From: a virus | Taxonomy: Duplodnaviria; Caudoviricetes | Length of the DNA stretch: 63,607 bases | Virus record (IMG/VR): IMGVR_UViG_3300043172_000883 | Location: 1-63,607 of that record | Reading direction: 5' to 3' (one strand) | Part shown: piece after piece, positions 1 through 63,607 of the stretch | How positions within the stretch are numbered: position 1 is the stretch's first letter | Layout of the letters: every line of letters begins with the position of its first letter | Position numbers and translations under genes: made by a program | The notes under the pieces: generated by a model | Told to the model about the DNA's origin: nothing | The model's database searches: none | Seen by the model: the letters and a program-made list of their open reading frames with translations, nothing else

Positions 1-127
1 ATATTTGTCATCATCAAATGGTGGAGTTGTATTATGCAACTAATCGTGGTATCATGGAAAGTCCATTTGAGGCGTGTTTCAAATGTTGGAAATTAAGGAG
101 AATTGAAGAATGACTAGACAAGACGAA
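1..127. repeat. Terminal direct repeat (copy 1), identical to 63481-63607; circular-assembly overlap
   Basis: ATATTTGTCATCATC...CTAGACAAGACGAA is identical at both ends; 127 nt matches a common assembler k-mer length. Confidence 0.95.
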
Positions 128-256
128 TATGAAGGACTGCTCAGAGAGCTGAACGAGGAAATAATTAGAGAATTGAAACTTTATAACAGGTTTCGTTTGA
201 CTGAATTGCATAATACTTACAAATCAGTGATAGAAGCATGGAGGAATGACAAATGA
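110..256 (+). CDS. Small hypothetical protein (48 aa, MTRQDEYEGLLRELNEE...), not in the ORF track
   Basis: ATG overlaps the stop of the preceding ORF (63294-63593 across the junction), AAGGAG upstream, and its stop overlaps the ATG of ORF 253. Confidence 0.6.
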   Translation: MTRQDEYEGLLRELNEEIIRELKLYNRFRLTELHNTYKSVIEAWRNDK

Positions 257-504
257 GTTATACCTTTCCAGAAGGTCATGCAGTTTGCACTTCAGGTCAT
301 TGTGGAACTTGTTCAGAATGTAAGCCAAAACAATTGATACCGACCAGTTGGGAACGTGGAGTGGGATGTAGTTTTCCAGGTTGTGAGGATAAGGAAGTGC
401 CACATGTTCACCGTGGCAAGTATCCAGAAATAGTGAAACCACTGGAGTACCATGCGAGTGATCTGTTGCCAGATGCGGCGAAATTTAGGGGCTTGGCAAA
501 ATGA
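253..504 (+). CDS. Cys/His-rich hypothetical protein
   Basis: GGAGG RBS, ATGA coupling, Cys/His clusters. Confidence 0.6.
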   Translation: MSYTFPEGHAVCTSGHCGTCSECKPKQLIPTSWERGVGCSFPGCEDKEVPHVHRGKYPEIVKPLEYHASDLLPDAAKFRGLAK

Positions 505-818
505 GTGACCTGTTTATCCACTTTGTATATGGGTTTATTCGAGGCATGATGACAAAGGAAGATAAGGACCTTCGTGCAGGACTACTTGAATTAGAGGAGA
601 TTATCAAGGGATATATTGACAAGGAGAAAGGAAAATGAGAAGGCAAATTTTACTGGCGATTCATTATTTGAGGCATATTTGGCATAATAGGATCCATCCA
701 GACAAATTGACTGTTTCAGGTTGTCATTTTTGTGAGGAGAGTTGGATGGAATTTGGAGAATCTGAAGAATCGCTAAAAGAAACATGTTCAATATGCCAAC
801 TAGAGCATAAGGAGGAAT

Positions 819-1031
819 ATGAAAATGAGTAAGAAACAATTATCGATAAGAATAAATGAGGACTTGCATAACAAGATGAAGGAGTTATGTGGTCCAGAGA
901 AGGAATATAATAGCGTCAGTCATTTTGTGGTGCATAAAATAGCTGAGTATGTTAAGAAGAAGGAGCTTGGTGAGAAGTGGTGGAATTCACTGACAGACGA
1001 GCAGAAATCGAAGGTGCTGGAAGATGAATAA
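819..1031 (+). CDS. Ribbon-helix-helix DNA-binding protein
   Basis: KKQLSIRINEDLHNKMKEL...SVSHFV matches the RHH pattern (alternating beta strand, helix, S-x-S helix). Confidence 0.75.
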   Translation: MKMSKKQLSIRINEDLHNKMKELCGPEKEYNSVSHFVVHKIAEYVKKKELGEKWWNSLTDEQKSKVLEDE

Positions 1032-1219
1032 AGATAAATTCGCTCATATTCTAGTGCCTGTCCCATCTGGTGGTGCATTAGCTGAGAACGCAGAGATCCC
1101 CTTAAATCTTGGTAGATTATGCTTGCAAGATTCTAAATTCAAATATGCTTATGGAAGGTGGGAAACTGATGTTTTACCAAAGTGCAAGGAATGTGAGGAG
1201 TGGTTTGGGGTGAATCCAG

Positions 1220-1468
1220 ATGAGTGAAATGAGCGAGGCTGAATGGATTTCCACGCAGCATCAGATATTTATGCTGGCTGGTTTGATAGATAAATTACAA
1301 TTAAAAGAATTCATTCGTATTTGTCGTGTTGGTGATGCTTTTGGTCCATTTGTGGATCCCACGCTTTATAGGGAAAAGAGCAAGGATATTGAGCGAGTGT
1401 TGAATATGGCGTTGGCAATACAAGAATTACAGACAAAAAGCCGACGTATTATGGAGGTTAAATCATGA
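1220..1468 (+). CDS. Hypothetical protein
   Basis: Translationally coupled ORF in a dense + strand operon. Confidence 0.6.
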   Translation: MSEMSEAEWISTQHQIFMLAGLIDKLQLKEFIRICRVGDAFGPFVDPTLYREKSKDIERVLNMALAIQELQTKSRRIMEVKS

Positions 1469-1815
1469 GTGGTGACAGGGATATGATCTCTTGGATGAGA
1501 GATTTGGAATTCGATATAATTATCAGACCACCTCCAGTACTACGAACTTGTATGTGTGGTAATATAGCAGTAAATAACCTTTTCTGCGAGAGATGCCAAA
1601 AAATAGAACCAGTATTTGATAATCAACTGATGACCCTCGATGATGCGAATGAACAGATAGTTAAAATACAAAATAGGTATTCAGCCCCCAGGGATCCTAT
1701 ACCACCACGTATCATATTTGATCCTGGGTTTTCTAAACTGAAAGCATTGTTGAAAGGAGTTACTCTGGGAGTTGGATTGCTAATAGTAATAATTGTGTTG
1801 AGGTCGATTCCATGA
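1465..1815 (+). CDS. Zn-finger protein with C-terminal transmembrane helix
   Basis: CMCG...CERC and a hydrophobic C-terminus (GVTLGVGLLIVIIVL). Confidence 0.6.
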   Translation: MSGDRDMISWMRDLEFDIIIRPPPVLRTCMCGNIAVNNLFCERCQKIEPVFDNQLMTLDDANEQIVKIQNRYSAPRDPIPPRIIFDPGFSKLKALLKGVTLGVGLLIVIIVLRSIP

Positions 1816-2670
1816 GTTTTGATGAGATAGGAAAATCTATTGCTAGAGTATTAGTTCGTTATATACAACATTATCCGTTTACGATAATAGGTATGAAAGA
1901 AAACAGCTATCAGATACTAGAAGTCAAAATAAAATGTAAACAATGCGACGAAGAAATGAGATTTCCATTAGTAGCTGAAAATTTTGATACTGACAGTCCC
2001 TTTCTTACTGGTATGACCATTACCAATTGTTATTATTCGAACCACTACAAGCATCAGGAGAAAGAACCATGAAACTCTTTAGAAGATATAAAGGGGATAA
2101 GACAGAGGTTGAGAAACTCCTTCTTGGAACTGGTAGGATAACTTACCGATATATGAGTGAGGAAATTTTGGAAAATGATATGATCTGGGAACCAAAGTTC
2201 TTTGTTGGATTTATGACTTTTATATTTTTATGGGGCGTGGCTATTGGAGTGGTGGCGATGCTGCAATGAGTTACATCAAACAATTTTGTGATGAATGCGA
2301 GACATCGCTTGAATGTTTCGAGAAGGAAGGAGATACGATTACAGATCAGAAAATTGTGTTGATCTGTATGGACTGCTATATGCAAAAGGAGAACGGAAAA
2401 TGAAGTTATTTAGTCATTTATTTCATCTTATGTTTTTCCATCATTGGTTCTCTCCTTTTAATTCTGGAGATCCCATGAGAATGGTATATTGTCGGAAGTG
2501 TTATGAAAAAAGAACAAAGCATAAGCCAATAGAATCTGTGAAACAAATGATGAAAGAATATTACCCAGGAATTAAAAGAGACAAAAATGATATTCCTATC
2601 CTAGATGCGACAGGGAATGTTCAATTTGATCAAGAATGGCTTGAAAAACATAAAAAGGAGTATGAGAAAA

Positions 2671-2913
2671 ATGAGTGAAGATAAGGTCTTAAGAGATGAT
2701 AATACTTTGGCATTTAATAATTTTGAATCAATTGATCGAGTAACAGTATATAGTTATCGAGTAGATTATTCTAGATTTAGATTATTTTGGAGAATCTATT
2801 ATAGGGTTTGGAGAATTTATCATAGAATAAGAGAGAAAGAGGAAATACTAGGCATTGATCGTTCGCCTAATGAGAATTGGAGCGATTCGTATAGGATAAG
2901 GAATTTAGAATGA
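2671..2913 (+). CDS. Small protein derived from a major capsid protein fragment
   Basis: LRDDNTLAFNNFESIDRVTV and EEILGIDRSPNENWSDSY align with this genome's capsid segments LTQDADTLAGVNLESIDRLTI and EDIFGIDRSAVSWADPY; start at 2671 inferred from the GGAG RBS and coupling. Confidence 0.75.
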   Translation: MSEDKVLRDDNTLAFNNFESIDRVTVYSYRVDYSRFRLFWRIYYRVWRIYHRIREKEEILGIDRSPNENWSDSYRIRNLE

Positions 2914-3314
2914 GTGAAAAAGCAAACTGCCCGCATTGCGGGGAAGAATATACCAAACGAGGTATGAATAGGCACATCAGCGCATGTAAGAAGAAACTGG
3001 CATTTCCAGAATTTCATAAAGGTGGAATTGTCAAGAAAGAGAATAAGATCATAGTTGTGGGAACTCCAGGACCAGGTGAGGATATTTTGAAACGGGAATT
3101 TATATCTGAGGAATTATCGGCACTTTCCCATGAGCCATCAATTGCAATTGAATTCAAAAGGGAATTTATGGAAGAACCAGTGAGTGATAAGATGAAAACG
3201 CCTTCCCAAAAAGAACCTTCAAGAATGGCAACAATTGATGATCAAGGACCTAAGAAACTGAGCTGGTGGTATCTATTTTCTGGAAAGTTCAAATTCAGGA
3301 GAAAGAAGCAATGA
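2910..3314 (+). CDS. C2HC Zn-finger protein with a tape-measure-like FHxGGxV motif
   Basis: CPHC...H...C at the N-terminus; FHKGGIV...GPGEDIL. Confidence 0.6.
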   Translation: MSEKANCPHCGEEYTKRGMNRHISACKKKLAFPEFHKGGIVKKENKIIVVGTPGPGEDILKREFISEELSALSHEPSIAIEFKREFMEEPVSDKMKTPSQKEPSRMATIDDQGPKKLSWWYLFSGKFKFRRKKQ

Positions 3315-3703
3315 TGTCTGACAATATTGAAAGATTGACCCCCATCGTTGCAAGAGATGAATTAAAACTGATGGAGTTAAAGGAACGGAAAGATCAGTTT
3401 TCCCTAATACATAACATATTGGTCGAATTTTTGAGATGGATAATGCTCATTGCATTCATATGTATTATTTCAAGCATTATTAGCCTCCCATTTATCATAT
3501 TTTTCCCTTTTATTTGGAAAGCTTCAGTTTTTATGCTTATATTCTCAATATTGGCATTGTTGTTGGCTGGAGCTTTGGTGGGCGTAACTGGTAGATGGAA
3601 AACAGAACTTCAAATTAGGGAGATTAGAAAACAATTGAGCACGAATCGCCAATTATTGGAGTTCTTGATTAAGTTGGAGGATAAGAAAAATGCCAGTACT
3701 TGA
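3266..3703 (+). CDS. Membrane protein (2 TM); true start probably ~3311
   Basis: Two long hydrophobic segments. Confidence 0.65.
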   Translation: MVSIFWKVQIQEKEAMMSDNIERLTPIVARDELKLMELKERKDQFSLIHNILVEFLRWIMLIAFICIISSIISLPFIIFFPFIWKASVFMLIFSILALLLAGALVGVTGRWKTELQIREIRKQLSTNRQLLEFLIKLEDKKNAST

Positions 3704-5106
3704 TGTTAAGAAACAGTTCAAGCCATATTTCGATAGGGACAGGCCAGAACCATATCCCTACAAGGATCCCAGTAATTGCAGTCATAGCAGATTACGCAAG
3801 GACAGACATCTATTCAATACTATTAAACGAGCATGTCCAGATTGTGGATCCAGGTTCAGATTTGTCAGCCAAAGTTCTCGATTGAAGGGGCTATTTGCAT
3901 GAGCCACAATACCATTGACGATATGGATTTTGCTACAGATGGAGAGCATCACGCCATCGATATGGCCATTAATCTTGATGTTCGTTGTACGAAGTGTGAT
4001 AATCGGTATCCCATTGAAGAGGGATCCTGGGATGAGGATGGATATCACATCAAGATCAAGCCACATATCTGTGTCTGGATAGATGATGAATTGGAAGAGA
4101 AAATTGATAAGATTAAAGAGGAGCTACTTAAATGACTGGTTTACATACAATAGATTTAGGGCTTCAAGATATCGAATTGGATGTTGATGATTGTAGATTA
4201 ATTTTTAAATCCATATCTCTTGGTGGTGTGAATATTAATAAATTATATGTTACTATTTGTAAAGAGGATATGATTAAATTGGTTGAACAAGTACTTACGG
4301 AGCTGAAAAAATGACTTACGGTTACGAGGATTGGGTTGAACTCGATTGTTTAATTGAGCATATGGGTAATCATATATTCCATGAGGACATATACGAACTG
4401 GAAAAACATGAATTTGAGAAGTTCCAGAAAGCCAGGGATTTTATCAAAACAGCACTAAAAATTCATACTGGTGCTAAATTGGTGTACAGTGAGGTTAGCA
4501 AAACATATTATATCGCAAATATGTGGTATCATCACCGCGAAACTGATCTTATTGTTGCGATTTCCAAACGAGAGGCCACAGAGGAAGAGGTTAAAAAATA
4601 TGCTAGTGCCAATTTGAAGAGGACCACCAGCCAGATAAGGGATTAACATGAGCAAACTAATACATATTGTTGACGATGAGATGTTAAGCTGTGAGGATTT
4701 CGATAAAGAAATTGACGATTATGTAAGTAATGATTGCAGCTTCAAATTACAATTCCAGAATCTATGCGAGAAATGTAGAGAAAGGGAGGCAAGCCAATGA
4801 GTAGCAATAAAAAAATAACATTTTATTTTGCAAAGGATTCAGCTCATTGTGGATCATGTGGTGAACCGATTGATGGACATCATGGAAAAATGGTAAGTTG
4901 TGATAGAATTTGGAGGAAACCACCGATGCAAAAAAATGATGCTATTACCTTTGCCAAGAAATATCTTGAAGTTAGAAAAGTTGAACAAATGCACCCTATA
5001 AATATCCCTGTACATTATAAAACCCCAAACCAACTAAATGAGAAATTAGAACATGTTTGGAATGTAGCTGTGGAATATATATTATTGGACATCATTCCTT
5101 ATTTGT

Positions 5107-5337
5107 ATGGGGAGGCATTGGACTAATATGACCAAACGAGATCAAATATTGCATATTTTGAGAGATGGTCCAGTAAAACATCAAGATTTGATGGGAAAAA
5201 TGGGGATTCGAGCCTTTTATACCGTGTTTTTCATCGATAAACTGCTAGAAGAGGGCAAAATCAAGAAAATTGTGCAACCACTGGATTTACACACAATTTA
5301 CTATGAATTGGTGAAAAAGGATGATAAAGGGCGATAA
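5107..5337 (+). CDS. Winged-helix DNA-binding protein
   Basis: RDQILHILRDGPVKHQDL...IDKLLEEGKI...YYEL wHTH pattern. Confidence 0.65.
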   Translation: MGRHWTNMTKRDQILHILRDGPVKHQDLMGKMGIRAFYTVFFIDKLLEEGKIKKIVQPLDLHTIYYELVKKDDKGR

Positions 5338-6103
5338 TATAGTGATTTATAACCAATCTAGCGAGGATATGAGTGCTATTGATGATGAATCCGTGCATTT
5401 AATCATTGGTAGCCCTCCATATAAGGTAGGCATTGATTATGAGGGCTATGATGACAATCCTTCATGGTCTAGTTATACTATGATTATGCACACGGTACTG
5501 ACAGAATGTTATCGTGTTCTCGTTCCTGGAGGTCGCATTGCTATAGTGGTGGCTAATCTTGGTCGTAAACCATATATACCGCTTAGCGATTTGTTTCGTG
5601 AGTTGCTTGATGGTGCTGGATTTACCAATATGGGAGAGATTATTTGGAGAAAATTCAAAACTAGTAATTCAACCGCATGGGGATCCTATATGAAGGCATC
5701 TCGACCCATGATTCGTGATGTACATGAATATATTGTACTTGCCACGAAGGGGACCGACCCCATGAATATATATGACAAAAGCGATATTACTAAAGAAGAG
5801 TGGGCGCACTGGACCACCAGCATATGGGATATACAACCAGAAACTGGCAAGCAGAAAAAAGGGGTTCATCCAGCACCATTTCCAAAGGAGTTGCCAAAAC
5901 GATTGATCAAATTATTTACACATAAAGGCCATACAGTACTGGATCCATTTGCAGGAAGTGGGACCACGCTTTGGGTTGCAAGGGATCTCTTGCGAAATGG
6001 TATTGGATTCGAGATCAGCGAGAAATATTATGAGAAGATGCGTACCCCCGCAGGAGTGCAAAGACTTGAGAAATTCTGGAGTGGTTGGTTTGAGAAGATC
6101 TAG
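5321..6103 (+). CDS. Beta-class amino-DNA methyltransferase (probably N4-cytosine)
   Basis: Motif IV SPPY near the N-terminus, HPAPFP, motif I VLDPFAGSGTT near the C-terminus. Confidence 0.92.
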   Translation: MIKGDNIVIYNQSSEDMSAIDDESVHLIIGSPPYKVGIDYEGYDDNPSWSSYTMIMHTVLTECYRVLVPGGRIAIVVANLGRKPYIPLSDLFRELLDGAGFTNMGEIIWRKFKTSNSTAWGSYMKASRPMIRDVHEYIVLATKGTDPMNIYDKSDITKEEWAHWTTSIWDIQPETGKQKKGVHPAPFPKELPKRLIKLFTHKGHTVLDPFAGSGTTLWVARDLLRNGIGFEISEKYYEKMRTPAGVQRLEKFWSGWFEKI

Positions 6104-6371
6104 ATCGATACGTGGCGATGTTCGTAGATATCGCGAACAAAAAACAGATGATGATAGTGCTGCTAATACATATGAGATTATTACTCCCAGGAAACAAGGC
6201 AAAACCGCATTTGTAACTAATATTCAAGGAGCAACTATTAATGTGACCGCATCGAACGTGGCTGATTTAATGGATCAGTCTAGAGAAGGATGGATATGCG
6301 ATGACAAACAACAGAAGAAGGAAGAGAAAATGCGTAAGTATGTAGAGAAGATGAAGGGGATGAGGAAATGA
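5949..6371 (+). CDS. Hypothetical protein with a terminase-type Walker A-like peptide; true start probably ~6080-6090
   Basis: YEIITPRKQGKTAF; stop coupled to ORF 6368. Confidence 0.45.
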   Translation: MQEVGPRFGLQGISCEMVLDSRSARNIMRRCVPPQECKDLRNSGVVGLRRSRSIRGDVRRYREQKTDDDSAANTYEIITPRKQGKTAFVTNIQGATINVTASNVADLMDQSREGWICDDKQQKKEEKMRKYVEKMKGMRK

Positions 6372-7404
6372 CAAGAAAAGAAAAACCAATATTTTTTACT
6401 AATGATGAGTTACTTATGGTATACAGCGTAATATCTACCACAGCGAAAAATATGCCCATTTCCACTCCAGAACAGCTCAATATAGCATCTGCATCATTAA
6501 AAATTGAACATGAATGTTTCAAAAGAGAATTATCAAGGGGTGTAGGAAAATGATTAAGCGAGTAAGATGCCCCATGTGTAATTATAAAATTACTGATTGT
6601 AAAGAACTGGTTGCTGTATTTGCCTATAAATGTGAGAACACTGCCAAATGCGGGGTATCCTTCTGGATATTCAAGGAGACTAAGAAATGAGCGATAGGAC
6701 CGTATCACACTTTAAAATCGAAGTTAATGAAGAAAGCATGATAATCGGTGTTGAATCAAAAATAGGTGGTGGTGAGAATATAATGATTGGCAAACAATTT
6801 CATAGCATGCCAGATAAAACTTTGGCTGCACTTATCGAAATCAATCTTAATCGATTAATCGCTGATGGTTTGATTCATGTTGAGATAACTGAGAGAGGTA
6901 AGATGGTCATTGATGAGATCACTCGGGTCGATTTTATCAAAGATGCGGAGGATTTCAAATGAAAAGAAATATTGAAGATATTGAAAAATTAAGACAATTT
7001 CTGTGGGACAATTATAATGTTTCAATGTCTAATTATGGAGTACATCAATTAGATAGATATATTTCTATGTTCGTAGAATGGAAAGTAAAGAAGGTGTTTG
7101 ATTAATGAAAAAGAAGAAAATGATTGAGATCAAACAAAAAAATTGCCCCGACTGCGGTTTTGAGATGTCTATGCACATGTTCGATGATGACACAAAACAA
7201 GTATGGTGTGGACCATTATCTACCTGGAAAAAGACGGTTTGGTGTCTCAGTCTTGGACTGATTGATCTTGTTACAATCCCCATAGAAAAAGAAAACAAAG
7301 AAAAATTTAATTTACAAGAATGGATTACCGAAAATCCGGTTAAATTTAATTACATACTGGTTGGCTTGTTATTTATACTAATTGTTGTATTATTTTTGAT
7401 ATAA

Positions 7405-8952
7405 TTGGCACTTTTCAGTCCTCCAGATCAGGAATTAATTTTCGAACCAAATAGTCCACTATCCTTGGCAGCACATCGACAAGCGGCATTTACTCATCTT
7501 CCATATTATCAGAAACATGTTTTGGGTATCGGTATTGCTGATTTCCATGAGGAATGGAATAATCTAGCTATGAACAATCCATATGTGGGTATAATATGCT
7601 CGCGTGGACATATCAAATCAACCTGGTCTCAAAGTCTCAATGCCCAGGAGATGTTGAGCACTCCAGAATTGATCCCGAAAAGTCAGAAACTTTTTCGACA
7701 CTATGAGAATATGACTGTGTGTTATGCCAACGATCAGACAAAAAGATGGCATGAGAATCTTAAATCCATGTTGGAATTCAGTTTTGAGAATCTGGACCTT
7801 GGTTACGAATTTATCAAGGATAATAAACTGGAATTACAACTACGTGGTCGAGCAACCAATGGAAGGGAGAATAAAAGCCAGAGTTTTGGAAAAGGAATGA
7901 CTGGCAATATCCGTATGTCTCATCCCAGTAGGGTCACATGCGATGATATTTTGAATGAACAGATGAGCATCAGTTTTGAAGAAGCTGAACGTAAATTCCG
8001 AGGATCCGTATTGGGGACCATGGTCCCAGGGACACAACTTACCGTGGTAGGAACTATTCTACGTGAGGGTGACATCCTGGATAAAATTAAAAACAAAGAA
8101 ATCGGTGGTCGATTATTCAAAGTAGGTTTCTATCCTGCGATATTGAATAATGAAAAATATGAACTTGGTCTGGAAGAACCACGCGTTTTATGGGAGCACA
8201 AACGACCATTCAGCTATCTTATGGATCAGAAGGATTTACTTGGTGAAATGGTATTTGAGATAGAATTCCTGCTCAATCCAATAAGCGATAAGCTGGCATT
8301 GATACCAAGGCATGTGATGGATACTTGCAAAGATACTAGTCTTATCCTTGGTCGTGGTGCTGCAGAGGGTGCAAAAATTGTCGGTGGTATTGATTTACAG
8401 ATCAGTCCAAGCGATGATGCCGATTGGACCGTTATTGTTTCACTTGAGGTATTGAAAGACAAGTGGAGATTTCTTAATATTCGTAGATTCAGAGGGCTGC
8501 GTTACGATGCACAGTTAAAACAAGTTGATGATGAGTATGGGACCTATAACCACGAATTGATAATTTGCGAGACAAATCAATTCCAAAAAATGTTTGCTCA
8601 GATGCTTGCTGATATGTATGAATATATTCCCATCGAAGAACAAACCACTCATCGATATAATAAACACGATGCCCAAACTGGGATTCCAAGTCTGGCTCAG
8701 TTGTACAGTAAGGGTAAATTGGTAATCCCATGGGGACATAAAGATATTCACACTCCAGAACAAATCAAACATACGCGGGAGATGATGCAAATAGTGATTA
8801 ATGAGGCCGCAAGTTGGCAATATGATAAGGATAAAGGTAAATTTGTATCGCGTGGTAGACATGATGATACGACAATTGGAACCTGGGAGGCAAGTTTAGC
8901 TGCCAGGAAAATAGAAGCTGGTTTCTCTATGAAGATGTTTGGGTCGGTGTGA
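7405..8952 (+). CDS. terL: Terminase large subunit
   Basis: Walker A variant SRGHIKST, Walker B VTCDD, coupling motif VVGT, RNase H-like nuclease GGIDL...D and C-terminal HDD. Confidence 0.92.
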   Translation: MALFSPPDQELIFEPNSPLSLAAHRQAAFTHLPYYQKHVLGIGIADFHEEWNNLAMNNPYVGIICSRGHIKSTWSQSLNAQEMLSTPELIPKSQKLFRHYENMTVCYANDQTKRWHENLKSMLEFSFENLDLGYEFIKDNKLELQLRGRATNGRENKSQSFGKGMTGNIRMSHPSRVTCDDILNEQMSISFEEAERKFRGSVLGTMVPGTQLTVVGTILREGDILDKIKNKEIGGRLFKVGFYPAILNNEKYELGLEEPRVLWEHKRPFSYLMDQKDLLGEMVFEIEFLLNPISDKLALIPRHVMDTCKDTSLILGRGAAEGAKIVGGIDLQISPSDDADWTVIVSLEVLKDKWRFLNIRRFRGLRYDAQLKQVDDEYGTYNHELIICETNQFQKMFAQMLADMYEYIPIEEQTTHRYNKHDAQTGIPSLAQLYSKGKLVIPWGHKDIHTPEQIKHTREMMQIVINEAASWQYDKDKGKFVSRGRHDDTTIGTWEASLAARKIEAGFSMKMFGSV

Positions 8953-9166
8953 ATATAGCAATCAATTTGCCAAGTAATTTTCGAATGATAATGTTGGCAG
9001 CCATGAGAAGTTCAAGAATTTCTTTGAAATCCACTTTTCCATCATCTGCTTTTTTCTCGGCAATCAATATGGTAAATCCACGTAGTTCTTTGATGATCCA
9101 GGCTGATAGTGGAATTAAAACCACATAACCAAAAATCAACCAATATGCTAGGGTTTGATAATTCAT
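8927..9166 (-). CDS. Small membrane protein, holin-like
   Basis: N-terminal TM helix followed by DDGKVDFKEILELL. Confidence 0.45.
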   Translation of the reverse strand: MNYQTLAYWLIFGYVVLIPLSAWIIKELRGFTILIAEKKADDGKVDFKEILELLMAANIIIRKLLGKLIAIFTPTQTSS

Positions 9167-9185
9167 GCTAGTAATATGTATGTTA

Positions 9186-9195
9186 ATTTATATAC
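9186..9195 (+). promoter_or_regulatory. Archaeal TATA box ATTTATATAC (recurrent motif)
   Basis: Same 10-mer at 19783, 26555 and 57673, with variants at 9716 and 10113, each upstream of + strand ORFs. Confidence 0.55.
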
Positions 9196-9260
9196 TAAAA
9201 TAGGGCATACCCACATAATATGACCATATATTTTTTAAGTCTAAAAACGAATATATATTC

Positions 9261-9557
9261 ATGGCAAAAGTAGAAATCTCATGCTTGGATGAATTCGAAG
9301 CTGAATTTAAGGATGCCCTGGTATTACTGGACACTCTTGAAGAGAGTAAAAAAGTAAAAGATGCCAAGAAATATTTGTCAAGTCTTATGTGGCACATGCA
9401 CGGGAAAACACAAAGACACAGCCATGATGGATGGGGACCAGCCAAGTATATGAAAATATGGCTTAAAAGAGTACGTAAGATTCCAGAAATGCAAACTTTT
9501 GTAGATAGCGTCCTAGAAAGGATGCCAATTAAAATAATAATAAGGTCGCTGATTTAA
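9261..9557 (+). CDS. Hypothetical protein
   Basis: 98 aa ORF downstream of a TATA-like element. Confidence 0.55.
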   Translation: MAKVEISCLDEFEAEFKDALVLLDTLEESKKVKDAKKYLSSLMWHMHGKTQRHSHDGWGPAKYMKIWLKRVRKIPEMQTFVDSVLERMPIKIIIRSLI

Positions 9558-9576
9558 TGTATAGGATTTGGTATAC

Positions 9577-9723
9577 ATGGTAGGAATGAAAAGACCTCGA
9601 TGCGTGATATGTGAGAATCTAATGAATATAATGCTTATTCGTACAGTAAACGATACTGGAAGCCAGATCTACAAAAGTGTTAACCATTGGTATTGTAAAC
9701 ATTGCAAGGAAATCCGTATATAA
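9577..9723 (+). CDS. Small Zn-ribbon protein (48 aa), not in the ORF track
   Basis: MVGMKRPRCVICEN...HWYCKHCKEIRI; similar layout to ORF 42859-43047. Confidence 0.6.
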   Translation: MVGMKRPRCVICENLMNIMLIRTVNDTGSQIYKSVNHWYCKHCKEIRI

Positions 9724-10079
9724 ACTTAGAAAATATTGTATATGAAATGGTAGACCAGATTACTGCGGGCGATGCTTTTCCACTTTTAACAGTAACTCTC
9801 AAAGATAAAGATGGAAGTGTAATTGATCTTACAGACGCGGTGGTTACTGTCTACGTGCGTTTTGAAGGGGAAACAACTGATCATTTTGAGCGTGTGGCAA
9901 CGAAAAAAACCCCACCTGGAGTAGATGGAATAATAGAATGGGAATTCGAAGTTACTGATTTCACAGGGGATCAGGCCAAACTTGGATTTATCAAATGGTG
10001 GCCACAGGCTGTTTGGAATACCACGGATCCGCTGACCTTTAGTAAGCTGTTCTACGAAGTTGTAGCCGAGGACGATTGA
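9702..10079 (+). CDS. BppU-like Ig-fold virion protein; start probably ~9747
   Basis: GDAFPLLTVTLKDKDGSVIDLTDAVV...GIIEW resembles the BppU N-terminal pattern. Confidence 0.6.
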   Translation: MQGNPYINLENIVYEMVDQITAGDAFPLLTVTLKDKDGSVIDLTDAVVTVYVRFEGETTDHFERVATKKTPPGVDGIIEWEFEVTDFTGDQAKLGFIKWWPQAVWNTTDPLTFSKLFYEVVAEDD

Positions 10080-10174
10080 TTGTATATTAAATAATTTACA
10101 TAGGAATTAGCCATTTATAAACTTGCGAAGTAATTATTTATAACAACCAAAAAGAAAGTTTATACGGTGATACT

Positions 10175-10648
10175 ATGAAAGAAGAAGAAAGAAAATTAAT
10201 TATAAAAGCCCAATTGTCAGCAAAACATATTCGTGATGGTAAAGTAATAAAAGACTACGGCGTTGTCTGTAAGAAAGTAGTAACAGATGTTTTTGTTGCC
10301 TACCTAGTAGATGCAATGCAGGACAGTACAACCTACCCAATGGATGTATTCAAATACCATGATAGTGGTACAGGTTCTACGGGTCCAATTCCAGGGGATA
10401 CTACACTAGAAACACCCTGTGCAGAATCAAGAGATACAGGCACACTCGACGAGGGTGCAACAGCTAACATCTTTAAGACTGTTGCCACACACACCTATGC
10501 AGGTGGATTTGCTATCACTGAGCACGGAGTATTCTCTGAAGCTACAGGTGCAACATTGCTGGACAGATCAACATTCTCAGCTATTAATGTTGTGGCAAGT
10601 GATAAGATCGAATTTACCTATGAGTTGACTGTAACCGCTGGTGGTTAG
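10175..10648 (+). CDS. Putative tail/baseplate-associated structural protein
   Basis: GTG...DTTLE and ITEHGVF...LLDR...KIEFTYELT; same pattern as the C-terminus of ORF 30517-32106 (GDGTT...DTALE...FNELGI). Confidence 0.6.
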   Translation: MKEEERKLIIKAQLSAKHIRDGKVIKDYGVVCKKVVTDVFVAYLVDAMQDSTTYPMDVFKYHDSGTGSTGPIPGDTTLETPCAESRDTGTLDEGATANIFKTVATHTYAGGFAITEHGVFSEATGATLLDRSTFSAINVVASDKIEFTYELTVTAGG

Positions 10649-10653
10649 TATAA

Positions 10654-11880
10654 TTGGTTCAGCTATGGGCTAAGAATAGTACCACCCACATACTATCAAC
10701 AGGTACTTTTAATTTTGATATTGATACTCCCATTGGTACAAGTGTCCAATTACAGGATATTGAGAATGGAGAGACATGCTATTTTTATGAGGATACTGGT
10801 GGAGAGGAAGTACCTTCAGGTCAATGGACTTACAGAGTAAATATAGGAAAGGGCGGTGGTGGTGGTTCAGATCCTACCTGTGATATCACACTTGCTATTA
10901 TCAATTCAAGTGGAGTCATTGTTGATACTATCCTAGGCCCCGACAACTACACTGGGGATGCAAATGCCGGAGTCATCAAAACTAATACAGGGAGTATTGG
11001 AGTTAAGACTATTGGAGCTACTGAGAGAGTAGCATTGATTATAGATAATGTGGTTGCTGGTGCTCGTCAGTTAGAAGTCAGATTTGATGGTGTAACAGAT
11101 GATGACACAGATATTGTCAGACCCCAAACATTAGAAGGTGAGACTTATTATCAACCAATTGATGGTGCACTAACCCCCTCGGGTAGTCTTGCTAAACAGA
11201 CAAGTAAATATCCTGTAGGTGAACTAACATCTAGTGGTGAAGTAGCATCAGCTACCATCTTTAATAAAACAATTGAAGGTGAGTTAACCTCATCGGGTGC
11301 TATAGCAAAACAGACATCAAAATATCCAATAGGTGAGTTAACCTCATCGGGGGCTATAACTAAACAGACAAGCAAATTCCCCGTAGGAGAATTAACCTCA
11401 GTAGGTAGTATAGTCAAGAAAACATTTAAAACATTCACAGGGGCTTTTACTCCAGCAGGTATTGTAGCATCAGCAACCATCTTTATTAAAACATTAATTG
11501 GAACTCTTACAAGTTCAGGTAACGTTAGTAATGCTATGACATATGTCAGAGCGTTTGCTGGTACACTTACAAGTTCTGGTGTTCTTAGTGGCCTTACCAC
11601 ATATATCAGATCATTTGGTGGGACTCTTACCACAACAGGTACTGTTATCAAGAAAACAAGCACATCAATTGCTGGCGTATTGACAAGTGCAGGCACAGCA
11701 ATCAAAAAAGGATTTAAATCATTGCTCGGAACTTTGACAAATTCTGGATCATTGGGTGCTGAGAAACGGGGTGTTATTGAGGTTTTAATAGGTATAACAG
11801 AAGAGGTGTGGGCAATTAAGAATGTTTCATGTTCACTTGTGGCAAATAAAAATATCAGTGATGAGGTTGATATATTTTAG
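10654..11880 (+). CDS. Putative virion fibre/adhesin with G-x-LT-S-S-G repeats
   Basis: About a dozen ~18-22 aa repeats (e.g. GELTSSGAIAKQTSKYPI) in the C-terminal half. Confidence 0.6.
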   Translation: MVQLWAKNSTTHILSTGTFNFDIDTPIGTSVQLQDIENGETCYFYEDTGGEEVPSGQWTYRVNIGKGGGGGSDPTCDITLAIINSSGVIVDTILGPDNYTGDANAGVIKTNTGSIGVKTIGATERVALIIDNVVAGARQLEVRFDGVTDDDTDIVRPQTLEGETYYQPIDGALTPSGSLAKQTSKYPVGELTSSGEVASATIFNKTIEGELTSSGAIAKQTSKYPIGELTSSGAITKQTSKFPVGELTSVGSIVKKTFKTFTGAFTPAGIVASATIFIKTLIGTLTSSGNVSNAMTYVRAFAGTLTSSGVLSGLTTYIRSFGGTLTTTGTVIKKTSTSIAGVLTSAGTAIKKGFKSLLGTLTNSGSLGAEKRGVIEVLIGITEEVWAIKNVSCSLVANKNISDEVDIF

Positions 11881-12236
11881 AAATAATCATCTATTTTATT
11901 ATTAAAACCTCTTTTCTTATCCAATTGCAATCCATGTTGTAGATCCCTAGCAATCTCTTCACTAGTTAGTGTTGGATCGATATGGAATATTGGCAAATCC
12001 TCTTTCTTCTTATGTAGATGACAAATATTACATTTCCATATTTCCCATTTTAATTTCATGTGGCTATATTCAAAAATACAATCATGGGGTAGACAAGCAC
12101 CATGAGGCAATTTTTTTCTATCATGATACATCTTTGCAACTATCCAGAGCAATCTTATATCAGCATCAAATGATTTATGATCTATCTCGATTTCTGGTGC
12201 ATCACCAGGAATAGAACAATACGCACAATCTTTCAT
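11877..12236 (-). CDS. Cys/His-rich hypothetical protein
   Basis: CxxC motifs; C-terminal NKIDDYF. Confidence 0.55.
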   Translation of the reverse strand: MKDCAYCSIPGDAPEIEIDHKSFDADIRLLWIVAKMYHDRKKLPHGACLPHDCIFEYSHMKLKWEIWKCNICHLHKKKEDLPIFHIDPTLTSEEIARDLQHGLQLDKKRGFNNKIDDYF

Positions 12237-12237
12237 T

Positions 12238-12507
12238 TTAAGCTCTCCTTATACATACTTTACAATCCACCTCAGCCCTATTCGTGGTTGATTTGACAAA
12301 AGCAATCTGACGACCACATACACAAATCTTACCATCTTTTACCAAATGGATCGCTAAAATCGTTCTTCGTGGCGTATCTTCACAATCTCCTTGAACGTGT
12401 TTTTGCAAACTGAATAAACTAATCAATGATTTATCACAATTAGGGCATACGAACCGCCCATATTCGATTTTAACCACGTAACTCATCTTCCAAGATGCTC
12501 CTTGCAA
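12238..12507 (-). CDS. Zn-finger protein
   Basis: FVCPNCDK...LQKHVQGDC plus a second Cys cluster. Confidence 0.65.
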   Translation of the reverse strand: MQGASWKMSYVVKIEYGRFVCPNCDKSLISLFSLQKHVQGDCEDTPRRTILAIHLVKDGKICVCGRQIAFVKSTTNRAEVDCKVCIRRA

Positions 12508-12915
12508 ATTTTACATGACTTGCACTTGTTACAACATAGGCTCTCATTCAATTCCCCATAGGCATGATTCAGACACCTATCACAGCACACAAGATCGGTG
12601 AGTGGCATCTTTCGCATTTTTCTAGCCATTTTTCTTATAATATGGCCTTTCTCAGCATCATTTAATACCAATATGCCCCATGCCTGGGTTAATTTGTAAT
12701 TAAGTGACTGGAATATCACCTCAATGGATGCTTCAAGAGCTTTTAGTTTATCAGCATTCATTTACCCAACTCCTTCATTAATTTTAGCCATATTTTCTCT
12801 ATTTCTAGTGCAACATTATGGCTTTGCATCGGATCCATGCCTTCATTTCTTAAAAGCCCTATAGTGTCATTAATTGCTATATTTCTATATAAAGAAGTCG
12901 ATTTCCAATAGTCAC

Positions 12916-13209
12916 TCATTCCTCGATCTTCTCCTTGCTTATTATCATAACATCACCAGTGAAATACACATACAACTTATCCAAGTTTTTTAACCCCATC
13001 TTTCGTACAAAATCATGGGGTACTGTCATCTTCATATACTGTCCTTTGATACTGTGGACTGCATATTTGCCCTTATAGAAAAACCATTTGGTTATTGATT
13101 CAATCAAATCATCTTGGTTCATATATATTCGTACGATCGTTCGTACAAAAAGGTTGTTATCGGCTCTCGGTTTAAATACCAACTTCCTAGACTGCTTATG
13201 AATTGACAT
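12916..13209 (-). CDS. AbrB/SpoVT-like transcription regulator
   Basis: MTVPHDFVRKMGLKNLDKLYVY...MIISK matches the AbrB pattern; divergent from the portal gene. Confidence 0.65.
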   Translation of the reverse strand: MSIHKQSRKLVFKPRADNNLFVRTIVRIYMNQDDLIESITKWFFYKGKYAVHSIKGQYMKMTVPHDFVRKMGLKNLDKLYVYFTGDVMIISKEKIEE

Positions 13210-16200
13210 ACCTTGGCACGCACGAAGATTCGGGTATATTTCCTGAACAAGAAAAATATATCACAGAATTGACCAAAGCAATAAATCCTCCGTTTACCAC
13301 ACGTTGGAGAAACAGAATTGCTAGTCGACTTGGCTTTGCACCAAGTATGAAAATGTTGGAAGCTAATAAAATGCTTACCAAACAGCTTCGAAAGATGCAA
13401 ATTATCAATAATCCCATCGCCACCAGGTTCCAAGGTGGTTCAGGTGGTGAGGCCATTGCATACCATCCAAATCAATATGAGCACATGTTTTACTCAGTGC
13501 TTACCAATTCAACTGCACGTCCTATGTTGAATACACGTAAGCGAGAATTATTCAGACAGGGTTTTGAAATCACACCCAAATTCGTTAAGAAGTGTAAGGC
13601 ATGTGAGGCTGATTTTGAATATGAGGTAAAGGAATGTGAGCTTTGTGGATCCTTTGATTTGCGTACACCAAACATTGCTGAGAAAGAATTACTTGAGGAT
13701 CTGATTGTAGAGAAGGTGAACAGGAATAATCAATCTTTGGTTGACGTATTGAAAGAATTACTCGAGGATATGGATATAACTGATGATTGTTGGCTTGCTG
13801 TTCGTAAGAATTACATGGAGATGGATGGTAAGATTATATCTGGGATCCCTATCGAATTATGGCGTGTCAATCCTGCTCATATGGCATTCAGTGTGACTGA
13901 ACACCGAGTAATCGGAGAATATGAATATACTTGTATAGATCATCGTATGTTTATCTCAAGCGATCCTTTTATACCATGTGAGGAATGTGGTAAATCGCTA
14001 CATGCTGTTATCGCTGTACAATATGAGGCGGGTATGCAAGAAATAATATTCAGATTCATTGCTGGAGAAATTATTCATTCATCCATGTATCGACCATCCG
14101 CACTTTATGGCTATCCAGGTGCACTTACACTTTATTATGATCTCAAATTGACCAATAAACAGGTTAAATATATGGCTGATTATTATGATGAGAAGAAGAT
14201 CGCCAATGCTTACCTGATGATACCCACTCGTAATGTCTCCAGTGTTAAAGAACATATGGAGGAGATGAAATTAAAATTACAGAAGGATCCGTATACTATT
14301 CCCTATACTATATACGATCCAGATAGCAAGACTGTCCCACAACTAATACGAATGGATGCCAGTCCTCAAGAAATGCAATTCATGGAGGTTCGTGAGGAAT
14401 CACGTAATCGTATGGGTGCATATTGGGGTGTTGCTCCCATTATGAATAGTGATATGTCCGCTGGTGGTGGACTTAATAATGAGGGTATGCAATTCACCGT
14501 CACCAATCGTGCCATGGAAGATGCTCAAACCACCATGAATAATAATCTGATAAGTCCTCTTACATTGATGTTTAATGTGATGGATTGGGATCTAGGCTTA
14601 CCACCAAGCGAGGAGCAAGATGAGGTGGCTGAGCTGGACCGTCAACTCAAAAAGGATCAAAGTGCGTTGTATAAGCAGCAATTGGGATTCAAAGTATCAC
14701 TACTACCAAATGGAGACTATCGATTTGAACAACCAAGCGAGGAGGAACTTGCGCAACAACAGCAAATGCAACAAATAGGAGAAGGTAATGGTGGTCCCAT
14801 GGGCGAAGGGGATCCTAATGAACAGGATACACCATTTTTTAATAATATCAATCCGCGTGGTGCTGGCAACCAGGCACTTGCGGAGAACCAATTCCAGGGA
14901 AGTCCAACCAAACCACAAGCGGATCATAACCTGGTTAAATTGCTACTGCAGAAGGGAACTCCCATCAAAACAGCCCTAGAAGTGGCTAAAGATCAGAATG
15001 GAGATAAATACAAATTCAATGATGAAATCCCTGATTGGGAATGGTCCGACGATTATGATGTAAAGGAATTTTTAACAGTTACGCTTGATGAGATCAGTCC
15101 ACACCCAGATTTTGAACTCAATGATGATGATATTCTGAAAGAAAGTCCCAGGGTACGACCAGAAACACTGGCTTATTATTTCAATGAGACAGATGAGATG
15201 CAACCGCTGGTGGTTGATGAGAGTTATAATCTACTAGATGGCTATCATCGCCATTATGTACTGAAAAACATGGACCAAAAGGATGTTCGTGTGGTAGTTG
15301 TAGGAGCCAAGTCATTGGCTAAGATGTACAAATTTTTTCTTGCCAAAGTAAAAGATCATCTACGAGCACCACCAGGCGGTGTTAATATACATGGCCAATT
15401 CTATCCTGGAGGACAATTCATTCCACAAGAAGTAATCGATGCAATGTCAGATGAGGAAAAACAGGCAGTGCAACAAGGGCAAGATGTGGGCGGTGAACCA
15501 GGTCAAGAAGAAAAGGAAGGAGATATCGAGGAATACCGAAAAGAGGTTGTTAATGAAAGACAGATCGAGCTAAATGAATATAATAGTATGTTGATGCAAA
15601 CAAATATAGAATTAGAAGGGTTAAATACTAGGCGTGATAAATTATACGAGGCAAATGAAAATTTAAGAAATGTTTTGAATAGAACCGTAAAACAACAAAA
15701 TAGGAAAGATGAAATAAACTGGGAATTATGGGAAATTTCTGATAAGATAACCCAAACTGAATCTGAAGCCACTAAAATAAATGTAAAAATAGAAAACACA
15801 TTAAAAAGAATGAATAACCCAGATTACGATCTAGCAGATAGATTATCTGAAATTGATGAAATAATTCATGCAGCATTAAAAAATGATACAATGAAGAAAA
15901 AATATCCAAGATGGATTAAACGAGAACAAAAAGATCTAGATAAAATTAATGTTGCAATAGTTAAAAAAGATGCCAGCTTGTATGATGTTGATTTTGTAGA
16001 GGATACTTGGGAGGAAACTGAACCAGTTTTGTTAGAAATGAAGGGGTATATGGAAATCAATATCAAAGAGTATAAAGAATCACTGGAGCAAACAGATGAA
16101 ACCAGTTTGGATGAAACTCTTTCAAAATATAATGAGGAGCATAAAGCATTACGAGATTTATCTATCAAAAAGGATGGAGAACATTGGCCATATTATAAAA

Positions 16201-16826
16201 ACAACGAAATGAAAACAGTGCAGGATCTTTCGGAACTAAAAGAAGCCGTTATGAACCAAGACACTTTATATATCGAGAATTTATTTAAAGAAGAACTGGC
16301 GTGGGCCATGGAGCGTTGTGAAATATCTAAAGATTTGTTACCTTATGGTGAAATTCGATTGGATATAGTAGCGGATCCTAATATTTCATATATAGGCCAA
16401 ACACAATTTTCAGACAACACAATTACCCTAAATTTGCCACTAATACAAAAAATAACTGAAAGTGGCTTTAATGTTGTGGTACTTCAAGAGGCAATTCGAC
16501 ATGAGATAGCACATTTTCTCACTGATTTGAAAACATATCCCAATTATCATCAACTACAAGAAGAATATCGAATGTTAGATTTTGATATAGGTGCTTATAG
16601 ATCCAAACCAGACAAACAAAGAGAGATGAAACAAAGAATGATTACCATTGTAAAAACAATAGATTCATATGATAGTCAGAAAATGGCCTCTTTCAATTCT
16701 AATAGGGAGGATACGTCTTTTAGAGAGGGGCACGGACAAGATTGGCAAGATACTATGTATGTATTGTTTGGTAGTAAACCACGACACCGAATGGCTGGTG
16801 GTGCAACCTTACCAGTAAGGAGTTGA
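13203..16826 (+). CDS. Portal protein fused to ParB/Srx-like and SprT-like metalloprotease domains
   Basis: N-terminal ~510 aa portal (LWRVNP, IIH...YGYP, GAYWGVAP, Zn-ribbon inserts); PLVVDESYNLLDGYHR (ParB-like); HEIAH...GHGQDW (SprT-like). Confidence 0.85.
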   Translation: MTYLGTHEDSGIFPEQEKYITELTKAINPPFTTRWRNRIASRLGFAPSMKMLEANKMLTKQLRKMQIINNPIATRFQGGSGGEAIAYHPNQYEHMFYSVLTNSTARPMLNTRKRELFRQGFEITPKFVKKCKACEADFEYEVKECELCGSFDLRTPNIAEKELLEDLIVEKVNRNNQSLVDVLKELLEDMDITDDCWLAVRKNYMEMDGKIISGIPIELWRVNPAHMAFSVTEHRVIGEYEYTCIDHRMFISSDPFIPCEECGKSLHAVIAVQYEAGMQEIIFRFIAGEIIHSSMYRPSALYGYPGALTLYYDLKLTNKQVKYMADYYDEKKIANAYLMIPTRNVSSVKEHMEEMKLKLQKDPYTIPYTIYDPDSKTVPQLIRMDASPQEMQFMEVREESRNRMGAYWGVAPIMNSDMSAGGGLNNEGMQFTVTNRAMEDAQTTMNNNLISPLTLMFNVMDWDLGLPPSEEQDEVAELDRQLKKDQSALYKQQLGFKVSLLPNGDYRFEQPSEEELAQQQQMQQIGEGNGGPMGEGDPNEQDTPFFNNINPRGAGNQALAENQFQGSPTKPQADHNLVKLLLQKGTPIKTALEVAKDQNGDKYKFNDEIPDWEWSDDYDVKEFLTVTLDEISPHPDFELNDDDILKESPRVRPETLAYYFNETDEMQPLVVDESYNLLDGYHRHYVLKNMDQKDVRVVVVGAKSLAKMYKFFLAKVKDHLRAPPGGVNIHGQFYPGGQFIPQEVIDAMSDEEKQAVQQGQDVGGEPGQEEKEGDIEEYRKEVVNERQIELNEYNSMLMQTNIELEGLNTRRDKLYEANENLRNVLNRTVKQQNRKDEINWELWEISDKITQTESEATKINVKIENTLKRMNNPDYDLADRLSEIDEIIHAALKNDTMKKKYPRWIKREQKDLDKINVAIVKKDASLYDVDFVEDTWEETEPVLLEMKGYMEINIKEYKESLEQTDETSLDETLSKYNEEHKALRDLSIKKDGEHWPYYKNNEMKTVQDLSELKEAVMNQDTLYIENLFKEELAWAMERCEISKDLLPYGEIRLDIVADPNISYIGQTQFSDNTITLNLPLIQKITESGFNVVVLQEAIRHEIAHFLTDLKTYPNYHQLQEEYRMLDFDIGAYRSKPDKQREMKQRMITIVKTIDSYDSQKMASFNSNREDTSFREGHGQDWQDTMYVLFGSKPRHRMAGGATLPVRS

Positions 16827-16830
16827 ATTT

Positions 16831-18738
16831 ATGTTAAAATATAGACCACCAACCCAAAAAAGAGAGAAAATACGACTTTATTTGAAAGCAAGAAATCCTA
16901 AACAAAATATGCAAAAACTTTTTTCACAATTAATAATTGGGAAAAAGATATCTCGTATTAATAGTGGCATGTTTAACAAAGGATGGATACATGTATCTTC
17001 TTTCGTTTCTACACTAGATGAAATTTATAATACTTATAAAATTAGTGATAAGATTAATCTTGGATTAACAAAGGTTATTCTATCAAAGGGCGATATAATT
17101 AAAGCTGAAGATGGATACTATATACTAGCTGGTCCTAATAATTGGGTCCCAATAGAAATAAGTTCCACGGATCTTGAGAAGGGATGGTCCAGTGAGAGTT
17201 TTAAGAGTGCAGTAGCACAAGGAGTGGTCCAGCGAGATAAGTCTGGAAGATTTGCATCCACTGGGACTAGTGAGGTTAAACCAGTTGTTACTCAAGAAAT
17301 CAAACCTAAACAACCCAAAATGAATGCCAAAGAAAAGAAAGTATATGATAAATACGTCCAGGCCCGTAGCTTAAAATCATCCCTGGATAAACAAATGAAT
17401 GATCTTTTGCAAAAAGAATCTTATGGATCTTATAGTGATAAGGAATTATCAGTGAGCCGAGAGAAAATTGAAAAATTAAAGCCACGAATTGAGAATCTTA
17501 ATGCAGCGGTTGAAGTGTTTGTTCAGAATACCCCTCAAGGAAGTGATATTCGTAAGATCAGAAAGAAGATTGATATGCACCAGACAAAATCTGAAGGGTT
17601 TGAATCTGAGAAAGAGGGTCTAATGGATGAATATCGAGAAATAATCCAAGCATATGATAAAAGTGATATTAGCAGCAAAAGCGGGAAGGAATTATATCAA
17701 CAACTCATAGATAAATCAGATGAGGTTGAAAAAATATCTAAGAAGAAAGAATACCAGGATAAACAGGTTAATGCCAGCCATCGTAAGCAAGATGCGATTA
17801 TGCGGGGATTGGCCCATCCATTCCAAGGGGTTGCTGATAAAATATATGCTATCGAGAAAAAAATTGGTAAAACAGATCGAAAACATAAGAAATTAGTGGC
17901 TGAAAAGGCTCATGCAGAGAAATATTATAATTGGGCCAAAGAAAATATAGATAGAAAGGACCCCAAAGGGTTTTATAAAAACACATATGATATGCGCGTT
18001 CGAATGCTAGAAGTCGCAAATCATAATTTAGAAGAATTTGAAAACAAAAAAACATTTGAGAATTTGGAAAAACAAAGAGGAGAGATTGCAGAGCTGGCAA
18101 AACAGACAACCCTCAGAAAATATGATTATTGGGGATATATTGAGGAGGATACATATAAGGGTGCAAGGAAAACTCATATGAATAAAGTATTAAATACCAC
18201 CGAGATTAGACAGTTGTTTAGAGAGGAATTTAATTATGCAATTGATCGTCTCGGTATCGATTTGAATGAACATCCAGAATTGTTGAATATAAAACTTCAA
18301 GTGACAAAAGACATGAAAAGTAGTTGGTTAGGTTTTTCCAATTCTTATACCCAAAAAATCGCTTTAAGACCAGGAAACACAGGAATTGAGATACAAGAAA
18401 CTATTAGGCATGAATTCGCCCATCATTTTGCAGATTGGAATATGGAACGTGATTACTATAAAGCCAAGAAGTTTTTGGATGAATTTACCGAAATGAAAAT
18501 TGAGGAATTTAACCAATCATCCTCTGAAGAACGAGGTCGTTTGAACAAAGAATACCAAAACTATCGTAATATTATATTTAATAGAGATCAAAAGAGATGG
18601 GATAATAAAAATAGAGGTCGTGGAGAATGGTCACAAGGGCACGGCAAATATTGGCAACAAACCATGCACGTTTTATTTGGGTCATACCCAACATATAAAT
18701 ATCATGGTGGTGTTAATTTCAGAGAGGAGGAAACCTAG
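16831..18738 (+). CDS. Coiled-coil protein with C-terminal SprT-like Zn metalloprotease; putative head cargo
   Basis: RDKSGRF motif, coiled coil, IRHEFAH...GHGKYW; paralogous to the portal C-terminus. Confidence 0.75.
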   Translation: MLKYRPPTQKREKIRLYLKARNPKQNMQKLFSQLIIGKKISRINSGMFNKGWIHVSSFVSTLDEIYNTYKISDKINLGLTKVILSKGDIIKAEDGYYILAGPNNWVPIEISSTDLEKGWSSESFKSAVAQGVVQRDKSGRFASTGTSEVKPVVTQEIKPKQPKMNAKEKKVYDKYVQARSLKSSLDKQMNDLLQKESYGSYSDKELSVSREKIEKLKPRIENLNAAVEVFVQNTPQGSDIRKIRKKIDMHQTKSEGFESEKEGLMDEYREIIQAYDKSDISSKSGKELYQQLIDKSDEVEKISKKKEYQDKQVNASHRKQDAIMRGLAHPFQGVADKIYAIEKKIGKTDRKHKKLVAEKAHAEKYYNWAKENIDRKDPKGFYKNTYDMRVRMLEVANHNLEEFENKKTFENLEKQRGEIAELAKQTTLRKYDYWGYIEEDTYKGARKTHMNKVLNTTEIRQLFREEFNYAIDRLGIDLNEHPELLNIKLQVTKDMKSSWLGFSNSYTQKIALRPGNTGIEIQETIRHEFAHHFADWNMERDYYKAKKFLDEFTEMKIEEFNQSSSEERGRLNKEYQNYRNIIFNRDQKRWDNKNRGRGEWSQGHGKYWQQTMHVLFGSYPTYKYHGGVNFREEET

Positions 18739-19113
18739 ATGAAGATATGGATGAAACGAAAGGAACTGGATGATTTTGTCGAGATGGTTGCCTTTGATAA
18801 GATGATACATGATTATGATTTCCAGGAACCAATGAAGATGGATAGTGAGGATCTTGACAAATACTGGATAATGGTTGGCGAACATGATGATTGTCGAATA
18901 TTTGATATGGATCCAGATAAAATCACATTCAATGAACATCGATATGTGAGCTACGGCAACTTATCTTATGGGGATCTTATCGAGAAAGATGGTACATTCA
19001 TCTTTTATGGAACGCATGTTGAAAATGGAGTAATTGATTTTGGTGGTCCAACAGATGCCAGCGAAGAGGATCTATTTGATATAGAGGGAACTACACATGA
19101 GCGTGGAGATTGA
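18739..19113 (+). CDS. Acidic hypothetical protein
   Basis: GGAGG RBS; coupled ORF. Confidence 0.6.
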   Translation: MKIWMKRKELDDFVEMVAFDKMIHDYDFQEPMKMDSEDLDKYWIMVGEHDDCRIFDMDPDKITFNEHRYVSYGNLSYGDLIEKDGTFIFYGTHVENGVIDFGGPTDASEEDLFDIEGTTHERGD

Positions 19114-19567
19114 TACCGCTGAGCTAGCCAAATTTGTTCTTACTGCACAATTGGCAGTGAAAGCCCTGGCCAATGAGATTGCTGATGCCATCGCTGATAG
19201 AATACTTGAGGAAGCACAAACCTTGTTATCACAGACGCCACAGATGTTAATACCAGTATTCGATTTCGAGGAGGCACTTAATTCTGGAGAAGTGATTAAG
19301 AAACGAGATAAGAAGATCGTTGCTTTCAATGCCGATGCTGCCATTATTGAGTTTGGTAGTGCCAGCTTTATTCCAGATTATGATAAAATATTTGCATGGG
19401 CGCAAGGTTATGGCTTTGATGATCCAAAGAAACAGGCATGGAAGGTAATTAACAAACTGAAAAAAGAGGGAATTGAATCACATCCCTTTTTCAGTTATGC
19501 CATTGCACGCGGTATTGCCGCTGCAGATAAGATTGCTAAAGAAATTACACTAAGTTTCAAAACATAA
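19097..19567 (+). CDS. HK97 gp10-like neck/tail-completion protein
   Basis: AIIEFGS...GIESHPFF resembles the gp10-like EfGt...a.PF motifs. Confidence 0.6.
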   Translation: MSVEIDTAELAKFVLTAQLAVKALANEIADAIADRILEEAQTLLSQTPQMLIPVFDFEEALNSGEVIKKRDKKIVAFNADAAIIEFGSASFIPDYDKIFAWAQGYGFDDPKKQAWKVINKLKKEGIESHPFFSYAIARGIAAADKIAKEITLSFKT

Positions 19568-19782
19568 AAGTATAGTAATCAGAGCTAAGGATAGGTATGG
19601 GTATACCCCGAAAAGTTGCTTAGAATCGCTTAGGTGAAGTCAATTTTTGGTGAATTATTATGCAATTACATATGACGCTGCTTTAACCCCTTGTACTAAC
19701 GTTTTATGTTTGAGATTATTATATCACCTAATTAATAGGGCATTCCCATGAAGTTAATATAATCATCCTCGAACGGTTCTAG

Positions 19783-19792
19783 ATTTATATAC
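19783..19792 (+). promoter_or_regulatory. TATA box of the capsid operon (leaderless start at 19817)
   Basis: ATTTATATAC ending ~25 nt before the ATG. Confidence 0.65.
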
Positions 19793-19816
19793 TAGGCGAT
19801 TAATTACTAATGTAGT

Positions 19817-21931
19817 ATGAGTGTAGGATCTAGCCAGAGCGAGTTGATGGTAAATCAGCTTTTTAACGAGTATTTTGGAACTGATATCAATTATACCAAC
19901 GTGGACAGGAAACGCAGTCTACGCAAGAGATCCTTTGGCTCTTGGATAGAGACATTCCAGACAAAGGCCATGCAAACACTCATTATTGATGAAGAAAATG
20001 AGGGGCGTGTTTTCAAAGGTATTATCACCAGCGAGGATGTTGATAGTGATAAGGAAATCCAGAACATCGATGATTTTGCTGCCAATATCGACAAGATGAT
20101 GAATAGTGAGCGAGGTGTAATGGTTAGCGTTATCCATACTGATATGTTGCCTGGCAAGGTAGATCATATGGAGAAAACAACCCTTGGATGGATTGCTGAT
20201 AATTATCCACACAAGGCTGAGAAATTGAAAATTAATGATAATAATCGCGATACCAAGTGTATATTCTTCGAGGCTCACATATTTGATGATTATCCAGAGA
20301 TGGATGATTTCATATGGGATATGATTCAACAGGAAAAACTTGATGCTGTCAGCTTACGTGGTGTTGGTATACCAAGTGCAATTAAATGTAGTCTCGATGG
20401 TCAGTGTGGAACTGAGGTGAAAAATACTCGTATCTGGGCTTTGACACTTGCACCAAGCGGAGAACAGGCAGCGGATCGAGCGATAATACTGGAAAAAGTA
20501 AAAGATACTGAATTCGAAGGCAAGCATCCACGGGCTGATGATGGCAAATTTGGGTCCAAGCCAAGTGATAATGATTCTGATAAACCAAGCTCTAAAAAGA
20601 AAGAAGAAATAGACGAAGTGAATTGGGAAGAAGAAGCCAATAAATTGAAGAATATGAATAGAAGAGAGGTGATGTCAACAATATCTGAAATGGAAATAGA
20701 TAAATTAGGCAATCTTACTATTTCAATCAGTAATGCAAAAACATACCGTGATTTCTCCTCTACTATGTGGCGATCTATTATTAGACGATTTAAGAATGAA
20801 CAAAAAAAACTCCCTTCAATTGTTCTTTTTAATATTGTAAAAAATGAACGATCTCTTATCCAATCCGACAATTTGTGGTATTTCAAAGAGAATATGAGCA
20901 AAAACGATTATGGGAAATTGAAACGATTGGCCCAATCGGGTCATATAGATGTGACGGAACTTCATAATCCTAGGAAACCAAAAGATCAATCTAAGATGAG
21001 TAAAGAGGAGATTGCGGTCCTCAAAGAAATACGCAATGAGGTAAATAAAAAAATGCAACTACAAAAAGAGATACCATCTGATCAGGAAAAGATGATGACT
21101 AATGATGAGCCAGAGAGTACTATGGGTATTCTCAAAGAGATACGCGAGAGTGTAATTCAGATAGGCGATAATGTAACTGAAGATAACTCCGAGCTGGAAG
21201 GCGAGGATGTAATGAACGACCCCCTGGAAGAAGGCGAGATGGAATATGATGATTTCGCTGCAGAGGGTGACGAACACGAGGATGATGCCAAGATGGATGA
21301 TGAATCTGAAACAGGCGACCTCGATTCCGAATCATCAATGGATGAAGATTCTGAGTACTCAGAAGATGAATCCGAGGAAACAGACGATGATTATGAGGAT
21401 TCCGACATGGAAAAAGATGATGACATGGAGGATGAATATGAGGAAGATGAATCTTATGAGGATGATGAAGATTCTGATGATGATATAAATATCGACATCG
21501 ATATTGATGATGAGGAAGAAGAAGAGGACATGAAAAAAATGACCGACAAGAAACCAAAAGACCCGCTAGTTCGGATCAGATCATCCGAGCTGAGGGCTTT
21601 AGAGGACAGGGCTACCAATGCAGAGGCTCAACTGATTAAAATGAAACCAGTTGCCGAAAAACCTGACATTGAAGCCATGATTAAAGCGAAAGTTGCCGAG
21701 GAACTAAAAACCCTTGGTGTTCGCAAGACGAAAACACCAGAAATCGGTGCTGATGGCACTGATAAAGGTGATGCAAATGCTGGTGCTGAGACACCCGCTG
21801 CGGTTAAAAAACCCGCTGGACCAACCTTTGGCGAGGTATCCAATCATTTCTTGACAAAAATGAAAAGACCACCTACCAGACAGGAACTGCATGACCATAT
21901 GGTTATGGAGAAAACCCTCCCAGGTGCTTGA
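19817..21931 (+). CDS. Prohead protease fused to an inserted domain and an acidic scaffold region
   Basis: FKGIITSEDVDSDKE, catalytic-like H (VIHT) and S (AVSLRG), IWDMIQQEKL; directly upstream of the capsid gene; long D/E tract. Confidence 0.8.
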   Translation: MSVGSSQSELMVNQLFNEYFGTDINYTNVDRKRSLRKRSFGSWIETFQTKAMQTLIIDEENEGRVFKGIITSEDVDSDKEIQNIDDFAANIDKMMNSERGVMVSVIHTDMLPGKVDHMEKTTLGWIADNYPHKAEKLKINDNNRDTKCIFFEAHIFDDYPEMDDFIWDMIQQEKLDAVSLRGVGIPSAIKCSLDGQCGTEVKNTRIWALTLAPSGEQAADRAIILEKVKDTEFEGKHPRADDGKFGSKPSDNDSDKPSSKKKEEIDEVNWEEEANKLKNMNRREVMSTISEMEIDKLGNLTISISNAKTYRDFSSTMWRSIIRRFKNEQKKLPSIVLFNIVKNERSLIQSDNLWYFKENMSKNDYGKLKRLAQSGHIDVTELHNPRKPKDQSKMSKEEIAVLKEIRNEVNKKMQLQKEIPSDQEKMMTNDEPESTMGILKEIRESVIQIGDNVTEDNSELEGEDVMNDPLEEGEMEYDDFAAEGDEHEDDAKMDDESETGDLDSESSMDEDSEYSEDESEETDDDYEDSDMEKDDDMEDEYEEDESYEDDEDSDDDINIDIDIDDEEEEEDMKKMTDKKPKDPLVRIRSSELRALEDRATNAEAQLIKMKPVAEKPDIEAMIKAKVAEELKTLGVRKTKTPEIGADGTDKGDANAGAETPAAVKKPAGPTFGEVSNHFLTKMKRPPTRQELHDHMVMEKTLPGA

Positions 21932-23175
21932 TTATGGGTATTACACAAGAAACCGTAACCCAAGAACAGATGCAAGGCATTCAAACACATGCCAGGAATC
22001 TGAACACACAGTTGATGGTTAATCAACAGGTAAAGACTGGACGCCCACCCAAAATGGATTCCATTCACGATATGATGAACTATTATTATCCATATCAGAA
22101 CAACCCCAACTATTTCAGTGATCTGAAAAAGATTGATGACCCAGTATTGAGTGATACAACCAATTTCCTGGTCACAACCTATGGGGCCATGTTATTCTCA
22201 CAACTTGATTTGGAGGATAATATCTGGAAATTCCTACCTAAAACCACATGGGACAGAAGAGGTTGGAGAATGCTGACCGCTCGCCATCAAACTGGTGGAG
22301 GTCTTGCTGAAGATGGTGATCTTCCAGAAACTGATATGGCTGATGTTGGTATTGGCAGCGCTGCACCCAAAACGATTGTTCACACATTCGATGCCAGTGC
22401 ACAGGCCATCCTAGAGGGTGATACCGCTGATGACAGTTATGGTAATCCACTCGATGCTCAGCGACCAATTGTGGGTCAAGAGCACACCAAGGACATGAAT
22501 GCCTATCTGACGCAGGATGCTGATACCCTAGCTGGTGTCAATCTTGAATCCATTGACAGGCTAACCATTGATACAGCCACCGTTACCGCATTATCCTACA
22601 CCGCCGACGATGAGGATATATTTGGTATCGATAGGTCCGCAGTATCATGGGCTGATCCTTACAGTGACCACAATAGCGGGTCTGACAGAGATTTCAGTCT
22701 TGGTTTGGTTGATGATTTGCTCAAATCAGTGCGTAGGTATCAAATAAACAGTCCTGGAGGCCAAGGGGTGTTCATCACTGGTGAGGACACTTATGAACGA
22801 TGGAATCGTGAGCTTGCACCACAACAGAGGTTTGATGACAAGGCTAATGTTGCCAGAATAAGTACTGGGTTGAATGGAGTTCAACCAATCGGAGATCGGG
22901 AAACTGGCTTCGAGATTGCCACTTATCGTAAATATCCAGTCGTGATATCCAATGATGTTGCACAGGATACGCTAAGCAGGATTTACTTCTTGTGGCTTGG
23001 TCAAAATGCAACCAATATGAAGGTTCTTGCTCCCACACAGTACTATGAGGCTGGATGGTCGCATGGAGATCCCTTTATTCTTAACAAGTTAGGAACCGAG
23101 GGCGCGTTCGTTACATTCTGTGAATTGAATTGTAAGAACTTCCCAGCAAATGGATCCATCAGGGATCTTAAATAG
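21928..23175 (+). CDS. Major capsid protein (HK97 fold)
   Basis: 415 aa after the protease; YGAMLFSQL...LPKTTWDRRGWR resembles capsids of archaeal tailed viruses; ATYRKYPVVISNDV. Confidence 0.88.
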   Translation: MIMGITQETVTQEQMQGIQTHARNLNTQLMVNQQVKTGRPPKMDSIHDMMNYYYPYQNNPNYFSDLKKIDDPVLSDTTNFLVTTYGAMLFSQLDLEDNIWKFLPKTTWDRRGWRMLTARHQTGGGLAEDGDLPETDMADVGIGSAAPKTIVHTFDASAQAILEGDTADDSYGNPLDAQRPIVGQEHTKDMNAYLTQDADTLAGVNLESIDRLTIDTATVTALSYTADDEDIFGIDRSAVSWADPYSDHNSGSDRDFSLGLVDDLLKSVRRYQINSPGGQGVFITGEDTYERWNRELAPQQRFDDKANVARISTGLNGVQPIGDRETGFEIATYRKYPVVISNDVAQDTLSRIYFLWLGQNATNMKVLAPTQYYEAGWSHGDPFILNKLGTEGAFVTFCELNCKNFPANGSIRDLK

Positions 23176-23746
23176 GAGGCGACGGTTAAAAATGGTAATC
23201 GTACCTGAAAATGATTTCAAAAAACAATATGGTAAAACATGGGATGAAATCAGAGGTAATGAAAAAAATTGGAGGAATAACCTACGTATATGGATACGAT
23301 GGATTGGTCCCGAAAATTCTCACTGGCATAACATGAGATCACTATATTCTAGGAGAAACCCCTGGCAATTCTATAAGAATGTCTGGAAAGAAGTTTCTTT
23401 TAGAACTACCACTTACAGGACCGCACTTGGTCAACTACGTGGTATTGATCGTGAATCGCTAGAGCTGGATATCAAATTCTGGCTAAAATATCGAAAAAGA
23501 GATTTTCAGGTACTACTCAAAGATCCAGCCACGGTTAAAGAAGCAATGATGAATGAACTAGCTGATAAAAACCTCGAAATAGGAGGAGTAAATCTGCTAA
23601 CCAACGAAACTGCAATCACCAAACAGGCAATTGTCGAGGAGGCTGAGCGTAGAGGTTGGGAATTCAACATGCGGGACCGTAAGGTTGATCTTGTCAAACA
23701 ATTCATTGAAAAAGTCGCAAAAGAAGAGGAGGTAATACTAGCATGA
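23150..23746 (+). CDS. Hypothetical protein with C-terminal HeH/Rho-N-like domain; start probably ~23191
   Basis: TKQAIVEEAERRGW...RKVDLV; position just after the capsid gene. Confidence 0.5.
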   Translation: MDPSGILNRRRRLKMVIVPENDFKKQYGKTWDEIRGNEKNWRNNLRIWIRWIGPENSHWHNMRSLYSRRNPWQFYKNVWKEVSFRTTTYRTALGQLRGIDRESLELDIKFWLKYRKRDFQVLLKDPATVKEAMMNELADKNLEIGGVNLLTNETAITKQAIVEEAERRGWEFNMRDRKVDLVKQFIEKVAKEEEVILA

Positions 23747-24156
23747 AAATTTATGTAACAACCGAAAGACCTGGAGTGATTTCACATCTAGGTAGAAGCC
23801 AGCATGGTAAAAAAATCAATGGCTACCAGTTCCAAGCTGGTAAGTTTTTGGTTATTAACCATCCGCAGGATATTGACTATTTCAAAGCCAAGGCCGAGAA
23901 CCTTGGATTGAAAATATTGGATAAAGAACCAAAAGACGCTCATCTAATTGATTGTTGCGCAACCGAGGAGATTATCGCGTTTTATTTCAAAAACCACAAG
24001 GAAGCAACTTTGGCTGTTGAAAAACGCAGAAAACTAGCAAAAGCAGTTGCCGATGTCGAGGAAGTTCCAGTGTTTCCAAAAAAGGAACCGCCCAAAAAAG
24101 TGGAACCAACCAAGGATGACATCGAAGCGGCCAAGCTACGCGAAGGAGCTGAGTAA
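23743..24156 (+). CDS. Hypothetical protein
   Basis: GGAGG RBS; coupled ORF. Confidence 0.6.
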   Translation: MKIYVTTERPGVISHLGRSQHGKKINGYQFQAGKFLVINHPQDIDYFKAKAENLGLKILDKEPKDAHLIDCCATEEIIAFYFKNHKEATLAVEKRRKLAKAVADVEEVPVFPKKEPPKKVEPTKDDIEAAKLREGAE

Positions 24157-24158
24157 TC

Positions 24159-24797
24159 ATGGGAACTGTAACATTTACTGATCTTAAAAAGACAGTATTT
24201 GGTGATTTAAAGGCGATTATGGGAATAATGACCCTATCTAATTCATACGCCACTAATGGGGAAACAATTGCACCATCAGATTTGGGACTCGACAGGATTG
24301 AGAATTTATTCGTCAATCCTAGCGATATTAGTCTTGAATTTGATAAGGATAGCAACAAAATTCTTGCTTATGATTCACAAAATCGAGTAGAAAGATTTAC
24401 CTATTTCGCTGGCACACCTTCAGCCGCAGTGGTTGAAATGTGGAGAGCACCATTCGATGGTGATATTACCGATGTAATGATGACCTTAGGTGTTGGTGGA
24501 ACTGGTGGTGGACCAACAGTGATCGATGTAAACAAAGGTATCGCTGGAACATCCATATTCACTACTAAACCTAGCCTGGCTCACGATGACGCAGATGGCT
24601 CAGAAGATAATGGTACTATTGATGCAGCCGCAGATGATTTCGCAGAAGGTGATATCATTGAACTTGAAATCGATGCTGTTTCTACTGGTGGAGCTGCGAA
24701 TATGACTGTAACTATTGAATTCACCGGAACTGGAGAAGTAATTAACGCAATTGATCTATCCGGTATTACAGTGCCATTCATCGCATATGGAAGGTAA
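24159..24797 (+). CDS. Putative capsid decoration/structural protein
   Basis: Acidic, beta-rich protein in the head module. Confidence 0.5.
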   Translation: MGTVTFTDLKKTVFGDLKAIMGIMTLSNSYATNGETIAPSDLGLDRIENLFVNPSDISLEFDKDSNKILAYDSQNRVERFTYFAGTPSAAVVEMWRAPFDGDITDVMMTLGVGGTGGGPTVIDVNKGIAGTSIFTTKPSLAHDDADGSEDNGTIDAAADDFAEGDIIELEIDAVSTGGAANMTVTIEFTGTGEVINAIDLSGITVPFIAYGR

Positions 24798-24802
24798 TTT
24801 AA

Positions 24803-25222
24803 ATGGGAATTGATTCAGCGTACTTGAATGATAACAGAAATCGCTCTGCTAATAAGAGTATTTCGCGTGGTCATCAAGATCGAGAGATCGTTGCAACCAT
24901 TCTTGATACAGCTACGGTGATAAGCGAGGATTTTGATGCTTGGGGTCAATTAGTTGGTCTATTGGTTGACATTCCCCCGCTTGACGCTTCTTCAGCAACC
25001 TTAACAGTTGCTATTTTCCCACGCGATGCAACCAACGCGGAGGCCACAATATTTAGCGTGGCCACTTTAACTGCGAATAAGGTTCATATGATTTGGATCG
25101 AGGAAGAATTAGCTAACCACGACTTTCGGTATCTATTTGGTGCACATGTCATCAAATTCACCTCATCCGCAGCCGTTACCGATGATAGAGAAATCAAAGT
25201 ACATCCAATATTGAGAAATTAA
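24803..25222 (+). CDS. Putative structural protein
   Basis: Beta-rich; position in the head module. Confidence 0.45.
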   Translation: MGIDSAYLNDNRNRSANKSISRGHQDREIVATILDTATVISEDFDAWGQLVGLLVDIPPLDASSATLTVAIFPRDATNAEATIFSVATLTANKVHMIWIEEELANHDFRYLFGAHVIKFTSSAAVTDDREIKVHPILRN

Positions 25223-25270
25223 TAAAATATTTAAAAATACTATAAAAATAATTAAATCAATTAATAATAG

Positions 25271-25837
25271 ATGGCATTAGAGGATATAGTTTGGGAATTT
25301 CCACTTAAAAGTATAATCCAGATGGCGATTATTTTTGTATTTTGGGATGTTGCTAAGCTACTTATTAAAAGATATACGGGTAAAATCCCTCGCGATAAAG
25401 TGGAGGGGTTTAGTTTGGTATTTCATCGATTGGTTGATGATGTGATTACACTTGAACCCAAAATTTCTATGTTTTTTGAGAAAATAAAACGTAAACTGAG
25501 TAAAATAGATGACAAGTTGGCAAAGCTTCCTGCTATACCGCCTAAAGTTGGAATGTCCCTGAATAATAAACAAGCTATTGGTGAGATGAAAAAAATACGT
25601 ATTGAAGTTGGCGAGATGCTATCATCCATTGCCACCAACGAAGATGATTTGAAGTATGAGATCCAGAAAATAAAACGTAAGCTTGGTATAAATGGCCACG
25701 AAGCTGAGCAGCTAGCCATTGAGAATTTAAATAACTCTCTAAAAAAATACCAAGAGGATGTCAAAGAGGTTGTAAAAGAGATGAATACTAGTAAAGTTGA
25801 ACTAAAACCACCACCAAATCTGGAGGAAGAAGAATAA
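25271..25837 (+). CDS. Membrane-anchored coiled-coil protein
   Basis: N-terminal hydrophobic helix, then heptad-like helices. Confidence 0.5.
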   Translation: MALEDIVWEFPLKSIIQMAIIFVFWDVAKLLIKRYTGKIPRDKVEGFSLVFHRLVDDVITLEPKISMFFEKIKRKLSKIDDKLAKLPAIPPKVGMSLNNKQAIGEMKKIRIEVGEMLSSIATNEDDLKYEIQKIKRKLGINGHEAEQLAIENLNNSLKKYQEDVKEVVKEMNTSKVELKPPPNLEEEE

Positions 25838-26508
25838 TGGTATATTGTAATCCAAGCGACGTATCTCGCGTAGTAGGTGCAATGATGAGCGGGAAAAGAA
25901 TGTCATTCGAATCAGATTCAACTCCGACTGAGAATGAGGTGGAGAAAATGATTGAAGGGGCTGAGGCTAGGATTAATAGAATTACCAGTAATTCATTTGG
26001 TTCAATTGCCGTGGTTAATGAATATCATAATTGCGAGGTCCGAAACAGGGCAGTATTCTATCACCGCAACCACATGACTTGGAAACTGAATTCTTATCCA
26101 ACACTTCCTTTTGATACCGAGAAAGGTGATAAAATAGAAGTTTGGTATAACGACGCATGGATCAATTTGGTGGCTGATAAAACCGAGGGCCTGGCTGTGG
26201 GCGATGAGGATTGGTGGGTTGATATCGCTGATGGTATGGTTTATTTACATACAACCTTCCCAGAATTTGGTCATCGTAAGATAAGATTCAGCTATCGCCA
26301 TGGTAGAGCACTCGTACCCGCTGATATCCGCGAGGCCACCGCTATGATGTGTAGTGTTGCCATCTTACTACAATATGGTAATGATCCCATAAGGACAGAG
26401 GGGGAAAAAACACCCAATGTAGAAAACCAGATAAAACTCTGGAAAGAAGAGATCAAAGATATACTTGATACATGGTCCCAAAAGGCATTCAAATCATTTC
26501 TAAGCTAA
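25837..26508 (+). CDS. Head-tail adaptor (HK97 gp6/SPP1 gp15-like)
   Basis: YCNPSDV...AEARINRIT and YRHG...VPADIREATAMM. Confidence 0.75.
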   Translation: MVYCNPSDVSRVVGAMMSGKRMSFESDSTPTENEVEKMIEGAEARINRITSNSFGSIAVVNEYHNCEVRNRAVFYHRNHMTWKLNSYPTLPFDTEKGDKIEVWYNDAWINLVADKTEGLAVGDEDWWVDIADGMVYLHTTFPEFGHRKIRFSYRHGRALVPADIREATAMMCSVAILLQYGNDPIRTEGEKTPNVENQIKLWKEEIKDILDTWSQKAFKSFLS

Positions 26509-26668
26509 TGCTGTTTAGGGATGGGTTTCACTTCTCCTTCTCTAAGCAGTAATCATTTATATACAATTTTTCATATTACTACTGAACATTGGTAAGCAAT
26601 ACCGAATCGTGTTTCATGGTACTATGCACCCGCATGGTATAAAAAAAATAAAAAGTTGGTGAAAACGT

Positions 26669-27094
26669 TTGGAGGCAATAGACGTAGTTGAGACTATTTT
26701 TGGCGATGATTATTGGGATAGTTCCCTATTTTCAACAAAGAAACTGGTCAGAGATAGAAATAAGAATGTCAGAAACCCAAACGTGTTAAACAACCAATAT
26801 TTGATGTATAAAGAAATTACAAGTGATCTTAAGAATGAATCATTGGCATTGCCAGGAATGGTAAGTACCAAAGGACAAGTAAGATTAGACCTACGTACAA
26901 GTTCCAAGAAACTTATGGATTCTTTATACAAACAAGTAAGAAGAATAGTTAATACCTACGCAACAAATCTACCAGGCGATTATTCAACCATCTGGATCAT
27001 CCGTAAAATGGAGCGATCTAGTGGAGCCAAGGGTGATTCGTTTTGGTGGTGGCTAGTTGACTTACAAGTGAACCGATACAGTGAGTTTCCATAG
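26669..27094 (+). CDS. Putative tail terminator
   Basis: 141 aa directly upstream of the tail tube; VRLDLRT...LYKQVRRIV. Confidence 0.5.
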   Translation: MEAIDVVETIFGDDYWDSSLFSTKKLVRDRNKNVRNPNVLNNQYLMYKEITSDLKNESLALPGMVSTKGQVRLDLRTSSKKLMDSLYKQVRRIVNTYATNLPGDYSTIWIIRKMERSSGAKGDSFWWWLVDLQVNRYSEFP

Positions 27095-27105
27095 GAGAAT
27101 TAAAA

Positions 27106-28029
27106 ATGGCACTAGATATTACTGCAATACAAGTGGGCGAAGAAAACGTCCCTGGAACCGAGGCTGCCAGCTACAAACAGTGGCCTGGCATCATCAAGAG
27201 CGTTAAGATACTTATTAATAAGCAAGAACTATTGCTTAGCGATATAAGTACTCAGGAAGAAGCGTATATGGCACTACATGGCAAGGCTGAATATGGATGG
27301 GAAATCGAATTTAATATCCAAAACTTCATGTGGCTTTACTGGATTATGGGAACGGATGTTGTAACCGAAACCTATACGCACACCATGGCTTTAAACAACT
27401 TATTGCCATCGCTAAGCATTGAGATGGTCCAATTACTTGGAGAGACAGATTCATACAGTATTTTATTTACTGGATCCAAATGTGAGGAAGCAACTATGAA
27501 TTTTGTTTATGGTGAAACCCCCACAGTGGTATTGAAGGGTAAGTCTCTACTAGGGGCTATTAGTGATACACCAGGGTCACCAGCCAAATTAACCACAATT
27601 GTTTATGAATGGCATCAATCAACCACGTTTACCGTTAATGCTGTTGATTACAAGGCCAAAGTAGAAAGGGCATCTTATACTTTCAAGAGAACTGTCACCG
27701 CTGGTGGATCCCTATCAAGCCAAGATCCAAGTGAATTATCTGAGGGGCTACGTGGTCTAGTTGCCACATATGATCTCAAACCAGAAGATGAATCACTTTT
27801 GGCTCTTATTGTCGATGAGACTGATTTTGTGATTGCACATGTGATTGAGAGAACCGCAAGCACTGATAATCTAACTCTTGGCATCCCCAATGGTAAGACT
27901 TTTAATTTCAATCGTAAATCTGCGGGCGATTCAAGTGGTGTACGTGTGGAAACAGTGCCAGTTCGTGCTATTGGTGGTTATACGGCGATTGCCATAGATT
28001 CCATAGCACTTTATGAAGATCCGGTGTGA
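27106..28029 (+). CDS. Major tail tube protein
   Basis: LPSLSIE...FTGSKC motif; position before chaperone and tape measure. Confidence 0.78.
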   Translation: MALDITAIQVGEENVPGTEAASYKQWPGIIKSVKILINKQELLLSDISTQEEAYMALHGKAEYGWEIEFNIQNFMWLYWIMGTDVVTETYTHTMALNNLLPSLSIEMVQLLGETDSYSILFTGSKCEEATMNFVYGETPTVVLKGKSLLGAISDTPGSPAKLTTIVYEWHQSTTFTVNAVDYKAKVERASYTFKRTVTAGGSLSSQDPSELSEGLRGLVATYDLKPEDESLLALIVDETDFVIAHVIERTASTDNLTLGIPNGKTFNFNRKSAGDSSGVRVETVPVRAIGGYTAIAIDSIALYEDPV

Positions 28030-28357
28030 TGTTATGAGTCTAGAGGAAAATTTGGCCAAATTGCCAGAACTGAAAGATGAGGATTCATTTACTTTCAGTA
28101 CCAGGAAACACCCCAAAGAAAATACTTTTACCTTTGAGCAGCCAACCATTGGTGCATTGATGGATTTTGAGGAAGCCTTGCCAAAAACGAAAGGATATAC
28201 CAGATTTAAACTTGCTGCAGATTTTTTTGATGAGATCCTAGTTAAAAAAACATTCAAAAAATCACTTATGGTGTATATTAGGGGTATGCGGGCGTCGGAA
28301 TTCTTAAAATTTATGACCGCATTTCAGCAACTCTTCATAGAAGAGGAAAAAAAATGA
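28013..28357 (+). CDS. Tail assembly chaperone (G-like)
   Basis: Between tube and tape measure; ends on a slippery A8 run. Confidence 0.7.
   Translation: MKIRCDVMSLEENLAKLPELKDEDSFTFSTRKHPKENTFTFEQPTIGALMDFEEALPKTKGYTRFKLAADFFDEILVKKTFKKSLMVYIRGMRASEFLKFMTAFQQLFIEEEKK
28348..28354 (+). other. Probable -1 programmed ribosomal frameshift site A AAA AAA
   Basis: GAA AAA AAA TGA; the -1 frame continues into ORF 28354-28593. Confidence 0.6.
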
Positions 28358-28593
28358 TGGACCACATTCATAAATTGAAATATATCTATATGGGTATTTC
28401 CGATACTGTGCCTGCGGAAATCGCTAGATTATTTCAACTACATACTATTGCAAAAACGTATCATTGCACACCGATGGTAGCAAGAACGTTCAAACCAAAA
28501 TATGTGGCTTTTATGAATGTGGCAACGATGGCGAAAAATGAGGCTCAGGATGACCCCCATTTGACTAATGCAAGCAGTATGGAGCTGATATAA
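28354..28593 (+). CDS. Tail assembly chaperone extension (T-like)
   Basis: -1 frame relative to the upstream ORF; IAKTYHCTP; abuts the tape measure gene. Confidence 0.6.
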   Translation: MMDHIHKLKYIYMGISDTVPAEIARLFQLHTIAKTYHCTPMVARTFKPKYVAFMNVATMAKNEAQDDPHLTNASSMELI

Positions 28594-30122
28594 TGACAGA
28601 AGAATTTCCAGTATCAATGGTTATGAATCTTAGCACACAACAGGCGATGACCCGTATAACTGCGCTTAGTGATAGAGTTAAATCCGTTGCTAATCAAATG
28701 TCCACTGATATATCTGGCGTTGGTGAAACTGTGGGAAGTTTTACCGACGATTTTACCAAATCTGATAGTAAGATTGAAGCAAGTAGCCAGAAACAGACAC
28801 AATCGCTTGGTCGTGTAGCTAAAGGAGCGGCTGCTGTGGCTGCTATTTCTGGTGGCATGTTCAAGAAAATGGTTGATGCTAGTCCAGGTCTTGCAAGTGC
28901 CATGGCTGAGATCAATTTCTTGTTTGAAGAAATGTTTATGGTTTTGGGAGAATCACTTGCACCCATAATTGAGGATTATGTAATTCCTGCGGTTGAGGGT
29001 TTGACCGAATGGGTAATGGATCTTGATGATTCATTTAAATTATTAATTTCTGGAGGAATTGGCCTCACCACCATGTTTTCTGGTGCATCCGCAATATTGA
29101 GTTTATTTGGTGTGAGCTTGTCGGCCATACTTGGACCAATAGCGCTGATAATCGCTGCGTTGGTATTATTATGGCTCGCATGGGAAACCAATTTTGGTAA
29201 CATACAAGAACACACTGGAGCGGTGATTACGGCGTTACAAGAAACGTTTGCATCATTGGTTGAAAGTTTTACCGAGATAATGGAGACTTTTGTAACCATT
29301 TTTGAGGAAAATAAGGAATCCTTAGCTGCAATTGGTGAATCTATTAAAAATATGTTTGACAGCATTTTTGAAGGAATTGCAAACATATTTATTGGATTAT
29401 TTGACGTAATAAAAGATACCGTCGCGGGTATTTCGGAATCATTTAAAACGTGGGCTAAGGATAATGAGGAACTGATTGGTAAATTTACGGCTGCGTTCGC
29501 TAAATTTATGAAATTCTTGGAGCCTGTGGTTGCTTGGATTGTAGATAAAATTGGTACTGTTTTGGTTAATGTATTTAAATTTCTTGGTAATCATATAAAA
29601 AACGTGTTTGATGGAATATTGGTTGCCATTGGATGGGTAATGAAAGGATTTATCTGGTTTGTTGATTGGATCACTGGTGTTGATTGGGGGGCTTTTGGTG
29701 AACATATAGAAATGGCTTTTGTCGGAGCACTCAACGGTGTTATTGTTTTTATTAATAGCATTATTGAGGGCATAAATTGGATAATTAATCTGATTGAAAC
29801 AGTAATTAATGCCATACCAGGTGTCGAGGTTTCTCTAGGAAGGATTGCTGAAATACCACTTATGCATTCTGGAGGAGTGGTAGGTATGCCTGGGACCGGA
29901 ACTGATGAAGTTCTTACTATTCTTCAACGCGGTGAGGGCGTGGTTGATAAAGGAACCATGCAATCAAGTGTTCGTGGTCCAGCACCAATGCGACCGATTA
30001 TGCTAACTCAGAATTTTTATGGATACAAACAAGCCGAGGCAACCAAACTCGGTGGTATTGCTGAACGGGGATTAGATCGTGCATTTAGGCAACAATATCG
30101 AGGAGGGACCTTAAGCGAATGA
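28593..30122 (+). CDS. Tape measure protein
   Basis: Helical and amphipathic, periodic W/F, LAWETNFGNIQE, C-terminal IPLMHSGGVV...GEGVV. Confidence 0.85.
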   Translation: MTEEFPVSMVMNLSTQQAMTRITALSDRVKSVANQMSTDISGVGETVGSFTDDFTKSDSKIEASSQKQTQSLGRVAKGAAAVAAISGGMFKKMVDASPGLASAMAEINFLFEEMFMVLGESLAPIIEDYVIPAVEGLTEWVMDLDDSFKLLISGGIGLTTMFSGASAILSLFGVSLSAILGPIALIIAALVLLWLAWETNFGNIQEHTGAVITALQETFASLVESFTEIMETFVTIFEENKESLAAIGESIKNMFDSIFEGIANIFIGLFDVIKDTVAGISESFKTWAKDNEELIGKFTAAFAKFMKFLEPVVAWIVDKIGTVLVNVFKFLGNHIKNVFDGILVAIGWVMKGFIWFVDWITGVDWGAFGEHIEMAFVGALNGVIVFINSIIEGINWIINLIETVINAIPGVEVSLGRIAEIPLMHSGGVVGMPGTGTDEVLTILQRGEGVVDKGTMQSSVRGPAPMRPIMLTQNFYGYKQAEATKLGGIAERGLDRAFRQQYRGGTLSE

Positions 30123-30529
30123 CATCCACCATAGTCTGTGGAACTTCCACACCAACACTTAATTTATCAGTTAAAACAGCCATTGATTATAATCATAAGC
30201 GAAGTGCTATGAATTCAAAGAATTTTGGTGGTAAAGAGGGGCCTGGCAAGGCAAGATCAAGTGGAAGAACCATTGGTACTTTGCAATTTTCATTTATTTT
30301 GACTACCGATACGGTAAGTAGTGCGGTGGTAAAACTGGGACCATTTGCCATCTACGTACGCGACGATCAGAAAGAGACTGTAACCGTAACGCTAGATCTT
30401 GGTGATGATGATTTGATATTTACCGGAATAATCACTGATATTGATGATACTGGTGTTGCTGGTGAGGTTGTGACTAAAATACCAGTAACCATGAGTATGG
30501 ATATAATCTCGGAGATTTGGCCAATATGA
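30119..30529 (+). CDS. Putative distal tail protein
   Basis: Small beta-rich ORF right after the tape measure gene. Confidence 0.5.
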   Translation: MTSTIVCGTSTPTLNLSVKTAIDYNHKRSAMNSKNFGGKEGPGKARSSGRTIGTLQFSFILTTDTVSSAVVKLGPFAIYVRDDQKETVTVTLDLGDDDLIFTGIITDIDDTGVAGEVVTKIPVTMSMDIISEIWPI

Positions 30530-32106
30530 GCTTACAATTCCTTATTGATGATGTGGACTACACCGCCGATTTTCTTGATGGTAATATCGCTATGAATGCA
30601 AATTTCAAAAACACCTTTGCTACCCTTAAATTCATCGATGATGTTGATGATACGCTAATAAAATCAGTGGTTGAATTCAAAACTGATATAAAAATTTATG
30701 AAACATCGGTGTTAAAATTCAGAGGTTTGATCCAAGATGTTGATCCAAGCGAAGAAAAAGAAATTACGCTTTATTGCCCAGATTATTCATTCCATTTATC
30801 AAAAAAAGGAATTGATGCTTACAATGCCAGTAATCAAACTGCCAGCACCATAGTTAGCGATTTGGTAACAACTTATGGTGATGGTATAGTTATCGAGAGT
30901 TCCAGTATTGCCACAACCACTAGAACGTATGATCGTATTTGGCGAGGGTATACACCCATGGAGATAATTCAATGGTTGGCTATCCAGGAAATACATAATA
31001 CCTGGGTAGATAAGGATAGGGTGCTTTGGTTCCAACCACATGGCTATAATGATTTGGGGGTTACGCTCACCGATGGTGAAGAAATCGATTCATATAATTT
31101 TCCCATTATTGGGAATAAAGTCCGAAATAGGGTTTTGGTTATAGGAAGAGGAGCACAACCTGATAGCTCAGGTATTGCCGAGTTGGTCCGTGATAGTGTT
31201 AGTATGGGCGATTATGAAGAACACTACATGCGACATGAGGATAATACCATAATAACTTCAGATCAAGCAATCGAAGTGGGAAATGAAATATTGTTACGGT
31301 TGGCTAATCCCACACAACCAGGCGAGGCAAGTCTTGAGCCTGATTGGAATTATGCACAAGGAGACATATTGCGTTTAACGATACCACAACATGATTTTGT
31401 GGCAAAACAATTTGTTATCCTCGGATTAATACAAGAACTTGAAAACCAACAAACACATGTAAGTTTGGTTAATTTTACCGATTACAATAGTGAATCCATA
31501 GCCAACCTATTTGCTGATATGAGGAATATTAAACAGCGATTTCAAGATATAGCGACCCCTATCAGTTCTAACGAGCAGTGGTATGAGGAAATCGTTATGG
31601 AGGTGTTTGCTACTGTTGAAAAACAATCAATCAGAAGGTGGAATGAAGGTAAATGGAATACGGGTGCTGTATGGAATGAACAAAGTCCAATATGGACAAC
31701 GGAGATAGATGATGAACAGATGGTAATAACAACATTAGGATTACAAAGAGCCAGAGACAGATATATTGGGATTGCATCAGATCCTATGGATGCGGCCACA
31801 GCCAGGATTGCATTTGGTGATGGGACCACACCCGCAACGGTGGGTGATACAGCCCTTGAAAATGAGATTATTCGTAAGGATATGGATAGTGGGTTTCCAC
31901 GTGTGGGTACTGGAGCTGCCGAGAGCGAACATCAAGTTAGTATGGATGATAGTGATATTGTTGACGACACTTTCAATGAGCTTGGCATATTAGATGATGA
32001 TCCGGCGGGTGAATTGCTTGCCAGAGTAGTCACTGCTAGTGCATTCAATAAATCAGCGGATTCACAGCTTCGTGCTAGGATGCGAACAAACTTTAAACAG
32101 GTGTAA
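30517..32106 (+). CDS. Baseplate hub/tail-associated protein
   Basis: KFRGLIQDV, WVDKDRVLWFQP, VRNRVLVIG, GDILRL; position in the tail module. Confidence 0.7.
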   Translation: MANMSLQFLIDDVDYTADFLDGNIAMNANFKNTFATLKFIDDVDDTLIKSVVEFKTDIKIYETSVLKFRGLIQDVDPSEEKEITLYCPDYSFHLSKKGIDAYNASNQTASTIVSDLVTTYGDGIVIESSSIATTTRTYDRIWRGYTPMEIIQWLAIQEIHNTWVDKDRVLWFQPHGYNDLGVTLTDGEEIDSYNFPIIGNKVRNRVLVIGRGAQPDSSGIAELVRDSVSMGDYEEHYMRHEDNTIITSDQAIEVGNEILLRLANPTQPGEASLEPDWNYAQGDILRLTIPQHDFVAKQFVILGLIQELENQQTHVSLVNFTDYNSESIANLFADMRNIKQRFQDIATPISSNEQWYEEIVMEVFATVEKQSIRRWNEGKWNTGAVWNEQSPIWTTEIDDEQMVITTLGLQRARDRYIGIASDPMDAATARIAFGDGTTPATVGDTALENEIIRKDMDSGFPRVGTGAAESEHQVSMDDSDIVDDTFNELGILDDDPAGELLARVVTASAFNKSADSQLRARMRTNFKQV

Positions 32107-32109
32107 ATT

Positions 32110-33273
32110 GTGTCGGTTGTCGGTGGTAATGGTGATTATGATCCTGATTGGGATGGATTCAGTAATGTCAGCGGTGATCTACATGGATGGATGGATCCAG
32201 TGGATGGTAGCTCGCGAGGAGCTAAATATAAGATCATTGATGGTCTAGCACATATGTTCTGTGAAAGTGGAGCCTATGGAGCCAGTTGGGCAGATATAGC
32301 CAGTCACTTACCAGCAAATCCTAAACCTGGTCGAACGGTTTTGAGAGTAAACACCGATGAATCAAACGCGGAAAGGCTTTATGTGTATAATGGCGAAACG
32401 ACATCATGGAAATATTTTGATACGCTAGGTGGTGGTGTTACAGACCATCCTTCATTAACTGACAAGAACACTGAAGCTGATATCCAGCACCTCACCGCTG
32501 CACAAGTTGGAGCTTTACATGAAATCTATGTACATCCTACCTCAGATATTAATCATCTCACTGATTCAGAATATGGGGATTTACATTCAATCTATGTACA
32601 TCCCACATCAAACGTAAATCATTTAACAGATATAGAATATGGAGATTTACATGAAAAATGGACGACAGGCAACACAGAAACCGTGATAACAGCAGAATTG
32701 GCAAATGATCAATCTATCGATAATGCTATTGATGGTTTGATCACAACACATAAAAATATTTCAACTGCTCATCATACGAAATACACGGATAATGAAGCAA
32801 AAGCCGCAATAAGAGCAGCCAAATTAGAAGAAGTAGAGGGTAGATTTCCATCGGTACAAGTTGGCAATGGTGCGAGTATACAAGGATACAATAGTCTGTC
32901 TGTAATAAGAATGCCCAACAACGACGCTGATTGCTATTTCAGATTTAATCAGAGAATACCTCGACATTTTGACGATGGTAATATCACTATTAAATTCTTA
33001 TATAGATTATCGTCTGCCAATTTATATAATGTAAAATGGAATATTGATTCTGTTGATAGAATAATCGGAGAACAACTTTCTACTACTCTGAAAAACATAT
33101 TGAATGTATCCACAGCTTATGATTTTCCTGCCGCTACAGCTAATACATGGCGAATACATACTATGAATCTCACTGATGCTGATTTACATGCTGGAGATTT
33201 ATTGGGAATCCAGTGTCTATCTGATGCGAGTAATACAGCGACGTTAGATATATTCGAGATATGGTTGGAGTGA
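32110..33273 (+). CDS. Tail fibre/receptor-binding protein
   Basis: His-containing fibre repeats (HLT, AHHTKYT) and a C-terminal beta domain. Confidence 0.65.
   Translation: MSVVGGNGDYDPDWDGFSNVSGDLHGWMDPVDGSSRGAKYKIIDGLAHMFCESGAYGASWADIASHLPANPKPGRTVLRVNTDESNAERLYVYNGETTSWKYFDTLGGGVTDHPSLTDKNTEADIQHLTAAQVGALHEIYVHPTSDINHLTDSEYGDLHSIYVHPTSNVNHLTDIEYGDLHEKWTTGNTETVITAELANDQSIDNAIDGLITTHKNISTAHHTKYTDNEAKAAIRAAKLEEVEGRFPSVQVGNGASIQGYNSLSVIRMPNNDADCYFRFNQRIPRHFDDGNITIKFLYRLSSANLYNVKWNIDSVDRIIGEQLSTTLKNILNVSTAYDFPAATANTWRIHTMNLTDADLHAGDLLGIQCLSDASNTATLDIFEIWLE
32515..32655 (+). repeat. 66-bp coding tandem repeat (~2.1 copies; LHxIYVHPTSxxNHLTDxEYGD)
   Basis: Units start at 32515 and 32581. Confidence 0.85.
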
Positions 33274-33471
33274 TAAAAATGAAGTACGAAGGAGAAATAC
33301 TTGGCTTTCATTATATGAAAGAATTTGAGACAAAAGAAGAATTTGAACAATGGTTGGAAGCCAAATTAATCAAATATCGATTCAAAAACATGGAATTAAA
33401 AATGATGCGTAAAATATTAGGTATTGACGATTTAGAACAACGTATAAAAGATTTGGAGTTGAAATAATGGT

Positions 33472-33828
33472 ATGGATAATGAGGTTAAAATTATGAGTAA
33501 GAAGAAATTACAAAATAAATTGATAAAGATACAGGAAGATAGGCTACTACCACCAAAGAATGATGGTAGGATACCACTTAACGAGGCAACCCATGAGGAT
33601 TTGCTTAGTGTCATAAATAGTGTTATCGATAAGGTTCGAGGCCAAGCGAATACCAATAATGCAGCGCATATTGATTTGGATGCCAAAGTTCAATCGCTTA
33701 GCAGAAATATTAAACGTGATGAGCAGCGGATCAACAGCCTTACAGCAAAGATGAAGGAGCAAGATAAATTAATTGATGATATCTTGAAATTCATATTACC
33801 AAAGAAGGAGACTGAATCTGATGGATAA
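33472..33828 (+). CDS. Coiled-coil hypothetical protein
   Basis: Heptad pattern. Confidence 0.5.
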   Translation: MDNEVKIMSKKKLQNKLIKIQEDRLLPPKNDGRIPLNEATHEDLLSVINSVIDKVRGQANTNNAAHIDLDAKVQSLSRNIKRDEQRINSLTAKMKEQDKLIDDILKFILPKKETESDG

Positions 33829-33891
33829 GTCGATTATGTGGAAAGAATTGGGTTATCTGGTTGCCGAGGATCCCGTAGAGGAGGTTAAATT

Positions 33892-34938
33892 ATGACCTGG
33901 CCAGATGGTGGTCAGCAATTATTGATTGGTGGATTTTATTCCGCGGGCCCAGGCAATGATACACCGTTCAGTGAGCAAATAAATTCTATGATCATGGCTA
34001 TGCGTGGAAACTATGTGGTCAGTGCTTGTGCTCCAACTATAGGTGCGAATACTGATTTATCAGTGGCTGATAATCATTTGGCAGTTGCCAGTGGGACCAT
34101 TCATGTGAATAGTACAAGTGTGGTTGTCACTGGTGCAAGTATTGATCTTAATGCCGCGTGGGCAACGCTGAGCAGTGCCGTGGATGATCAATCATGCTAT
34201 GTATTGATCTACATCAATAGTTCTGGAACTATTAGTACATTACAAGGATCCAATGCAACTGATGGAGAACAAGAACCACCAGAAACACCGCAAGATGTTG
34301 CCGTGATTGCCCTGGTTTATCTCAACTATGCAGATAGTACATTCGATACAAATGATTTTGCAGACTGGCGTTTCTTTGCACCAGATGGAATATTAAAATT
34401 AGGGGGCGTCTTAGTTACCGCTACGGGGGATGAGCTTAATTATGTAGATGGTGTTACATCTGCAATTCAAACACAGCTTGACGCTATCACTGGTAATTTA
34501 GCAATTGGATCTGGAAATGCTCAATGGGAAAATTGTAGTTATAACCACGCTCCACATATTAATCTTGAAAGATCGGGAATGTGGTATTCAAATTCAACGA
34601 ATAGCACTGATATATTTATGTCTTTCACATTACCATTACCTACGACAAGAAACGGTTTATCGTTATTTGTCGAAGAGGTTGGGGTTTCAGTTAAGGCTGC
34701 CGATGCTAGTTATTACATAAATAGTTTAATAGTATATGGTTTGAAGGCTAGTTCTGAAGATCAAAACATTATCCCTTCAAGTGATCAAAAATCACAAGGG
34801 GAGCTTGAAGTAGCATTTACAGCAATTGATTTTTCAGCGTATAAATGGGTTGTAATTGAAATTTGGGTTGTAGTAGGAGGAGCAGCCGCTGACCAAGTAA
34901 AATGGGGAACTCCTCGTTTGAAATATTATTATGCTTAG
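33892..34938 (+). CDS. Second putative tail fibre/adhesin
   Basis: LAVASGTI, ELNYVDGVTSAIQTQLD fibre-type motif, C-terminal beta domain. Confidence 0.65.
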   Translation: MTWPDGGQQLLIGGFYSAGPGNDTPFSEQINSMIMAMRGNYVVSACAPTIGANTDLSVADNHLAVASGTIHVNSTSVVVTGASIDLNAAWATLSSAVDDQSCYVLIYINSSGTISTLQGSNATDGEQEPPETPQDVAVIALVYLNYADSTFDTNDFADWRFFAPDGILKLGGVLVTATGDELNYVDGVTSAIQTQLDAITGNLAIGSGNAQWENCSYNHAPHINLERSGMWYSNSTNSTDIFMSFTLPLPTTRNGLSLFVEEVGVSVKAADASYYINSLIVYGLKASSEDQNIIPSSDQKSQGELEVAFTAIDFSAYKWVVIEIWVVVGGAAADQVKWGTPRLKYYYA

Positions 34939-35172
34939 GAGCTGAATAACTGTGGGTGATGATGGAGACTACGAATGAGGACTAAAATTAATAATTACAT
35001 ACTAAATATTATGATTGGAATATGTATTTCATTAATAATATTTATTTTACTTTTACTAATTAGTCCTTTTTCACTACTAATTATTTTATTAATATCTGTA
35101 ATAGATAGTATTACAATTACTAAATATCTAATAATTAAAATAAATGAAATAAATATAAAAATTTATGGTGAC

Positions 35173-36066
35173 TTATATCCCAGAATTAATAATATCTGAT
35201 ATTGTTGATTTGCTTATACTTACATTATAGGTAATCGCCAGATGGACTTCTATTTTGCGATAACTCATGGTTTTTGATAATTCAATGATTTCGCTTTCAT
35301 ATTTTGCATTTCTCCGTTGTTTTGGTCCAGGTCTTTGGTTTTTAATTCCTGCTTTTATCCGAATTTGATGGTAATAGTAGCTTGATACTGGTCTTTTAAC
35401 AGTGTCACAAATTTCGCGGACCGTTCTCCGAAATTTATATTTTAATTTACGCTCGCGATTGATAATGTTCTCTAGATTTGGGGCATACCCGTCCAGTAAT
35501 TCGTTGGAATATTCCCTGGTATTTCGTGAATCGTCCTTTTTACCGCTTAATATTTTTTTATTATTGTGCAAATGTTCTATTTTGCCTATACAATCATTAC
35601 AAGCCAGTCTCACCGTTTTATTCCATTGGCGTACCCCTTTCTGGTTACTGACAAAATTTTTTAACTCAAAATTATCACCATTGGTGAATGTTTGGACATC
35701 CCCTATATAACTATGATATAAATAAATGGAAGTGAAAAGTAAATGTGGTGATGGATATTTGAATTCAAGTAGCGTATGTTTACCCATGATATACGGTATG
35801 TGTTTGTAGCGATGATCTATCGATATTTCTATACCAAAATAATCGCAGAAATCATCAATCACCATGATAATATCCTTGATTTTCTTTGGATCATAAATCA
35901 CAAATAATCCAAGCGAGCTGGATCCATCACTGTAATTTTCTAGTTTGTTCTCCCTGATATATTCCTCATAAACCTGGTCTATCACCACTGCACACTTGCG
36001 ACAGACCACATCACTAAGGGTCCAAGTAGGTGATGATTTGTTGCAATCGCATTGTCTCACAAGCAA
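35173..36066 (-). CDS. TFIIB/TFB-like Zn-ribbon protein with C-terminal HTH; putative transcription factor
   Basis: CDC...DVVCRKCAVVID at the N-terminus; MSYRKIE...SISKSTISDI at the C-terminus. Confidence 0.55.
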   Translation of the reverse strand: MLVRQCDCNKSSPTWTLSDVVCRKCAVVIDQVYEEYIRENKLENYSDGSSSLGLFVIYDPKKIKDIIMVIDDFCDYFGIEISIDHRYKHIPYIMGKHTLLEFKYPSPHLLFTSIYLYHSYIGDVQTFTNGDNFELKNFVSNQKGVRQWNKTVRLACNDCIGKIEHLHNNKKILSGKKDDSRNTREYSNELLDGYAPNLENIINRERKLKYKFRRTVREICDTVKRPVSSYYYHQIRIKAGIKNQRPGPKQRRNAKYESEIIELSKTMSYRKIEVHLAITYNVSISKSTISDIINSGI

Positions 36067-36094
36067 TAATATACGTACTTCTTATTTTAAGTTT

Positions 36095-36457
36095 TCATCC
36101 GTACAATAGCTTAATCGCATGTATGACCGCATTAACTATGTAGCGATCTCGTTTCTTCGCTCCAGTGCATCGTTCATCAATCAGTCCTGCATATGGGATA
36201 TGTGGATTGTCCTCTAGATCTTTAAGAAATTCATCGATATTGTCTGGCAATTTCTTCCTGGGTTTACGTTTCACTTTTGGTTTGGGAATTGTGCTCTGTA
36301 ATATTTTCTGTTGTTTTTCATATGCTTGTTTCCATCGTGAATAAGCACTCTCAACAGATCGTTGATTAGTATGGTGTAGCAAGGCATGGATCTCATACCA
36401 TTCCTTGCCTTCTTTCTCTTTTAGCTGGTAAATCTTAGGGAAATCATATTTCGCCAT
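36095..36457 (-). CDS. Putative HTH DNA-binding protein
   Basis: LKEKEGKEWYEIH...SVESAYSRWK; basic; own TATA box at ~36479-36486. Confidence 0.5.
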   Translation of the reverse strand: MAKYDFPKIYQLKEKEGKEWYEIHALLHHTNQRSVESAYSRWKQAYEKQQKILQSTIPKPKVKRKPRKKLPDNIDEFLKDLEDNPHIPYAGLIDERCTGAKKRDRYIVNAVIHAIKLLYG

Positions 36458-36487
36458 GATATACCATGGTATAAACGATTATAAAAA

Positions 36488-36546
36488 TGTTGATTATTGT
36501 TGATGTTCTGTTGATCTTTTGTTGATTTGGTGTTGACAAATGTTGA
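36488..36546. promoter_or_regulatory. Six helically phased TGTTGA repeats (operator/iteron array)
   Basis: TGTTGA at 36488, 36498, 36509, 36520, 36531, 36541 (spacing 10-11 bp). Confidence 0.8.
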
Positions 36547-36549
36547 CAT

Positions 36550-37014
36550 TCAAAATATGTACTTGGTTAAATTTGTTGGTGCTGACTTTGCCCTTCTATA
36601 ATTATTGAAGGAGAAGTTACATAGTCTACATTCCATCTCGTTTGGAACCCATACCTTCCCATTCAATGCAGCCAACCAGTGTTTGTCTATATAGATGGTA
36701 TTGGGTTGGCTTGGATGTTCTATGTCAATTGATAACATTACTTTGCCAGCGGTGTTAATGGCTGCTTTTAGAACTTCAAATGGATATTGAATGATTCTGC
36801 AACTGGAGGTAAAAATCTGAACGGATGGTCCGCGAGTAAATCCAACGCATAGGATCCTACGTAGATGGCCATCATTGATCAGTTCAGTTACATATGGGGC
36901 AATAGTTTGTCTTGTAACTCCTAGCTCGTCTGCGATGATCTGTGTGGTCCAGGCATCTTGTCTGGAATGTGTTCGATCCATAATATATTGGATGGTAGCA
37001 TCTTTGGCCATCAT
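36550..37014 (-). CDS. Winged-helix transcription regulator
   Basis: WTTQIIADELGVTRQTIAPYVTELINDGHL. Confidence 0.8.
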   Translation of the reverse strand: MMAKDATIQYIMDRTHSRQDAWTTQIIADELGVTRQTIAPYVTELINDGHLRRILCVGFTRGPSVQIFTSSCRIIQYPFEVLKAAINTAGKVMLSIDIEHPSQPNTIYIDKHWLAALNGKVWVPNEMECRLCNFSFNNYRRAKSAPTNLTKYIF

Positions 37015-37521
37015 TTTTCATCCTTTTCCTTAGCGTCGAATTTATCCAGTTCTTCTTTGATGTCCCATGCAAGTTGCTGAGCTGCATTGAATATTCTACC
37101 ACCATGACCACGTATGGGATTATCTTTAGCTGTACTAGAAACAGCGGTGGACCCCTTGCTACGTGGGACCACATGTACCTGATTTACATGGAAGCTAATC
37201 TCGTATCGATATCCCATAATCTTGGCTGCGTATGGGTGATTCTCATCGATGGCTTTGATGATCTTACGCATGGTCCTGCTAGTTACCATGTTTAGGGCCT
37301 CCTGCTAATTTCCCATAGAGCCTTTTCCATTCTCTCCAATATTTCACCGATGTAATCAACGCCAAGCATCCTACCATCTTTTACCATATGATAATGATGA
37401 TGGGTTTCTGCTCTAGATGATTTATGCAAGGTGATTACATCAACCCTCCATCCGTCATCTTCAAGGATTTGGATTTCTTTTAAGGCATCTAAATCGTGGT
37501 TAATAACAGTAATTATTGTCC

Positions 37522-37902
37522 TCATTTCTTCTCCTCCAGCCAATCAGAGACACATTTCGTGCATACTGTCTTGCCAGGATGCTTATCCGTGTACAAAATG
37601 GTCCTATCAAATGTACAGCACATATTACCACATTTGAAACAGATATCCTCTCCATATTTATCGCTATCACGACCACAGATATGACAAGAGGTTTGTTCGT
37701 ATACTCTACCAGTATCCTCATTTCTTACGGTTTTTCTGACTTTGACGATGGTTTCAATAGGTTCAGCGGTTAGGATATTAACAACTCTGTCAGCCAGGTC
37801 CTCAGTTAATCCAATTCCACAATTTGAACAATATTTCTCTCCAGAAATTAATTCATTGATTGGTGATCTGCAACATTCACTCTTTTCTTTGGTTTGAACC
37901 AT
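37522..37902 (-). CDS. Multi-Zn-ribbon protein
   Basis: GEKYCSNCG plus further CxxC pairs. Confidence 0.65.
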   Translation of the reverse strand: MVQTKEKSECCRSPINELISGEKYCSNCGIGLTEDLADRVVNILTAEPIETIVKVRKTVRNEDTGRVYEQTSCHICGRDSDKYGEDICFKCGNMCCTFDRTILYTDKHPGKTVCTKCVSDWLEEKK

Positions 37903-39608
37903 TCTAGTTGTCCTCCTTTAATGCTTCTTCTAAATCACACAGATGCCATACACATATTTTATCATCTCGGTGGGTGATAGTGCCACAGTGCAAACAATAA
38001 TTATGTTTTTCTAATAAAACAAGGCGGCCTTCGATAAAAGCATAAACAGGATAGGTCTTGCTATCTATAGGGTGAGTGTTATCGGTTGGCATTCTAGTTG
38101 CCTCCCTCATAGCATTCAAAACATAATTGGCTATCATCCGTTACGTTAGGATTATCCTCTGTGAAGGCTCTAAGACATTCATTGCATGTCCAGTACCATA
38201 GATCATTATGATATTCCATAATCATAGCATTCAGTTCCATTCGTTCATTGTGTTGAATGATGGATAAATTTTTAAAAAAGCCCATTCTTAATCACTCCTC
38301 GCAAATGCGTACCATTTCCCTAGTTCTGGTACATGTGCTTTCATTGTATTGGTTCTACCAACTAGATCAAGGATGGCAAATATCTTACCCATGTAATAAG
38401 CATACATGGGCATTTTGTACTGGGTACGAGCCTTCATGGCTTTATCATTATATTTGATCAGTAGCCTCACGGAATGGTTTGGTTTCTCGGTTTTACGCTG
38501 GCATCCTGCACACAATTGGTGTGCGATTGGTATTGTAGTGCCAAAGGTTCCTCCACAGTCATCGCAATTTACCATGGTTACTTTGCTATCCTTTTTCTCG
38601 GCTCCCTGCTCATCAATTCTCAGGTTTTCATAATGTTGTTCATCTTCATGTGACATTCTAATTATCCTCCCTTCTCCTAAGCTCATCAAAGACCAATTCC
38701 TTTTGGGCGTTGGTCTTGGCCCTATCATGCTTCATTCCTCCATATCCTCCGCTCGATAGGGCTTTTAGGTTTTCCAATACCATTCTAAGGTAACGGGTTG
38801 GTACTTTCTCAAGTGAGAAAGGTAGTAATGGTTCCTCTTTCTTTCTCATAACTCGGTGTCCTAATTGCTGTTCATGGATAACTGCGGCCTCTTGATCCAT
38901 ATGGGTCTCAGGACAATCAGTACAGTAGAAGTAATCCCCTTTCTCTACCATCTTATTAAATTCACATGTGCATGACTTGTAGCCTTCTTCTCCCCAATTA
39001 AGTTTGCACTCTTTGGGGTGTTCTTTCTCGGCTTCCAATCTAGTGTCGAAAGGGGGTTCTTGGTTCCCATCTTGGTCCACGTTTGGCATTCTAATTGTCC
39101 TCCTTGGTAGTAATGCAGATTACATACTTGACAACGTCAAAAGTGAGATAAATAACTGAATGCCCTGCTAGAACACTGTCTAAATGCTCTTGGTAAACAG
39201 TGTTAATATCACAAATGACACGGTTATATCTATTGGCATCATGGCCAATCAGCACGTTAATTACTTTCCTGAGTTCGCTTATATCATCTAAATAAACCGT
39301 ATTGGTTACACCTAGGGGGGTGTTGGTGGTATTGATCTTAAGTTCAATACTGGCTTCCTCTTTCGAGGCGGGTATGATTGGTTCGGTTGATTCCATTTTA
39401 GTTGGCCTCCAATTGGATTGTATCTTGCTCCATCATTCTTAGAAGCGTAGCAATGTTATTATTGGGGTACATTTCGTTTGTGGCTTTTAGAAATCCATAG
39501 ATGAAAGCCATCGAGACGTTTTTATTATTCTCTAATAATAGATTCTTGAATGGTCGATCCTCTTTCGAGGCTGTTGGTGAACGATCTTTATTACTACTCA
39601 TTCTAATT
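37900..39608 (-). repeat. Recurrent gene-junction motif GGAGGACAAYTAGAATG between consecutive small ORFs
   Basis: Copies at 37900, 38090, 38654, 39087 and 39394; partial copies at 38283 and 39599. Confidence 0.8.
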
Positions 39609-40421
39609 AAATATAGGGCATGGTCATATATATTACTTTCCTTTACTTTCCGTCTGTTTCTTCAAATTTTCACAAAATATTTTTCCATACTGTAATTCCA
39701 TTAATTTTTCAATGGTATCATATTTTACTAGAACTTGTTTTCCACAATTGGAACAGAATTTATGCTCATCGGTAATAATAGCATTACAGTCTTTGCACTT
39801 CATTTTTTCTTACCCATATCCAGAAGTGGTAACCTGGTATCATTCATCAGATTTCTTATCTTGTCTTTTGGTCCAGTGTACTCGCATCCTGCAAAATCAA
39901 AGTTATTAACAATCATAATTCTGAAAAATAATTCAGCTTCCAAGCGATTACCCACATCAGCCATGATCTGTTTGACAACTCCATTCAACTGTCTCTCAAA
40001 ATTAGCTTTTGTGTCTTTCAGCAATTGCTTCTCATCTCGTATTTTCCTACGTAGTTGACCGATCTTCTTATCGCGTTCGGCAACTAATTTATAGATGTTA
40101 TTGCTCATTTTAAATCCCTAACCCTAAATTTTTCTTTGAGTGGTTTATCCGTGGTTTTAATTATTTCTGGACCTGTATACCCTTCTACGCGTACCCATCT
40201 AGATTTCATCATATGACCACATTGACAAGTTAATGTATTTGGGCGTCCATACATTAGTGTTATGGATCCCTCAAAATCATTTTTACAATCACTGCATTTG
40301 ATTGGAAGTATTTGGATAAAAGTTGGCATAACACCAAGCGGTTCTGGTGTCATAATGAACTCATTTGTACCCTTAAGTTTTTTTTCCAAGTCATTAATCT
40401 TGGATAAATAATCTCCGTATT

Positions 40422-41267
40422 TCATACCATATCCTCATTGGAACTGATTCCATACCCGACCAAGTCAGCTATCGCTCTCGAAATAGCACGTGTGGTGGCT
40501 TTTCCAAGCGCATCATGTGGTGAGTAATACAAGCCATTATCAAAACTAGATACTATGCCCCATTGCTCGGCAAATGCGTTATCCGGCATGGTCACTCGGA
40601 CCTTGACTCGGTATTGCCAATAGATATCATGCGAGTTGTGTTTCTTATCCTTTATGGGCAGTGGTGGCTCAAATCTGTCCAGATGTGTCTCCTTAATAAC
40701 AGTACTTAATCGAAATGCCTGGCCAAGCTTACGGAATCCCGATTTCTTCAGGAATTTCTTAGATCCTATTTGATGCCAATCACTATCGCTTATAATCTCA
40801 TTTTTGATGAAATTAAACATCTTCCACTTATCCATGAAATCAATTTTTGATTCCTCAAATGACATAACGTGCTGTGGTGATAGCATCAATGCCTCCTCAC
40901 TCACTATCTCACCAGTGTATTCTTTAGCATCACTGACGCCCTCATCATAACTCTTTTTCTTAGCAAGAGCTGTTTCAAACATATTACTTTTTTCTGTCAT
41001 TTTTTCACCAACTGCGCCATCTAGTATGGCATCTAAATCTAAGGTCCAGCCCCATTTATCATGTTTAGTTTTTATGGGTAATTCATACTGGATCCCTCTA
41101 ACTAGTTCGAATGGTAGTTTAGTTTCATCCTCATAAAGTTGCAATCTGAATGGTTCTTTTCTGATTTCATCATCATTTACAACTTCCAAGATCTTCCAGA
41201 CAAAGGGTAGGTTTGGTTCTATACGACCTACTACCTCATCAATAATCAGTTTCTCTTTATTACTCAT
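40422..41267 (-). CDS. Single-strand annealing protein (Rad52/Redbeta-like)
   Basis: FLKKSGFRKL...KATTRAISRAIADLVG; next to a nuclease gene. Confidence 0.7.
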   Translation of the reverse strand: MSNKEKLIIDEVVGRIEPNLPFVWKILEVVNDDEIRKEPFRLQLYEDETKLPFELVRGIQYELPIKTKHDKWGWTLDLDAILDGAVGEKMTEKSNMFETALAKKKSYDEGVSDAKEYTGEIVSEEALMLSPQHVMSFEESKIDFMDKWKMFNFIKNEIISDSDWHQIGSKKFLKKSGFRKLGQAFRLSTVIKETHLDRFEPPLPIKDKKHNSHDIYWQYRVKVRVTMPDNAFAEQWGIVSSFDNGLYYSPHDALGKATTRAISRAIADLVGYGISSNEDMV

Positions 41268-41767
41268 CTGTTACAACCGCCTTTATTACAATATCTTTTA
41301 TCTTATATGCTTCACTGTTTAACAGACTCTTGAGAATGCTTCTTTTAACAACTCGAGTGGTAGATTTTATCAATTCTTCAGTAAAAACAGTATTTATCCA
41401 TATTTCCCATTGTTCGATACTTACATCCGAAAGCATATTTGAATCGATATCTAGTAATTCTCTTGCTACGTCTCCCCAATGAAATTTAATTACATGGAAA
41501 TATGCCTTATCGCGTACTTTATTACTGATTAGTTGTCCTAGATCGACCATTATTTTTCCTCCTTCAAATCACTCAGTAATAATTCTTTCACAATTACCAA
41601 ATGTTCTTTATCTTGAAGTTTGATAACCAAATCATAACACGTATCACAGACTTCGATTCTGTTGCTATCTTTGATTGATGTGTATTCAAGCAATAATGTT
41701 TTCTCAACGATAAGTAATCTTTTGGTTGCCTCTGATCTGATTCCAATCCTAAAACATAATCGACACA

Positions 41768-42877
41768 TCATTTGCGACCCATCTCCTCTTTCAAATCTGT
41801 CTCACAACAGTATCTGAATTTGCAATATAGCTCACGACATTCCCAAAAATTATTATTACCCAGAAGTGCTCCACGCTGCATGGCAGTAAGTGGGATAATG
41901 GTCCGTTCTTCCTCTGCAGTGAACACGAGATCAAGTTTTTCCTGAAGTGGTTCAAGCCAGCTCTCATCGAAATCTTGCTTGTAATACCTCATCTCGTAGT
42001 TATTACGGTCCATATAGAGTATTGCGCCTTTGATACCGCCGAGTGCAGCTTGATAGCCCAATAACTGTTCGAGATGACCAGCTTTGGGTGTGTATTGGAA
42101 TCCTTTGGTTGATTTGATATCAATTACCACCAGCTCATTATCAACCCTGCATAGCATATCTGGATGGCCTGTCACCTTACCAGGTCGGCCTTTGATAAGT
42201 GCTGTTGGTGGTATATCAAATTCCATATTGATAACAATATCGGATCCCTCAAGCCTTGATTGAATATACTCATGTACTGATTGGCCAGCCTCGGCTTCAT
42301 TTAACACGTCGAGTGATTTATGGCGATAGTGACGATCAAATGATTCTTTGACAATCGCTTTATCAAAATACAGCGTTTTTGGTTTCTTCAGATTCATCTT
42401 GGCAAATTGCATCTTTCGCATACATCCTGGGAGTGAGGACATGCGCTGCGTTCCCTTATCTGGTACGTACCCATGACCAAACTCCCTGTTCTTCTTGTGG
42501 AGCCTCTCACGAATGGCGATGTAAAGCGGATCACTGTTATCCAGGGTTGGTTGTCTACTAACCGCTGCTTTGCTGATCTGACGGAATAATAAAACACCAC
42601 CTTTTTTATTCTTCTCGATGTTGAACCTGCGTTTACCAACACTGTAATCATCACTGGTGGTGGTTTCTCGACCCATAAATTCATATTCTGCAAATGGTAT
42701 AACTGGAGCGTTTTCCAGTGCATGATGACCAAAATAACTTATGATGGCATCGCCTTGAAATGTTGCATGTGCAATCCACATGGGTACATCACCAGGTAGC
42801 ACCATGGCCTTATCCCACTGCGTTGTTACCATTACTTTGTAAAGTAAAAGTTCTGGCATTATTTTTCTTGCCTCCAT
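41768..42877 (-). CDS. Cas4-like PD-(D/E)XK exonuclease with Fe-S cluster
   Basis: SSLPGCMRK, GQSVH, GHPD...VIDIKST, QLLGY, C-terminal EC..YCKFRYCC. Confidence 0.85.
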   Translation of the reverse strand: MEARKIMPELLLYKVMVTTQWDKAMVLPGDVPMWIAHATFQGDAIISYFGHHALENAPVIPFAEYEFMGRETTTSDDYSVGKRRFNIEKNKKGGVLLFRQISKAAVSRQPTLDNSDPLYIAIRERLHKKNREFGHGYVPDKGTQRMSSLPGCMRKMQFAKMNLKKPKTLYFDKAIVKESFDRHYRHKSLDVLNEAEAGQSVHEYIQSRLEGSDIVINMEFDIPPTALIKGRPGKVTGHPDMLCRVDNELVVIDIKSTKGFQYTPKAGHLEQLLGYQAALGGIKGAILYMDRNNYEMRYYKQDFDESWLEPLQEKLDLVFTAEEERTIIPLTAMQRGALLGNNNFWECRELYCKFRYCCETDLKEEMGRK

Positions 42878-43047
42878 TCTTCCTCGGTGGTTTGTTTGGC
42901 TACTGTCTGTCGTACTGCCCTACAATTTTCACACCAGAGTAATGTTGTGTTTATCCACTGTCGCACGGCGCGACCGTTGATCTTGGCACGTTTCCTGATT
43001 TTTGGTATGTATAGCCTTGCATTACACACGTTACACTTAGGATTCAT
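42859..43047 (-). CDS. Small Zn-ribbon protein
   Basis: CNVC...WCENC; TATA ~25 nt upstream (leaderless). Confidence 0.6.
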   Translation of the reverse strand: MNPKCNVCNARLYIPKIRKRAKINGRAVRQWINTTLLWCENCRAVRQTVAKQTTEEEWRQEK

Positions 43048-43098
43048 ATTAGTTATAGCTTGTATTTTGAATATAAAAACTAGGGTATCCCCTAGTGG

Positions 43099-43135
43099 AA
43101 AAATAAATAAAAAAAGTCGGAGGTTTTTAGCCTCC
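43099..43135 (-). terminator. Hairpin plus oligo-T terminator
   Basis: - strand GGAGG CTAAAAA CCTCC GA CTTTTTTTATTTATTTTT. Confidence 0.65.
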
Positions 43136-44096
43136 TTTCGGAAATCGTCATTTCCCTTTGTTAGTTAAAACGAAATTATGGTAATTGGTCTGGTTACATC
43201 CCCTACCACTAAGGGAGTAGTATTGTAGTCACTCCATATTAATCCTTTATTCACACAATTTAGAGAGGGCCAGAGAAGCCGTGCTGAAATCGTTTCTCCA
43301 ACCAGTCTCAGTGAGGATGGTCGATAATCCTCTTCATCATACCCTTGCGGGTACGGGAAGCGACCAACTCTTCCCTTTAGGGGGGTTATTGAAAGGCGGA
43401 GCTTGTGGTCATGTTTCAACCACGCCCGTTATTTCCCATGGGATCAGGGTTTGCCAGCTCCGTTGTAAGAGAGAAGGCGAAAGTTTATCGGTTTAGGATT
43501 GTAAGACAACCTTCTCTGGTTACTGTAAGAGAGAGGGCTTGTACCTTCCTACTAACCCTCTCTTGTTACTGTCAGCCTACTATTGTAAGACCGTAGGCTA
43601 TGGACTGGTATACACTGTCTCGGTAGACCGAGCTTAGGTATTATAAGGGAGAAGGCTGCCATGCATTTTTTTCACAGCTTTATAGGGTGCACCCTAAATA
43701 AACCTTCTCTTTAGTATTGAAGGACTTATGGAGTGACCGTGATGGGGTCAGTACCACCTTCGCAACTACTGTAAGAGAGAAGGCGAGTCCTACTACCACG
43801 AGCTCGAAAGCAATGTGTTCCTTCTCTTGTTACTGTAATCGGGATAAGTCCTGACAGCTACCTTCAATCTATTTAAAGTCAGATCACGACAACCATTCAG
43901 TAGCGTAACTTATCCCTAAGTTGGTATTGTAATGAAAGAAGGGTATTTTTACTACTGGAAACCTTCCCTCGTTACTATAATGGGGACCTACATCCGTGAG
44001 GAATGCCCCTAGTTTTGCCAATGTAATGGGGAAATAGGTTCGTAAACCACATTCCCCGTTTGTGAAGTAGTCAGTTCCACGCTCTGCCTAAGACAT
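43105..44096 (-). ncRNA. Putative ~1 kb structured non-coding RNA (tandem hairpins with UUACARUA linkers)
   Basis: No credible ORF; upstream TTAAATA box; downstream terminator; at least 10 hairpins with repeated GAGAAGG/CCUUCUC stems. Confidence 0.7.
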
Positions 44097-44116
44097 TTAA
44101 TAATACGGGCAACCCC

Positions 44117-44123
44117 TATTTAA
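44117..44123 (-). promoter_or_regulatory. TATA box TTAAATA with A-rich BRE, driving the putative ncRNA
   Basis: AAGAAATAA-TTAAATA; same box at 44343, 44780 and 54802 in front of - strand units. Confidence 0.65.
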
Positions 44124-44144
44124 TTATTTCTTATTTAATAGGAT

Positions 44145-44321
44145 TTATTGTCCAGTAATCTTGATAATTGCCTTGATATATCCATCATAAATGCGTTTTA
44201 TTTCATCGTGAGCTTGTTCTTTTGTATAGCTCCCTTTCAAAGTACTTGCGTCCTTCACAACTTGACCAATCGATCCGAGTGTGAAAGCCAACAAACTGAT
44301 TATATCTGCTGAGTCAGTCAT
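44145..44321 (-). CDS. 58-aa hypothetical protein (MTDSADIISLLAFTLGSIGQVVK...), not in the ORF track
   Basis: Leaderless ATG ~21 nt below the TTAAATA box at 44343-44349; open frame to TAA. Confidence 0.65.
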   Translation of the reverse strand: MTDSADIISLLAFTLGSIGQVVKDASTLKGSYTKEQAHDEIKRIYDGYIKAIIKITGQ

Positions 44322-44365
44322 AGCTAATTATTGGCAATACCCTATTTAATCCTTGCTTATGTTAT

Positions 44366-44734
44366 TTAGTTAGAAGTTTCCACTGATGCTTTTTCTTGTT
44401 TTGCAATCTTTACTAATTCATAGCTTATGATTGCATTTTTTATCTTAATCCATGTCTGTTCATTGAATTTACCATCTGGTAAATCATTGCCTCTTGTCCA
44501 ATCTTCTCCTGCTCTTGGTTTCCTATTCGAAACTTGGCATCCTAAATAATCATTATTGGCTGTAATTGAATATCTATTATTCTTTGTAAAAAAATGGATG
44601 TTAAATTTATCTTTGCGATCTTGTAATATAAATTTAAAATGATCTTCTATATTATTTGTACGATATAATAGTTCACTCAACCAATCTATAAGTTGTTGAT
44701 GTAATGGGGTTAATATTTTATTCATTTGTATCAC
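44366..44734 (-). CDS. Hypothetical protein
   Basis: 122 aa; own TTAAATA promoter at 44780-44786. Confidence 0.65.
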   Translation of the reverse strand: MIQMNKILTPLHQQLIDWLSELLYRTNNIEDHFKFILQDRKDKFNIHFFTKNNRYSITANNDYLGCQVSNRKPRAGEDWTRGNDLPDGKFNEQTWIKIKNAIISYELVKIAKQEKASVETSN

Positions 44735-44802
44735 TTTTATACCGCTAAGCAGCGGTTATATAATAATACGAGAATCAAGTATTTAATATTTTGTTTGTAC
44801 TT

Positions 44803-45153
44803 TTAAGTTAAAACACATTTCATCTCACATTTAAAAATGCGACACATGTTTGGTCTATCCTCATAGATTAAACATTTACTATTAACCGCTAGTGGGCATA
44901 TACGTACGCCCTCCAATACCTCTATTAAAATAAAATCATCATTGAATTGTCTATATGCTTTACCATCATTGTTTCTCTTGTCATAATCTCCATACGGATA
45001 ATCCACTGGATTTACAAATCCGTTCATATTCATATAAAAACAGCATGGAGCCAAACAATCATTACATCTATCTATCCAGTTTTGTCGATATCTGGTTAGA
45101 TTCTTATGCCCTACCATATTATCAAGTTGTCCCCATCTATTCAAAATAATCAC
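44803..45153 (-). CDS. YkgJ/CxxCxxCC-family Fe-S or Zn cluster protein
   Basis: CNDCLAPCC...CPLAVNSKCLIYEDRPNMCRIFKC. Confidence 0.8.
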   Translation of the reverse strand: MIILNRWGQLDNMVGHKNLTRYRQNWIDRCNDCLAPCCFYMNMNGFVNPVDYPYGDYDKRNNDGKAYRQFNDDFILIEVLEGVRICPLAVNSKCLIYEDRPNMCRIFKCEMKCVLT

Positions 45154-45844
45154 CTAACTCCGCATTTTGCCAGTATGGACTAAATCTAACCCAGGGATCC
45201 AAATCACATGCAAATATCTGTGCTCCTCGCCCATATGCCGCTGCTATGCTTGCACCATAACCAGCGAAGGGGTCCAGAATACAAGTGCTTTTCAGATGCC
45301 TAAATAACTCGCTTAGTAATTCTTTAGGCTTGGCCGCTGATCTTGCCAGTTTGGTACTGCCATTTTTGGCCTTACGCATGGGACCAGGCAATGTGATATA
45401 TTTATTGAGAATTTGACCTTTTGGTTTTCCCTTGATTTTCGTTCCTTGAACATAAATATGCTCTCCGTTGTTACGGTCCGCGTTACCAGCTATGGTAATA
45501 TTAATTGGTTTTACCCAGGCATGCTTGCATGCAATATTATCAAGATGTTGTAATCGCTCCTCTTGGCTATGAAAGTGAATGATATAGGTATCTGGTTTGA
45601 TTCTTGATTTGATATAATCAAATATTTTTTTCCTAAGTACTGGATCCATTAATCTAACTGCGGGATTATTCCATGGGACACACGCATCCTTCTTCATCTT
45701 GGTCCTACCATTAACTCGTTCCTCATCTTCTTTGTTGCCAGCATCAAAATAGGGAGGATCCCATACCACCGTATCGATAATGGGCCAAACCTCATCTGGA
45801 ATAGATTTTACGAAATCATATCCATCAATACCAAATTTAATCAA
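45137..45844 (-). CDS. Beta-class amino-DNA methyltransferase (probably N6-adenine)
   Basis: VVWDPPY...KPKELL...ILDPFAGYG. Confidence 0.8.
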   Translation of the reverse strand: MIKFGIDGYDFVKSIPDEVWPIIDTVVWDPPYFDAGNKEDEERVNGRTKMKKDACVPWNNPAVRLMDPVLRKKIFDYIKSRIKPDTYIIHFHSQEERLQHLDNIACKHAWVKPINITIAGNADRNNGEHIYVQGTKIKGKPKGQILNKYITLPGPMRKAKNGSTKLARSAAKPKELLSELFRHLKSTCILDPFAGYGASIAAAYGRGAQIFACDLDPWVRFSPYWQNAELGDYFE

Positions 45845-46009
45845 TCTTAATCACCACTGGTTTACCATTGCTCTTGGACCTCGCATACATATCTAACAAA
45901 TGATCCAAGAAATCATCATGTGTTATATTCTCTCGTCTGAGATCGCCCTTGTGTCGCTCTTTCTTTTCCAAGAATCGCTCATGTGTGGCTCGACTGATAG
46001 TTATCACAC

Positions 46010-46777
46010 TCATATAAAAAACTCCTGCAATGGTCGCGATCTTATTAAAAATTCATCAGAATTAAATTTCAATTGGTGATGTGTGGTTATTTCAATTCTC
46101 TTCAAATATTCTTGGAAATATAACTCAAATTCATGGGTTTTAGCTGATGCCTTTCCAAGCCCGCCTATCCTTGGAAACTTCCAACTCATACTATCAAAAC
46201 TATCTATAATTGCAAAAACGTTTTTCAAATGGTATAATCTCAGACCAAAGGCGTGGATGAAGCTTTCTGGAAATTGTTTTCTCAGGTAGTGCAGGGCATG
46301 TTTAACAAAATCACGGTTCCCACTTTTACACATGGTTCCAACTGCAATCTTATCATGTGGCCCATATTCCTTTTTGAACCAAGTTATAAATTCAACAAAA
46401 CTACCGTAATTATCATAATAGCCTTGGATCACTGGAAGTTGACTAGGATCCTCTGGATTGAATAGATCCATCAAAAGCTGTTTACTATATTCCACATTAT
46501 CAACATCTGTTTTTTTACCAAATTCACCAACCAAGTCTGGACAATCTGGGACCACCTTCCAACCATCAGTTTTCAGATTCTTCCATTTGTTAATTTTTTT
46601 GTCAGAATGCCTATCAGATTTCAGTAAATCATAGATCCCAATATCCACAATCTCATGCTTATAATTCTTCCTTGGTTTTTGTTTGATATTCCGCATGATG
46701 TATGGGTAATCAATCGGTGCGTAAGTATAGAACCTCATAATATCACCCACAATTACCCATATGGCTTTCAATCGCAA
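46010..46777 (-). CDS. TGT/DpdA-like transglycosylase (7-deazaguanine insertion-like)
   Basis: IVDIG, VPD, LPVIQG, IAVG, IHAFG, DSFDSMSW match the TGT/DpdA motif order. Confidence 0.7.
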   Translation of the reverse strand: MRLKAIWVIVGDIMRFYTYAPIDYPYIMRNIKQKPRKNYKHEIVDIGIYDLLKSDRHSDKKINKWKNLKTDGWKVVPDCPDLVGEFGKKTDVDNVEYSKQLLMDLFNPEDPSQLPVIQGYYDNYGSFVEFITWFKKEYGPHDKIAVGTMCKSGNRDFVKHALHYLRKQFPESFIHAFGLRLYHLKNVFAIIDSFDSMSWKFPRIGGLGKASAKTHEFELYFQEYLKRIEITTHHQLKFNSDEFLIRSRPLQEFFI

Positions 46778-47275
46778 TTTTAATCATTTTCAATTGGTCC
46801 TTTGATAATGGTACTTCTTTGGTTTCTTCTTCAATATGACCGCAAATATGAAGATATAAATCTGAGAATTGATATTTTAGTTTCTTCATAATCCTCTCTC
46901 CTCATAGATATCCAGGGTTTGCTCATTATATCTGCATGTTTCACAACACTTGGCAAATCTCCATTTATGGTAGTAGAATTGCTCTCTGCACTTGAAACAT
47001 CGAAGCCTCCAATATTTCTGCTTACGATATCGTGTGGATCTACGCAGTCGTATCAATCTCAAAATCATAATTATCCTCTTCTTCTATTTCTATATTTTGA
47101 TTATAGCGGTCCGCCATGATACCAACCGTTAGGATCCAGATAATCAACACTAGCACAGTCATCTCAAAGGTCCAAGCATCCGAGATTGCTTTTAATATGT
47201 TAACTATGAAAATTATCACGAAGATAAATAATCCTGCGAAGAAAGCAAAGCGAACCCGCTCATATTGTTGCATAC

Positions 47276-47566
47276 TCATCCTTCTTTCCTCCTTATCTGT
47301 CGTCCACTGATCGCAGGATTATATGCAAATTTAATTGCACCATCCCGTATATTTGGGCTAATTATGACCATCATACCATAGATTACTGTTATACCATAAT
47401 CTTGATACAAAATCACATATTCTGGTTTTACACCATGGTTGTGTATTATACGATCCATCCCCTGTTTCACCTCGTATATCATGGCATGGCGTTCCTGATC
47501 AGCTAGCGGTTCAAGCTTCTTCAATTCAGCTTCCAGTTCTTCTATCTTGTCATCTACATTCATCAT
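47276..47566 (-). CDS. Hypothetical protein with a capsid-like C-terminal peptide
   Basis: TVIYGMMVIISPNIRDGAIKF. Confidence 0.5.
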   Translation of the reverse strand: MMNVDDKIEELEAELKKLEPLADQERHAMIYEVKQGMDRIIHNHGVKPEYVILYQDYGITVIYGMMVIISPNIRDGAIKFAYNPAISGRQIRRKEG

Positions 47567-48183
47567 CAGTCATCCTCCAAATCGTACACTTCCAAGGTGG
47601 CTTTATAATATTCATCAAATGTCGCTATTCCTATTTGAACCCATGTTTCATATTTTATATTGTATTTTGTCCCTAATTCTTTCATAATCTTTTCCACATC
47701 ATTTGGTGCTTTGCTAAACCTGATTTTCTCGCCTTTGTAATCCTCTTTTGAAACAAAAAAACTTTTACTTTCAAAAATAGGTTCTATGCTTTTTATCTCA
47801 AACCCTAGCAATCTTAGCTCGAATTCTAGTTCACTTAGTTTCATTAGTTAATCCTCCAAGACATATAAGGTACAATAACACCATCTGGGTTCATTTCCCA
47901 TCTCTTGATATCTTCTAGGATCTCCAGACATATATAAGTAAGGTGTGCTTCGAATGCATTAAATTTTGAATCTACAATTGACCAAACTCCAATTTGTAGT
48001 ACATCCATAAACATTTTACCCGCATAGAAAGTGAAAATATAGTAATAGCCATTCATGGTGAGGCTGGTATCACTCATCACACCAAAATAGAAGAAAGTCA
48101 TCTTCTCAGCCAGTTGTGGTAATTTTCCTATATCTTTTTCTAGGGTTATCTGTCCATGTTCTAAGTCAATCATAATATCACCT

Positions 48184-49479
48184 TCAAAAATATTCCTCCA
48201 AACGATATGATTCTATTTTAGGTTCCAATTTAATAGGTTCTAGCTTAAATGCCTCTTCTAATGTGGTGGCATTTAATATTTTCTCAACCAACGCTGTGTA
48301 AGGAGGCAATGCACCAGCAAACCCTAATACTCTTCTACCTTTTGCAATCAAATCTAATTGTTCTTTGGTCCAATTGGATGAAATATATTGGTTCTTTTTT
48401 AGTGAAGTCAAAGGTTCAAATCTCATTGGATACGATACCACTCCCCATGACATCAAATCTTTTAGTCTGTATAGAAAATCTTCAGGTGTATCTTTATGAT
48501 TGAACAACGTGTAAAATATCATTTTTTGGCCTTTAAACCCTACATCTTTCAGAAATTGAATTCCGTTTTTCACTCCATTCCTTGCTGACTTCGTATCGTA
48601 GGCCAAATGTAAAAATGGTAATTTAATTTCTTTTAAGTTTCTCGCAATTTTTGGTGTGATTAACCTTGCATCCAAACCTTGATTGAAATCTACTTTTTGA
48701 TTGAATTTCTTAAGATCCATTATTACTTGTTCAAAATTCGGTGCAGCTAGTATATTATTATCCCAAATATACACTCGCTTATGGTTTTCGTTCAACATAG
48801 AATAAATATCATTTTTCACACTGTTGATTCGACCCTCAATTTTGGGAACTACACAGAAAGAACATCTCCTTACACAACCCCTTGTAGTGAACAATATATT
48901 GCCGTTCCAATTTGGAACCAAATCATAAGCAGGATTAAGGTTTTCTACTTCCCTAGATAGCCCTACGTGAACTGCATCAGCGCCAGAAAGAGATGCATGA
49001 TCAGGTAATATTGAAGCGTATATTCCTCCAAGAATAATTTTAGCGGTTGGAAAATATTTTTTATATAGTTTAACAGCTTTCCATACTGACCCCCATGACC
49101 ATGTAAATAAACTGGTAATATAAATAATATTCGGATTAAATTTTGGGAATTGAGATCTCTTTTTTTCTTTCAATCTTATTAGTTCAATATTATCCCCGCG
49201 ATTTCTATGAAATGTAGCTATTTTCAATAATCCTAATGGTGGATATTTTGTGTAATAATTTGGTTCAACTAGTAAAACATTCATTTTCTGAGTGAACTCA
49301 AATTTGAATTGTGTCATTAAGTTTTTCACTTTTCCATTTTTTAGTTTATCAGAATACCATACAAAAGGTAAATCATGGCATATTTTACAAACCCATTGAT
49401 AAGGTCCTGTTGTGTAGGGACCAAGCAATATTTCTGTTTTCTGACCACAACAATCACAGTGCGTTTTTATTAATTTCAT
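48184..49479 (-). CDS. Cobalamin-binding radical SAM enzyme
   Basis: PPLGLLKIA, IILGGIYAS (B12 domain), TTRGCVRRCSFC, DNN, DFNQGLDAR. Confidence 0.88.
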   Translation of the reverse strand: MKLIKTHCDCCGQKTEILLGPYTTGPYQWVCKICHDLPFVWYSDKLKNGKVKNLMTQFKFEFTQKMNVLLVEPNYYTKYPPLGLLKIATFHRNRGDNIELIRLKEKKRSQFPKFNPNIIYITSLFTWSWGSVWKAVKLYKKYFPTAKIILGGIYASILPDHASLSGADAVHVGLSREVENLNPAYDLVPNWNGNILFTTRGCVRRCSFCVVPKIEGRINSVKNDIYSMLNENHKRVYIWDNNILAAPNFEQVIMDLKKFNQKVDFNQGLDARLITPKIARNLKEIKLPFLHLAYDTKSARNGVKNGIQFLKDVGFKGQKMIFYTLFNHKDTPEDFLYRLKDLMSWGVVSYPMRFEPLTSLKKNQYISSNWTKEQLDLIAKGRRVLGFAGALPPYTALVEKILNATTLEEAFKLEPIKLEPKIESYRLEEYF

Positions 49480-49483
49480 AGTA

Positions 49484-51223
49484 TCACCTATTAGCAGCTA
49501 CTATCCCCTCTTTTGGACAGAACAACGTTCCATCGGTCAACCACTGTTTAAGCATATCCTCCACATAATCAACATCGATATTGAATGTTTCAGCCATCTC
49601 AAATAATTTAGTCATGGGTGTAAGATCCTCCGCTGTAATACGCAAAACCTCATCACGATAACGTCTACGTATCTCCATATTGTCACCCTCTTTCTCTGGT
49701 TCCTCAAGCGGTGGATCCGCAAAATGCTCGCTTATATCTGAATTCCAGTTAGGATTAATATCATTTAGTTTACTGATGAATAATTCAAACCCACGATAGC
49801 CACGACTGCCTTTATAATTAAATCGCGATATTCGGTTCTTACCATAGAAACTGGTCAATCTCCGACCAATCACGTTAGGTGTGGCACGGTCCGCTTGGAA
49901 CTTAAATCTGAATGCCTCATATGCACGTCTTATTTCAGTGGTCGACACCTCGCCTTCTAGGTTCTCATAGGTGTATCGTTCGATGAATATACCCACGGGA
50001 TCCCTGAAGCTCTCTATAATGGATGCGGATCTATCACTAATACCTGTTTTCAATTCCTGGATCTTATCAATCAGATAAGATAATGATTCGATACACCAAT
50101 TGAATATACCACTCTTTTCTTGCTCCAGTCGATGGGCAAGACCCGTATCATCTTTGGATCCCACGAATTTATTAGGGCAACGTACTATGATAAATCTCCG
50201 TAGCTCACTGTCTTGCTGCAGATTGGGTAATTTGTTGGCAGTGATAACCACTTTGGCATCTATTATCGTTTCATATGGCCTCTGGAATTTGGGATTTACT
50301 GTTATGGGTTCTCCAACAATCAGCGTTTTGATTGCGCTTGTATCCGTCACTGTTTTATTACTCTCACTTGCATAGATGAATTCCTTACCAATCAAGCCTG
50401 CGGTCCCATGCTTATCATCAGCCATCTGATCAAGTCGCATACTGCTATAATTATTGAACATGTTCATCCAGGGTTGCATGATGGTTCCCTTACCATTGGC
50501 CCCATCTCCATAAAGAAACATACATGCTTGCCACTCGAAGAAATTATTGACAAAACTATATGCCATAAAATGCTTGAATAAGCGGCGATCAAGCTGATCT
50601 GGAACCACCTCTTTCAGAGCGGTCATATATTGTGGTGCTTTGGCTTCCTTATCATATTCCAAGTTGAGGCGGCTGGTAAAGCGATATGCACTGTTGAAAG
50701 GCAATAGATTAATAGATTTGGTAAACAGGTTATACTCAACCACTCCATTATTAACATTGAATAATATTATATCACCAACATCCAGCGATAACTTACGACT
50801 GAATGGTGCATAATCGTGATTATAATCCCTCATCTTTAGCATATCATCATAACATATCATCTTGTATTTGGCTACCATATCAGCGATATTCTTAGCACTG
50901 CACAATTTGATATAGTCAACCGTCTTGAGTAACATTATCACGTAATCTGTAATCCAACGATTATCAATATCTAGCTTCCAATACCCCTCAATATTATCAT
51001 AGAAAAGAAAACAATCTCGCTCGCTTATGAATTGGTGTGGATTGCCATCGCTGGTGATTAACTCAATCACTGTCTCACGCACCTCTGCTATACTTGGTGG
51101 TTTAATCCCAGATTTAACAATGATATTGTCAAGATTCATCTCCTTTGGCTCGAATGCTTTGCCCACCGCATCAGGGTTTGCATCCACCGCTTCTGTTATC
51201 TTGTCTAGTAAATCGTTGGTCAT
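49484..51223 (-). CDS. D5/P4-family SF3 helicase without primase domain; C-terminal MCM-like winged helix
   Basis: D5_N-like region, Walker A GDGANGKGT, ASE, ITAN, RRF; C-terminal VEDMLKQWLTDGTLFCPKEG. Confidence 0.88.
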   Translation of the reverse strand: MTNDLLDKITEAVDANPDAVGKAFEPKEMNLDNIIVKSGIKPPSIAEVRETVIELITSDGNPHQFISERDCFLFYDNIEGYWKLDIDNRWITDYVIMLLKTVDYIKLCSAKNIADMVAKYKMICYDDMLKMRDYNHDYAPFSRKLSLDVGDIILFNVNNGVVEYNLFTKSINLLPFNSAYRFTSRLNLEYDKEAKAPQYMTALKEVVPDQLDRRLFKHFMAYSFVNNFFEWQACMFLYGDGANGKGTIMQPWMNMFNNYSSMRLDQMADDKHGTAGLIGKEFIYASESNKTVTDTSAIKTLIVGEPITVNPKFQRPYETIIDAKVVITANKLPNLQQDSELRRFIIVRCPNKFVGSKDDTGLAHRLEQEKSGIFNWCIESLSYLIDKIQELKTGISDRSASIIESFRDPVGIFIERYTYENLEGEVSTTEIRRAYEAFRFKFQADRATPNVIGRRLTSFYGKNRISRFNYKGSRGYRGFELFISKLNDINPNWNSDISEHFADPPLEEPEKEGDNMEIRRRYRDEVLRITAEDLTPMTKLFEMAETFNIDVDYVEDMLKQWLTDGTLFCPKEGIVAANR

Positions 51224-51662
51224 TCGCTTACCTCTGTGAATATAATACCAGAGACAGCATTAAGTTTTATATTGCCATGTCTAGCCATGGCCCTGGCTGT
51301 TTCTATATCTAGATGTAGTGGATCCCCTCGGCTTATCATGGTTATTCTCACATCTTTATTCGATGTTGGAACTATTATAAAATCAGATTTAATAATCAAT
51401 CTTATTTTTGATTCATCAAACTTACTCAGCTCGTATTTAAAATTGAATAACTTCCACTCAAAAATTATCCCCTCATGCACTTCTTCGAAACAAATATTAC
51501 ACCATTCTTTTTCATGTTTGTGAACACAGAAGTCTGATACATTTTTGTAACTAAAACATTTCCTACAGAATTCATTTTCATAATCAAATAATTCATCCCT
51601 TGATTTTAGTCCACACCAAGTAGTACTGCTTGGTCTAGTGTAATGTGGCATTCCATGAAACT

Positions 51663-52436
51663 TCATTCAATCTTCTCCAGTGATTGATATTTTTTTCCTC
51701 TGAAATATTTACAACCTTTGATGCCTTTGCATTTATCCCCCTCATGGTCTCCGATGCATGGTTGAAGTACACCTGATTGTTTATAGAAAAATACAATTCC
51801 TAATTCTCTACATTTTTTAAGTATTGGATCCACCCATTCATATTCCATTTTAATCGGTTTCCTATGGGTTGGTCTATCTATTTTTGGTTGGTCAGATTCT
51901 CCACCCACAATTACAAGATCGATTCCTGTAAGATCGATCTCATCCATTGGTCCAAGTAAGGGTTCAAGTGATAGCCATTTTACTGCAGCACTTGTTTTTC
52001 TAAGAAGATTAATTCTACCATAATGTTTGGCAAGTTCAACCGATGTGCCAAACCAAATATTATCATGTAATTTTAGCATGCCTGATTTATCCATCTTCAA
52101 CATTCTACCTGGTCTTTTGGTTAGAATTTGGTATATGTGCTGAGGATGTTTATTAAATAGATTAAACATCTTTTGGATGAAATTATCAGATACGTCCTTA
52201 TTAAAAGTATCAGACATTGAATTAACAAATATTTTGTATGGTTTTTTCCAAGGAATTTCTAGACGATTTGGTAGTTCTTTAACCATATTGAATCCGTCTG
52301 TGTAATTGGGTTGTGTTGGGTTATGTAAATTCCTATTATGCATGGTCCGAGCATAGCACAGATCACAGCCTGCGGATACCTCTTTACATCCAATAACGAA
52401 ATTGCGGGATTTATCAGCCCATTCTACATTTGTCAT
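51663..52436 (-). CDS. DUF5131 (phage Gp37/Gp68) radical SAM-like protein
   Basis: GCKEVSAGCDLCYA, IFVNSMSD, YQILTKRP, LSLEPLL, IVGGES, FFYKQ. Confidence 0.9.
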   Translation of the reverse strand: MTNVEWADKSRNFVIGCKEVSAGCDLCYARTMHNRNLHNPTQPNYTDGFNMVKELPNRLEIPWKKPYKIFVNSMSDTFNKDVSDNFIQKMFNLFNKHPQHIYQILTKRPGRMLKMDKSGMLKLHDNIWFGTSVELAKHYGRINLLRKTSAAVKWLSLEPLLGPMDEIDLTGIDLVIVGGESDQPKIDRPTHRKPIKMEYEWVDPILKKCRELGIVFFYKQSGVLQPCIGDHEGDKCKGIKGCKYFRGKKYQSLEKIE

Positions 52437-52608
52437 TCCTCATCATCCTCCGCTATCCCTTTACTCATTACTTTTGGCCTCCTTCATATGAGTGGGTCTT
52501 GCTTTGCAATGTTTGGCATGTCCTCCTGCGGCTGATATTATTGTTTGATGAGATCCTGTTTTATCCCATGCTTCACAATATCTACAATATATGGTATATA
52601 GAAATTGA

Positions 52609-52998
52609 TCACCCATCACTTTCATCCTCCTCTGCGATACCTAATAGTATCATCAACCATCGATGCTCTTTGATATTCAGTTCTATCCAAGCGTTATGGC
52701 TTCCACAACCACGGCAATAGATGGCTGTCCCATGACCCTCCAGATCTGGAACTACTTTATCCTCAATTTCATATACAAAATCCTCAGCACATCCATTACA
52801 TTCCAAGTACCCACAGCTCAAACATAAGAAAGTCGGACTGTCACATTCACCACATCCCCATCCACAATGACCATTACATAACAGGAACCCTTTGATATTT
52901 GGGCGATGTTCACCGAGCGTATGCGGTATTACCTTTCTAACCTCTTCCAAATCCAAAACTATTGGATGTGGTGGTCCATTACATTCAGTGCAGATCAC
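52609..52998 (-). CDS. Cys-rich Zn-binding protein
   Basis: Multiple CxxC motifs. Confidence 0.6.
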   Translation of the reverse strand: MICTECNGPPHPIVLDLEEVRKVIPHTLGEHRPNIKGFLLCNGHCGWGCGECDSPTFLCLSCGYLECNGCAEDFVYEIEDKVVPDLEGHGTAIYCRGCGSHNAWIELNIKEHRWLMILLGIAEEDESDG

Positions 52999-53152
52999 TC
53001 GCTCTCCTCCTTCATCTTTTCAGTCAGCCTTCTCAACACATTTGAAGCGCCGAGCAATTTTAACAGTTCTTTCTCATCAACAGTTTCAGAAGAAATTTTT
53101 ATTAGTCTTTCATTCTCTTCATTTATCAGTTCAATAACTCTTTTAATTTTTA

Positions 53153-54094
53153 TCACTCGCTCTCAGCCTCCATACTCAGCACTATCTTGAACGGACCCTT
53201 TGTATAGGTAACGCTGCTTGTGGTCCACTCCACCTCATAATCACGCAGTTCGAGTTTGAATTCTACACACTCGAAAAGAACCGTTGGTTTTGATATGGGG
53301 CGTTCCGCAGCAATTATGTGTGTCATCGTCTCATTAATCAAGTCTTTATTGATGGGATCCTCCATGAGCAATTGGTAAAGGTCATCGTAGCTTGGACATC
53401 CACATTCCAACGGATGTGAGCCACATTTAGTACATGGTTTAGTTATCAACATCTTCTCGCCTTCTTTATGAGCATCGTAACAAGCAGTATTGCAATAGGA
53501 TCCACCAGAGGTCAGTTCCTTACCACACTGTAGACAATTCAAGGATCCCCCGCAAAGATGCTCACTAGCATCTTCTGGTATTTGTGCTCTCTCTGCAGCA
53601 GCATAATATTTAGGATCCACCACAAGTCGTGGATGCAACTCACAGAATCCACCATCCGCACAACTACACAATGGCGTGCATGTAAATTCCATTCCAGTAT
53701 CTCGGCAATCCTTACCACATTTGGGGCATATCTTAGTTGTGTATGGTCCTCCTTCAATCACCCGCTTTTCTGGTATTAATGGATTACTTTGCTCATCCCT
53801 GGGTTTAATGGCTCTATATGTGGGATCCCATGGGATTTTAATATCTCCAGCCATCACCTTATATTTAGAACAACTAAGGGCACATTCTGGGTATCCACCA
53901 CATTCCTCGCATGCATTTTTAACAACAGTTTCGTGGCTATGGTCCCTGGGAGGAAACACAGGCGTATTAGCATAAGTCTTTTTCTCGGTGACTCCCATTG
54001 CACGTTTCTCATTATCTATATTATACCATCCACATTTGCCACATTTAGCGGTGACTTTATCACCCAAATCATTTTCACAATTCATGCATTTCAT
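53153..54094 (-). CDS. Multi-Zn-finger protein
   Basis: At least five small Cys clusters. Confidence 0.65.
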   Translation of the reverse strand: MKCMNCENDLGDKVTAKCGKCGWYNIDNEKRAMGVTEKKTYANTPVFPPRDHSHETVVKNACEECGGYPECALSCSKYKVMAGDIKIPWDPTYRAIKPRDEQSNPLIPEKRVIEGGPYTTKICPKCGKDCRDTGMEFTCTPLCSCADGGFCELHPRLVVDPKYYAAAERAQIPEDASEHLCGGSLNCLQCGKELTSGGSYCNTACYDAHKEGEKMLITKPCTKCGSHPLECGCPSYDDLYQLLMEDPINKDLINETMTHIIAAERPISKPTVLFECVEFKLELRDYEVEWTTSSVTYTKGPFKIVLSMEAESE

Positions 54095-54293
54095 TGGATC
54101 TCGCTACCTCCATTAACAATCATTAATTGTTCACGTAGCGATAGGATTGTCCTATCTTTCGCTAGTATCAGCTTTTCTTGAGTGATGATAACCTCGGTTT
54201 TCAATTTATTCTCATTCTTAACTATTTCAAACTGTTTCTCTATTGTATCCATATCATTATTAAGGCCAGATATGGTATCGCAGTGCTCACACA

Positions 54294-54563
54294 TTATGAT
54301 ACCTCCAATCTTATCCTGAGACGTTCTAGTTTGATCTCTTCAAGGTCCTTTACCAATTCTTTAATATCAAATATTATCTCAAGCTGATCAAGCATGATTT
54401 TAACATCAGCGATTTCAGATGCCAAATCTCCTTTGGTTTCCCTACCACGAACTAGTTTAGCCAATATATTCTGTAATTCAGCCATTTCTTCAAAACACAT
54501 CATAATCTGTGCATCTTCACCCCATGAATCAATAGCCAGCGTTAATAATTCATCGCGTTCCAT
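54294..54563 (-). CDS. MazG-like nucleotide pyrophosphohydrolase
   Basis: EEMAEL...EIADVKIMLDQL. Confidence 0.82.
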   Translation of the reverse strand: MERDELLTLAIDSWGEDAQIMMCFEEMAELQNILAKLVRGRETKGDLASEIADVKIMLDQLEIIFDIKELVKDLEEIKLERLRIRLEVS

Positions 54564-54775
54564 TATGATTCCTCGCTCAGATCATCGGTGGTAAGGTCCT
54601 CTATCTTTCCACCAAGCAATCTAAAAGTCTCATCGATTGCGGTTCTTATTGCCCTGGTCTGGCTTTGCTCCAGTTTATCAGCTATATAGTCTAGCTTCCT
54701 GGTATCCATAGGACTAAGCGTTATACCTAGTCGCTTGCTTTTATCCACAGTTTCCATCTTGTTTTTACTTAACAT
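54563..54775 (-). CDS. Ribbon-helix-helix regulator; first gene of the leftward operon
   Basis: KRLGITLS...LDYIADKLEQSQTRAIRTAI; TTTAAATA upstream. Confidence 0.78.
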   Translation of the reverse strand: MLSKNKMETVDKSKRLGITLSPMDTRKLDYIADKLEQSQTRAIRTAIDETFRLLGGKIEDLTTDDLSEES

Positions 54776-54809
54776 CGGTAAAATTCAATTGCCAACCACA
54801 TTATTTAAA

Positions 54810-55700
54810 CTATGAATCGCGATAGAATTTCATCAGTCATTATTGTAGTAAAATTAACACTTATTTACAGATTTGGTGCATTGAAATACCCACAACAAGT
54901 GCACCGTATTTCCATATATTGGCGCTATTATCCATGGGCATACCACAATTAACCATAATACGCTAAGCATATTTACCGTATTTCGTTGTCACTAATTTAT
55001 ATGTGTTTGCCATATTATTCGTGTATCACTTGGCATATGGGTTGTAATATATTACATTGTCTACTAATACCACTGCATAATTCACAAAACTACAATATCT
55101 GGATTTACTCACCTTTTAGATATTGACAGAGTATTGACGCGTCAATATTGATACAACGCATTATGCGGATCCAAAATATTGCGAGGGTCGTACAAAAGTG
55201 TCTGGCTACGTCTAATACTGGCTAAATCTGAACTTAATTCCGTACGACCCTCGTAACAACGAATTATTGCTCTACATCATTTATATGTATAATGTGTGTA
55301 TGTTACTACTATACTATTATTCATAACTTAATTGTTTACTAAAATATATGGAATACGAGGGTCGTACCAATAGGAGAGCTTAATACCAGATAAACTTGCA
55401 ACTACGGACAAACAACGGATTCTCGACAATCCGCGACATTACGTTGTTTTTCGTACGAAAATAGCATGAATCCGTTGTCTAAAATACTATACTACTGTTG
55501 TAATTCATCATTTCCCATACAAAACTTAACAATATTCCATCAGTACCACTATCAGTAGTAAGTACTACCCGCAGTGGTACTAACAAAAGTAATACCCACA
55601 TCATACACACGTAATACTTATCACTATCCATACTCAAACGGTCATACCCTAATATGTATTACGGGTTCCCCTCGCTTGTCAATATCAAAGTTTTTAAACT
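54810..55700. other. Divergent intergenic region rich in palindromes; candidate replication origin or control region
   Basis: CGAGGGTCGTAC three times (one inverted), TATTGACGCGTCAATA, TTTTCGTACGAAAA, ACAACGGATTC/GAATCCGTTGT. Confidence 0.55.
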
Positions 55701-55720
55701 CTCTTGACGTAATTACTAGT

Positions 55721-57088
55721 ATGGTATTAGATGGTTCGAGCATTAACGAGGAAGTGACAAGAGCACGCATTATGGTGGAATATGACGGGCTGATGATCAA
55801 CAATTCATTTAAGCGTCATAAGAATGGAAGGGAACTATTCTACAAATGGCGACTCGACATCATAGGGAATGAGGAGCTTTCTTCCCTGCTTGGCGTTGGT
55901 GAACCAACGCTGCGCATGCTTCGAAAGCGGTTTAAGGACAACCGATCAAAGCACGACAAACTGCCTGATGCACTGGTGCGGACCCTCCAGACAAAGCGAT
56001 ATGAGGGGACCAAGGCGGCCAGGGATGAGATGATAAAAGCAGAATTTGAATTTGTGGGCGGTGCAATCGTGGATAACGAGAATGGTGGCATCGAGACGTC
56101 TATATATGATCTGCTCGGTCTGGACGAGAGTGCGGACCTTCACCGCGTGAGCCTGGTCGTGCACAAGAAAGTTACATTTGATATGGTAGGGCTGTTTAAT
56201 ATGGCCAGACAAAAAGCCATGATTTCAGATAGTGATAGAAAGAAACAGGAATGGGCCAAGATAGCACTAAAAGCTGGTGGTGAGATCCGCCCGTATATTA
56301 TGGATATAATCGATAGATACAGCTCGCTCCATGCAGATGTCGCAGGTGATATGATTGATGCCCAGGAAGAACAAGTTAAACGCCTTGTAGATTTGATGGT
56401 GCAAGAAAATCCTGCGATGCTACCGCAGATCATGGGGATCCTCGGAAATGCTGGAGGACCGCAACCTGATATTATCGGAGACATGATAACCAAGCCGATT
56501 CCTCCAGTGGAAGCACAGGATCCACAGGAAATGGAGATAAATCAGTGGGATCCACCAACCCCTATTTCCAATGGAACTACTATACAAAGTCGCGTTTATC
56601 TTGTCGGTGGATTCCCAGGCTCTGGTAAATCACAGTTTGCCGAGTACTTGAGTGAGGCCACCAACCTACCCATCATCACATACGATGGTGTTGAAGGTAA
56701 GGATGGCTATCGTGAGGTATGGCATGAGTTCATCGAGAATAAGGATGAGTGCATCCTGGATATGGTATTCAGTGATCCAAAGCAGAATAAGAAATTTTTA
56801 AGTCGAGTGGCCCATCCTGCGATAATCTACATTAAATCATCCTTTGAGGCTGCGGTCATCCGTAATAATGAGCGTGAGCGTACCCTGAGCATGGATAAGA
56901 TGAAACAATACTGGAGCAAGCCCCATCCATTCGTATCGATGAGTGGTGTGATGATCATCGATAATGATGGTGATAAGGATACACTGCGAGAGTTGGCCAG
57001 AAGCTTTGCTCGCGGTGATAGTGATGAGATATCGATGGTTAGTGATGATGTCATCGATGAAGGCCCACCATTTCGTGTGGAAATGTGA
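55721..57088 (+). CDS. Helical N-terminal domain (possible small terminase) fused to a P-loop kinase (AAA_33-like)
   Basis: TTTTAAAC ~25 nt before ATG 55721; YLVGGFPGSGKS, CILD, lid IRNNERER. Confidence 0.65.
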   Translation: MVLDGSSINEEVTRARIMVEYDGLMINNSFKRHKNGRELFYKWRLDIIGNEELSSLLGVGEPTLRMLRKRFKDNRSKHDKLPDALVRTLQTKRYEGTKAARDEMIKAEFEFVGGAIVDNENGGIETSIYDLLGLDESADLHRVSLVVHKKVTFDMVGLFNMARQKAMISDSDRKKQEWAKIALKAGGEIRPYIMDIIDRYSSLHADVAGDMIDAQEEQVKRLVDLMVQENPAMLPQIMGILGNAGGPQPDIIGDMITKPIPPVEAQDPQEMEINQWDPPTPISNGTTIQSRVYLVGGFPGSGKSQFAEYLSEATNLPIITYDGVEGKDGYREVWHEFIENKDECILDMVFSDPKQNKKFLSRVAHPAIIYIKSSFEAAVIRNNERERTLSMDKMKQYWSKPHPFVSMSGVMIIDNDGDKDTLRELARSFARGDSDEISMVSDDVIDEGPPFRVEM

Positions 57089-57704
57089 GCCATTACTTTT
57101 GCATTATATGACTGTCGCGATAGGCCAAGGCTTCCATTGCAAAATACTTGTTTTTTTTGCACTCTTCCATAGGATCCACAGGAAATAAGGGTATAAATTC
57201 TCCACTGGAAACGAAGGTTATTTGCGTATATCGTACTCTACAGGCAATGTAGGTTGAGCACCTCTATTTCATATGCAGCTCTCTGGGTGTATGTATTAAT
57301 GCACACATTATATGAGGGTATGTCCAATAGACTAATATTACACTATAACCTTATATACTTGAATTCTTGTCAGTTTAATTACATTAACTAATCATTTATC
57401 TATGTGTGCAATATAGCTTGTAATAGCTTAAGACTATCTGAAACGTAGTTCTACGTAGTTTCAGAGAGTTGCAAAGCAAGGCACTTTCAGAGGCACACAA
57501 TCACATATCATAGAACATGAGTAGAGGATCCCAGACATAGTTCCCTCCAGTGGAAGAGGAGGTGCACACCCCCCACCACCGTTTTTACGCGTGCAGATCA
57601 CCCAGAAACGCCCGATAGTAGGTGTTCAGTATTTGTGTAATTTTTGCATTTGATGTGTAGTATAGGGTAGCAATTTATATACGTTGTGTGGTATATAATG
57701 TTTA

Positions 57705-57944
57705 ATGTCTGAAGAACGATTGACCAAAGCCTTAGAATTATTAAACACAGGTAAAGTCTTGCCAATATACCAAGAATCGATGAAATTCCTGGTTCTAGGC
57801 GGCGAGAATTATCTTGTGGACTTAGAAACACAATATTGCCCGTGTCTTGATAGAGTTACTAGAGGAGTTTACTGTAAACATATCCTCGCTGCGATACTCA
57901 AGCGTAATCGTATAATAGTCGGGGAGATGGTAGAGAATGCCTGA
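57705..57944 (+). CDS. SWIM zinc-finger protein
   Basis: YCPCLD...YCKHILA; TATA at 57673. Confidence 0.85.
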   Translation: MSEERLTKALELLNTGKVLPIYQESMKFLVLGGENYLVDLETQYCPCLDRVTRGVYCKHILAAILKRNRIIVGEMVENA

Positions 57945-59080
57945 AAGGGGAATTAATTTTACGAAGATGTGTGAGAACCATTCTATTTTGACAGTTGAAG
58001 ATACGCATGATGGTAGAACGACAATGAAAGTTGAATTACATCTGACTGATGATGAAGTGAAGATACTGGCTACGCGAATGTTATCTGAAGGAGCATTGAG
58101 GATAGTGGTTAAATGATAAAGGCCAAGATCATTATAACTGGTTTTGATGATAGTGAGACTGTGGTGGAATTTACTGTGGAATGCCTAGAGATAATTTTGG
58201 GTGATAATCTAGAGGAGATTACATTGAAACAATGTAAGGTGGTCAAATGAGTAAAGATTGTTCACATCAAACACATTTCATAGATACTGTAACCACTATA
58301 AAAAAAATTGTGGTTAATTTCAATGCTATTAAAAAGGCAGGCCTTGAGAACGTGGAGCACATCAGTTCCGAGACCATGAGAGAATGCCTGGAGTGTGGGC
58401 ATACAGCTAAGGTGATTTTCAGATGAAAGACAAGAAGCTGAATGATTTCATTTGGACACGCAATTTTCTAATATTTGTATTGGTTATTGTGTTTATATGG
58501 GGCTTTGCTATCGGCTTCAGGGTTGGAAAGGCGATTGAATGAGTGATATTAGCGATCAAGTCAGTAATATAGCATCTGCTATTAAAAAAATTGCTGAAGA
58601 AGGATTTGAGGACTGTGATGAAAGAAGAGCAATTGTAGGCGGTTGTGATTTATTATTCATGCTCTCGTTCAAAATAAGGGTAGTGGTATCTGATGAGTGA
58701 AGAAGCGAAACAAATTCTAAATGATGAACTTGCATCGTCCATAGATAAAATGAAGTGTCCTGAATGTGAAGGATCAGTCATAATCTATAAAGAAGGAACC
58801 GATGTTTTTTTAGATTATGCACACAGTATCTATTGCGAAAATTGTAAAATGATATATTCACTCATGGCGTATCATATACTCACGGAGAATAAAAAGGAGG
58901 CCACGAGTGATGATTCGGCAAGACCTTTTCCGACTTATACATTTAAGTCTGGAAGAGATCCGATTATAGTTTTGGCATTTGGTGTGGTCTTCTATCTGAT
59001 ATTTATATTTATACTGGAGACGATTAAATGAGTGAATTCATAATTGGCCTTTTATTAGGATTTACTGTGGTTCTGGGCAT

Positions 59081-59296
59081 ATGTGGGTTTATAGCGTTGT
59101 TAATTGTATGGTTACTGGAGCGATGAAGATGAGTAAATTTAAAGTTTATAGGCAATTTCCGCTATGGAAATTTTGGAAGTTACTACGTTATTGGAAGATT
59201 AGGAGAGCAGTATACAAAATGGATACTGACAAATTCGATGATAAAATGGATGATTTACTCATGGATCTGCTCATTTATGGAGATGCAACGATATGA
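59081..59296 (+). CDS. Small basic/aromatic protein with a portal-like peptide; start probably ~59122-59129
   Basis: WKFWKLLRYWKIRR followed by DDLLMDLLIYGDA. Confidence 0.5.
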   Translation: MWVYSVVNCMVTGAMKMSKFKVYRQFPLWKFWKLLRYWKIRRAVYKMDTDKFDDKMDDLLMDLLIYGDATI

Positions 59297-61103
59297 GTAA
59301 ACGTAGACATATCCTGCATATTATTAAAGGGATCAATATGGAGAATTTTCAGTATTTGTTTGATTACAAAGAATGCGAGTATTGCGTATTTGAAGTGGAA
59401 GGAGCATTGTTCTGGACCAGGTGGTTGAGGATTAAACACTGGATTATGGGAGACTGGCAGCGATGAGTGTTAAGGATATGCCAGATACTGATGAGCTGCA
59501 GTCAAGCATCAAGGAATTACAAATTTTTATCAATACTATGTTTGGTGAAATATATGATTTGGCACATTCATTTGGTCCACTTGTAGTTATACGAAAAGGG
59601 ATGTTATTAGACGTGGAGGAGGATGGAAAGATAAATATCGGCGATGCCGCGAGATCGTTGTCCAAGCTGAGAAGTGATATAGCAGTGGAACTTTTGGTTT
59701 TCAAATCTGATTGGCAAGTCAAGTACAGGGAGTTATTTGCATGAGTGTTGATGAACATGTCGAGGCGTTATCAAGGATATTTGAGAAGCAAGAACGAAAG
59801 ATATCATCGCTTAGATCACAGAATAGTTTTCTTACGTGTTTAATGGGACTGCATATAGTTTTGTTCTGGCTGTACCAATGGAGTTTGCTAGAATGAGTGA
59901 ACTTGAAAGACCTAAAGTAATTCATCGATGTCCTAGGTGTAAGAGATACACAGCATACCAATACATCAATAAATATGGTAAAGCAAGTTATGTATGCGGT
60001 CAACCTAAACGCTGTTGGGAGCTTACCGAGAGAGACGCTAAGAGGAGAGTATAAAATGAGTGACTATTCAACTACAACTCCTAATACAGATAACCAATGT
60101 GTTCTAAAGCATGAGCATACAGGGGATCATATTCTATCAACAGAAATAGGAGAACACAAATGCACTGGAAAATTAGATTGTTGTTTTTGCAAAGGTTATT
60201 ACTTGTCAGAATTTGATAGATGTGGTGCAAGAAAAGTACTAATTGAAACGTGGTTAGATGCCACAAATACAGAGAGAGTGTTTAAATGAGTGAAGATTTA
60301 AGGAAATGGCTGGATGCTGTTGGTATTAAAACATTGGAAGAATCAATCAAGGAATACAAAGAAGAGGGGTTTGTGCAGGCATTGTTAATGACCTGTGAGA
60401 TGATCTCACAAGGCGAGATGGAAATCTGTAAAGAATCGAAAACAACCCTTGGCTACAATAATGTGTTTTGTAATTTAATTAAGGAGCATAAGGTGGACCA
60501 TGAGGCCGTTGTAAAATATTACAACAGTGATGGTGAATTGCTATCAGAATATAAGGTGGTATGGAAATAATGACTGTAGAAAAAGAAGAAAAAAGACAAT
60601 TAGAGCAATTTGAGAAGGAATTCGAGAAATTGATAGCCCATGATGTAGGTTTGGGCAAGGGTTATATTACGGCTGCAGAGAAGAATAATGCGATTTTGTT
60701 GATGTATCAATCATTAAAAGAAGGTGAACCAAATGCTTTGGGACGTTATACCCTCGATATGAATCCAGCCAGAAGGGATGTTTTGCTTAAGGTTCTGAAA
60801 CAGAGGATGAAGGAGCTGGTGAAATGAATAGGATTATTGGTGAAATGATTAAATCTATATGTAATGATTGCCGTCAAATTATTTGGGTGAGCAAATCACA
60901 AAAAAGTATTCATTTATGTACTGGATGTTCATATCAACGATATTTAGACAAAAAGGAGTTGGTGATGAAATGAAACAAGTAAAATGTACAAGTTGTGGGA
61001 CTGATATCGAGTCCCATTTTGTAGAAGGAACGGACGAACCTCACTTTTGTTCAGGAAAATGTTTTGATGAATGGTGTAACAAACAAAAAAAGGAGCTAGT
61101 GAA

Positions 61104-61574
61104 ATGAATATTAAAAATTATACAACTAAGGTTCCTGCATTTAGGACGATAGGTAGAATTGAAAAATATCTACTTGAGATGGGTGCTAGAAACATAACTA
61201 AGAATTATGATGAAAATGGAAGGGCTATAAAAATAAGATTCGGAGTGAATACTAAAACAGGGATGATTCAATTCCAACTCCCTTGTGAGATTCACAAGAT
61301 TTCAAACAGATTACAAGAGTTAAAATCGGATGGGAAAATCAAATCAATTTCATGGAAACTGGCTCGTAGTTCTACACATGCCTATAATCTGGGATGGAGA
61401 CTATTGCAAGACTGGATAGAAGTTCAGCTAACATTGATACAGATTGACCAGGTCAAGCTAGAGCAGATATTTTTGCCCTACGCTTACGATCCAAGAAGCG
61501 ATCGCACGTTCTTTGAGATGGTTGAGGAAGGGAATTACAAATTATTAACTGGAGAAAATAAGAATGAAATTTAA
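61104..61574 (+). CDS. Hypothetical viral protein
   Basis: NYTTKVP...GWRLLQDWIEVQL...QIFLPY; coupled ORF with RBS. Confidence 0.6.
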   Translation: MNIKNYTTKVPAFRTIGRIEKYLLEMGARNITKNYDENGRAIKIRFGVNTKTGMIQFQLPCEIHKISNRLQELKSDGKIKSISWKLARSSTHAYNLGWRLLQDWIEVQLTLIQIDQVKLEQIFLPYAYDPRSDRTFFEMVEEGNYKLLTGENKNEI

Positions 61575-61947
61575 TGATATTAGACGACTAACCCATAATT
61601 TCCCTATTATAACTAGAGGTAGCGACATATTTCTTATACCAGACGAGATAGCAAAAATAGTTTGGGAGGAATATAACAAGGAGTACCCAGGTCAATCATT
61701 TGAAACGATTAAAGAGCGTGGTGGATTTAGTCTACGAGAGATCATCTACTATCTTTACAGTAGGATTGATGGTATGGAGCTGAAGAAATGACCCCCCACG
61801 ATCTTGCCTATGAAGGCAAGCGGTGGTGTGGTTGGTGCGAAAAGCTCTGTTATACTTGGGTAGCTGAATTTGGTGGTAGGGTATGGAGAGAATGCCCCAA
61901 TAACCACAAACTAACAAAAGCATACAAAAAAAAGGAGGTTTACAAAA

Positions 61948-62475
61948 ATGAGTGAATGGGTTAAATGCTTGCGGTGTGGTAATGAATTCACACAAGAGAA
62001 TGAGGGCGACGAGGTGGAAGCATTCGAGGAATGTGATTTATTATGCTTAGTTTGCCAAGAAGAGCAAGCGAAAACAAAGGCCGAGCTTGAATTGATAGAT
62101 GAGCCAGGCGTGCTAGTCCGCTATGATAATCAGATGGAGGAACTTGTAAAATACGGATCCAGTAAACTGATTTTATTGATAGGACCGGATTCGAGGAGTA
62201 GTCCTTTTCCAACGGAGGAATTTAGAAGATTCAATGAAATCTATGGCAAACCTATCAGATATAATAATCAAGAAATCCAATATAAGAACGGAACGAGGAT
62301 GATTTACAATACCTATAAATCGGTTGTTGGCATACGTGGTGTTCATCCAGACATGATTGTAATTGTCAATGTATACCTGTTTGATGTGAAAGAGTGGTGG
62401 AAATTCTTGGATAGGGAAATAAAACCAATGATGACCTGGAATAAAGATATAGTGGTGAAATACTGGAGATGGTAG
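61948..62475 (+). CDS. Zn ribbon fused to a degenerate terminase-ATPase-like fragment
   Basis: CLRC...CLVC; EIQYKNGTRM...GIRGVHPDMIVIVN...IKPMM. Confidence 0.6.
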   Translation: MSEWVKCLRCGNEFTQENEGDEVEAFEECDLLCLVCQEEQAKTKAELELIDEPGVLVRYDNQMEELVKYGSSKLILLIGPDSRSSPFPTEEFRRFNEIYGKPIRYNNQEIQYKNGTRMIYNTYKSVVGIRGVHPDMIVIVNVYLFDVKEWWKFLDREIKPMMTWNKDIVVKYWRW

Positions 62476-62982
62476 AAGTGGCAAGTCAACGAGAAAAATA
62501 CGAAATGGAAAGAGGACAGTCGCTTATTGCGGATATATTCAATATATTGAAATTGGAAACTAAAATAATAGACAAATGGACCTTTGAACTGGATTCATTG
62601 TGGCAAACCCCCTACAATGTGGTTTTTACACTTAAAGGGCGAGCTCATCGTGATATAGGTTTATTACCTAATATTCTCACTGTGCTTGGAAAATTCGAAT
62701 TGAAAATTGATAATTATATGGCACTTAAATTTGAATGGCATGTGTCATTTTATGAGATAGAACGTTATTTGGAGACGGTAAAATGAATACAATTAGATTA
62801 GATATGAATACTGATAAAAAAGGGCATCGCGTACTAGACGGTGAATATATAGGCGAAACTGGGATTAAATTAACATCGGATAGTTTTGAACTGGTGTTGA
62901 TGAATTGTGAGGTTACAAGAATTAAAAACAAGTTAACCTACAAGAATAATTATTTTATTATTATAATTGAGGATGAAGAGAA

Positions 62983-63297
62983 ATGAGTTTGGAATTATTA
63001 AACACAAACAGATCAATGTTTCATCCCGTCAGAATGCTATTAACTCAAAATTTATATCATTTTGGATTAACTTCATTTAGTGATCTCAAAAAATTACTGG
63101 AAATATCTGATGGTAATCTTTCTAGCCACTTGAAGGCTTTAATAGACAATGATATTATTATCAGAAAGAAAGAGATAATTAATGATAAATTTGTAACACA
63201 GTATAAATTGAGTACAAATGGATTGTTTGAATATCGTGGTTTTATTAAGAGTTTAAAGACATTTGCAGGGAAATTACTAGGAGAAGTGATTGAATGA
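62983..63297 (+). CDS. ArsR/HTH_34-like winged-helix regulator
   Basis: HPVRM...SFSDLKKLLEISDGNLSSHLKAL...YKLSTNG. Confidence 0.85.
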   Translation: MSLELLNTNRSMFHPVRMLLTQNLYHFGLTSFSDLKKLLEISDGNLSSHLKALIDNDIIIRKKEIINDKFVTQYKLSTNGLFEYRGFIKSLKTFAGKLLGEVIE

Positions 63298-63593
63298 GTT
63301 ACGGGATAATAGATAAGCCAGATCTAGAGAATGTGATTACCGCATCTATTAACTGGAGTGAAATTATTACACTTCGACTAGATGAGCATATTATTGTTAG
63401 TAAAATAGCAGATGCGGTACTAGAATCAATAAAAGAGGTGAATACCAAGAGTGAGTTTGATGGTAATCCAGATATTGTCGATATTTGTCATCATCAAATG
63501 GTGGAGTTGTATTATGCAACTAATCGTGGTATCATGGAAAGTCCATTTGAGGCGTGTTTCAAATGTTGGAAATTAAGGAGAATTGAAGAATGA
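63294..63593 (+). CDS. Hypothetical protein
   Basis: Coupled ORF overlapping the terminal repeat. Confidence 0.6.
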   Translation: MSYGIIDKPDLENVITASINWSEIITLRLDEHIIVSKIADAVLESIKEVNTKSEFDGNPDIVDICHHQMVELYYATNRGIMESPFEACFKCWKLRRIEE

Positions 63594-63607
63594 CTAGACA
63601 AGACGAA
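63481..63607. repeat. Terminal direct repeat (copy 2)
   Basis: Identical to 1-127. Confidence 0.95.

What the first reader, a model, noticed from the sequence alone, without database searches (positions are those of the whole stretch)
2671..62475. Suite of small accessory ORFs encoding fragments of virion hallmark proteins: candidate decoy system
Seen: outside the structural block several small ORFs carry pieces resembling capsid (2671-2913, strong; 47276-47566, weak), terminase ATPase (61948-62475, moderate; 6171-6212, short), portal (59081-59296) and tape-measure C-terminus (2910-3314). Three of them also carry a Trp/Phe plus Arg/Lys amphipathic segment and two a Zn finger. Established: terminase ATPase and portal are sensed by Avs STAND NTPases and capsid by CapRel. 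Inference: a set of non-functional mimics that titrate host pattern-recognition sensors, or that poison assembly of competing viruses.
Basis: partly seen in the sequence, partly recalled or inferred. Interest (0 to 1): 0.82.

Follow-up and report, generated by a model that had tools for sequence, protein, structure and literature searches.

The report
Mini-proteins built from capsid, terminase fragments
In this complete virus genome two small accessory genes are cut-down, non-functional-looking copies of parts of the virus's own capsid protein and DNA-packaging motor, one of them belonging to a conserved family, which suggests that viruses re-use pieces of their core machinery as mimics, although what these pieces do is untested.

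Summary
The window is a complete 63.6 kb tailed-virus genome with terminal repeats. Its capsid protein is closest to archaeal tailed viruses. Two of the six flagged ORFs resemble hallmark proteins.

(1) ORF 2671-2913 (80 aa) matches capsid (MCP) residues 192-257. Smith-Waterman scored 70 against shuffles 29.4±4.3, 0/500. It ranked first of 120 genes against the MCP profile. It belongs to a small-protein family of 8 clear members plus 1 weak; hhalign against the MCP family gives 97.5%, E 5e-12. The family keeps the MCP's invariant residues and C-terminal tail. A variable loop is replaced by a conserved helix.

(2) ORF 61948-62475 is a Zn ribbon plus a TerL-ATPase-like core without P-loop or Walker B acids. 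It scored 37.3 against the TerL profile, shuffles 14.8±2.7, first of 120 genes. All ten structural neighbours listed by the Atlas are Terminase_6N clusters.

The portal, tape-measure and second capsid claims are noise. The 6171-6212 motif is only suggestive (p about 0.03).

Function is untested. I favour competitive mimicry: interference with capsid assembly and DNA packaging, or decoys for host sensors.

The parts
2671..2913 (+). Capsid-fragment mini-protein gene (P0001, 80 aa), member of a conserved small-protein family
   Evidence: BLASTP and SW against own MCP. Family found. hhalign of the family against the MCP family: 97.5%, E 5e-12. GGAG lies 11-15 nt upstream of the ATG, and the ORF overlaps both neighbouring ORFs at start and stop. 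Its own frame has the best codon score.
2695..2745 (+). Block 1 (residues 9-25), homologous to MCP 197-213; holds the invariant E-S-x-D-R
   Evidence: MCP-family invariants D197, A202, E207, S208, D210 and R211 are kept in 7-9 of 9 family members.
2767..2847 (+). Arg/aromatic amphipathic helix (residues 33-59). It sits where MCPs have a variable loop, and 16 residues are extra relative to the own MCP
   Evidence: Gap in the BLASTP alignment. Helix 33-59 is the best-supported part of the AF2 model, pLDDT 68-84. muH 0.87, 7/1000 shuffles. Conserved across the family.
2836..2892 (+). Block 2 (residues 56-74), homologous to MCP 228-245; holds G-I-D-R and the invariant Trp
   Evidence: I234, D235, R236 and W241 are kept in 7-8 of 9 members.
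2896..2910 (+). C-terminal tail (IRNLE), resembling the MCP family's invariant C-terminus
   Evidence: All 61 MCPs end in [IV]RDL[KQEA]. P0025 and P0034 end in RDLK. Among 17,350 background ORFs under 250 aa, the only one ending [IL]R[DN]L[KE] is this ORF.
21928..23175 (+). Major capsid protein (415 aa), parent family of the fragment
   Evidence: phrog_24667 major head protein, 1.4e-58. 34-36% identity to Haloarcula tailed-virus MCPs. At least 560 relatives in viral contigs.
22501..22698 (+). MCP residues 192-257, the segment copied in the mini-protein. It directly follows the long helix 174-195
   Evidence: hhalign columns. DSSP of the low-confidence model. The PDB profile hit 6j3q_A starts at block 2.
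61948..62475 (+). Zn-ribbon plus TerL-ATPase-fragment protein (P0003, 175 aa)
61966..62055 (+). CxxC...CxxC zinc ribbon (Cys 7, 10, 33, 36)
   Evidence: Sequence. Weak zf-CHY and zinc-ribbon Pfam hits, E 0.03-0.7.
62095..62469 (+). TerL-ATPase-like core (residues 50-174). The hhalign core is residues 101-139 (62248-62364). It has no P-loop, and reads IVIVN where the TerL family has IICDD
   Evidence: hhalign. Atlas structure search: 10 of 10 listed rows are Terminase_6N clusters, 117-122 residues aligned.
7405..8952 (+). Large terminase (515 aa). Residues 135-179 (7807-7941) form the motif matched by P0003
   Evidence: phrog_38 9.7e-33, Terminase_6C 5.8e-8. Family alignment A2.
2526..2618 (+). 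Suggestive only: the C-terminal third of the upstream ORF 2313-2678 resembles the MCP N-terminal signature (MCP 42-79), colinear with the fragment gene but in another frame
   Evidence: SW 40 with 28/1000 shuffles reaching it; hhalign 22.1 with 1/100 shuffles reaching it; rank 5 of 120.
6120..6371 (+). Unproven
   Evidence: Empirical p about 0.03.
47276..47566 (-). Flagged as 'weak capsid'. Not supported
59081..59296 (+). Flagged as 'portal'. Not supported. It holds a Trp/Phe/Lys/Arg-rich segment that is not amphipathic
2910..3314 (+). Flagged as 'tape-measure C-terminus'. Not supported. It has a C2HC zinc finger and a basic/aromatic C-terminus

Best explanation
SHOWN. The virus encodes two mini-proteins derived from its hallmark machinery. 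Neither can do the parent's job.

P0001 (2671-2913) belongs to a conserved family. The family keeps only the segment that follows the long (spine-like) helix of the HK97-type capsid protein, with nearly all of that segment's family-invariant residues, plus the capsid's C-terminal tail. The variable loop between the two conserved blocks is replaced by a conserved helix, which in P0001 is strongly amphipathic and rich in Arg and aromatic residues.

P0003 (61948-62475) is a zinc ribbon fused to the central strands of the TerL ATPase core. It has no P-loop, and the Walker B acidic residues are replaced.

INFERRED. Both act by competitive mimicry of conserved hallmark surfaces. The target I think most likely is the homologous machinery itself. 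The capsid fragment would dock onto capsid subunits or assembly intermediates, and the dead ATPase fragment onto the terminase-portal motor. This would disturb capsid assembly and packaging in a dominant-negative way. The probable purpose is to exclude co-infecting relatives, or less likely to time the virus's own assembly. The added helix and zinc ribbon would supply a second activity, such as membrane or nucleic-acid tethering or blocking.
For: Homology of P0001 to the MCP: (the family HMM hits 83 ORFs of at least 250 aa, own MCP included, at the right place, best E 4e-8).

Selection on the fragment as such:
- Eight clear family members (P0001 plus seven others at 38-47% identity to it) and one weak one (28%) share the same boundaries and the same non-capsid insert.
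- The 11 positions that are 100% invariant in 61 MCPs are each kept in 7-9 of 9 members.
- Synonymous sites against the own MCP are saturated (pS 0.89-0.94) while pN in the cores is 0.27.

P0003.

Accessory, sporadic distribution, as expected of a conflict gene and not of a core assembly factor. No stand-alone family member was found within +-10 kb of 80 related MCP genes, in 5 of 5 large related viral records, or in viral contigs scanned with insert-specific patterns.

Both genes lie in the same plus-strand run of small overlapping ORFs that leads, across the terminal repeat, to TerL.

From established knowledge (recalled, not from a call): fragments that keep subunit interfaces commonly act as dominant-negative inhibitors of capsid assembly. 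Examples are the gag-derived Fv1 and enJS56A1.
Against: Nothing here shows binding to anything. Where the fragment sits in the capsid lattice is unknown, because the MCP model was poor (pLDDT 37), so 'interface' is an assumption.

About 60 residues cut out of a fold may not adopt the parent's conformation. The P0001 model is low-confidence outside the helix.

P0003 has no detected homologue, so its conservation is unknown. Its similarity to TerL is not seen by Pfam or PHROGs or by pairwise SW against the own TerL (124/500 shuffles reach it).

The other family members sit on contigs of at most 4.5 kb that I could not fetch, so I cannot say they are viral or that they accompany this MCP family. 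No expression data exist.
Confidence: 0.35

Rival explanations
1. Sensor decoys. The fragments present the conserved, hard-to-mutate epitopes of MCP and TerL to host pattern-recognition proteins (STAND/Avs-like, CapRel-like or Lit-like). They bind without triggering oligomerisation or activation, and so blunt abortive-infection immunity.
For: The fragments keep exactly the family-invariant residues, which is what a sensor should target. MCP and TerL are both documented triggers: Avs1-4 sense TerL and portal, Avs7 senses the MCP, and STAND NTPases are abundant in bacteria and archaea (PMC13581612, abstract and passages seen). CapRel SJ46 senses an MCP (PMC13728456, passage seen). Two different hallmark fragments in one genome, and the sporadic accessory distribution, fit a counter-defence gene. 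The genome invests in anti-restriction: a DpdA-like protein, a radical SAM protein and two methyltransferases.
Against: Avs sensors are reported to recognise whole core folds over extended interfaces (PMC13581612, figure legend and passage), which an approximately 60-residue piece cannot reproduce. Binding is normally the trigger, so a fragment could activate a sensor and not block it. The Gol peptide activating Lit is an example (recalled). The host and its sensors are unknown. My searches found no phage-encoded hallmark-fragment decoy in print.
Confidence: 0.25
2. Exapted pieces with a new, unrelated job. The capsid- and terminase-derived parts are only structural scaffolds. The working parts are the Arg/aromatic helix (membrane or nucleic-acid binding) and the zinc ribbon (DNA or RNA binding), for example in regulation, exclusion at the membrane, or egress.
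For: The insert helix is as conserved within the family as the capsid blocks and is strongly amphipathic in P0001. The downstream neighbours are a zinc-finger protein with a basic/aromatic tail and a multi-pass membrane protein. Zinc-ribbon mini-proteins are abundant in this genome, 22 of 130 genes.
Against: This does not explain why precisely the MCP-invariant charged residues and the MCP C-terminal tail are kept across the family. It also does not explain why two different hallmark proteins were the donors in one genome.
Confidence: 0.22
3. Decaying remnants of duplicated or captured hallmark genes, with no function of their own.
For: The upstream ORF 2313-2678 may carry the MCP N-terminal signature in another frame, colinear with ORF 2671, as a broken gene would (p 0.01-0.03). 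P0003 has no known homologues. A fragment captured from a divergent virus would also show invariant residues and saturated synonymous sites against the own MCP.
Against: For P0001 this is contradicted by a family with the same boundaries and the same foreign insert at only 38-47% identity, which means long maintenance. The ORFs are intact, have in-frame codon bias and an upstream GGAG, and are coupled to their neighbours by overlap.
Confidence: 0.1
4. Chance resemblance or low-complexity artefact.
For: Four of the seven exhaustive-search hits for P0001 are long repetitive proteins that match only its Arg/aromatic repeat. Pfam and PHROGs see nothing.
Against: The MCP match lies outside the repeat. 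It survives composition-based statistics, 500 shuffles and a real-protein null, and reaches E 5e-12 at profile level. P0003 has two independent lines, the profile and the predicted structure.
Confidence: 0.03

Closest known systems
Gag/capsid-derived dominant-negative factors of eukaryotes (Fv1, enJS56A1) (recalled, not from a call)
   Same: A piece or copy of a capsid gene is kept under selection because it interferes with capsids of related viruses.
   Different: Those factors are host-encoded, near full-length gag derivatives. Here a virus encodes an 80-aa piece of an HK97-type MCP with a foreign helix inserted, and interference is not shown.
Satellite- and island-encoded interference with assembly or packaging (P4 Sid, SaPI CpmB and Ppi, PLE TcaP) (recalled)
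   Same: Small accessory proteins that target the capsid lattice or the terminase of another virus.
   Different: As far as I recall, those proteins are not fragments of the proteins they target. Here the candidates are homologous pieces of MCP and TerL.
Full-length MCP paralogues (for example the T4 vertex protein gp24) (recalled)
   Same: Duplication of the capsid gene inside one genome.
   Different: Those paralogues keep the whole fold and are built into the shell. P0001 covers only MCP 192-257 plus the tail.
Capsid and terminase as immune triggers: Avs1-4 and Avs7 (PMC13581612), CapRel SJ46 (PMC13728456), and Gol peptide/Lit (recalled)
   Same: The same two hallmark proteins, and in the Gol case a short capsid segment, are what host sensors read.
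   Different: Those are host sensors with full viral proteins or peptides as activators. A virus-encoded non-activating fragment decoy was not found in print by searches.
Molecular-mimic anti-defence proteins (DNA mimics such as Ocr; the antitoxin mimic ICP1 Gp145, PMC13728456 passage)
   Same: Counter-defence by mimicry and titration.
   Different: Those mimic DNA or host antitoxins, not the virus's own structural proteins.

Membership tests
HK97-type major capsid protein family of this virus (phrog_24667-like) | Significant sequence homology to the family | tested here: met
   P0001: hhalign of family against family 97.5%, E 5e-12. The family HMM hits 83 MCP ORFs. Rank 1 of 120 genes.
HK97-type major capsid protein family of this virus (phrog_24667-like) | Full-length fold (about 370-415 aa; N-terminal signature, long helix, A- and P-domain strands) | tested here: not met
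   P0001 is 80 aa and aligns only to MCP 192-257 plus the last 5 residues. It is a derivative of the family, not a capsid protein.
Large terminase ATPase (Pfam Terminase_6N type) | ATPase-core fold | tested here: met
   Atlas model of P0003 (pTM 0.55): 10 of 10 listed structural neighbours are Terminase_6N clusters, TM by query 0.68-0.73. Both sides are predicted models. hhalign against the TerL family: P 1.1e-4.
Large terminase ATPase (Pfam Terminase_6N type) | Walker A P-loop with Lys-Ser/Thr | tested here: not met
   In the permissive alignment the first strand of P0003 pairs with the TerL strand that follows the Walker A helix. No GK[ST] is present. That part of the alignment is low-confidence.
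Large terminase ATPase (Pfam Terminase_6N type) | Walker B acidic residues | tested here: not met
   P0003 reads IVIVN where the TerL family has IICDD (invariant D180 and D181 in A2).
Large terminase ATPase (Pfam Terminase_6N type) | C-terminal RNase H-like nuclease domain | tested here: not met
   P0003 ends at residue 175 and has no Terminase_6C hit. The true TerL has one.
Portal protein | Homology to the portal family | tested here: not met
   ORF 59081-59296: 77/100 shuffles reach its score, and it ranks 104 of 120 against a portal profile of 32 rows (own portal plus 31 relatives).
Tape measure protein | Homology to the TMP | tested here: inconclusive
   ORF 2910-3314 scored 22.5 against the own TMP, next best 20.5, and 9/500 SW shuffles reach it. 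No TMP relatives were found, so no profile could be built.
Anti-defence decoy of Avs/CapRel-type sensors | Binds a host sensor without activating it and rescues infection | not testable with these tools
DGR template repeat/variable repeat pair | Near-identical DNA repeat that differs mainly at adenines, plus a reverse transcriptase | tested here: not met
   In the DNA of the shared blocks about 9 in 10 synonymous sites differ from the own MCP gene (pS 0.89-0.94), with changes at all four bases. No RT appeared among the 20 large proteins scanned. Not every ORF was scanned.

The most novel reading that the evidence does not exclude
Tailed viruses of archaea (and perhaps bacteria) carry 'hallmark-epitope decoys'. 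These would be conserved mini-proteins that present only the invariant surface patches of the capsid protein and of the terminase ATPase, fused to a blocking helix or zinc ribbon. They would soak up or jam host pattern-recognition immunity (STAND/Avs-like sensors of MCP and TerL) without triggering it. This would be a counter-defence class not yet described.
Probability: 0.22. Interest if true: 0.9.

Novelty: new variant of a known kind. Interest (0 to 1): 0.66.

Why it matters
Capsid protein and large terminase are the least changeable parts of tailed viruses. They are now known to be what many host immune sensors read (PMC13581612). A conserved family of mini-proteins that keeps only the invariant residues of a capsid segment, together with a dead terminase-ATPase piece in the same genome, gives a concrete and cheaply testable handle on two open questions:

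1. Do viruses answer fold-sensing immunity with decoys of their own hallmarks?
2. Do viruses fight related viruses with dominant-negative fragments of shared machinery?

Either answer would define a new accessory-gene class, and a search rule for finding more: small ORFs that hit the genome's own hallmark profiles.

Tried and rejected
- **Pfam and PHROGs** at E<=10 on the flagged ORFs gave no hallmark family.
- **Closest relatives.** megablast of the capsid region against phages found nothing. A single-protein locus search with the MCP found nothing.
- **TerL-anchored loci L002-L009** hold no homologue of any flagged ORF.
- **MCP structure model** was too poor to use (pLDDT 37). I therefore ran no fold search on it, and the position of the fragment in the lattice is not established. 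A single-sequence PDB search with the MCP found nothing. The profile search found only 6j3q_A, and the paper behind it is not in the library.
- **Complex prediction** of the MCP with the fragment family returned 'no answer' (score 0.00, controls not run). It is reported here only and is not evidence either way.
- **RNA runs:** no RNA holder was listed for window 1500-7400. This is not evidence either way, and read laying was therefore not used.
- **tblastn of P0003 against phage genomes** gave 11 records at E 0.9-7. Three are annotated terminase large subunit and four 'DNA helicase/terminase'. The aligned stretch lies around residues 512-590 of a 775-aa jumbo-phage TerL, out of register with the hhalign match, so I do not count it.
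- **P0003 against five related viral genomes** gave one hit, E 0.09, in a primase-like frame and not in TerL. A locus search with P0003 found none.
- **ORF 6120-6371.** A long-gap pairwise test was not significant: 10/300 shuffles and 13 of 63 real proteins reach its score. A PSSM test gave z 4.6, but the positive control P0003 did poorly in it (5/60) and an unrelated ORF (39800-40108) reached z 4.8 with a meaningless alignment. I rejected it as proof.
- **DGR template/variable repeat idea:** rejected.
- **Literature.** Searches found no description of virus-encoded capsid or terminase fragment decoys, or of dominant-negative fragments in phages. In PMC13581612 'decoy' refers only to mass-spectrometry target-decoy searching. 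Supplementary files were not opened and could hold relevant screens.

Full report
**What the window is.** The 63,607-base window is a whole virus record with direct terminal repeats and an estimated completeness of 100%. Bases 3-110 equal 63483-63590. PHROGs and Pfam place these hallmark genes:
- large terminase at 7405-8952 (phrog_38, 9.7e-33; Terminase_6C)
- an unusually long portal at 13203-16826 (phrog_18178, 5.8e-47)
- major capsid protein (MCP) at 21928-23175 (phrog_24667, 1.4e-58)
- tape measure at 28593-30122

The MCP is 34-36% identical to MCPs of Haloarcula tailed viruses and 27% identical to that of a Methanofastidiosa virus (9 of 9 records). An archaeal host is therefore likely, but this is an inference. 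The nearest TerL relatives are at most 42% identical. The minus-strand block 35-55 kb holds a DUF5906 protein, a PD-(D/E)XK nuclease, DUF5131, a radical SAM/B12-binding protein, a DpdA-like protein and a methyltransferase. All flagged ORFs lie in runs of small, often overlapping ORFs. Each has its best codon-usage score in its own frame, as do 96 of 99 small genes overall.

**Checking the six claims.** Pfam and PHROGs at E<=10 name no capsid, terminase, portal or tape-measure family for any flagged ORF. Direct Smith-Waterman comparison with the virus's own hallmark proteins, with 500 shuffles each, singled out one pair. ORF 2671-2913 (P0001) against the MCP scored 70, against 29.4+-4.3, with 0/500 shuffles reaching it. 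The other pairs had 9 to 124 of 500 shuffles reaching their score.

I then built family profiles from fetched loci (own protein plus 60 of the 65 MCP relatives found, plus 31 portal relatives, and plus 20 TerL relatives; no TMP relatives were found) and repeated the test with hhalign:

| ORF | Profile | Score | Shuffles | Shuffles reaching it |
|---|---|---|---|---|
| P0001 (2671-2913) | MCP | 53.8 | 12.9+-3.0 | 0/100 |
| P0003 (61948-62475) | TerL | 37.3 | 14.8+-2.7 | 0/100 |
| 47276-47566 | MCP | 14.4 | 13.5+-2.6 | 35/100 |
| 59081-59296 | portal | 12.1 | 13.6+-2.3 | 77/100 |

A real-protein null uses every gene of at most 400 aa, n=120. P0001 is the top scorer against the MCP profile (next best 22.5), and P0003 is the top scorer against the TerL profile (next best 23.2). 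The 'portal' ORF ranks 104th. The 'tape-measure' ORF is first against the TMP, but at 22.5 against 20.5. An all-against-all BLASTP of 1053 stop-to-stop ORFs found only the P0001-MCP link between a small ORF and a hallmark protein.

**The capsid fragment.** P0001 aligns to MCP 196-249 in two blocks: residues 9-25 and 56-74. They are separated by 16 extra residues of an Arg/aromatic segment. An exhaustive phmmer of 1.84 billion representatives gave seven hits including P0001 itself. Two are small proteins, P0025 and P0028, at 46-48% identity. Four are long repetitive proteins that match only the Arg/aromatic repeat. A profile word search raised the family to eight clear members plus one weak one, 67-112 aa long, all on contigs of at most 4.5 kb.

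All clear members share three features:
- block 1
- a conserved insert of about 30-35 residues that MCPs lack
- in all but the shortest member (P0028), block 2

The family aligns to the MCP family at 97.5% probability, E 5e-12, over MCP 192-257. Its HMM hits 83 ORFs of at least 250 aa in the window and loci at the right place, with a best E of 4e-8. The own MCP (32.3 bits) matches no better than distant ones (33.4 and 32.4 bits).

The 11 positions of this segment that are invariant in 61 MCPs are each kept in 7-9 of 9 family members. P0001, P0025 and P0034 also end with the MCP family's C-terminal motif. All 61 MCPs have that motif, and no other ORF among 17,350 background ORFs under 250 aa has it.

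Against the own MCP, synonymous sites are saturated (pS 0.89-0.94) while pN in the cores is 0.27. On its own this could also fit a recently captured foreign remnant. What rules that out is a diverged family with identical boundaries and the same foreign insert.

In the AF2 model of P0001 (mean pLDDT 57), the insert is a long helix at 33-59 with pLDDT 68-84. In P0001 it is strongly amphipathic (muH 0.87, 7/1000 shuffles). In the MCP the copied segment directly follows the long helix 174-195 of a low-confidence model. The only PDB relative of the family profile, 6j3q_A 'major capsid protein' (E 1e-4), aligns from block 2 onward. By analogy with HK97-fold topology (recalled), this is the stretch after the spine helix that leads into the A-domain. 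That placement is an inference.

The family is sporadic:
- No stand-alone member lies within +-10 kb of 80 related MCP genes.
- None is in 5 of 5 large related viral records, where the model hits only the MCP frames of 376-397 aa.
- None is in viral contigs scanned with insert-specific patterns.

**The terminase fragment.** P0003 begins with a CxxC...CxxC zinc ribbon (weak zinc-finger hits). Its residues 101-139 align to the TerL family's strand-loop-strand that ends in Walker B (TerL 135-179), at P 1.1e-4. Where the family has the invariant acidic pair, P0003 has Val-Asn.

In a permissive alignment, which is low-confidence outside the core, the first strand of P0003 pairs with the TerL strand after the Walker A helix, and the last strand pairs with the strand after Walker B. 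P0003 would then correspond to roughly TerL 100-220 without the P-loop.

Independently, the ESM Atlas holds a model of this protein (pTM 0.55, pLDDT 0.63). All ten listed rows of its structure search over residues 50-174 are clusters dominated by Terminase_6N, with TM by query 0.68-0.73 and 117-122 aligned residues. Nine of the ten meet the service's bar for that name. The nearest named clusters by language-model features are three terminase-ATPase families at 0.86-0.87, which the tool rates as leads only.

Evidence against:
- Pfam and PHROGs see nothing.
- SW against the own TerL is noise (124/500 shuffles reach it).
- No homologue of P0003 was found.
- The best phage tblastn hits (E 0.9-7) fall partly in terminase genes but out of register.

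I put the TerL-derived fold at about 0.75, and the MCP origin of P0001 at about 0.95.

The C-terminal third of ORF 2313-2678, directly upstream of P0001 and in another frame, resembles the MCP N-terminal signature (MCP 42-79). The scores are SW with 28/1000 shuffles reaching it, hhalign with 1/100 reaching it, and rank 5 of 120. If real, 2526-2913 would be a colinear, heavily deleted capsid paralogue split over two frames.

**How it most likely works.** What is shown is this: there are two hallmark-derived mini-proteins that cannot perform the parent function, and one of them has been maintained by selection as a family. What follows is inferred.

Keeping just the invariant residues of a hallmark segment argues that the selected property is recognition by something that normally reads that segment. 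Two readers are plausible: the homologous machinery itself, or host sensors.

I rank dominant-negative interference with capsid assembly and packaging first (0.35). It is the simplest biochemical consequence of such fragments, and it fits the sporadic, accessory distribution. It is probably aimed at co-infecting relatives.

Sensor decoys come second (0.25). MCP and TerL are both documented triggers of STAND-type sensors (PMC13581612, abstract and passages seen; CapRel in PMC13728456, passage seen). However, those sensors are described as reading whole folds, and binding usually activates them.

An unrelated exapted function carried by the helix and zinc ribbon gets 0.22, decaying remnants 0.10 and chance 0.03.

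**Comparison with what is known, and novelty.** P0001 fails membership of the MCP family as a capsid protein, because it is a fragment only. P0003 fails membership of the terminases, because it has no P-loop, no Walker B acids and no nuclease domain. Both are derivatives.

The nearest known analogies are capsid-derived dominant-negative factors of eukaryotes, interference proteins of satellites, full-length MCP paralogues, and mimic-type anti-defence proteins. All of these are recalled, except the sensor and mimic papers cited. None of them is a virus-encoded, conserved mini-protein made of a hallmark's invariant patch plus an added helix. Searches found none in print, and supplements were not seen. 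I rate this a new variant of a known kind. The decoy reading is the most novel case that the evidence does not exclude.

**Verdict.** Interest is 0.66.

Noticed in passing
window 1-127 and 63481-63607: Direct terminal repeat. Bases 3-110 are identical to 63483-63590 at protein level in two frames, and the record is classed as DTR and 100% complete.
   Followed up: partly
window 13203-16826 (portal), residues about 130-177; also 39633-39803 (-): The portal is 1207 aa, and only residues 59-565 match the portal profile. It carries a zinc-ribbon insert that small Zn-ribbon ORFs of the genome resemble. ORF 39633-39803 scores 34.6, P 1.1e-4, against portal 130-165. This may be generic Cys-pair similarity or a shared module.
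   Followed up: partly
window 2785-2826: Two adjacent 21-bp units, identical at 17 of 21 positions, encode FWRIYYR and VWRIYHR. This part of the Arg/aromatic helix of P0001 therefore looks like an internal tandem duplication.
   Followed up: no
window 2313-2678, residues 72-102 (2526-2618): The ORF just upstream of the capsid-fragment gene may keep the MCP N-terminal signature (6 of 8 family-invariant positions match), colinear with the fragment gene but in another frame. p is 0.01-0.03.
   Followed up: partly
window 46010-46777 (-), 48184-49479 (-), 45137-45844 (-), 5321-6103 (+), 51663-52436 (-): A DpdA-like protein, a B12-binding radical SAM protein, two DNA methyltransferases and DUF5131. 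This is a likely DNA-modification (possibly deazapurine) and anti-restriction set.
   Followed up: no
window 46886-47068 (-): The fourth gene with a dense aromatic plus Arg/Lys segment.
   Followed up: no
P0003 (window 61948-62475), Atlas feature search: The 30 nearest clusters by language-model features (0.95) are unnamed viral proteins of 112-120 aa with 54-114 members. Stand-alone terminase-ATPase-like mini-domains may be widespread. No ids were given, so I could not follow this up.
   Followed up: no
window 58411-58539 and 1994-2266: Two small plus-strand frames share 44% identity over 25 residues (E 1.6e-4 within the genome). This could be a small paralogous segment.
   Followed up: no
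window 3266-3703 (+): A multi-pass membrane protein lies directly after the zinc-finger ORF 2910-3314. The capsid-fragment gene therefore heads a short run of genes with membrane-active features.
   Followed up: no

Follow-up and report, generated by a model that had tools for sequence, protein, structure and literature searches.

Here we describe the gene at positions 2671 to 2913 (plus strand) of a complete, 63,607-base record of a tailed virus, the whole of which was analysed and is referred to below as the window. The gene encodes a stand-alone protein of 80 aa (P0001), one of a family of nine small sequences, which is homologous to an internal segment of the same virus's major capsid protein (MCP) and which we call the mini-MCP. 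Its reading frame runs from an ATG at 2671 to a stop codon at 2911-2913, and a Shine-Dalgarno-like AGGAG lies 10 nt before the ATG on the same strand (2656..2660). An alternative in-frame ATG at 2662 would give a product of 83 aa, in agreement with the length, though only the length, of the cluster member P0053. The start of the gene overlaps the stop of the preceding ORF by 8 nt and its own stop overlaps the next ATG by 4 nt (ATGA), and together with the Shine-Dalgarno-like site these overlaps bear out an earlier note on this DNA, made from the letters alone, which had described the ORF as intact and coupled. The gene forms part of a chain of about 20 small ORFs on the same strand that extends from 110 to 6103, with overlaps of 4-20 nt at nearly every junction; many members of the chain have paired CxxC motifs (zinc-ribbon-like), and the last is an N6/N4 DNA methylase. 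PHROGs contained no family for any of the 10 neighbouring small ORFs tested, and PADLOC gave no match for the mini proteins or their neighbours.

The genome ends of the virus are 127-bp direct terminal repeats, and its terminase (7405-8952, Terminase_6C) and a 1207-aa portal-like protein with a weak Phage_portal match (13203-16826) are encoded between the small-ORF chain and the MCP gene. Neither tRNA genes nor Rfam families at the gathering threshold were found in the 63,607 bases of the window. The GenBank phage matches to the MCP comprise nine records, from the Haloarcula viruses HVTV-1, HVTV-2, HCTV-1, HCTV-5 and HCTV-16 and a Methanofastidiosa virus, and because all nine are archaeal tailed viruses the host is probably an archaeon. 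The sole sequencing run in which this DNA was found is a marine sediment metagenome, which is probably its source, with no RNA run listed, and queries of IMG/VR with the MCP and the terminase returned no closer relatives of the virus. Several further features of the genome were recorded as observations in their own right. Directly after the gene of the portal-like protein, an ORF at 16831-18738 encodes 635 aa, of which the C-terminal ∼250 are a paralogue of the C-terminal part of the portal-like protein (27% over 256 aa, E 2e-15), and a 704-aa ORF at 19817-21931, which directly precedes the MCP gene and has a very long Asp/Glu-rich run and no Pfam family, may be a protease-scaffold fusion. Tandem repeats lie within two ORFs, namely four copies of 54 nt (18 aa) at 11163-11438 within ORF 10654-11880 and two copies of 66 nt at 32479-32610 within ORF 32110-33273. 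On the minus strand, a gene cluster at 45137-52436 has the look of a DNA-modification locus: it contains a methylase-like ORF, a DpdA-like ORF (46010-46777), a B12-binding radical SAM protein (48184-49479), a DUF5906 primase-helicase-like protein and a DUF5131 protein.

The MCP gene occupies 21928..23175 on the plus strand and encodes 415 aa with an HK97 fold (phrog_24667 'major head protein', E 1.4e-58). Its AF2 model (pLDDT 73.1, pTM 0.72) matched HK97-fold capsids, including HK97 and SU10, with a Foldseek probability of 1.00, and its relatives carry Pfam PF17236 SU10_MCP, the nearest isolates being the Haloarcula tailed viruses HVTV-1, HCTV-1 and HCTV-5. The segment homologous to the mini proteins is MCP residues 188-245 (22489..22662, plus strand), which begins within the final turns of helix 174-194 and stops immediately short of strand 245-247. 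That helix is the longest in the core of the model, and by HK97 topology we take it to be the spine helix. Past this helix the chain is irregular, with short helices at 209-213, 216-221 and 226-229 and isolated bridge residues at 231 and 234, and the copied stretch, modelled at pLDDT 70-84, is presumably the start of the A-domain, judging from the order of secondary structure and HK97 topology. At the C-terminus of the MCP, residues 409-411 and 414 are strand or bridge in the same model.

Comparison of the mini-MCP with the MCP by BLASTP aligned residues 8-78 to MCP 196-249 with 23/71 identities (30.8 bits, E 2e-6) and a 16-residue gap at the linker, which upholds the suggestion of the earlier note that two capsid-like motifs occur in the same order, and at the same capsid coordinates, as in the MCP. 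The alignment is also significant against shuffled sequences: the Smith-Waterman score was 70, while the shuffles had a mean of 29.5, an SD of 4.5 and a best score of 50, and none of the 2000 came up to the score of the real pair. Searched with tblastn, the six-frame translated window yielded the MCP gene at 22513-22674 (E 1.1e-4) with the next match at E 0.63, and in an all-against-all comparison of the 432 window ORFs of at least 40 aa the pair (E 1.9e-4) was one of only four non-overlapping pairs at E ≤ 0.01. An MCP HMM likewise matched the mini ORF at E 7.6e-7. Motif 1 (residues 7-26; 2689..2748, plus strand) is homologous to MCP 195-214, the segment right after the long helix, and motif 2 (residues 57-74; 2839..2892, plus strand) to MCP 229-245 (..DI.GIDR..W.D.Y). 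The C-terminal tail RIRNLE (2893..2910, plus strand) resembles the MCP C-terminus SIRDLK, a likeness that is short and was not recovered by hhalign. A further candidate, derivation of RIY in the linker from the MCP strand SRIY (residue 351), was put down to chance, since its position does not follow the MCP order with respect to motif 2 and no secondary alignment came from hhalign. The likeness at the DNA level has been lost, with a best blastn match of 15/17, in keeping with the divergence already remarked on. By score the window's own MCP ranks only 15th of 258 among the MCPs nearest to the mini-MCP, that is, no closer than others, which fits old descent together with retention of a family-wide consensus. 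The mini ORF had no Pfam or PHROGs match at E ≤ 1, and tblastn against GenBank phages gave no match.

The mini-MCP has relatives of its own. A phmmer search of 1.84 billion representative proteins gave P0049 (97 aa, E 5e-7) and P0052 (67 aa, E 5.4e-4) as small homologues; four long hits (1173-2230 aa, each matching in several stretches) were taken to be repeat or low-complexity matches to the linker, and the one inspected, P0048, is a repeat protein. When the window copy, P0049 and P0052 were combined into a profile and run against 5.8 billion proteins of 36-170 aa, nine small proteins including that of the window were returned, the new ones being P0054, P0055, P0056, P0057, P0058 and the weaker P0059 (E 3.5e-4). 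Family members range from 67 to 112 aa, are 32-47% identical to the window copy and, for P0049, P0052 and P0054-P0059, come from contigs of 796-4509 bp. Three elements are common to their alignment, namely motif 1 (..TLA.N..ES.DR.T), a basic/aromatic block (SR.R.LWR.YY...I) and motif 2 (D.YGIDRE..W). All three are present in the window copy, while P0052 is without a clear motif 2 and the helix of P0059 is degenerate. The C-terminus is more variable: an MCP-like ending (..IR[DN]L[KE], compared with ..IRDLK) occurs in three members, namely the window copy and, with an exact RDLK, P0049 and P0059; four have a different tail, and P0052 and P0055 break off shortly past motif 2. The family is previously unnamed, with no Pfam, PHROGs or PADLOC model; a literature search found no account of MCP fragments serving as accessory genes, and an ESM Atlas query with P0054 gave a best score of 0.76 and no usable lead.

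Profile comparison extends the homology to the family as a whole. With hhalign, the nine-member mini profile matched a 28-member MCP profile with a probability of 98.0% (E 2.5e-13) over 58 columns, which are equivalent to MCP 188-245 and include gaps of 12 and 6 residues at the insertion; the profile of three minis had already given 96.7% (E 3.7e-10), and P0049 and P0052 match MCPs independently (E 2e-9 and 4e-8). In a tree built from 62 columns, and weak as such a tree must be, all nine minis fall on one side of a branch with an SH-aLRT of 98, outside the sampled MCPs. This branch, and an insertion common to the family, fit a single origin of the mini proteins.

We put the probability that ORF 2671-2913 belongs to a selected gene family derived from the MCP at about 0.9. 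In a joint alignment with 62 shared columns, the MCP consensus residue was carried by the minis at a mean of 0.60 in the 18 columns conserved in at least 23 of the 28 MCPs, as compared with 0.21 in the other 44 columns, and column conservation in minis and MCPs was correlated (Spearman 0.38, p 0.003). MCP residues E207, S208 and D210 (E19, S20 and D22 of the window copy) are kept in all nine minis, and L201, A202, R211 (R23 of the window copy), G233, I234, D235 and R236 in eight of nine; N191, S237 and H248-S250 have been lost. The retention of MCP-invariant residues by nine members thus agrees with the proposal of the earlier note that selection has acted at the protein level. An alternative that must be weighed here is that the ORF is an inert scar, the decaying remnant of an old MCP duplication or recombination that is open by chance. 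In favour of this, the gene is absent from the 18 more distant relatives searched. Against this, the nine members have diverged to 32-47% identity and still share a derived insertion and the MCP-invariant residues, protein likeness has been kept while DNA likeness was lost, and a Shine-Dalgarno-like site and tight coupling occur in both of the available genomic contexts. Conservation appears to go beyond neutral decay and the frame is unbroken, and although an intact frame in 9/9 members is partly a matter of ascertainment, since they were drawn from predicted-protein databases, we regard an inert scar as improbable.

The second of those contexts is L084, a 1127-bp metagenome contig and the only other readable one, which encodes a 112-aa homologue that is 42% identical to the window copy (E 5e-12) and also matches the window MCP (E 1.5e-7). 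A GGAGG lies 11 nt before the ATG of this homologue, and the gene is flanked by overlapping small ORFs, two of them zinc-ribbon-like, which are non-homologous to the neighbours in the window. In the window the end of the mini-MCP gene is separated from the start of the MCP gene by 19,015 bases, close to the ∼20 kb given previously, and the gene lies not beside portal, protease or scaffold genes but 19 kb upstream of the head module.

The ORF immediately upstream of the mini-MCP gene (2400..2678, plus strand, 92 aa) raises the question of whether the two should be read together. Its residues 37-74 (nt 2508-2621) are weakly like MCP residues ∼38-80 and align to positions 23-67 of the MCP profile, and it matches all four of the MCP positions conserved at 90% or more in this stretch (Y54, D70, P72 and L74). 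The MCP HMM gave E 0.061 for this ORF among 432 ORFs; as a single test it scored 7.5 bits, which none of 3000 shuffles reached (best 4.3), while hhalign gave E 0.0016 with a probability of 15.9% and BLASTP against the MCP was below significance. On balance we think it fairly probable that the likeness to the MCP N-terminus is real. The two ORFs would then carry MCP pieces in MCP order, and they overlap by 8 nt on an A5 run (2667-2671); slippage by one base there would bring the two frames together. It is therefore conceivable that ORFs 2400-2678 and 2671-2913 are one shrunken copy of the MCP, either expressed by a +1 shift at the A5 run or broken there. Several observations speak against this: the upstream likeness is weak (the hhalign and BLASTP values above), a Shine-Dalgarno-like site of its own precedes the ATG at 2671, and a Logan contig (depth ∼53), which may stem from the same sample, is identical over 2200-3100 with 0 gaps. 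The other eight members are also stand-alone (in the alignment, five begin 6-7 residues ahead of the window copy and three start further downstream), and the ORFs upstream of the homologue in L084 are not MCP-like. Because of these last two observations the conserved unit is, on the sequence evidence, the stand-alone mini gene, and we consider a single shrunken MCP copy distinctly improbable. A separate case was seen in L064, where a 44-aa ORF at 9117-9248, ∼750 bp upstream of the MCP match, resembles the MCP N-terminus (E 1.8e-6) and the MCP match itself begins only at residue 85, so that the MCP gene there may be split or frameshifted. The same 44-aa ORF was the one match of the MCP HMM among 11,107 small ORFs.

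Between the two motifs the mini-MCP has a basic/aromatic helix (residues 33-56; 2767..2838, plus strand) that contains the insertion of 16-18 residues relative to the MCP. The linker thus differs from that of the MCP as the earlier note had claimed, but it is not a random replacement, since the insertion is conserved across the small-protein family: the core R..WR.YY is common to eight of nine members, with part of it retained in P0059, and the helix is conserved at least as well as the MCP-like motifs. The six close members have 35 invariant columns, mostly at positions 34-71 of P0055. The AF2 model of the mini-MCP is poor overall (mean pLDDT 58.5), and residues 33-60, predicted as a helix, are the only part at ∼69-85.

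The composition of this helix bears on where the protein acts. In the window copy it is predicted to be amphipathic, with an Arg stripe, a hydrophobic moment of 0.87 and eight Arg in the linker, and an aromatic-rich amphipathic linker makes peripheral membrane contact conceivable. The membrane-tethered capsid epitope favoured by the earlier note is nevertheless unsupported, since none of the nine members has a transmembrane-grade segment: the maximum mean Kyte-Doolittle hydropathy over 19 residues is 0.02 for the window copy and does not exceed 0.69 in any member. The eight Arg of the linker also speak against a tether. To this reading we now give almost no credence.

A stronger rival is that the mini-MCP is a neofunctionalised small protein in which the capsid motifs serve only as a folding scaffold and the activity, unrelated to capsids, resides in the Arg/aromatic helix, for example in binding nucleic acid or a peripheral membrane or in regulating a host process. 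It would account for the insertion being the most conserved block in the six close members, for the strongly amphipathic helix and Arg stripe of the window copy, and for the zinc-ribbon-like small ORF neighbours, which are typical of regulators. The Arg stripe, however, is peculiar to the window copy, with the moment of the same helix being at most 0.49 in P0055 and 0.64 in P0052, and a mere scaffold role does not predict that MCP-invariant residues should be preferentially kept (0.60 versus 0.21). We therefore think this account rather unlikely, while recognising that, with the insertion helix at least as conserved as the MCP-like motifs, the active part of the protein may be a new element and not a mimic.

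The distribution of the family seems to be narrow or patchy. Across 18 larger IMG/VR records that encode the same type of MCP (38-42% MCP identity), of which one has terminal repeats, one is a provirus and 16 belong to the class 'linear', often a sign of a fragment, the mini profile matched the MCP gene only, and among 11,563 ORFs from 83 loci no ORF of less than 200 aa matched it better than E 2.8. Mini profile A2 retrieved MCP genes only from IMG/VR and nothing from the JGI metagenomes or the GTDB genomes, while profile A4 retrieved nothing from IMG/VR and, from metagenomes, only the 1127-bp contig L084. The search for orthologues that the earlier note had proposed yielded eight more small proteins; its question of whether the ORF is absent in relatives is addressed only weakly.

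What the mini-MCP may do is suggested chiefly by what it has kept. A fragment without more than 80% of the fold still preserves the invariant charged residues of the MCP, and as these residues cannot serve the missing fold, a soluble, trans-acting mimic of that MCP surface seems to us the most likely explanation. The retained residues could alternatively maintain a self-contained local structure, but contact with a partner that the MCP also contacts is the favoured possibility. Such a mimic would not be membrane-anchored and would occupy the normal binding partner of the MCP stretch. That partner might be a neighbouring MCP subunit or the scaffold, and the mini-MCP would then control the timing of assembly or poison the assembly of related co-infecting viruses; if the partner is instead a host factor by which the capsid protein is recognised, the mini-MCP would act as a decoy. 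We would put a soluble mimic or competitor at slightly short of even odds, divided roughly equally between assembly modulator and decoy. Complex prediction of the mini-MCP with the MCP (alignments A2 and A1, run without controls) gave a score of 0.00 against a mark of 0.32, to which we attach no weight either way. A point against the mimic reading is that no capsid-sensing defence is known to us in archaea.

A broader and more speculative proposal is that viruses related to the archaeal tailed viruses maintain an accessory gene family of their own, built from that part of the MCP which is least free to mutate, as a general and undescribed strategy of mimicking a 'self-epitope'. The mini-MCP would then be made ahead of the capsid protein and would either blind a putative host system that senses this stretch or poison the head assembly of competing relatives, and the second, adjacent gene of the window virus may likewise derive from the MCP N-terminus. 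We consider this strategy unlikely.

If the mimic reading is true, the family would mark the stretch of an HK97-type MCP that is read by a neighbouring subunit, the scaffold or a host sensor, and it would offer a natural 60-residue probe for finding that partner. It would also give a handle on the detection of tailed viruses by archaea and on the timing of head assembly, both of which are little known. Even if its function proves to be different, the mini-MCP is a clean case of a fragment of a virion gene becoming a new small accessory protein.

Among known systems, the closest is the HK97-fold MCP family of the virus itself (phrog_24667), to which the minis are related by homology across MCP 188-245, with both the conserved motifs and their order shared. 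Unlike that family, they are without the N-arm, E-loop, P-domain and most of the A-domain and cannot form the fold, they carry an inserted helix of 16-18 residues, and the window copy is encoded 19 kb from the structural module. Because it is homologous (hhalign probability 98.0%) yet has 80 aa and lacks the complete fold (∼300 aa or more), we class the mini-MCP as a derivative of the MCP family and not as a member. Duplicated or captured capsid genes whose products co-assemble or interfere with capsids include T4 gp24, the PICI protein Ccm and, in mammals, the Gag-derived Fv1 and enJS56A1; these keep whole folds or domains, whereas the mini family keeps ∼60 residues and has added a new helix. 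On the side of recognition by the cell, CapRel senses an MCP (PMC13728456), and a short internal MCP peptide, Gol of T4 gp23, suffices to trigger the Lit protease (PMC12926258), which illustrates that such a peptide can alone be what a cellular protein recognises. Gol nevertheless lies within the MCP and has no gene of its own, its effect is to set off defence and not to block it, and it is cited here as a parallel and not as a homologue of the mini segment. The nearest functional parallel is the anti-DSR2 protein DSAD1 of phage SPbeta, which 'mimics TTP to trap DSR2' (PMC10973363). Like the proposed activity of the mini-MCP, this is a phage accessory protein imitating a virion protein, the tail tube, and filling its pocket on a partner; DSAD1, however, mimics the tail tube and not the capsid, belongs to a bacterial system and is biochemically proven, and its abstract does not describe it as related in sequence to its model, whereas for the mini-MCP the descent from the capsid protein is clear and the partner is putative.

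Follow-up and report, generated by a model that had tools for sequence, protein, structure and literature searches.

A one-kilobase stretch of predicted consecutive hairpins without protein genes in an uncultured virus from marine sediment

The DNA analysed here (63,607 nt, hereafter the window) is the complete genome of a virus from marine sediment without known relatives, and it includes a stretch of about 1 kb that is free of protein genes. Genes are otherwise packed end to end, with an upstream gap of less than 20 nt at 88 of the 125 crude gene starts, and the interval 43048-44144 is the biggest gap between genes within the minus-strand block. Its 5′ two-thirds (43397-44057, minus strand) hold an array of 12 consecutive hairpins predicted by RNA folding, and the array unit is oriented like the operons on either side of it. 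The GC content of the region is 42.7%, compared with 31-46% in other 1-kb bins of the genome, i.e. it is not AT-rich, and the turning points of cumulative GC skew, at about 35 kb and about 55 kb, are away from the array. The array is set within a replication/recombination module comprising a helicase, a nuclease and a lead to an annealing protein. The surrounding features are as follows:

40422-41267: gene for a 281-aa protein with a weak lead to a Sak-type annealing protein (ESM Atlas 0.87)
41768-42877: gene for a Cas4-like PD-(D/E)XK nuclease, 240 nt downstream of the array
42859-43047: gene for a 62-aa zinc-ribbon protein, adjoining the array
44145-44321, minus strand: gene for a 58-aa protein, just upstream of the array unit
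44366-44734: gene for a neighbouring 122-aa protein
49484-51223: gene for a DUF5906 primase-helicase, 5.4 kb from the array
about 54.8-55.6 kb: divergent non-coding region with three 14-15-nt boxes of its own

No RNA-related protein was found among the neighbours with Pfam, PHROGs or PADLOC, and no informative family was found for the neighbouring small proteins; neither the 281-aa nor the 122-aa protein gave anything useful in a PDB sequence search, and the latter yielded chance-level rows in ESM Atlas (0.81 or lower). The terminase is nearest to those of Bacteroides phages at 26% identity, and for the DUF5131 protein the nearest are in Gordonia phages (40% identity), while Mycobacterium phages are the commonest organism among 176 matching records. 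The host is possibly archaeal, judging from the promoter geometry described below and from that feature only.

No open reading frame (ORF) longer than 84 aa is present in the region, and none opens under TGA, TAG or TAA reassignment. It is very improbable that small proteins, namely the products of an 84-aa ORF (43165-43419) or a 45-aa ORF (43884-44021), are what the stretch encodes, with the hairpins being incidental or regulatory. These ORFs do exist, but both start with TTG and lack the Shine-Dalgarno motif, which is present in 63 of 88 closely spaced genes. The 84-aa ORF matched no Pfam family and has a coding score of 0.04, as compared with 0.28 ± 0.12 for 31 small presumed genes and 0.09 ± 0.13 for 14 spurious ORFs; the score of the 45-aa ORF, 0.23, is within the range of small real genes, but the ORF is too short for it to mean much, and it runs through two of the hairpins (H5 and H6 below). 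ARAGORN found no tRNA or tmRNA genes in the whole window. The original prediction had described the region as non-coding, as neither a canonical CRISPR nor a tRNA array and as undescribed, which is supported by the ORF, coding-score, CRISPR, tRNA and Rfam tests.

Both ends of the stretch carry promoter- or terminator-like signals:

44350-44333 and 44124-44107, minus strand: two copies of an 18-nt promoter-like block, ATTAAATAGGGnnTTGCC; the copy at 44350-44333 precedes the upstream 58-aa gene
44117-44124, minus strand: TATA-like box, AUUAAAUA
44096-44088, minus strand: AUG-UCU-UAG (two codons and a stop), predicted 5′ end, about 23 nt past the TATA-like box
43109-43135, minus strand: terminator-like hairpin GGAGGCUAAAAACCUCC, i.e. 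GGAGG CUAAAAA CCUCC, followed by 3 nt and U7
43074-43096, minus strand: second terminator-like hairpin, ACUAGGG GAUA CCCUAGU, followed by U5 (hairpin + T5 also given as 43096-43079)

When the window was searched with the query ATTAAATAGGGNNTTGCC, three matches were obtained at no more than three mismatches, against 0.97 expected; two of them are the promoter-like sites (0 and 2 mismatches), each of which lies about 21-23 nt 5′ of an ATG. The AUG-UCU-UAG and the 58-aa gene's start codon have the same position relative to their respective boxes, and transcription is predicted to start near the former. The position and likeness of the box suggest a promoter of archaeal type, and no sigma-70-type promoter was found on the minus strand at the locus. 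In a crude count of A/T-only runs at -40 to -22, these preceded 10 of the 29 starts that have a long upstream gap vs 22 of the 88 that have a short one, a weak enrichment. The second terminator-like hairpin overlaps a TATA-like box, TTTTTATATT, of the next gene, the start codon of which is at 43047. The earlier description of the stretch as a transcription unit is borne out at the level of sequence signals only, namely a promoter-like box duplicating that of a neighbouring gene and terminators. No RNA runs containing the stretch are listed; the only run listed for it is one DNA run from a marine sediment metagenome, possibly its source, in which there were no sequence variants at 80% likeness and one identical 63,510-nt contig.

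The individual predicted elements are listed below from 5′ to 3′; all are on the minus strand. Hairpins are predictions, and their z scores were obtained against shuffles with borders chosen at helix ends, which flatters z:

44028-44057: H4, GGGGAA...UUCCCC with a UACG loop, then AUUACA; -12.7 kcal/mol, z -2.82
43983-44009: H5, GGGGC...GUCCC, then AUUAUA; -8.9 kcal/mol, z -0.97, weak alone
43929-43975: H6, shared-stem family, GUAA.GAGGGAAGG / CCUUCUUUC.UUAC, with two G·U pairs and an 18-nt interior; 54 bits, z -2.23
43841-43916: H7, a long hairpin, GGGAUAAGUU...GGACUUAUCCC, then GAUUACA; -23.3 kcal/mol, z -3.40
43771-43833: H8, shared-stem family, with a 36-nt interior containing a 6+6 internal loop and an upper stem; 71.9 bits, z -1.50
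43719-43761: H9, GAAGG...CCUUC, then AAUACUAAAG; -11.7 kcal/mol, z -1.27, weak
43649-43709: H10, shared-stem family, with a 47-nt interior containing two inner hairpins, then CCUUAUA; 58 bits, z -3.07
43619-43632: H11, a small hairpin, CUCGG UCUA CCGAG; z -3.68
43575-43598: H12, GCCUAC / GUAGGC with CUUACA in a 12-nt loop, then UGACAGUAAC; z -2.60
43525-43569: H13, shared-stem family, the only compensated variant, AGAGAGGG / CCCUCUCU, with an 18-nt interior; z -3.80
43465-43523: H14, shared-stem family, with a 32-nt interior containing another CUUACA; 76.6 bits, z -3.36
43397-43462: H15, a branched domain closed by CGGAGCU / AGCUCCG, then UUUCAAUAAC; z -1.58, weak
43140-43396: 3′ part, GCAA- and GAAA-capped stems, overlapping the probably spurious 84-aa ORF

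In 8 of the 12 hairpins z is -2.2 or lower, as flattered by the helix-end borders; for H10, none of 200 shuffles reached as good a fold energy. The 3′ arm of H4 is paralogous to that of H5 (repeat family D4), and the CUUACA in the H12 loop is unpaired with a predicted probability of 0.99. Every sequence statement in the original prediction was located at, or no more than 2 nt from, the position given for it, and its TATA-like box, AUG-UCU-UAG start, hairpin with oligo-U at the end and at least 10 consecutive hairpins are all found, the hairpins as predictions.

Five hairpins (H6, H8, H10, H13 and H14) are paralogues with a common stem, GUAA..AGAGAAGG / CCUUCUCU.UUAC, which is interrupted and totals 12 bp, and which encloses unrelated interiors without a common length or internal motif (18, 36, 47, 18 and 32 nt); shared stems around unrelated interiors had been noticed at the outset. 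There are two families of repeat halves, 17-22 nt in length and 72-100% identical. The direct repeat TGTAAGAGAGAAGGCGA (family D1, originally given as plus strand) has copies at 43464 and 43770 and variant copies at 43524, 43584 and 43642, and the arms are spaced by 60, 60, 58 and 128 nt; CCTTCTCT-GTTACTGT-like copies (family D2) are found at 43508, 43554, 43818 and 43960, spaced by 46, 264 and 142 nt. One copy can be read as a 28-nt palindromic repeat (43510-43537). Tandem Repeats Finder (TRF) detects no array at the region.

Of the 60 pair cells in the five shared-stem units, 93% hold standard pairs; sliding the 3′ partner by 1-3 columns lowers the share to 48-68%. Co-variation of the stems, which had also been proposed, fared less well: the GAGAGGG/CCCUCUC pair does occur in one unit (43525-43569), but it amounts to a single compensatory change among five units, A-U to G-C at pair 19/71 in H13, and is not significant, with 101 of 500 shuffles being as good. 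A covariance model of the shared stem recovers only the five units in the window. An arm spacing that varies from 18 to 47 nt would be tolerated by a hairpin, but not by a dimeric DNA binder.

The array (43440-44060) has a local folding z of -5.4 on the minus strand and -2.6 on the plus strand, with energies of -180.2 vs -170.1 kcal/mol, and for the whole unit the values are -6.6 vs -4.0. In 38 control strand-windows from the same genome, the mean z is -0.46, with a standard deviation of 1.18 and a minimum of -3.7, so that the minus strand of the array is beyond all of them and is the strongest local-folding outlier among the windows tested. No significant structure is seen in the 3′ third (43130-43460; z -1.9 minus, -1.6 plus). 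Numbers of G·U pairs are practically equal between the strands (24 vs 23), and pairing chemistry therefore does not settle the strand of the putative RNA.

The minus strand is also distinguished by a short motif. The pattern [AC]TTA[CT]A is present in 10 copies on the minus strand and one on the plus strand, with 1.14 expected; its core TTACA is present in eight and zero copies, respectively, with 0.97 expected per strand, and TTACA[AG]TA in five and zero, with 0.05 expected. The 10 copies lie within 620 bp at irregular spacing (24 to 128 bp), and some are extended to a near-palindrome, TTACnGTAA. ACA or AUA follows eight hairpins, and the other 2 of the 10 copies are inside interiors. The motif is predicted to be unpaired in 5 of 10 copies (mean probability 0.71-0.99), and in the other five UUAC is predicted to be paired, so that its display is not uniform; every one of the 10 copies has its last A unpaired in the prediction. 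A fold enforcing 3′ pairing, with a hairpin before each motif, yielded mixed and partly multi-branch solutions; since 6-bp stems beside a given site are, by our estimate, expected by chance, no statistic is attached to the hairpin-before-motif arrangement.

Could the region act as DNA? About 10 co-oriented sites with a TTACA core, together with the inverted 17-nt purine/pyrimidine boxes, might serve in replication (as an origin or an auxiliary site, with iterons or single-strand initiation hairpins), in partition, or as a regulatory sink that takes up a viral DNA-binding protein. The DUF5906 primase-helicase, HTH proteins and the 62-aa zinc-ribbon protein would be candidate binders. We regard this DNA-level reading as rather unlikely. 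The position within a module containing DUF5906, Cas4-like and Sak-type leads is in its favor, as are the density of the motif, the plus strand that also beats shuffles, the lack of G·U asymmetry and the non-significant covariation, and inverted repeats at the DNA level would also yield much of the folding excess. In P4 ori/crr-type iteron origins, repeats bound by the primase-helicase are located in a non-coding stretch, and the present array likewise consists of short repeats in a non-coding part of the replication module of a virus with a D5/DUF5906-type helicase. Iteron origins have 17-22-bp repeats in regular phase, next to an AT-rich unwinding element and the gene of the initiator. However, the inverted boxes are spaced by 18 to 47 bp and motif spacing is irregular as well, the region is neither AT-rich nor close to the helicase gene, GC skew turns elsewhere, and the divergent region at 54.8-55.6 kb is a better candidate for an origin or control region. 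Furthermore, TRF finds no tandem array, the promoter- and terminator-like signals bracket the region exactly, and the arms act as hairpin partners in the predicted fold.

We searched for homologues and found none. No match was found by blastn of 43000-44200 against phages or plasmids, and all viral-contig locus searches with the Cas4-like nuclease, the terminase, the helicase and the helicase's best distant relative P0003 were blank. No phage match was obtained by tblastn of the nuclease, and a word-indexed protein search with the nuclease found only itself. In a HMMER search of 1.84 billion representatives, the best non-self match to the helicase was 32% identical; an alignment of nine sequences (A1) was too diverged to seed a locus search, and a smaller one (A2) was used, which led only to DUF5906 helicases at 22-31% identity in 35 viral and 80 metagenome loci, none of which is kin. 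The covariance model R1 had no matches in 100 of these 115 loci (L003-L102, 1.07 Mb, default filters). Phylogenetic covariation is absent, because there is no homologue in the collections searched. An exact 17-mer of the repeat had one match in viral contigs, which is within apparent coding sequence and was taken as chance. The pattern TAACNAGAGRRGG-N15-45-CCYYCTCTCTTA had no matches in viral contigs; its two matches in species-representative genomes, both in Geobacter MAGs, were also taken as chance, and both presumably lie in a lysyl-tRNA-synthetase-like gene after an efp-like stop, by our own frame reading.

The blank homology searches, which leave the array an orphan, the degenerate repeats, the 3′ third without significant structure and the lack of significant covariation are what might be expected of functionless or decaying sequence, such as what is left between operons of local duplications, or of an array or gene that has degraded; it would be transcribed, if at all, by read-through. 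This is nevertheless unlikely: 1 kb of junk would be unusual in a compact genome, the motif strictly keeps one orientation and is enriched about ten-fold, arm pairing is preserved in 93% of cells, and the stretch has promoter- and terminator-like signals of its own. Overall, the array is a well-documented but unproven oddity, for which support for selection at the RNA level is thin.

The best reading, held tentatively, is that the array may be an independently transcribed, structured non-coding RNA serving as a multivalent binding or decoy platform. Transcription would proceed from a TATA-box-type promoter belonging to the unit, which nearly duplicates the one of the 58-aa gene, and end at a hairpin/oligo-U terminator. 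The resulting minus-strand RNA would measure about 0.99 kb, with its 5′ end near 44096 and its 3′ end at the U-runs (43109-43100). The 12 hairpins would occupy its first 700 nt, nearly each of them trailed by, or looping, the motif [A/C]UUA[C/U]A(R)UA. Since the stem feet and the motif are conserved and the loops vary, a platform that binds many copies of one host or viral factor would be the most likely design, and it could act as a sponge, decoy or scaffold by titrating or assembling that factor. A large decoy RNA had been one of the two functions originally suggested, and it is compatible with, and close to, this platform reading, as a proposal and not a demonstrated function. Should the array prove to be a genuine RNA gene, the virus, which may be archaeal, would carry a large modular non-coding RNA of a sort for which almost no described examples are known to us. 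Such a gene would imply an unfamiliar RNA-protein interaction in infection, such as host-factor titration, counter-defence or assembly, and would offer a concrete 1-kb object that can be cloned and tested; if the array is instead a cluster of DNA sites, it would represent an unusual replication or regulatory element of an uncultured virus lineage.

The other suggested function, a guide-like array, is disfavoured. Such an array would be cut at UUACA linkers into about 11 unit hairpins, the variable interiors of which would guide an effector to nucleic-acid targets, as in a distant analogue of TIGR, CRISPR or H/ACA RNAs. Several features recall this arrangement: conserved stems with variable interiors, a conserved linker at which processing or anchoring could take place, the hairpin + ANA order reminiscent of H/ACA, start-to-start distances of 60, 60 and 58 nt in the 3′ half, and the Cas4-like nuclease gene downstream. 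Viral TIGR arrays with variable stems are processed at linkers (PMC12045711). Against it are the variable interior lengths without a common motif, as opposed to the ruler-fixed spacers of known guide arrays; the fact that no stretch of 14 nt or more recurs in the rest of the window, both strands considered (a single 13-mer recurs, vs about two expected); the H/ACA-like pocket in only one hairpin; and the lack of TIGR-type units, of a Nop or reverse transcriptase match, of a K-turn, and of any Rfam CRISPR repeat at the hairpins. Taken together, these make a guide function quite unlikely.

CRISPR arrays have near-identical direct repeats of 23-50 nt with a regular period and unique spacers of even length. 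Here, repeat spacing is irregular, the interiors vary from 18 to 47 nt, and TRF reports no array; the only CRISPR-DR row in Rfam lies away from the repeats (43333-43368, plus strand), with 17.9 bits against a gathering score of 39, and no cas effector was found among the scanned neighbours except for the Cas4-like PD-(D/E)XK nuclease. The array resembles CRISPR, viral mini-arrays and RNA anti-CRISPRs (solitary repeat units; PMC10651486) in having repeats around unrelated sequence, a spacing of about 60 nt in part, a 28-nt palindromic copy and a Cas4-like gene nearby. Unlike in CRISPR, its repeat halves are mostly non-adjacent, and the 3′ arm pairs across the variable part rather than within the repeat.

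TIGR stem-loop arrays are virus-borne tandem hairpins with variable stems that are transcribed and cut at linkers (Faure et al. 2025, PMC12045711). The same paper describes the dual-repeat array as edge and loop repeats of 8-12 nt in alternation, with spacers of 9 nt and units of about 36 nt, and 10.64898/2026.09.09.750476 describes the stem-loop unit as two sets of box C (CNA), an 8-10-nt spacer and box D (YG), no more than 15 nt apart, with a stem of at least 5 bp. Units carry two 8-12-nt spacers with a loop of up to 15 nt and adjoin a Nop-domain Tas gene (PMC12045711; 10.64898/2026.09.09.750476). Both kinds of array are non-CRISPR and virus-borne, with non-identical stems, short linkers and a terminator at the end, but in ours the conserved motif is outside the stems or in loops, and there are no box C/D spacer units. 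A period of 36 nt is lacking, as is a second class of repeat between spacers of 9 nt, and a simplified script found no units of the type CNA-N8-10-YG twice with a stem of at least 5 bp on either strand of 43070-44130, while six chance units occur in the whole window on both strands. Six-frame searches with Nop domain models PF01798 and PF21572 at E up to 10 gave no match, with the proviso that Tas proteins are divergent and controls were found in only 5 and 3 of 14 genomes; the TIGR authors found Tas proteins with a custom profile. The 281-aa and 122-aa neighbours yielded no Nop-like lead.

Several other comparisons were made. Rfam (4227 models, among them GOLLD, ROOL, OLE, HEARO, introns, riboswitches and sRNAs) had no matches at the gathering threshold in the window, and at E up to 10 only five rows in 42800-44400, with E from 1.1 to 9.3, each falling well short of its gathering score. 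A ToxI-like type III antitoxin would have near-identical tandem repeats of about 36 nt beside a ToxN-type endoribonuclease gene; tandem repeats are lacking here and PADLOC gave no ToxN-type match among 10 neighbours; for a retron or DGR, no reverse transcriptase was found (PF00078, six-frame, E up to 10). The sequence CUUACAA resembles a 7-nt loop of the anticodon type, and mimicry of a tRNA anticodon loop was considered and rejected upon inspection, as no copy is closed by an adjacent stem. K-turn and BHB motifs are absent from the shared stem by inspection, and attC-like sites were dismissed, again by inspection, for misfit of their core motifs.

Archaeal multi-hairpin H/ACA RNAs are known with one to three hairpins, each made of a lower stem, a two-sided guide pocket and an upper stem with a K-turn or K-loop, and each followed by ANA 14-16 nt from the top of the pocket. 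Consecutive hairpins of the array, eight in all, are similarly followed by ANA (ACA/AUA) a few nucleotides past the stem, but they number 12, a pocket with an upper stem is seen in H8 only, and ANA is 2-4 nt past the stem, about 17 nt from the H8 pocket top. H6 and H13 are plain and H10 is branched, and inspection revealed no K-turn or K-loop. At the speculative end, and improbably, the array could found a new class of hairpin-array RNAs encoded by viruses, this first one probably by an archaeal virus: a transcript of about 1 kb composed of ‘stem + ANA-tail’ units that would recruit a host or viral RNA-binding enzyme without Cas or Nop, either as processed effector hairpins or as a multivalent trap. 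A candidate for such an enzyme would be a PUA-type or other reader of the stem foot plus ACA, and the class would be an H/ACA-side counterpart to TIGR on the box C/D side.

By its sequence, the array is unlike CRISPR, TIGR and tRNA arrays and any Rfam family in design. With GOLLD and ROOL it shares the likeness of a large, apparently non-coding structured RNA in a tailed virus, but it is repetitive and modular and does not form one ornate fold. The CsrB and RsmZ sponge RNAs carry many copies of a short motif, GGA, in loops and linkers. The array, with its co-oriented motif copies, half of them predicted to be unpaired, recalls this class: it also repeats one motif in loops and linkers, with conserved sites and non-conserved loops. 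It differs in that the motif is UUACA-like rather than GGA and no Rfam sponge is matched, and it would be viral and, at about 1 kb, far larger.

The hairpin array lies in a 1,097-nt minus-strand gap between the end of a 58-aa gene at 44145, its upstream border, and the start of the next gene at 43047, its downstream border (both minus strand). The gap had been predicted to be non-coding. Indeed, it contains no ORF longer than 84 aa, no frame opens in it when TGA, TAG or TAA is taken as sense, and the longest ORF, which starts with TTG and is 84 aa in length, has a codon-usage score of 0.04, as compared with 0.28 ± 0.12 for 31 small presumed genes and 0.09 ± 0.13 for 14 overlapping or antisense ORFs. 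The sequence strings named in the original prediction were all found where it had placed them, and ARAGORN reported no tRNA, in agreement with the view that this is not a tRNA array. An Rfam search, proposed earlier as a check, found nothing in the window that reached its gathering threshold, and for 42800-44400 it gave just five rows with E of 1.1-9.3. TRF detected no tandem repeats.

At least 10 consecutive hairpins had been claimed, and the predicted local minimum-energy fold places 12 in an unbroken row on the minus strand (44057-43397). Five of these are paralogous, sharing the stem GUAA-(C/CA/CC)-AGAGAAGG ... CCUUCUCU-C-UUAC around interiors that have nothing in common:

43929-43975, minus strand: H6, shared-stem hairpin, interior 18 nt
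43771-43833, minus strand: H8, shared-stem hairpin, interior 36 nt
43649-43709, minus strand: H10, shared-stem hairpin, interior 47 nt
43525-43569, minus strand: H13, shared-stem hairpin, interior 18 nt
43465-43523, minus strand: H14, shared-stem hairpin, interior 32 nt

Hairpins H4 and H5 form a second paralogous pair (family D4), and H7, H9, H11 and H12 each have a stem of their own. Stems capped by GCAA and GAAA make up the 3′ part of the unit (43396-43140, minus strand). The motif [A/C]UUA[C/U]A, in many copies lengthened to UUACAGUAAC, follows the 3′ foot of H4, H5, H6, H7, H8, H10, H13 and H14, and is also present within the H12 loop and the H14 interior. It occurs 10 times on the minus strand versus once on the plus strand (1.14 expected), and TTACA[AG]TA five times versus none (0.05 expected).

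Folding of the array (43440-44060) was compared with 60 dinucleotide shuffles at a maximum pair span of 90: the minus strand reached -180.2 kcal/mol (z -5.4) and the plus strand -170.1 kcal/mol (z -2.6). Control windows of equal length from this genome, 19 in number and taken on both strands, gave a mean z of -0.46 (sd 1.18, minimum -3.7). For the whole unit z reaches -6.6 on the minus and -4.0 on the plus strand; the 3′ third on its own does not reach significance (z -1.9 and -1.6). A covariance model built from the five-unit family matched only those five units within the window, and yielded no matches in 100 unrelated viral and metagenome loci totaling 1.07 Mb.

Sequence signals at the borders of the unit, and related ones upstream of it, are as follows:

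44124-44107, minus strand: 18-nt promoter-like block ATTAAATAGGGnnTTGCC, before the non-coding unit
44350-44333, minus strand: second occurrence of ATTAAATAGGGnnTTGCC, before the 58-aa gene
44107-44124, 44333-44350 and about 44780-44795, minus strand: ATTAAATA boxes, two of the three sharing the 18-nt block
3′ end of the unit, minus strand: terminator-like hairpin GGAGG-CUAAAAA-CCUCC with U7
directly ahead of the A/T box of the next gene, minus strand: second hairpin with U5

For both 18-nt blocks, an ATG stands about 21-23 nt past the end of the A/T box; behind the block at 44124-44107, this ATG is followed by UCU and then by a stop. No sigma-70-type promoter was found on the minus strand. 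A ATTAAATA box stands ahead of each of three successive units on the minus strand (in order, the genes for the 122-aa and 58-aa proteins and then the non-coding unit), and GTATTATTA follows the first and third; the three boxes resemble a small set of promoters that arose by duplication.

Having weighed the evidence for action as RNA against that for DNA, we lean slightly towards a real minus-strand RNA gene; the proposed platform or decoy mechanism is given somewhat under half of the total. In favor of RNA are the promoter-like and terminator-like signals at both borders, a motif oriented strictly the same way as the flanking genes, folding that is stronger on the minus than on the plus strand, and the pairing of each pyrimidine arm with a purine partner at a distance varying from 18 to 47 nt, which would be tolerable for a hairpin but not for a dimeric DNA binder. 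In addition, the GAGAGGG/CCCUCUC double change sits inside one unit. The plus strand, however, likewise beats its own shuffles. The earlier claim of stem co-variation stands as far as the presence of this double change, but it is the sole compensatory event in 60 pair cells and was equaled in 101 of 500 column shuffles. There is no G·U strand asymmetry (24 versus 23), and no homologue usable for phylogenetic covariation was found.

At the DNA level, the array could be an origin. Its GC content of 42.7%, however, lies toward the upper end of the 1-kb bins (genome range 31-46%), the cumulative GC skew turns elsewhere, at about 35 kb and 55 kb, and a more conventional candidate for a control region or origin lies at about 54.8-55.6 kb. 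This non-coding region of about 800 nt (54780-55570) separates divergent minus- and plus-strand gene blocks, coincides with the cumulative GC skew minimum, and is a plausible control region or origin; beside several further inverted repeats it carries three copies of a 14-15-nt box in both orientations:

55179-55193: box TACGAGGGTCGTAC
55242-55256: box TACGAGGGTCGTAC, inverted
55354-55367: box TACGAGGGTCGTAC

The 63,607-base record has direct terminal repeats in the assembly and is estimated to be complete. It encodes a terminase, a portal-like protein, a DUF5906 primase-helicase, a radical-SAM/B12 protein, a DpdA-like protein, two DNA methylases, DUF5131 and a Cas4-like nuclease, and is therefore a tailed virus. 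The only match of a 1,207-aa ORF (13203-16826) is a weak one to the portal family, at residues 166-419; this ORF may represent a portal that has gained a large extra domain by fusion. Single-protein searches with the nuclease, terminase and helicase revealed no near relatives; the helicase's top non-self match, out of 1.84 billion representatives, has 32% identity. By far the most conserved gene of this orphan virus codes for the DUF5131 protein (51663-52436, Pfam E 1e-64), which shares about 40% identity with proteins of Gordonia phages and has matches in 176 phage records altogether, most commonly from Mycobacterium and Gordonia phages. The window sequence is listed in a single DNA run, from a marine sediment metagenome and probably its source, which gave one identical contig and no sequence variants.

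GGAGG-like motifs precede 63 of 88 closely spaced genes versus 4 of 29 genes behind long gaps. At several long-gap starts (9261, 13203, 19817, 36457, 43047, 54775 and 57705) an A/T-only box ends 21-26 nt ahead of the start codon, with no Shine-Dalgarno motif; examples are TTTAAATA at 13203, ATTTATATA at 19817, TTTTTATATT at 43047 and AATTTATATA at 57705. Counted crudely, such boxes are weakly enriched (10/29 long-gap versus 22/88 closely spaced starts). Archaeal TATA boxes with leaderless transcripts show such geometry, and the host is likely archaeal, although the protein similarities searched do not decide its domain.

Genes near the array, and a second methylase elsewhere, are as follows:

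41768-42877, minus strand: Cas4-like PD-(D/E)XK nuclease, cysteine cluster at its C terminus
44803-45153: CxxCxxCC metal-binding protein
45137-45844: methylase, weak match
46010-46777: DpdA-like protein (Pfam E 3e-5, under the cut-off)
48184-49479: B12-binding radical-SAM protein
5321-6103: second methylase, N6/N4, clear match

The minus strand downstream of the nuclease encodes a 281-aa protein, along with two small ORFs (region 40422-42877). For the 281-aa protein the single lead is a family of single-strand annealing proteins of the Sak type, with an Atlas score of 0.87. This protein and the nuclease resemble a recombination pair of exonuclease and annealase more than a component of CRISPR adaptation. 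The segment 45137-49479 is a candidate DNA-modification module comprising the DpdA-like, radical-SAM and metal-binding proteins and the weak methylase match listed above, and the modification genes suggest a modified virus genome, possibly of the 7-deazaguanine type.

TIGR-Tas systems (PMC12045711) have virus-borne arrays of dual-spacer guide RNAs beside Nop-domain proteins, some of the arrays being tandem stem-loops with variable palindromic stems. Here the 36-nt dual-repeat period is absent, and a simplified form of the published stem-loop rule (10.64898/2026.09.09.750476) finds no units on either strand; no match to the Nop families PF01798 and PF21572 was found in six frames, a search that the divergent Tas proteins may escape. 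CRISPR arrays, ToxI-type arrays, retron RNAs and H/ACA RNAs each have at least one defining feature that is missing here. With ANA placed after its hairpins, the array resembles multi-hairpin H/ACA RNAs, but a pocket-like internal loop is present in H8 alone. The array is a real and statistically unusual feature outside every family tested, and nothing known among these families accounts for its architecture. The nearest analogy, in working principle alone, would be a sponge RNA, which presents a short motif many times over, both on its hairpins and in the stretches separating them.

What the first reader, a model, noticed from the sequence alone, without database searches (positions are those of the whole stretch)
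43220..44027. About 14 copies of single-stranded UUACA(G/A)UA: hairpin-ACA (H/ACA-like) boxes or crRNA-handle mimics
Seen (+ strand starts): 43220, 43385, 43461, 43496, 43519, 43565, 43580, 43638, 43714, 43766, 43829, 43924, 43971, 44019. On the - strand most sit right after a hairpin (CUU-ACA-GUA, AUU-AUA-GUA), two sit in loops. Established: archaeal H/ACA guides are hairpins followed by ACA/ANA bound by Cbf5; the common crRNA 5' handle is AUUGAAAG, present exactly on the + strand at 43388-43395, with ATTGTAAG/ACTGTAAG variants elsewhere. Inference: pseudouridylation guides or a Cbf5 sponge, an RNA anti-CRISPR (handle or anti-tag decoy), or a CsrB-like sponge for another protein. I saw no clear K-turns, which weakens the canonical H/ACA reading.
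Basis: partly seen in the sequence, partly recalled or inferred. Interest (0 to 1): 0.75.

Follow-up and report, generated by a model that had tools for sequence, protein, structure and literature searches.

The report
Repeated-hairpin noncoding RNA of archaeal virus
A one-kilobase gene-free stretch of a marine-sediment archaeal virus most likely makes a folded RNA: a chain of about a dozen hairpins that each end in the same short signal, perhaps a docking platform for a protein, though no relative and no expression data exist.

Summary
The window is a complete 63.6-kb tailed virus. Its capsid protein matches only archaeal tailed viruses, in 9 of 9 records. The 14 motif copies are real, all on one strand and strongly clustered. 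They sit at the 3' foot of hairpins far more often than chance allows. The region has 16-26 stop codons in each of the six frames. It is richer in G+C than its flanks. On the minus strand it lies between a TATA-like box and two terminators. My best reading is a roughly 0.98-kb minus-strand structured RNA of at least 11 hairpins. Five of them share a near-identical foot, and the repeats could act as a platform for several copies of a protein. The motif is only partly single-stranded in the folding model: in 6-7 sites its halves pair and only the central A stays free. The H/ACA reading is not supported. A link to crRNA tags is not excluded, because archaeal CRISPR repeats ending in ATTGTAAG exist, but it is untested. 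I found no homologue in Rfam, phage records, viral contigs, metagenome contigs or genome contigs. I therefore have no covariation between species and no expression data.

The parts
44114..44123 (-). TATA-like promoter element (TTAAATAGGG) upstream of the RNA. A purine-rich stretch lies on its 5' side. The inferred start is near 44095.
   Evidence: The exact 10-mer occurs only twice in the window, both times on the minus strand. The other copy, at 44340-44349, lies 21 nt before the ATG of the 58-aa ORF. The start site is inferred from this spacing and was not measured.
43112..44095 (-). Predicted noncoding transcript of about 0.98 kb
   Evidence: Each of the six frames has 16-26 stops, and no single stop reassignment opens the region. 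G+C is 0.42-0.48, against 0.28-0.38 in the flanks. Folding z-scores on the minus strand are -3.9 (43440-43990) and -3.1 (43112-43440), against -2.4 and -1.9 on the plus strand. The minus strand has no run of five or more T in 960 nt, whereas the plus strand has a T7 and a T5.
43220..44027 (-). 14 copies of the foot motif YUUACARUA. First bases on the minus strand: 44026, 43980, 43932, 43838, 43774, 43721, 43646, 43588, 43574, 43528, 43504, 43468, 43393, 43228.
44028..44057 (-). Hairpin H0, a 6-bp foot with an inner 4-bp stem capped by a UACG loop, followed by motif copy 1
43982..44009 (-). Hairpin U1, a 4-bp GGGG/CCCC foot, followed by motif copy 2
43929..43975 (-). Conserved-foot hairpin U2. 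A GUAA/UUAC base helix, a small internal loop and a 9-bp purine/pyrimidine helix with two G.U pairs. The interior is 19 nt.
   Evidence: model R1 scores it 47.6 bits
43841..43916 (-). Hairpin U3, a different 10-bp foot with a 56-nt interior, followed by motif copy 4
   Evidence: (I10)
43771..43833 (-). Conserved-foot hairpin U4, with a 36-nt interior
   Evidence: R1 scores it 58.6 bits
43643..43713 (-). Conserved-foot hairpin U6, a weaker base helix with a 47-nt interior
   Evidence: R1 scores it 42.9 bits
43574..43599 (-). Hairpin U8, a 7-bp foot whose 12-nt loop holds motif copy 8. Copy 9 follows it.
43525..43569 (-). Conserved-foot hairpin U9, with an 18-nt interior. It carries the one compensatory A-U to G-C change.
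   Evidence: R1 scores it 51.5 bits
43465..43523 (-). Conserved-foot hairpin U10, with a 32-nt interior that holds motif copy 11. A single A separates it from U9.
   Evidence: R1 scores it 59 bits
43397..43462 (-). Hairpin U11, a 7-bp foot, followed by motif copy 13
43727..43737 (-). 5' arm of an 11-bp perfectly complementary long-range helix. Its partner is 43228-43238.
   Evidence: I4. I estimate about 0.14 such pairs by chance in 1.1 kb.
43228..43238 (-). 3' arm of the long-range helix. Motif copy 14 begins at its last base (43228).
   Evidence: (I4)
43140..43396 (-). 3' domain without the conserved foot. It holds several local hairpins, one with a GCAA loop near 43348.
43109..43135 (-). 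First terminator: a 5-bp stem followed by a T7 run
43069..43096 (-). Second terminator: a 7-bp stem followed by a T-rich tail. It overlaps the TATA-like box of the next gene.

Best explanation
The region is the gene for a roughly 0.98-kb virus-encoded noncoding RNA, read from the minus strand (about 44095 to 43112). It starts at its own TATA-type promoter and ends at two tandem terminators, in the early and replication arm of an archaeal tailed virus. The RNA folds into a chain of at least 11 hairpins plus a 3' domain. Every hairpin is closed on its 3' side by the element YUUACARUA. Five hairpins share an almost identical foot. This foot is a 4-bp GUAA/UUAC helix, a small asymmetric internal loop, and an 8-9-bp helix with all purines on one strand and all pyrimidines on the other. 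Their interiors differ completely in sequence and length (18-47 nt). I infer that the repeated foot, with its always-unpaired central A, is a recognition module present in many copies. On that view the RNA binds several copies of one host or viral protein, as a sponge or an assembly scaffold. Shown here: the repeats, their coupling to hairpins, the lack of coding capacity, the composition, and the promoter-like and terminator-like signals. Inferred: transcription itself, the strand, the fold, and above all the protein-binding function. The confidence given (0.42) is for the whole statement including the protein-binding function; that a structured transcript exists at all I put at about 0.7.
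For: - **Motif clustering and single orientation.** 7 of the 20 minus-strand TTAYARTA matches in the genome fall in 1 kb, with none on the plus strand there.
- **Coupling to hairpins.** The mean upstream stem is 7.57 bp at the motif sites against 5.40 bp at random positions, and 0 of 20000 resamples reached the observed mean.
- **Different feet, same motif.** Hairpins with different foot sequences (H0, U1, U3, U8, U11) are followed by the same motif. That fits a structured strand better than a duplex binding site.
- **The five conserved feet.** 56 of 59 cells pair. There is one compensatory A-U to G-C change and two G.U pairs that would be A.C on the other strand. A covariance model built from these five finds only them: 43-59 bits, against a next best of 20.4 bits for their own reverse strands and 18.8 bits elsewhere in the virus.
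- **Noncoding.** All six frames are closed.
- **Composition.** G+C is 0.42-0.48 against 0.28-0.38 in the flanks, and GC skew is near zero against -0.1 to -0.3 in the neighbouring minus-strand genes.
- **Folding.** z-scores are -3.9 and -3.1 on the minus strand against -2.4 and -1.9 on the plus strand. Three of four coding controls lie between -1.1 and +0.7.
- **Strand.** Two terminator-like sites on the minus strand stand at the 3' end. A TATA-like 10-mer lies upstream, shared only with the next promoter. Runs of five or more T are avoided on sense strands genome-wide (1.15 per kb against 3.61 per kb). The region has 0 on the minus strand, with P(0) = 0.33 at the sense rate and 0.03 at the antisense rate. 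The plus strand has a T7 in mid-region.
- **Archaeal host.** The capsid protein hits only archaeal viruses, 9 of 9 records. First genes carry an A/T box 20-25 nt before the start codon, and internal genes carry GGAGG.
- **Not an assembly artefact of one pipeline.** One public DNA run holds all sampled words of the stretch, although that run may be the source sample.
Against: - No homologue was found anywhere, so there is no covariation between species.
- The covariation among the five internal copies does not exceed shuffles (88 of 500 shuffles reach it).
- No RNA run holds the stretch, so expression and strand are unmeasured.
- Minimum-energy folds of the two strands are nearly equal (-309.6 against -307.6 kcal/mol).
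- Counts of G.U pairs (40 against 41) and of GNRA/UNCG loops (2 of 9 against 2 of 10) do not separate the strands.
- The motif is not uniformly accessible, which weakens a simple single-strand sponge.
- No candidate binding protein emerged from 54 ORFs scanned against Pfam, nor from the atlas and PDB look-ups of the upstream 122-aa protein.
- One coding control (44400-44950) also folds below its shuffles (-2.7 and -3.4).
- A reading at the DNA level is not excluded.
Confidence: 0.42

Rival explanations
1. Precursor array. The transcript is cut at the conserved feet or linkers into a set of small hairpin RNAs. Their variable interiors would be the working parts, either guides or decoys, as in CRISPR arrays and the stem-loop arrays of TIGR-Tas systems.
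For: Conserved feet and linkers combined with hypervariable interiors is the logic of a processed array. U9 and U10 are separated by a single unpaired A. TIGR stem-loop arrays are tandem hairpins processed at linker regions, and they occur in archaeal viruses (PMC12045711, passages read).
Against: - The Pfam Nop model finds nothing in the six-frame search of the virus, and no nuclease or RNA-binding family appears near the array.
- Interiors range from 18 to 59 nt and lack the regular box and 8-12-nt spacer pattern that the paper describes.
- Here the stems are conserved, whereas in TIGR stem arrays they are variable.
- The interiors match neither the virus's own genome (top 26.3 bits against a shuffle mean of 27.7) nor archaeal rRNA.
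- The foot is not a bulge-helix-bulge motif. Its 4-bp helix is flanked by 1x1 and 2x1 internal loops, not by 3-nt bulges (my reading).
Confidence: 0.15
2. DNA-level element. The 8-mers are iterons, or other protein-binding sites on duplex or single-stranded DNA. They could form a replication origin or cis-replication region for the P4-type primase-helicase encoded 5.4 kb upstream, or a partition or packaging site.
For: There are 14 same-orientation copies of an 8-9-bp word in 0.8 kb of noncoding DNA, near a DUF5906/P4-type primase-helicase gene. From recall, satellite phage P4 uses clusters of octamer repeats in its ori and crr. Five copies contain the inner palindrome TTAC-N-GTAA.
Against: - The region is G+C-richer than its surroundings and has no A+T-rich unwinding stretch.
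- Spacings of 14-165 bp show no helical phasing.
- 9 of 14 sites lack the TTAC-N-GTAA inner palindrome; the five that have it are 43980 (by a G.U pair), 43838, 43774, 43574 (3 of its 4 inner pairs) and 43528.
- Iterons do not explain why stems of different sequence precede each copy, nor the promoter and terminator bracket.
- The switch in gene orientation and skew, together with a separate set of 14-15-nt inverted repeats, lies at 55.2-55.4 kb.
Confidence: 0.15
3. RNA anti-CRISPR. The repeats imitate the 8-nt 5' tag of archaeal crRNAs (plus strand) or its complement, the anti-tag or anti-repeat (minus strand). They would titrate Cas proteins, mask repeat ends, or mark viral RNA as self for type III systems.
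For: - On the + strand 5 of the 14 copies fit AYTGWAAG. These are 5 of the 12 + strand matches in the whole genome.
- Natural archaeal CRISPR arrays with repeats ending in ATTGTAAG exist in a Heimdallarchaeota MAG (L184) and two Pyrodictiaceae-type arrays (L218, L245).
- The virus is archaeal.
- Phage RNAs that mimic CRISPR repeats are known (PMC10651486, abstract seen).
Against: - The likeness is limited to 8 nt.
- The rest of the found repeats is unlike the viral units.
- No Rfam CRISPR-DR family matches the motif. The only CRISPR row, E = 0.93, lies on another segment.
- No genome among 400 Asgard genomes has more than 4 copies per strand of the 11-mer CTTACAGTAAC. The 19 fetched places (20 occurrences) had no array of motif copies, and most flanks read like ordinary coding sequence.
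- The signals favour the minus strand, which carries the complement of the tag.
- A T7 run would stop plus-strand transcription in mid-region.
- The copies vary at tag positions, for example in the last base.
- The host and its repeats are unknown.
Confidence: 0.1
4. Archaeal H/ACA-type pseudouridylation guides, or a decoy for Cbf5.
For: Each unit is a hairpin followed by ACA (10 of 14) or AUA (2 of 14) on the minus strand, and the host is archaeal.
Against: - No Rfam H/ACA match in the region.
- The ACA lies about 3 nt beyond the stem, and in 6-7 units it is partly paired.
- Interiors of 18-19 nt cannot hold a pocket plus an upper stem with a K-turn.
- K-turn-like patterns are not enriched.
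- No complementarity of 11 nt or more to three archaeal 16S and 23S sets. There are fewer 9-mers than in shuffles: 21 against 37.5, sd 6.6.
- From recall, known archaeal H/ACA RNAs have one to three hairpins, not eleven or more on a 1-kb transcript.
Confidence: 0.03
5. No dedicated function. The region is a decaying set of local duplications, or a spacer region whose hairpins serve only as transcript stabilisers or terminator back-ups.
For: The element is a singleton with no homologue in any collection searched. Covariation among the copies is not significant.
Against: Duplicated units that decay should lose the feet and the interiors at similar rates. Here the feet are near-identical while the interiors share nothing in length or sequence. 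A 63.6-kb virus with tightly packed genes keeps 1 kb for it, behind its own promoter-like box.
Confidence: 0.07

Closest known systems
CsrB/RsmZ-type protein-sponge RNAs of bacteria (features recalled, not tested against a model)
   Same: One transcript carries many copies of a short recognition motif, presented by a series of hairpins and ending in a terminator. This is the proposed logic of binding several copies of one protein.
   Different: The motif is a different word, with no GGA. It sits at hairpin feet and linkers rather than mainly in loops. The RNA is about three times longer, comes from a virus, and acts in an archaeal setting. No partner protein is known, and no Rfam family matches.
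Large ornate phage-associated RNAs (GOLLD, ROOL) in Rfam
   Same: A large (0.6-1 kb), highly structured noncoding RNA encoded by a tailed virus, with unknown function.
   Different: Neither family matches at the gathering threshold or at E up to 10. The host domain is different. The RNA is built from a repeated hairpin module, which I do not recall for those families.
TIGR stem-loop arrays (TIGR-Tas; PMC12045711, passages read)
   Same: Tandem hairpins on one transcript of a viral genome, with variable interiors, linkers between the units and a terminator at the end.
   Different: No Nop-domain protein was detected. The stems are conserved here instead of variable. The interiors have irregular lengths and lack the box C/D plus 8-12-nt dual-spacer pattern that the paper describes. 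The paper's supplementary figures and tables with further arrays could not be seen.
RNA anti-CRISPRs (Racrs; PMC10651486, abstract only) and crRNA 5' tags
   Same: A virus-encoded noncoding RNA containing words like the ends of CRISPR repeats. ATTGTAAG is a natural repeat end in archaeal arrays.
   Different: Racrs mimic whole repeats of the host system, whereas here only 8 nt are alike. The host is unknown. The likely transcribed strand carries the complement.
Archaeal H/ACA guide sRNAs
   Same: A hairpin followed by ACA or ANA, in an archaeal setting.
   Different: No pocket, no K-turn, the ACA does not abut the stem, no complementarity to rRNA, and no Rfam match.
Type III antitoxin arrays (ToxI-like; recalled)
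   Same: A tandem noncoding repeat array closed by a terminator, in the context of phage and defence.
   Different: ToxI-type repeats are near-identical units of fixed length placed directly upstream of the toxin gene. Here the unit lengths are 45-94 nt, the interiors are unrelated, and no ToxN-like gene follows. The next genes encode a 62-aa zinc-ribbon protein and a Cas4-like nuclease.

Membership tests
Archaeal H/ACA sRNA | ACA or ANA box directly 3' of the lower stem | tested here: inconclusive
   ACA occurs in 10 of 14 sites and AUA in 2 of 14, but it starts about 3 nt beyond the stem and is partly paired in 6-7 units.
Archaeal H/ACA sRNA | Pseudouridylation pocket (two-sided internal loop) with an upper stem, 14-16 nt from the ACA | tested here: not met
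   Interiors of 18 and 19 nt in U9 and U2. U3 has a one-sided 6-nt loop in the minimum-energy fold. This rests on inspection of predicted folds only.
Archaeal H/ACA sRNA | K-turn or K-loop for L7Ae | tested here: inconclusive
   A loose pattern gives 57 candidates against a shuffle mean of 44 and a maximum of 69, so there is no enrichment.
Archaeal H/ACA sRNA | Guide complementarity to rRNA | tested here: not met
   Against 16S and 23S of three archaeal genomes, there are 21 complementary 9-mers against 37.5 (sd 6.6) in shuffles, and none of 11 nt or more. The host's own rRNA is unknown, and two-part pairing was not modelled.
Archaeal H/ACA sRNA | Match to a curated H/ACA covariance model | tested here: not met
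   Rfam 15 gives no hit at gathering. At E up to 10 the only H/ACA row is a Tetrahymena snoRNA at 44132-44262, E = 8.2, outside the array.
CRISPR repeat mimic (Racr) or crRNA tag decoy | Sequence likeness to the host's CRISPR repeat over most of its length | not testable with these tools
   The host is unknown. Only the 8-nt end is like known archaeal repeat ends. The 11-mer forms no array in 400 Asgard genomes.
CRISPR repeat mimic (Racr) or crRNA tag decoy | Match to an Rfam CRISPR direct-repeat model | tested here: not met
   The only row is CRISPR-DR57 at 17.9 bits against a gathering score of 39, E = 0.93. It lies at 43333-43368, which is not on a motif copy.
CRISPR repeat mimic (Racr) or crRNA tag decoy | The tag-bearing strand is the one transcribed | tested here: inconclusive
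   Promoter, terminator and T-run signals favour the minus strand, which carries the complement of the tag. There are no RNA data.
TIGR-Tas stem-loop array | Adjacent Nop-domain (Tas) protein | tested here: not met
   PF01798 gives 0 matches at E up to 10 in the six-frame search of the virus. Divergent Tas proteins found only by structure could escape this test.
TIGR-Tas stem-loop array | Two 8-12-nt spacers flanked by box C/D-like motifs inside each hairpin | tested here: not met
   Interiors are 18-59 nt and share no internal motif. The second most repeated word, TAGTAGG (3 copies), is within the shuffle range.
CsrB/RsmZ-type sponge (works-like, not membership) | Many copies of one short motif presented on a hairpin series | tested here: met
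   14 copies, 7 of them strict, coupled to hairpins.
CsrB/RsmZ-type sponge (works-like, not membership) | The motif is accessible and a cognate binding protein exists | tested here: inconclusive
   Unpaired probability is 0.47-0.50 against a background of 0.41-0.42. Only the central A is always free. No partner protein was identified.
GOLLD / ROOL large phage RNAs | Match to the Rfam covariance model | tested here: not met
   Searches give no row for either family.
Iteron-type replication origin | Direct repeats next to an A+T-rich unwinding element, usually phased with the DNA helix | tested here: not met
   G+C is 0.42-0.48, above the flanks. Spacings modulo 10.5 are scattered.
Iteron-type replication origin | Binding by the replicon's initiator | not testable with these tools
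   A P4-type primase-helicase is encoded at 49484-51223, but binding cannot be computed.

The most novel reading that the evidence does not exclude
The transcript is the first RNA-based anti-CRISPR of an archaeal virus. On this reading it is a 1-kb RNA that displays about a dozen copies of the complement of the host's crRNA 5' tag at the feet of stable hairpins. It would either mask the repeat ends of the host's pre-crRNA or present viral RNA to type III effectors as 'self'. Natural archaeal repeats that end in ATTGTAAG show that the tag variant the motif would pair with is real.
Probability: 0.08. Interest if true: 0.85.

Novelty: new variant of a known kind. Interest (0 to 1): 0.55.

Why it matters
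I found no report of a large structured noncoding RNA in an archaeal tailed virus. This rests on three full-text searches and passages of one HFTV1 transcriptome paper, which describes antisense RNAs only. If this RNA is real, it would be a new class with an unusually clear modular grammar: a conserved hairpin foot, one always-free adenine, and free interiors. That grammar makes binding experiments easy to design. It would also give a handle on how archaeal viruses use RNA, rather than protein, to capture host or viral factors. If the link to crRNA tags holds, it would extend RNA anti-CRISPRs to archaea.

Tried and rejected
**Homologue searches that found nothing useful**
- Rfam at the gathering threshold over the whole window, and at E up to 10 over 42900-44300.
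- tRNA and tmRNA scan.
- blastn in 'distant' mode against 50,697 phage records.
- Viral contigs pattern ACAGTAACNAGAGARGG: 14 loci with one match each and no further likeness.
I ranked all of them by motif density and read the top 9. They were tandem DNA repeats, coding repeats and one CRISPR array.
- Metagenome contigs pattern for the conserved foot: 11 loci with a single match each. My rough expectation was about 14 by chance, and none resembled the array.
They were coding repeats and CRISPR arrays, with no hairpin chain.
- Covariance model R1 in 151 genomes of the phylum of the Heimdallarchaeota MAG, and in 151 of the phylum of the Methanosarcinaceae MAG. Each gave one isolated weak hit (26.2 and 23.3 bits) and no array.
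- Pattern YTTACARTA in 29 of the 48 virus records I named as handles. These 48 came from the 80 loci found through the capsid alignment, and 19 of the 48 were not held. All matches were scattered, with no cluster.

**Searches for relatives through proteins**
- The Cas4-like protein has only itself among 5.8 billion proteins.
- The best relative of the primase is 31% identical.
- The search for related loci with the Cas4-like protein, the primase and the capsid protein found nothing.
- The DUF5131 protein has relatives at 67% and 63% identity, and the capsid protein at 45-53%.
- The three IMG/VR loci found with the 67% relative share no other gene with the window.

**Expression.** No RNA holder is listed. 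Only one DNA run, from a marine sediment metagenome, holds the stretch, and it may be the source. I did not use read laying, because contigs of one DNA run cannot show strand or ends.

**Ideas considered and dropped**
- A coding region under another genetic code.
- Antisense regulation of the virus's own genes.
- rRNA guide.
- Extended palindromic protein sites.
- Strand assignment from G.U counts or from tetraloop classes. Neither separates the strands.
- A second loop motif, TAGTAGG. It is not above shuffles.
- A bulge-helix-bulge motif at the foot, by inspection.
- A K-turn at the C-box-like word at 43334-43340. The spacing is off by one base, by inspection.
- A partner-protein lead from the 122-aa upstream ORF. 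The atlas score of 0.81 is below the usable range, and the PDB hits have E of 0.02 or more on a 30-residue stretch.

Full report
**What the window is.** The 63,607-bp window is a complete IMG/VR virus record with direct terminal repeats. It encodes a large terminase, a portal protein, an HK97-type major capsid protein, a tail tube and a tape measure protein on the plus strand. Between about 35 and 54 kb, on the minus strand, it carries an early and replication arm. That arm holds a P4-type primase-helicase, a B12-binding radical SAM enzyme, a DpdA-like transglycosylase, methylases, a Cas4-like PD-(D/E)XK nuclease and a weak Rad52-like protein. In 50,697 phage records the capsid protein matches only archaeal tailed viruses: eight Haloarcula virus records at 34-36% identity and one Methanofastidiosa virus at 27%, so 9 of 9. 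First genes of gene blocks carry an A/T box 20-25 nt before the start codon and no Shine-Dalgarno word, whereas internal genes carry GGAGG (my reading). From recall, that is the pattern of archaeal leaderless transcripts. The terminase's weak likeness to Bacteroides phages (26%) and the mostly bacterial names among DUF5131 homologues point the other way but are weak. I take the host to be an archaeon. The only run holding the DNA is from a marine sediment metagenome.

**The observation.** The 14 sites are there. On the minus strand they read YUUACARUA and all point the same way. The strict word TTAYARTA occurs 7 times in this 1 kb, out of 20 on that strand in the whole genome, and none occurs on the other strand of the region. 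TCTTACA occurs 5 times, more often than any heptamer in any of 300 shuffles. The sites are tied to structure. The best stem ending 0-3 nt before a site averages 7.57 bp, against 5.40 bp at 3000 random positions, and none of 20000 resampled means reached that value. Two sites lie in loops.

In the partition function the nine bases are unpaired with probability 0.47-0.50, against 0.41-0.42 for the RNA as a whole. At 6-7 sites the UUAC half pairs with a GUAA half on the far side of the neighbouring hairpin. Only the fifth base, an A, is free, in 13 of 14 sites (local model) or 12 of 14 (global model).

**Anatomy.** The stretch 43050-44145 has 16-26 stops in every frame, and no single stop reassignment opens it. 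G+C is 0.42-0.48 against 0.28-0.38 in the flanks. GC skew is near zero, while the neighbouring minus-strand genes run at -0.1 to -0.3. Read on the minus strand, the region is a chain of hairpins: H0, U1-U4, U6-U11.

Five hairpins (U2, U4, U6, U9, U10) share one foot. It consists of a 4-bp GUAA/UUAC helix, a small internal loop, and an 8-9-bp helix with all purines on the 5' strand. In an alignment of the five, 56 of 59 cells pair. There is one double change (A-U to G-C in U9) and two G.U pairs in U2. With five sequences this is no better than shuffles (88 of 500), so the feet are conserved in sequence rather than covarying. Their interiors, by contrast, share nothing and measure 18, 19, 32, 36 and 47 nt. 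A covariance model of the foot finds exactly these five at 43-59 bits and nothing comparable elsewhere in the virus.

The other hairpins have unrelated feet yet are followed by the same motif. An 11-bp perfect long-range helix (43727-43737 with 43228-43238) closes the 3' two-fifths of the RNA.

**Strand and transcription.** None of this was measured. The signals favouring the minus strand are as follows.
- All neighbouring genes lie on it.
- Two terminator-like hairpins with T runs stand at 43135-43109 and 43096-43069.
- The 10-mer TTAAATAGGG occurs exactly twice in the window. One copy lies 21 nt before the ATG of the upstream 58-aa gene, and the other at 44114-44123, which would start the RNA near 44095.
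- Across the virus, runs of five or more T are three times rarer on sense strands than on antisense strands (1.15 against 3.61 per kb). The region's minus strand has none in 960 nt, while its plus strand has a T7 in the middle.
- Folding z-scores are lower on the minus strand: -3.9 and -3.1 against -2.4 and -1.9.

Some tests do not separate the strands. Total folding energies are -309.6 against -307.6 kcal/mol. G.U counts are 40 against 41. Special tetraloops number 2 of 9 against 2 of 10. One coding control also folds below its shuffles.

**What it is not.**
- It matches no Rfam family and holds no tRNA.
- It is not an H/ACA guide set. The ACA does not abut the stem, two interiors are too short for a pocket, K-turn-like patterns are not enriched, and complementarity to the 16S and 23S rRNA of three archaea is below shuffle level.
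- It does not fit the TIGR-Tas stem-loop arrays described for phages and archaeal viruses (PMC12045711, passages). No Nop-domain protein is detectable, the stems are conserved instead of variable, and the interiors lack the regular dual-spacer pattern.
- It has no antisense target in its own genome.
- As a DNA element it lacks an A+T-rich core, helical phasing and extended palindromes. The switch in orientation and skew, with its own inverted repeats, lies at about 55 kb. Even so, a cluster of 8-mers near a P4-type primase-helicase gene keeps an iteron reading alive at about 15%.

**The CRISPR lead.** On the plus strand 5 of the 14 copies fit AYTGWAAG, and these are 5 of the 12 such words on that strand genome-wide. 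A scan of one genome per prokaryotic species for three phased copies of the complement returned genuine CRISPR arrays whose repeats end in ATTGTAAG. One is in a Heimdallarchaeota MAG and two are in Pyrodictiaceae-type contigs. It also returned bacterial arrays ending in ACTGTAAG. The tag variant is therefore natural in archaea.

Beyond those 8 nt, however, the repeats are unlike the viral units. The 11-mer form makes no array in 400 Asgard genomes. The likely transcript carries the complement of the tag. I keep this reading at about 10% and name it as the most novel reading not excluded.

**Relatives.** None could be read. The virus is an orphan at the level of its early genes. Capsid relatives in IMG/VR are only 38-41% identical, and the 29 records that could be searched whole show no motif cluster. 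Closer relatives exist in the protein libraries: capsid at 45-53% and DUF5131 at 63-67%. Their contigs were out of reach.

**Verdict.** The best explanation is a novel, modular, roughly 1-kb structured RNA of an archaeal tailed virus. I put about 70% on a structured transcript existing at all. Its repeated hairpin foot, with a free adenine, most likely serves as a recognition module present in many copies, about 40-45% for protein binding or scaffolding. Rivals are a processed array (15%), a DNA-level site cluster (15%), an anti-CRISPR RNA (10%), no function (7%) and H/ACA (3%). Interest is moderate to high. The design is unusual and directly testable, but it rests on one sequence, with no homologues and no expression data.

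Noticed in passing
window 55179-55367: Three copies of a 14-15-nt element, as inverted and direct repeats of GTACGACCCTCGTA, in the roughly 1.5-kb gene-poor region where gene orientation and GC skew switch. This is a candidate operator or origin.
   Followed up: no
window 42859-43047 (-): A 62-aa basic ORF with two CxxC pairs (zinc-ribbon-like, with a weak sub-threshold DUF6431 hit). It has its own TATA-like box directly after the RNA's terminators, and could be tested as a nucleic-acid binder.
   Followed up: partly
window 43308-43340 (-): A single C-box-like word (ATGATGA, 43340-43334) and a CTGA (43311-43308) flank a 6-bp hairpin in the 3' domain. The spacing is one base off a canonical K-turn.
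   Followed up: partly
window 44400-44950: Very low G+C (0.28-0.30) and folding energies below shuffles on both strands (z of -2.7 and -3.4), inside small ORFs of unknown function just upstream of the RNA.
   Followed up: no
window 45137-49479 (-): A DNA-modification cluster: a DpdA-like transglycosylase, a B12-binding radical SAM enzyme and a methylase-like protein. It suggests 7-deazaguanine-type modification of the viral DNA.
   Followed up: no
L184 (Heimdallarchaeota MAG contig), about 7150-8000 on its reverse strand: A CRISPR array of at least 11 units with a 37-nt repeat. The repeat's first 8 nt are nearly the complement of its last 8 nt, and it ends in ATTGTAAG.
   Followed up: partly
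L086 (an IMG/VR viral contig), reverse strand, about 1600-2800: A CRISPR-like array of about 15 units with a 36-nt repeat and spacers of 35-39 nt, carried on a viral contig.
   Followed up: no
window 44089-44097 (-): At the inferred start of the RNA stands a two-codon mini-frame (ATG TCT TAG). It is probably a coincidence.
   Followed up: no
window 11277-11400 and 32508-32656: Tandem repeats of 54 and 66 bp (2.3 copies each) inside structural genes.
   Followed up: no
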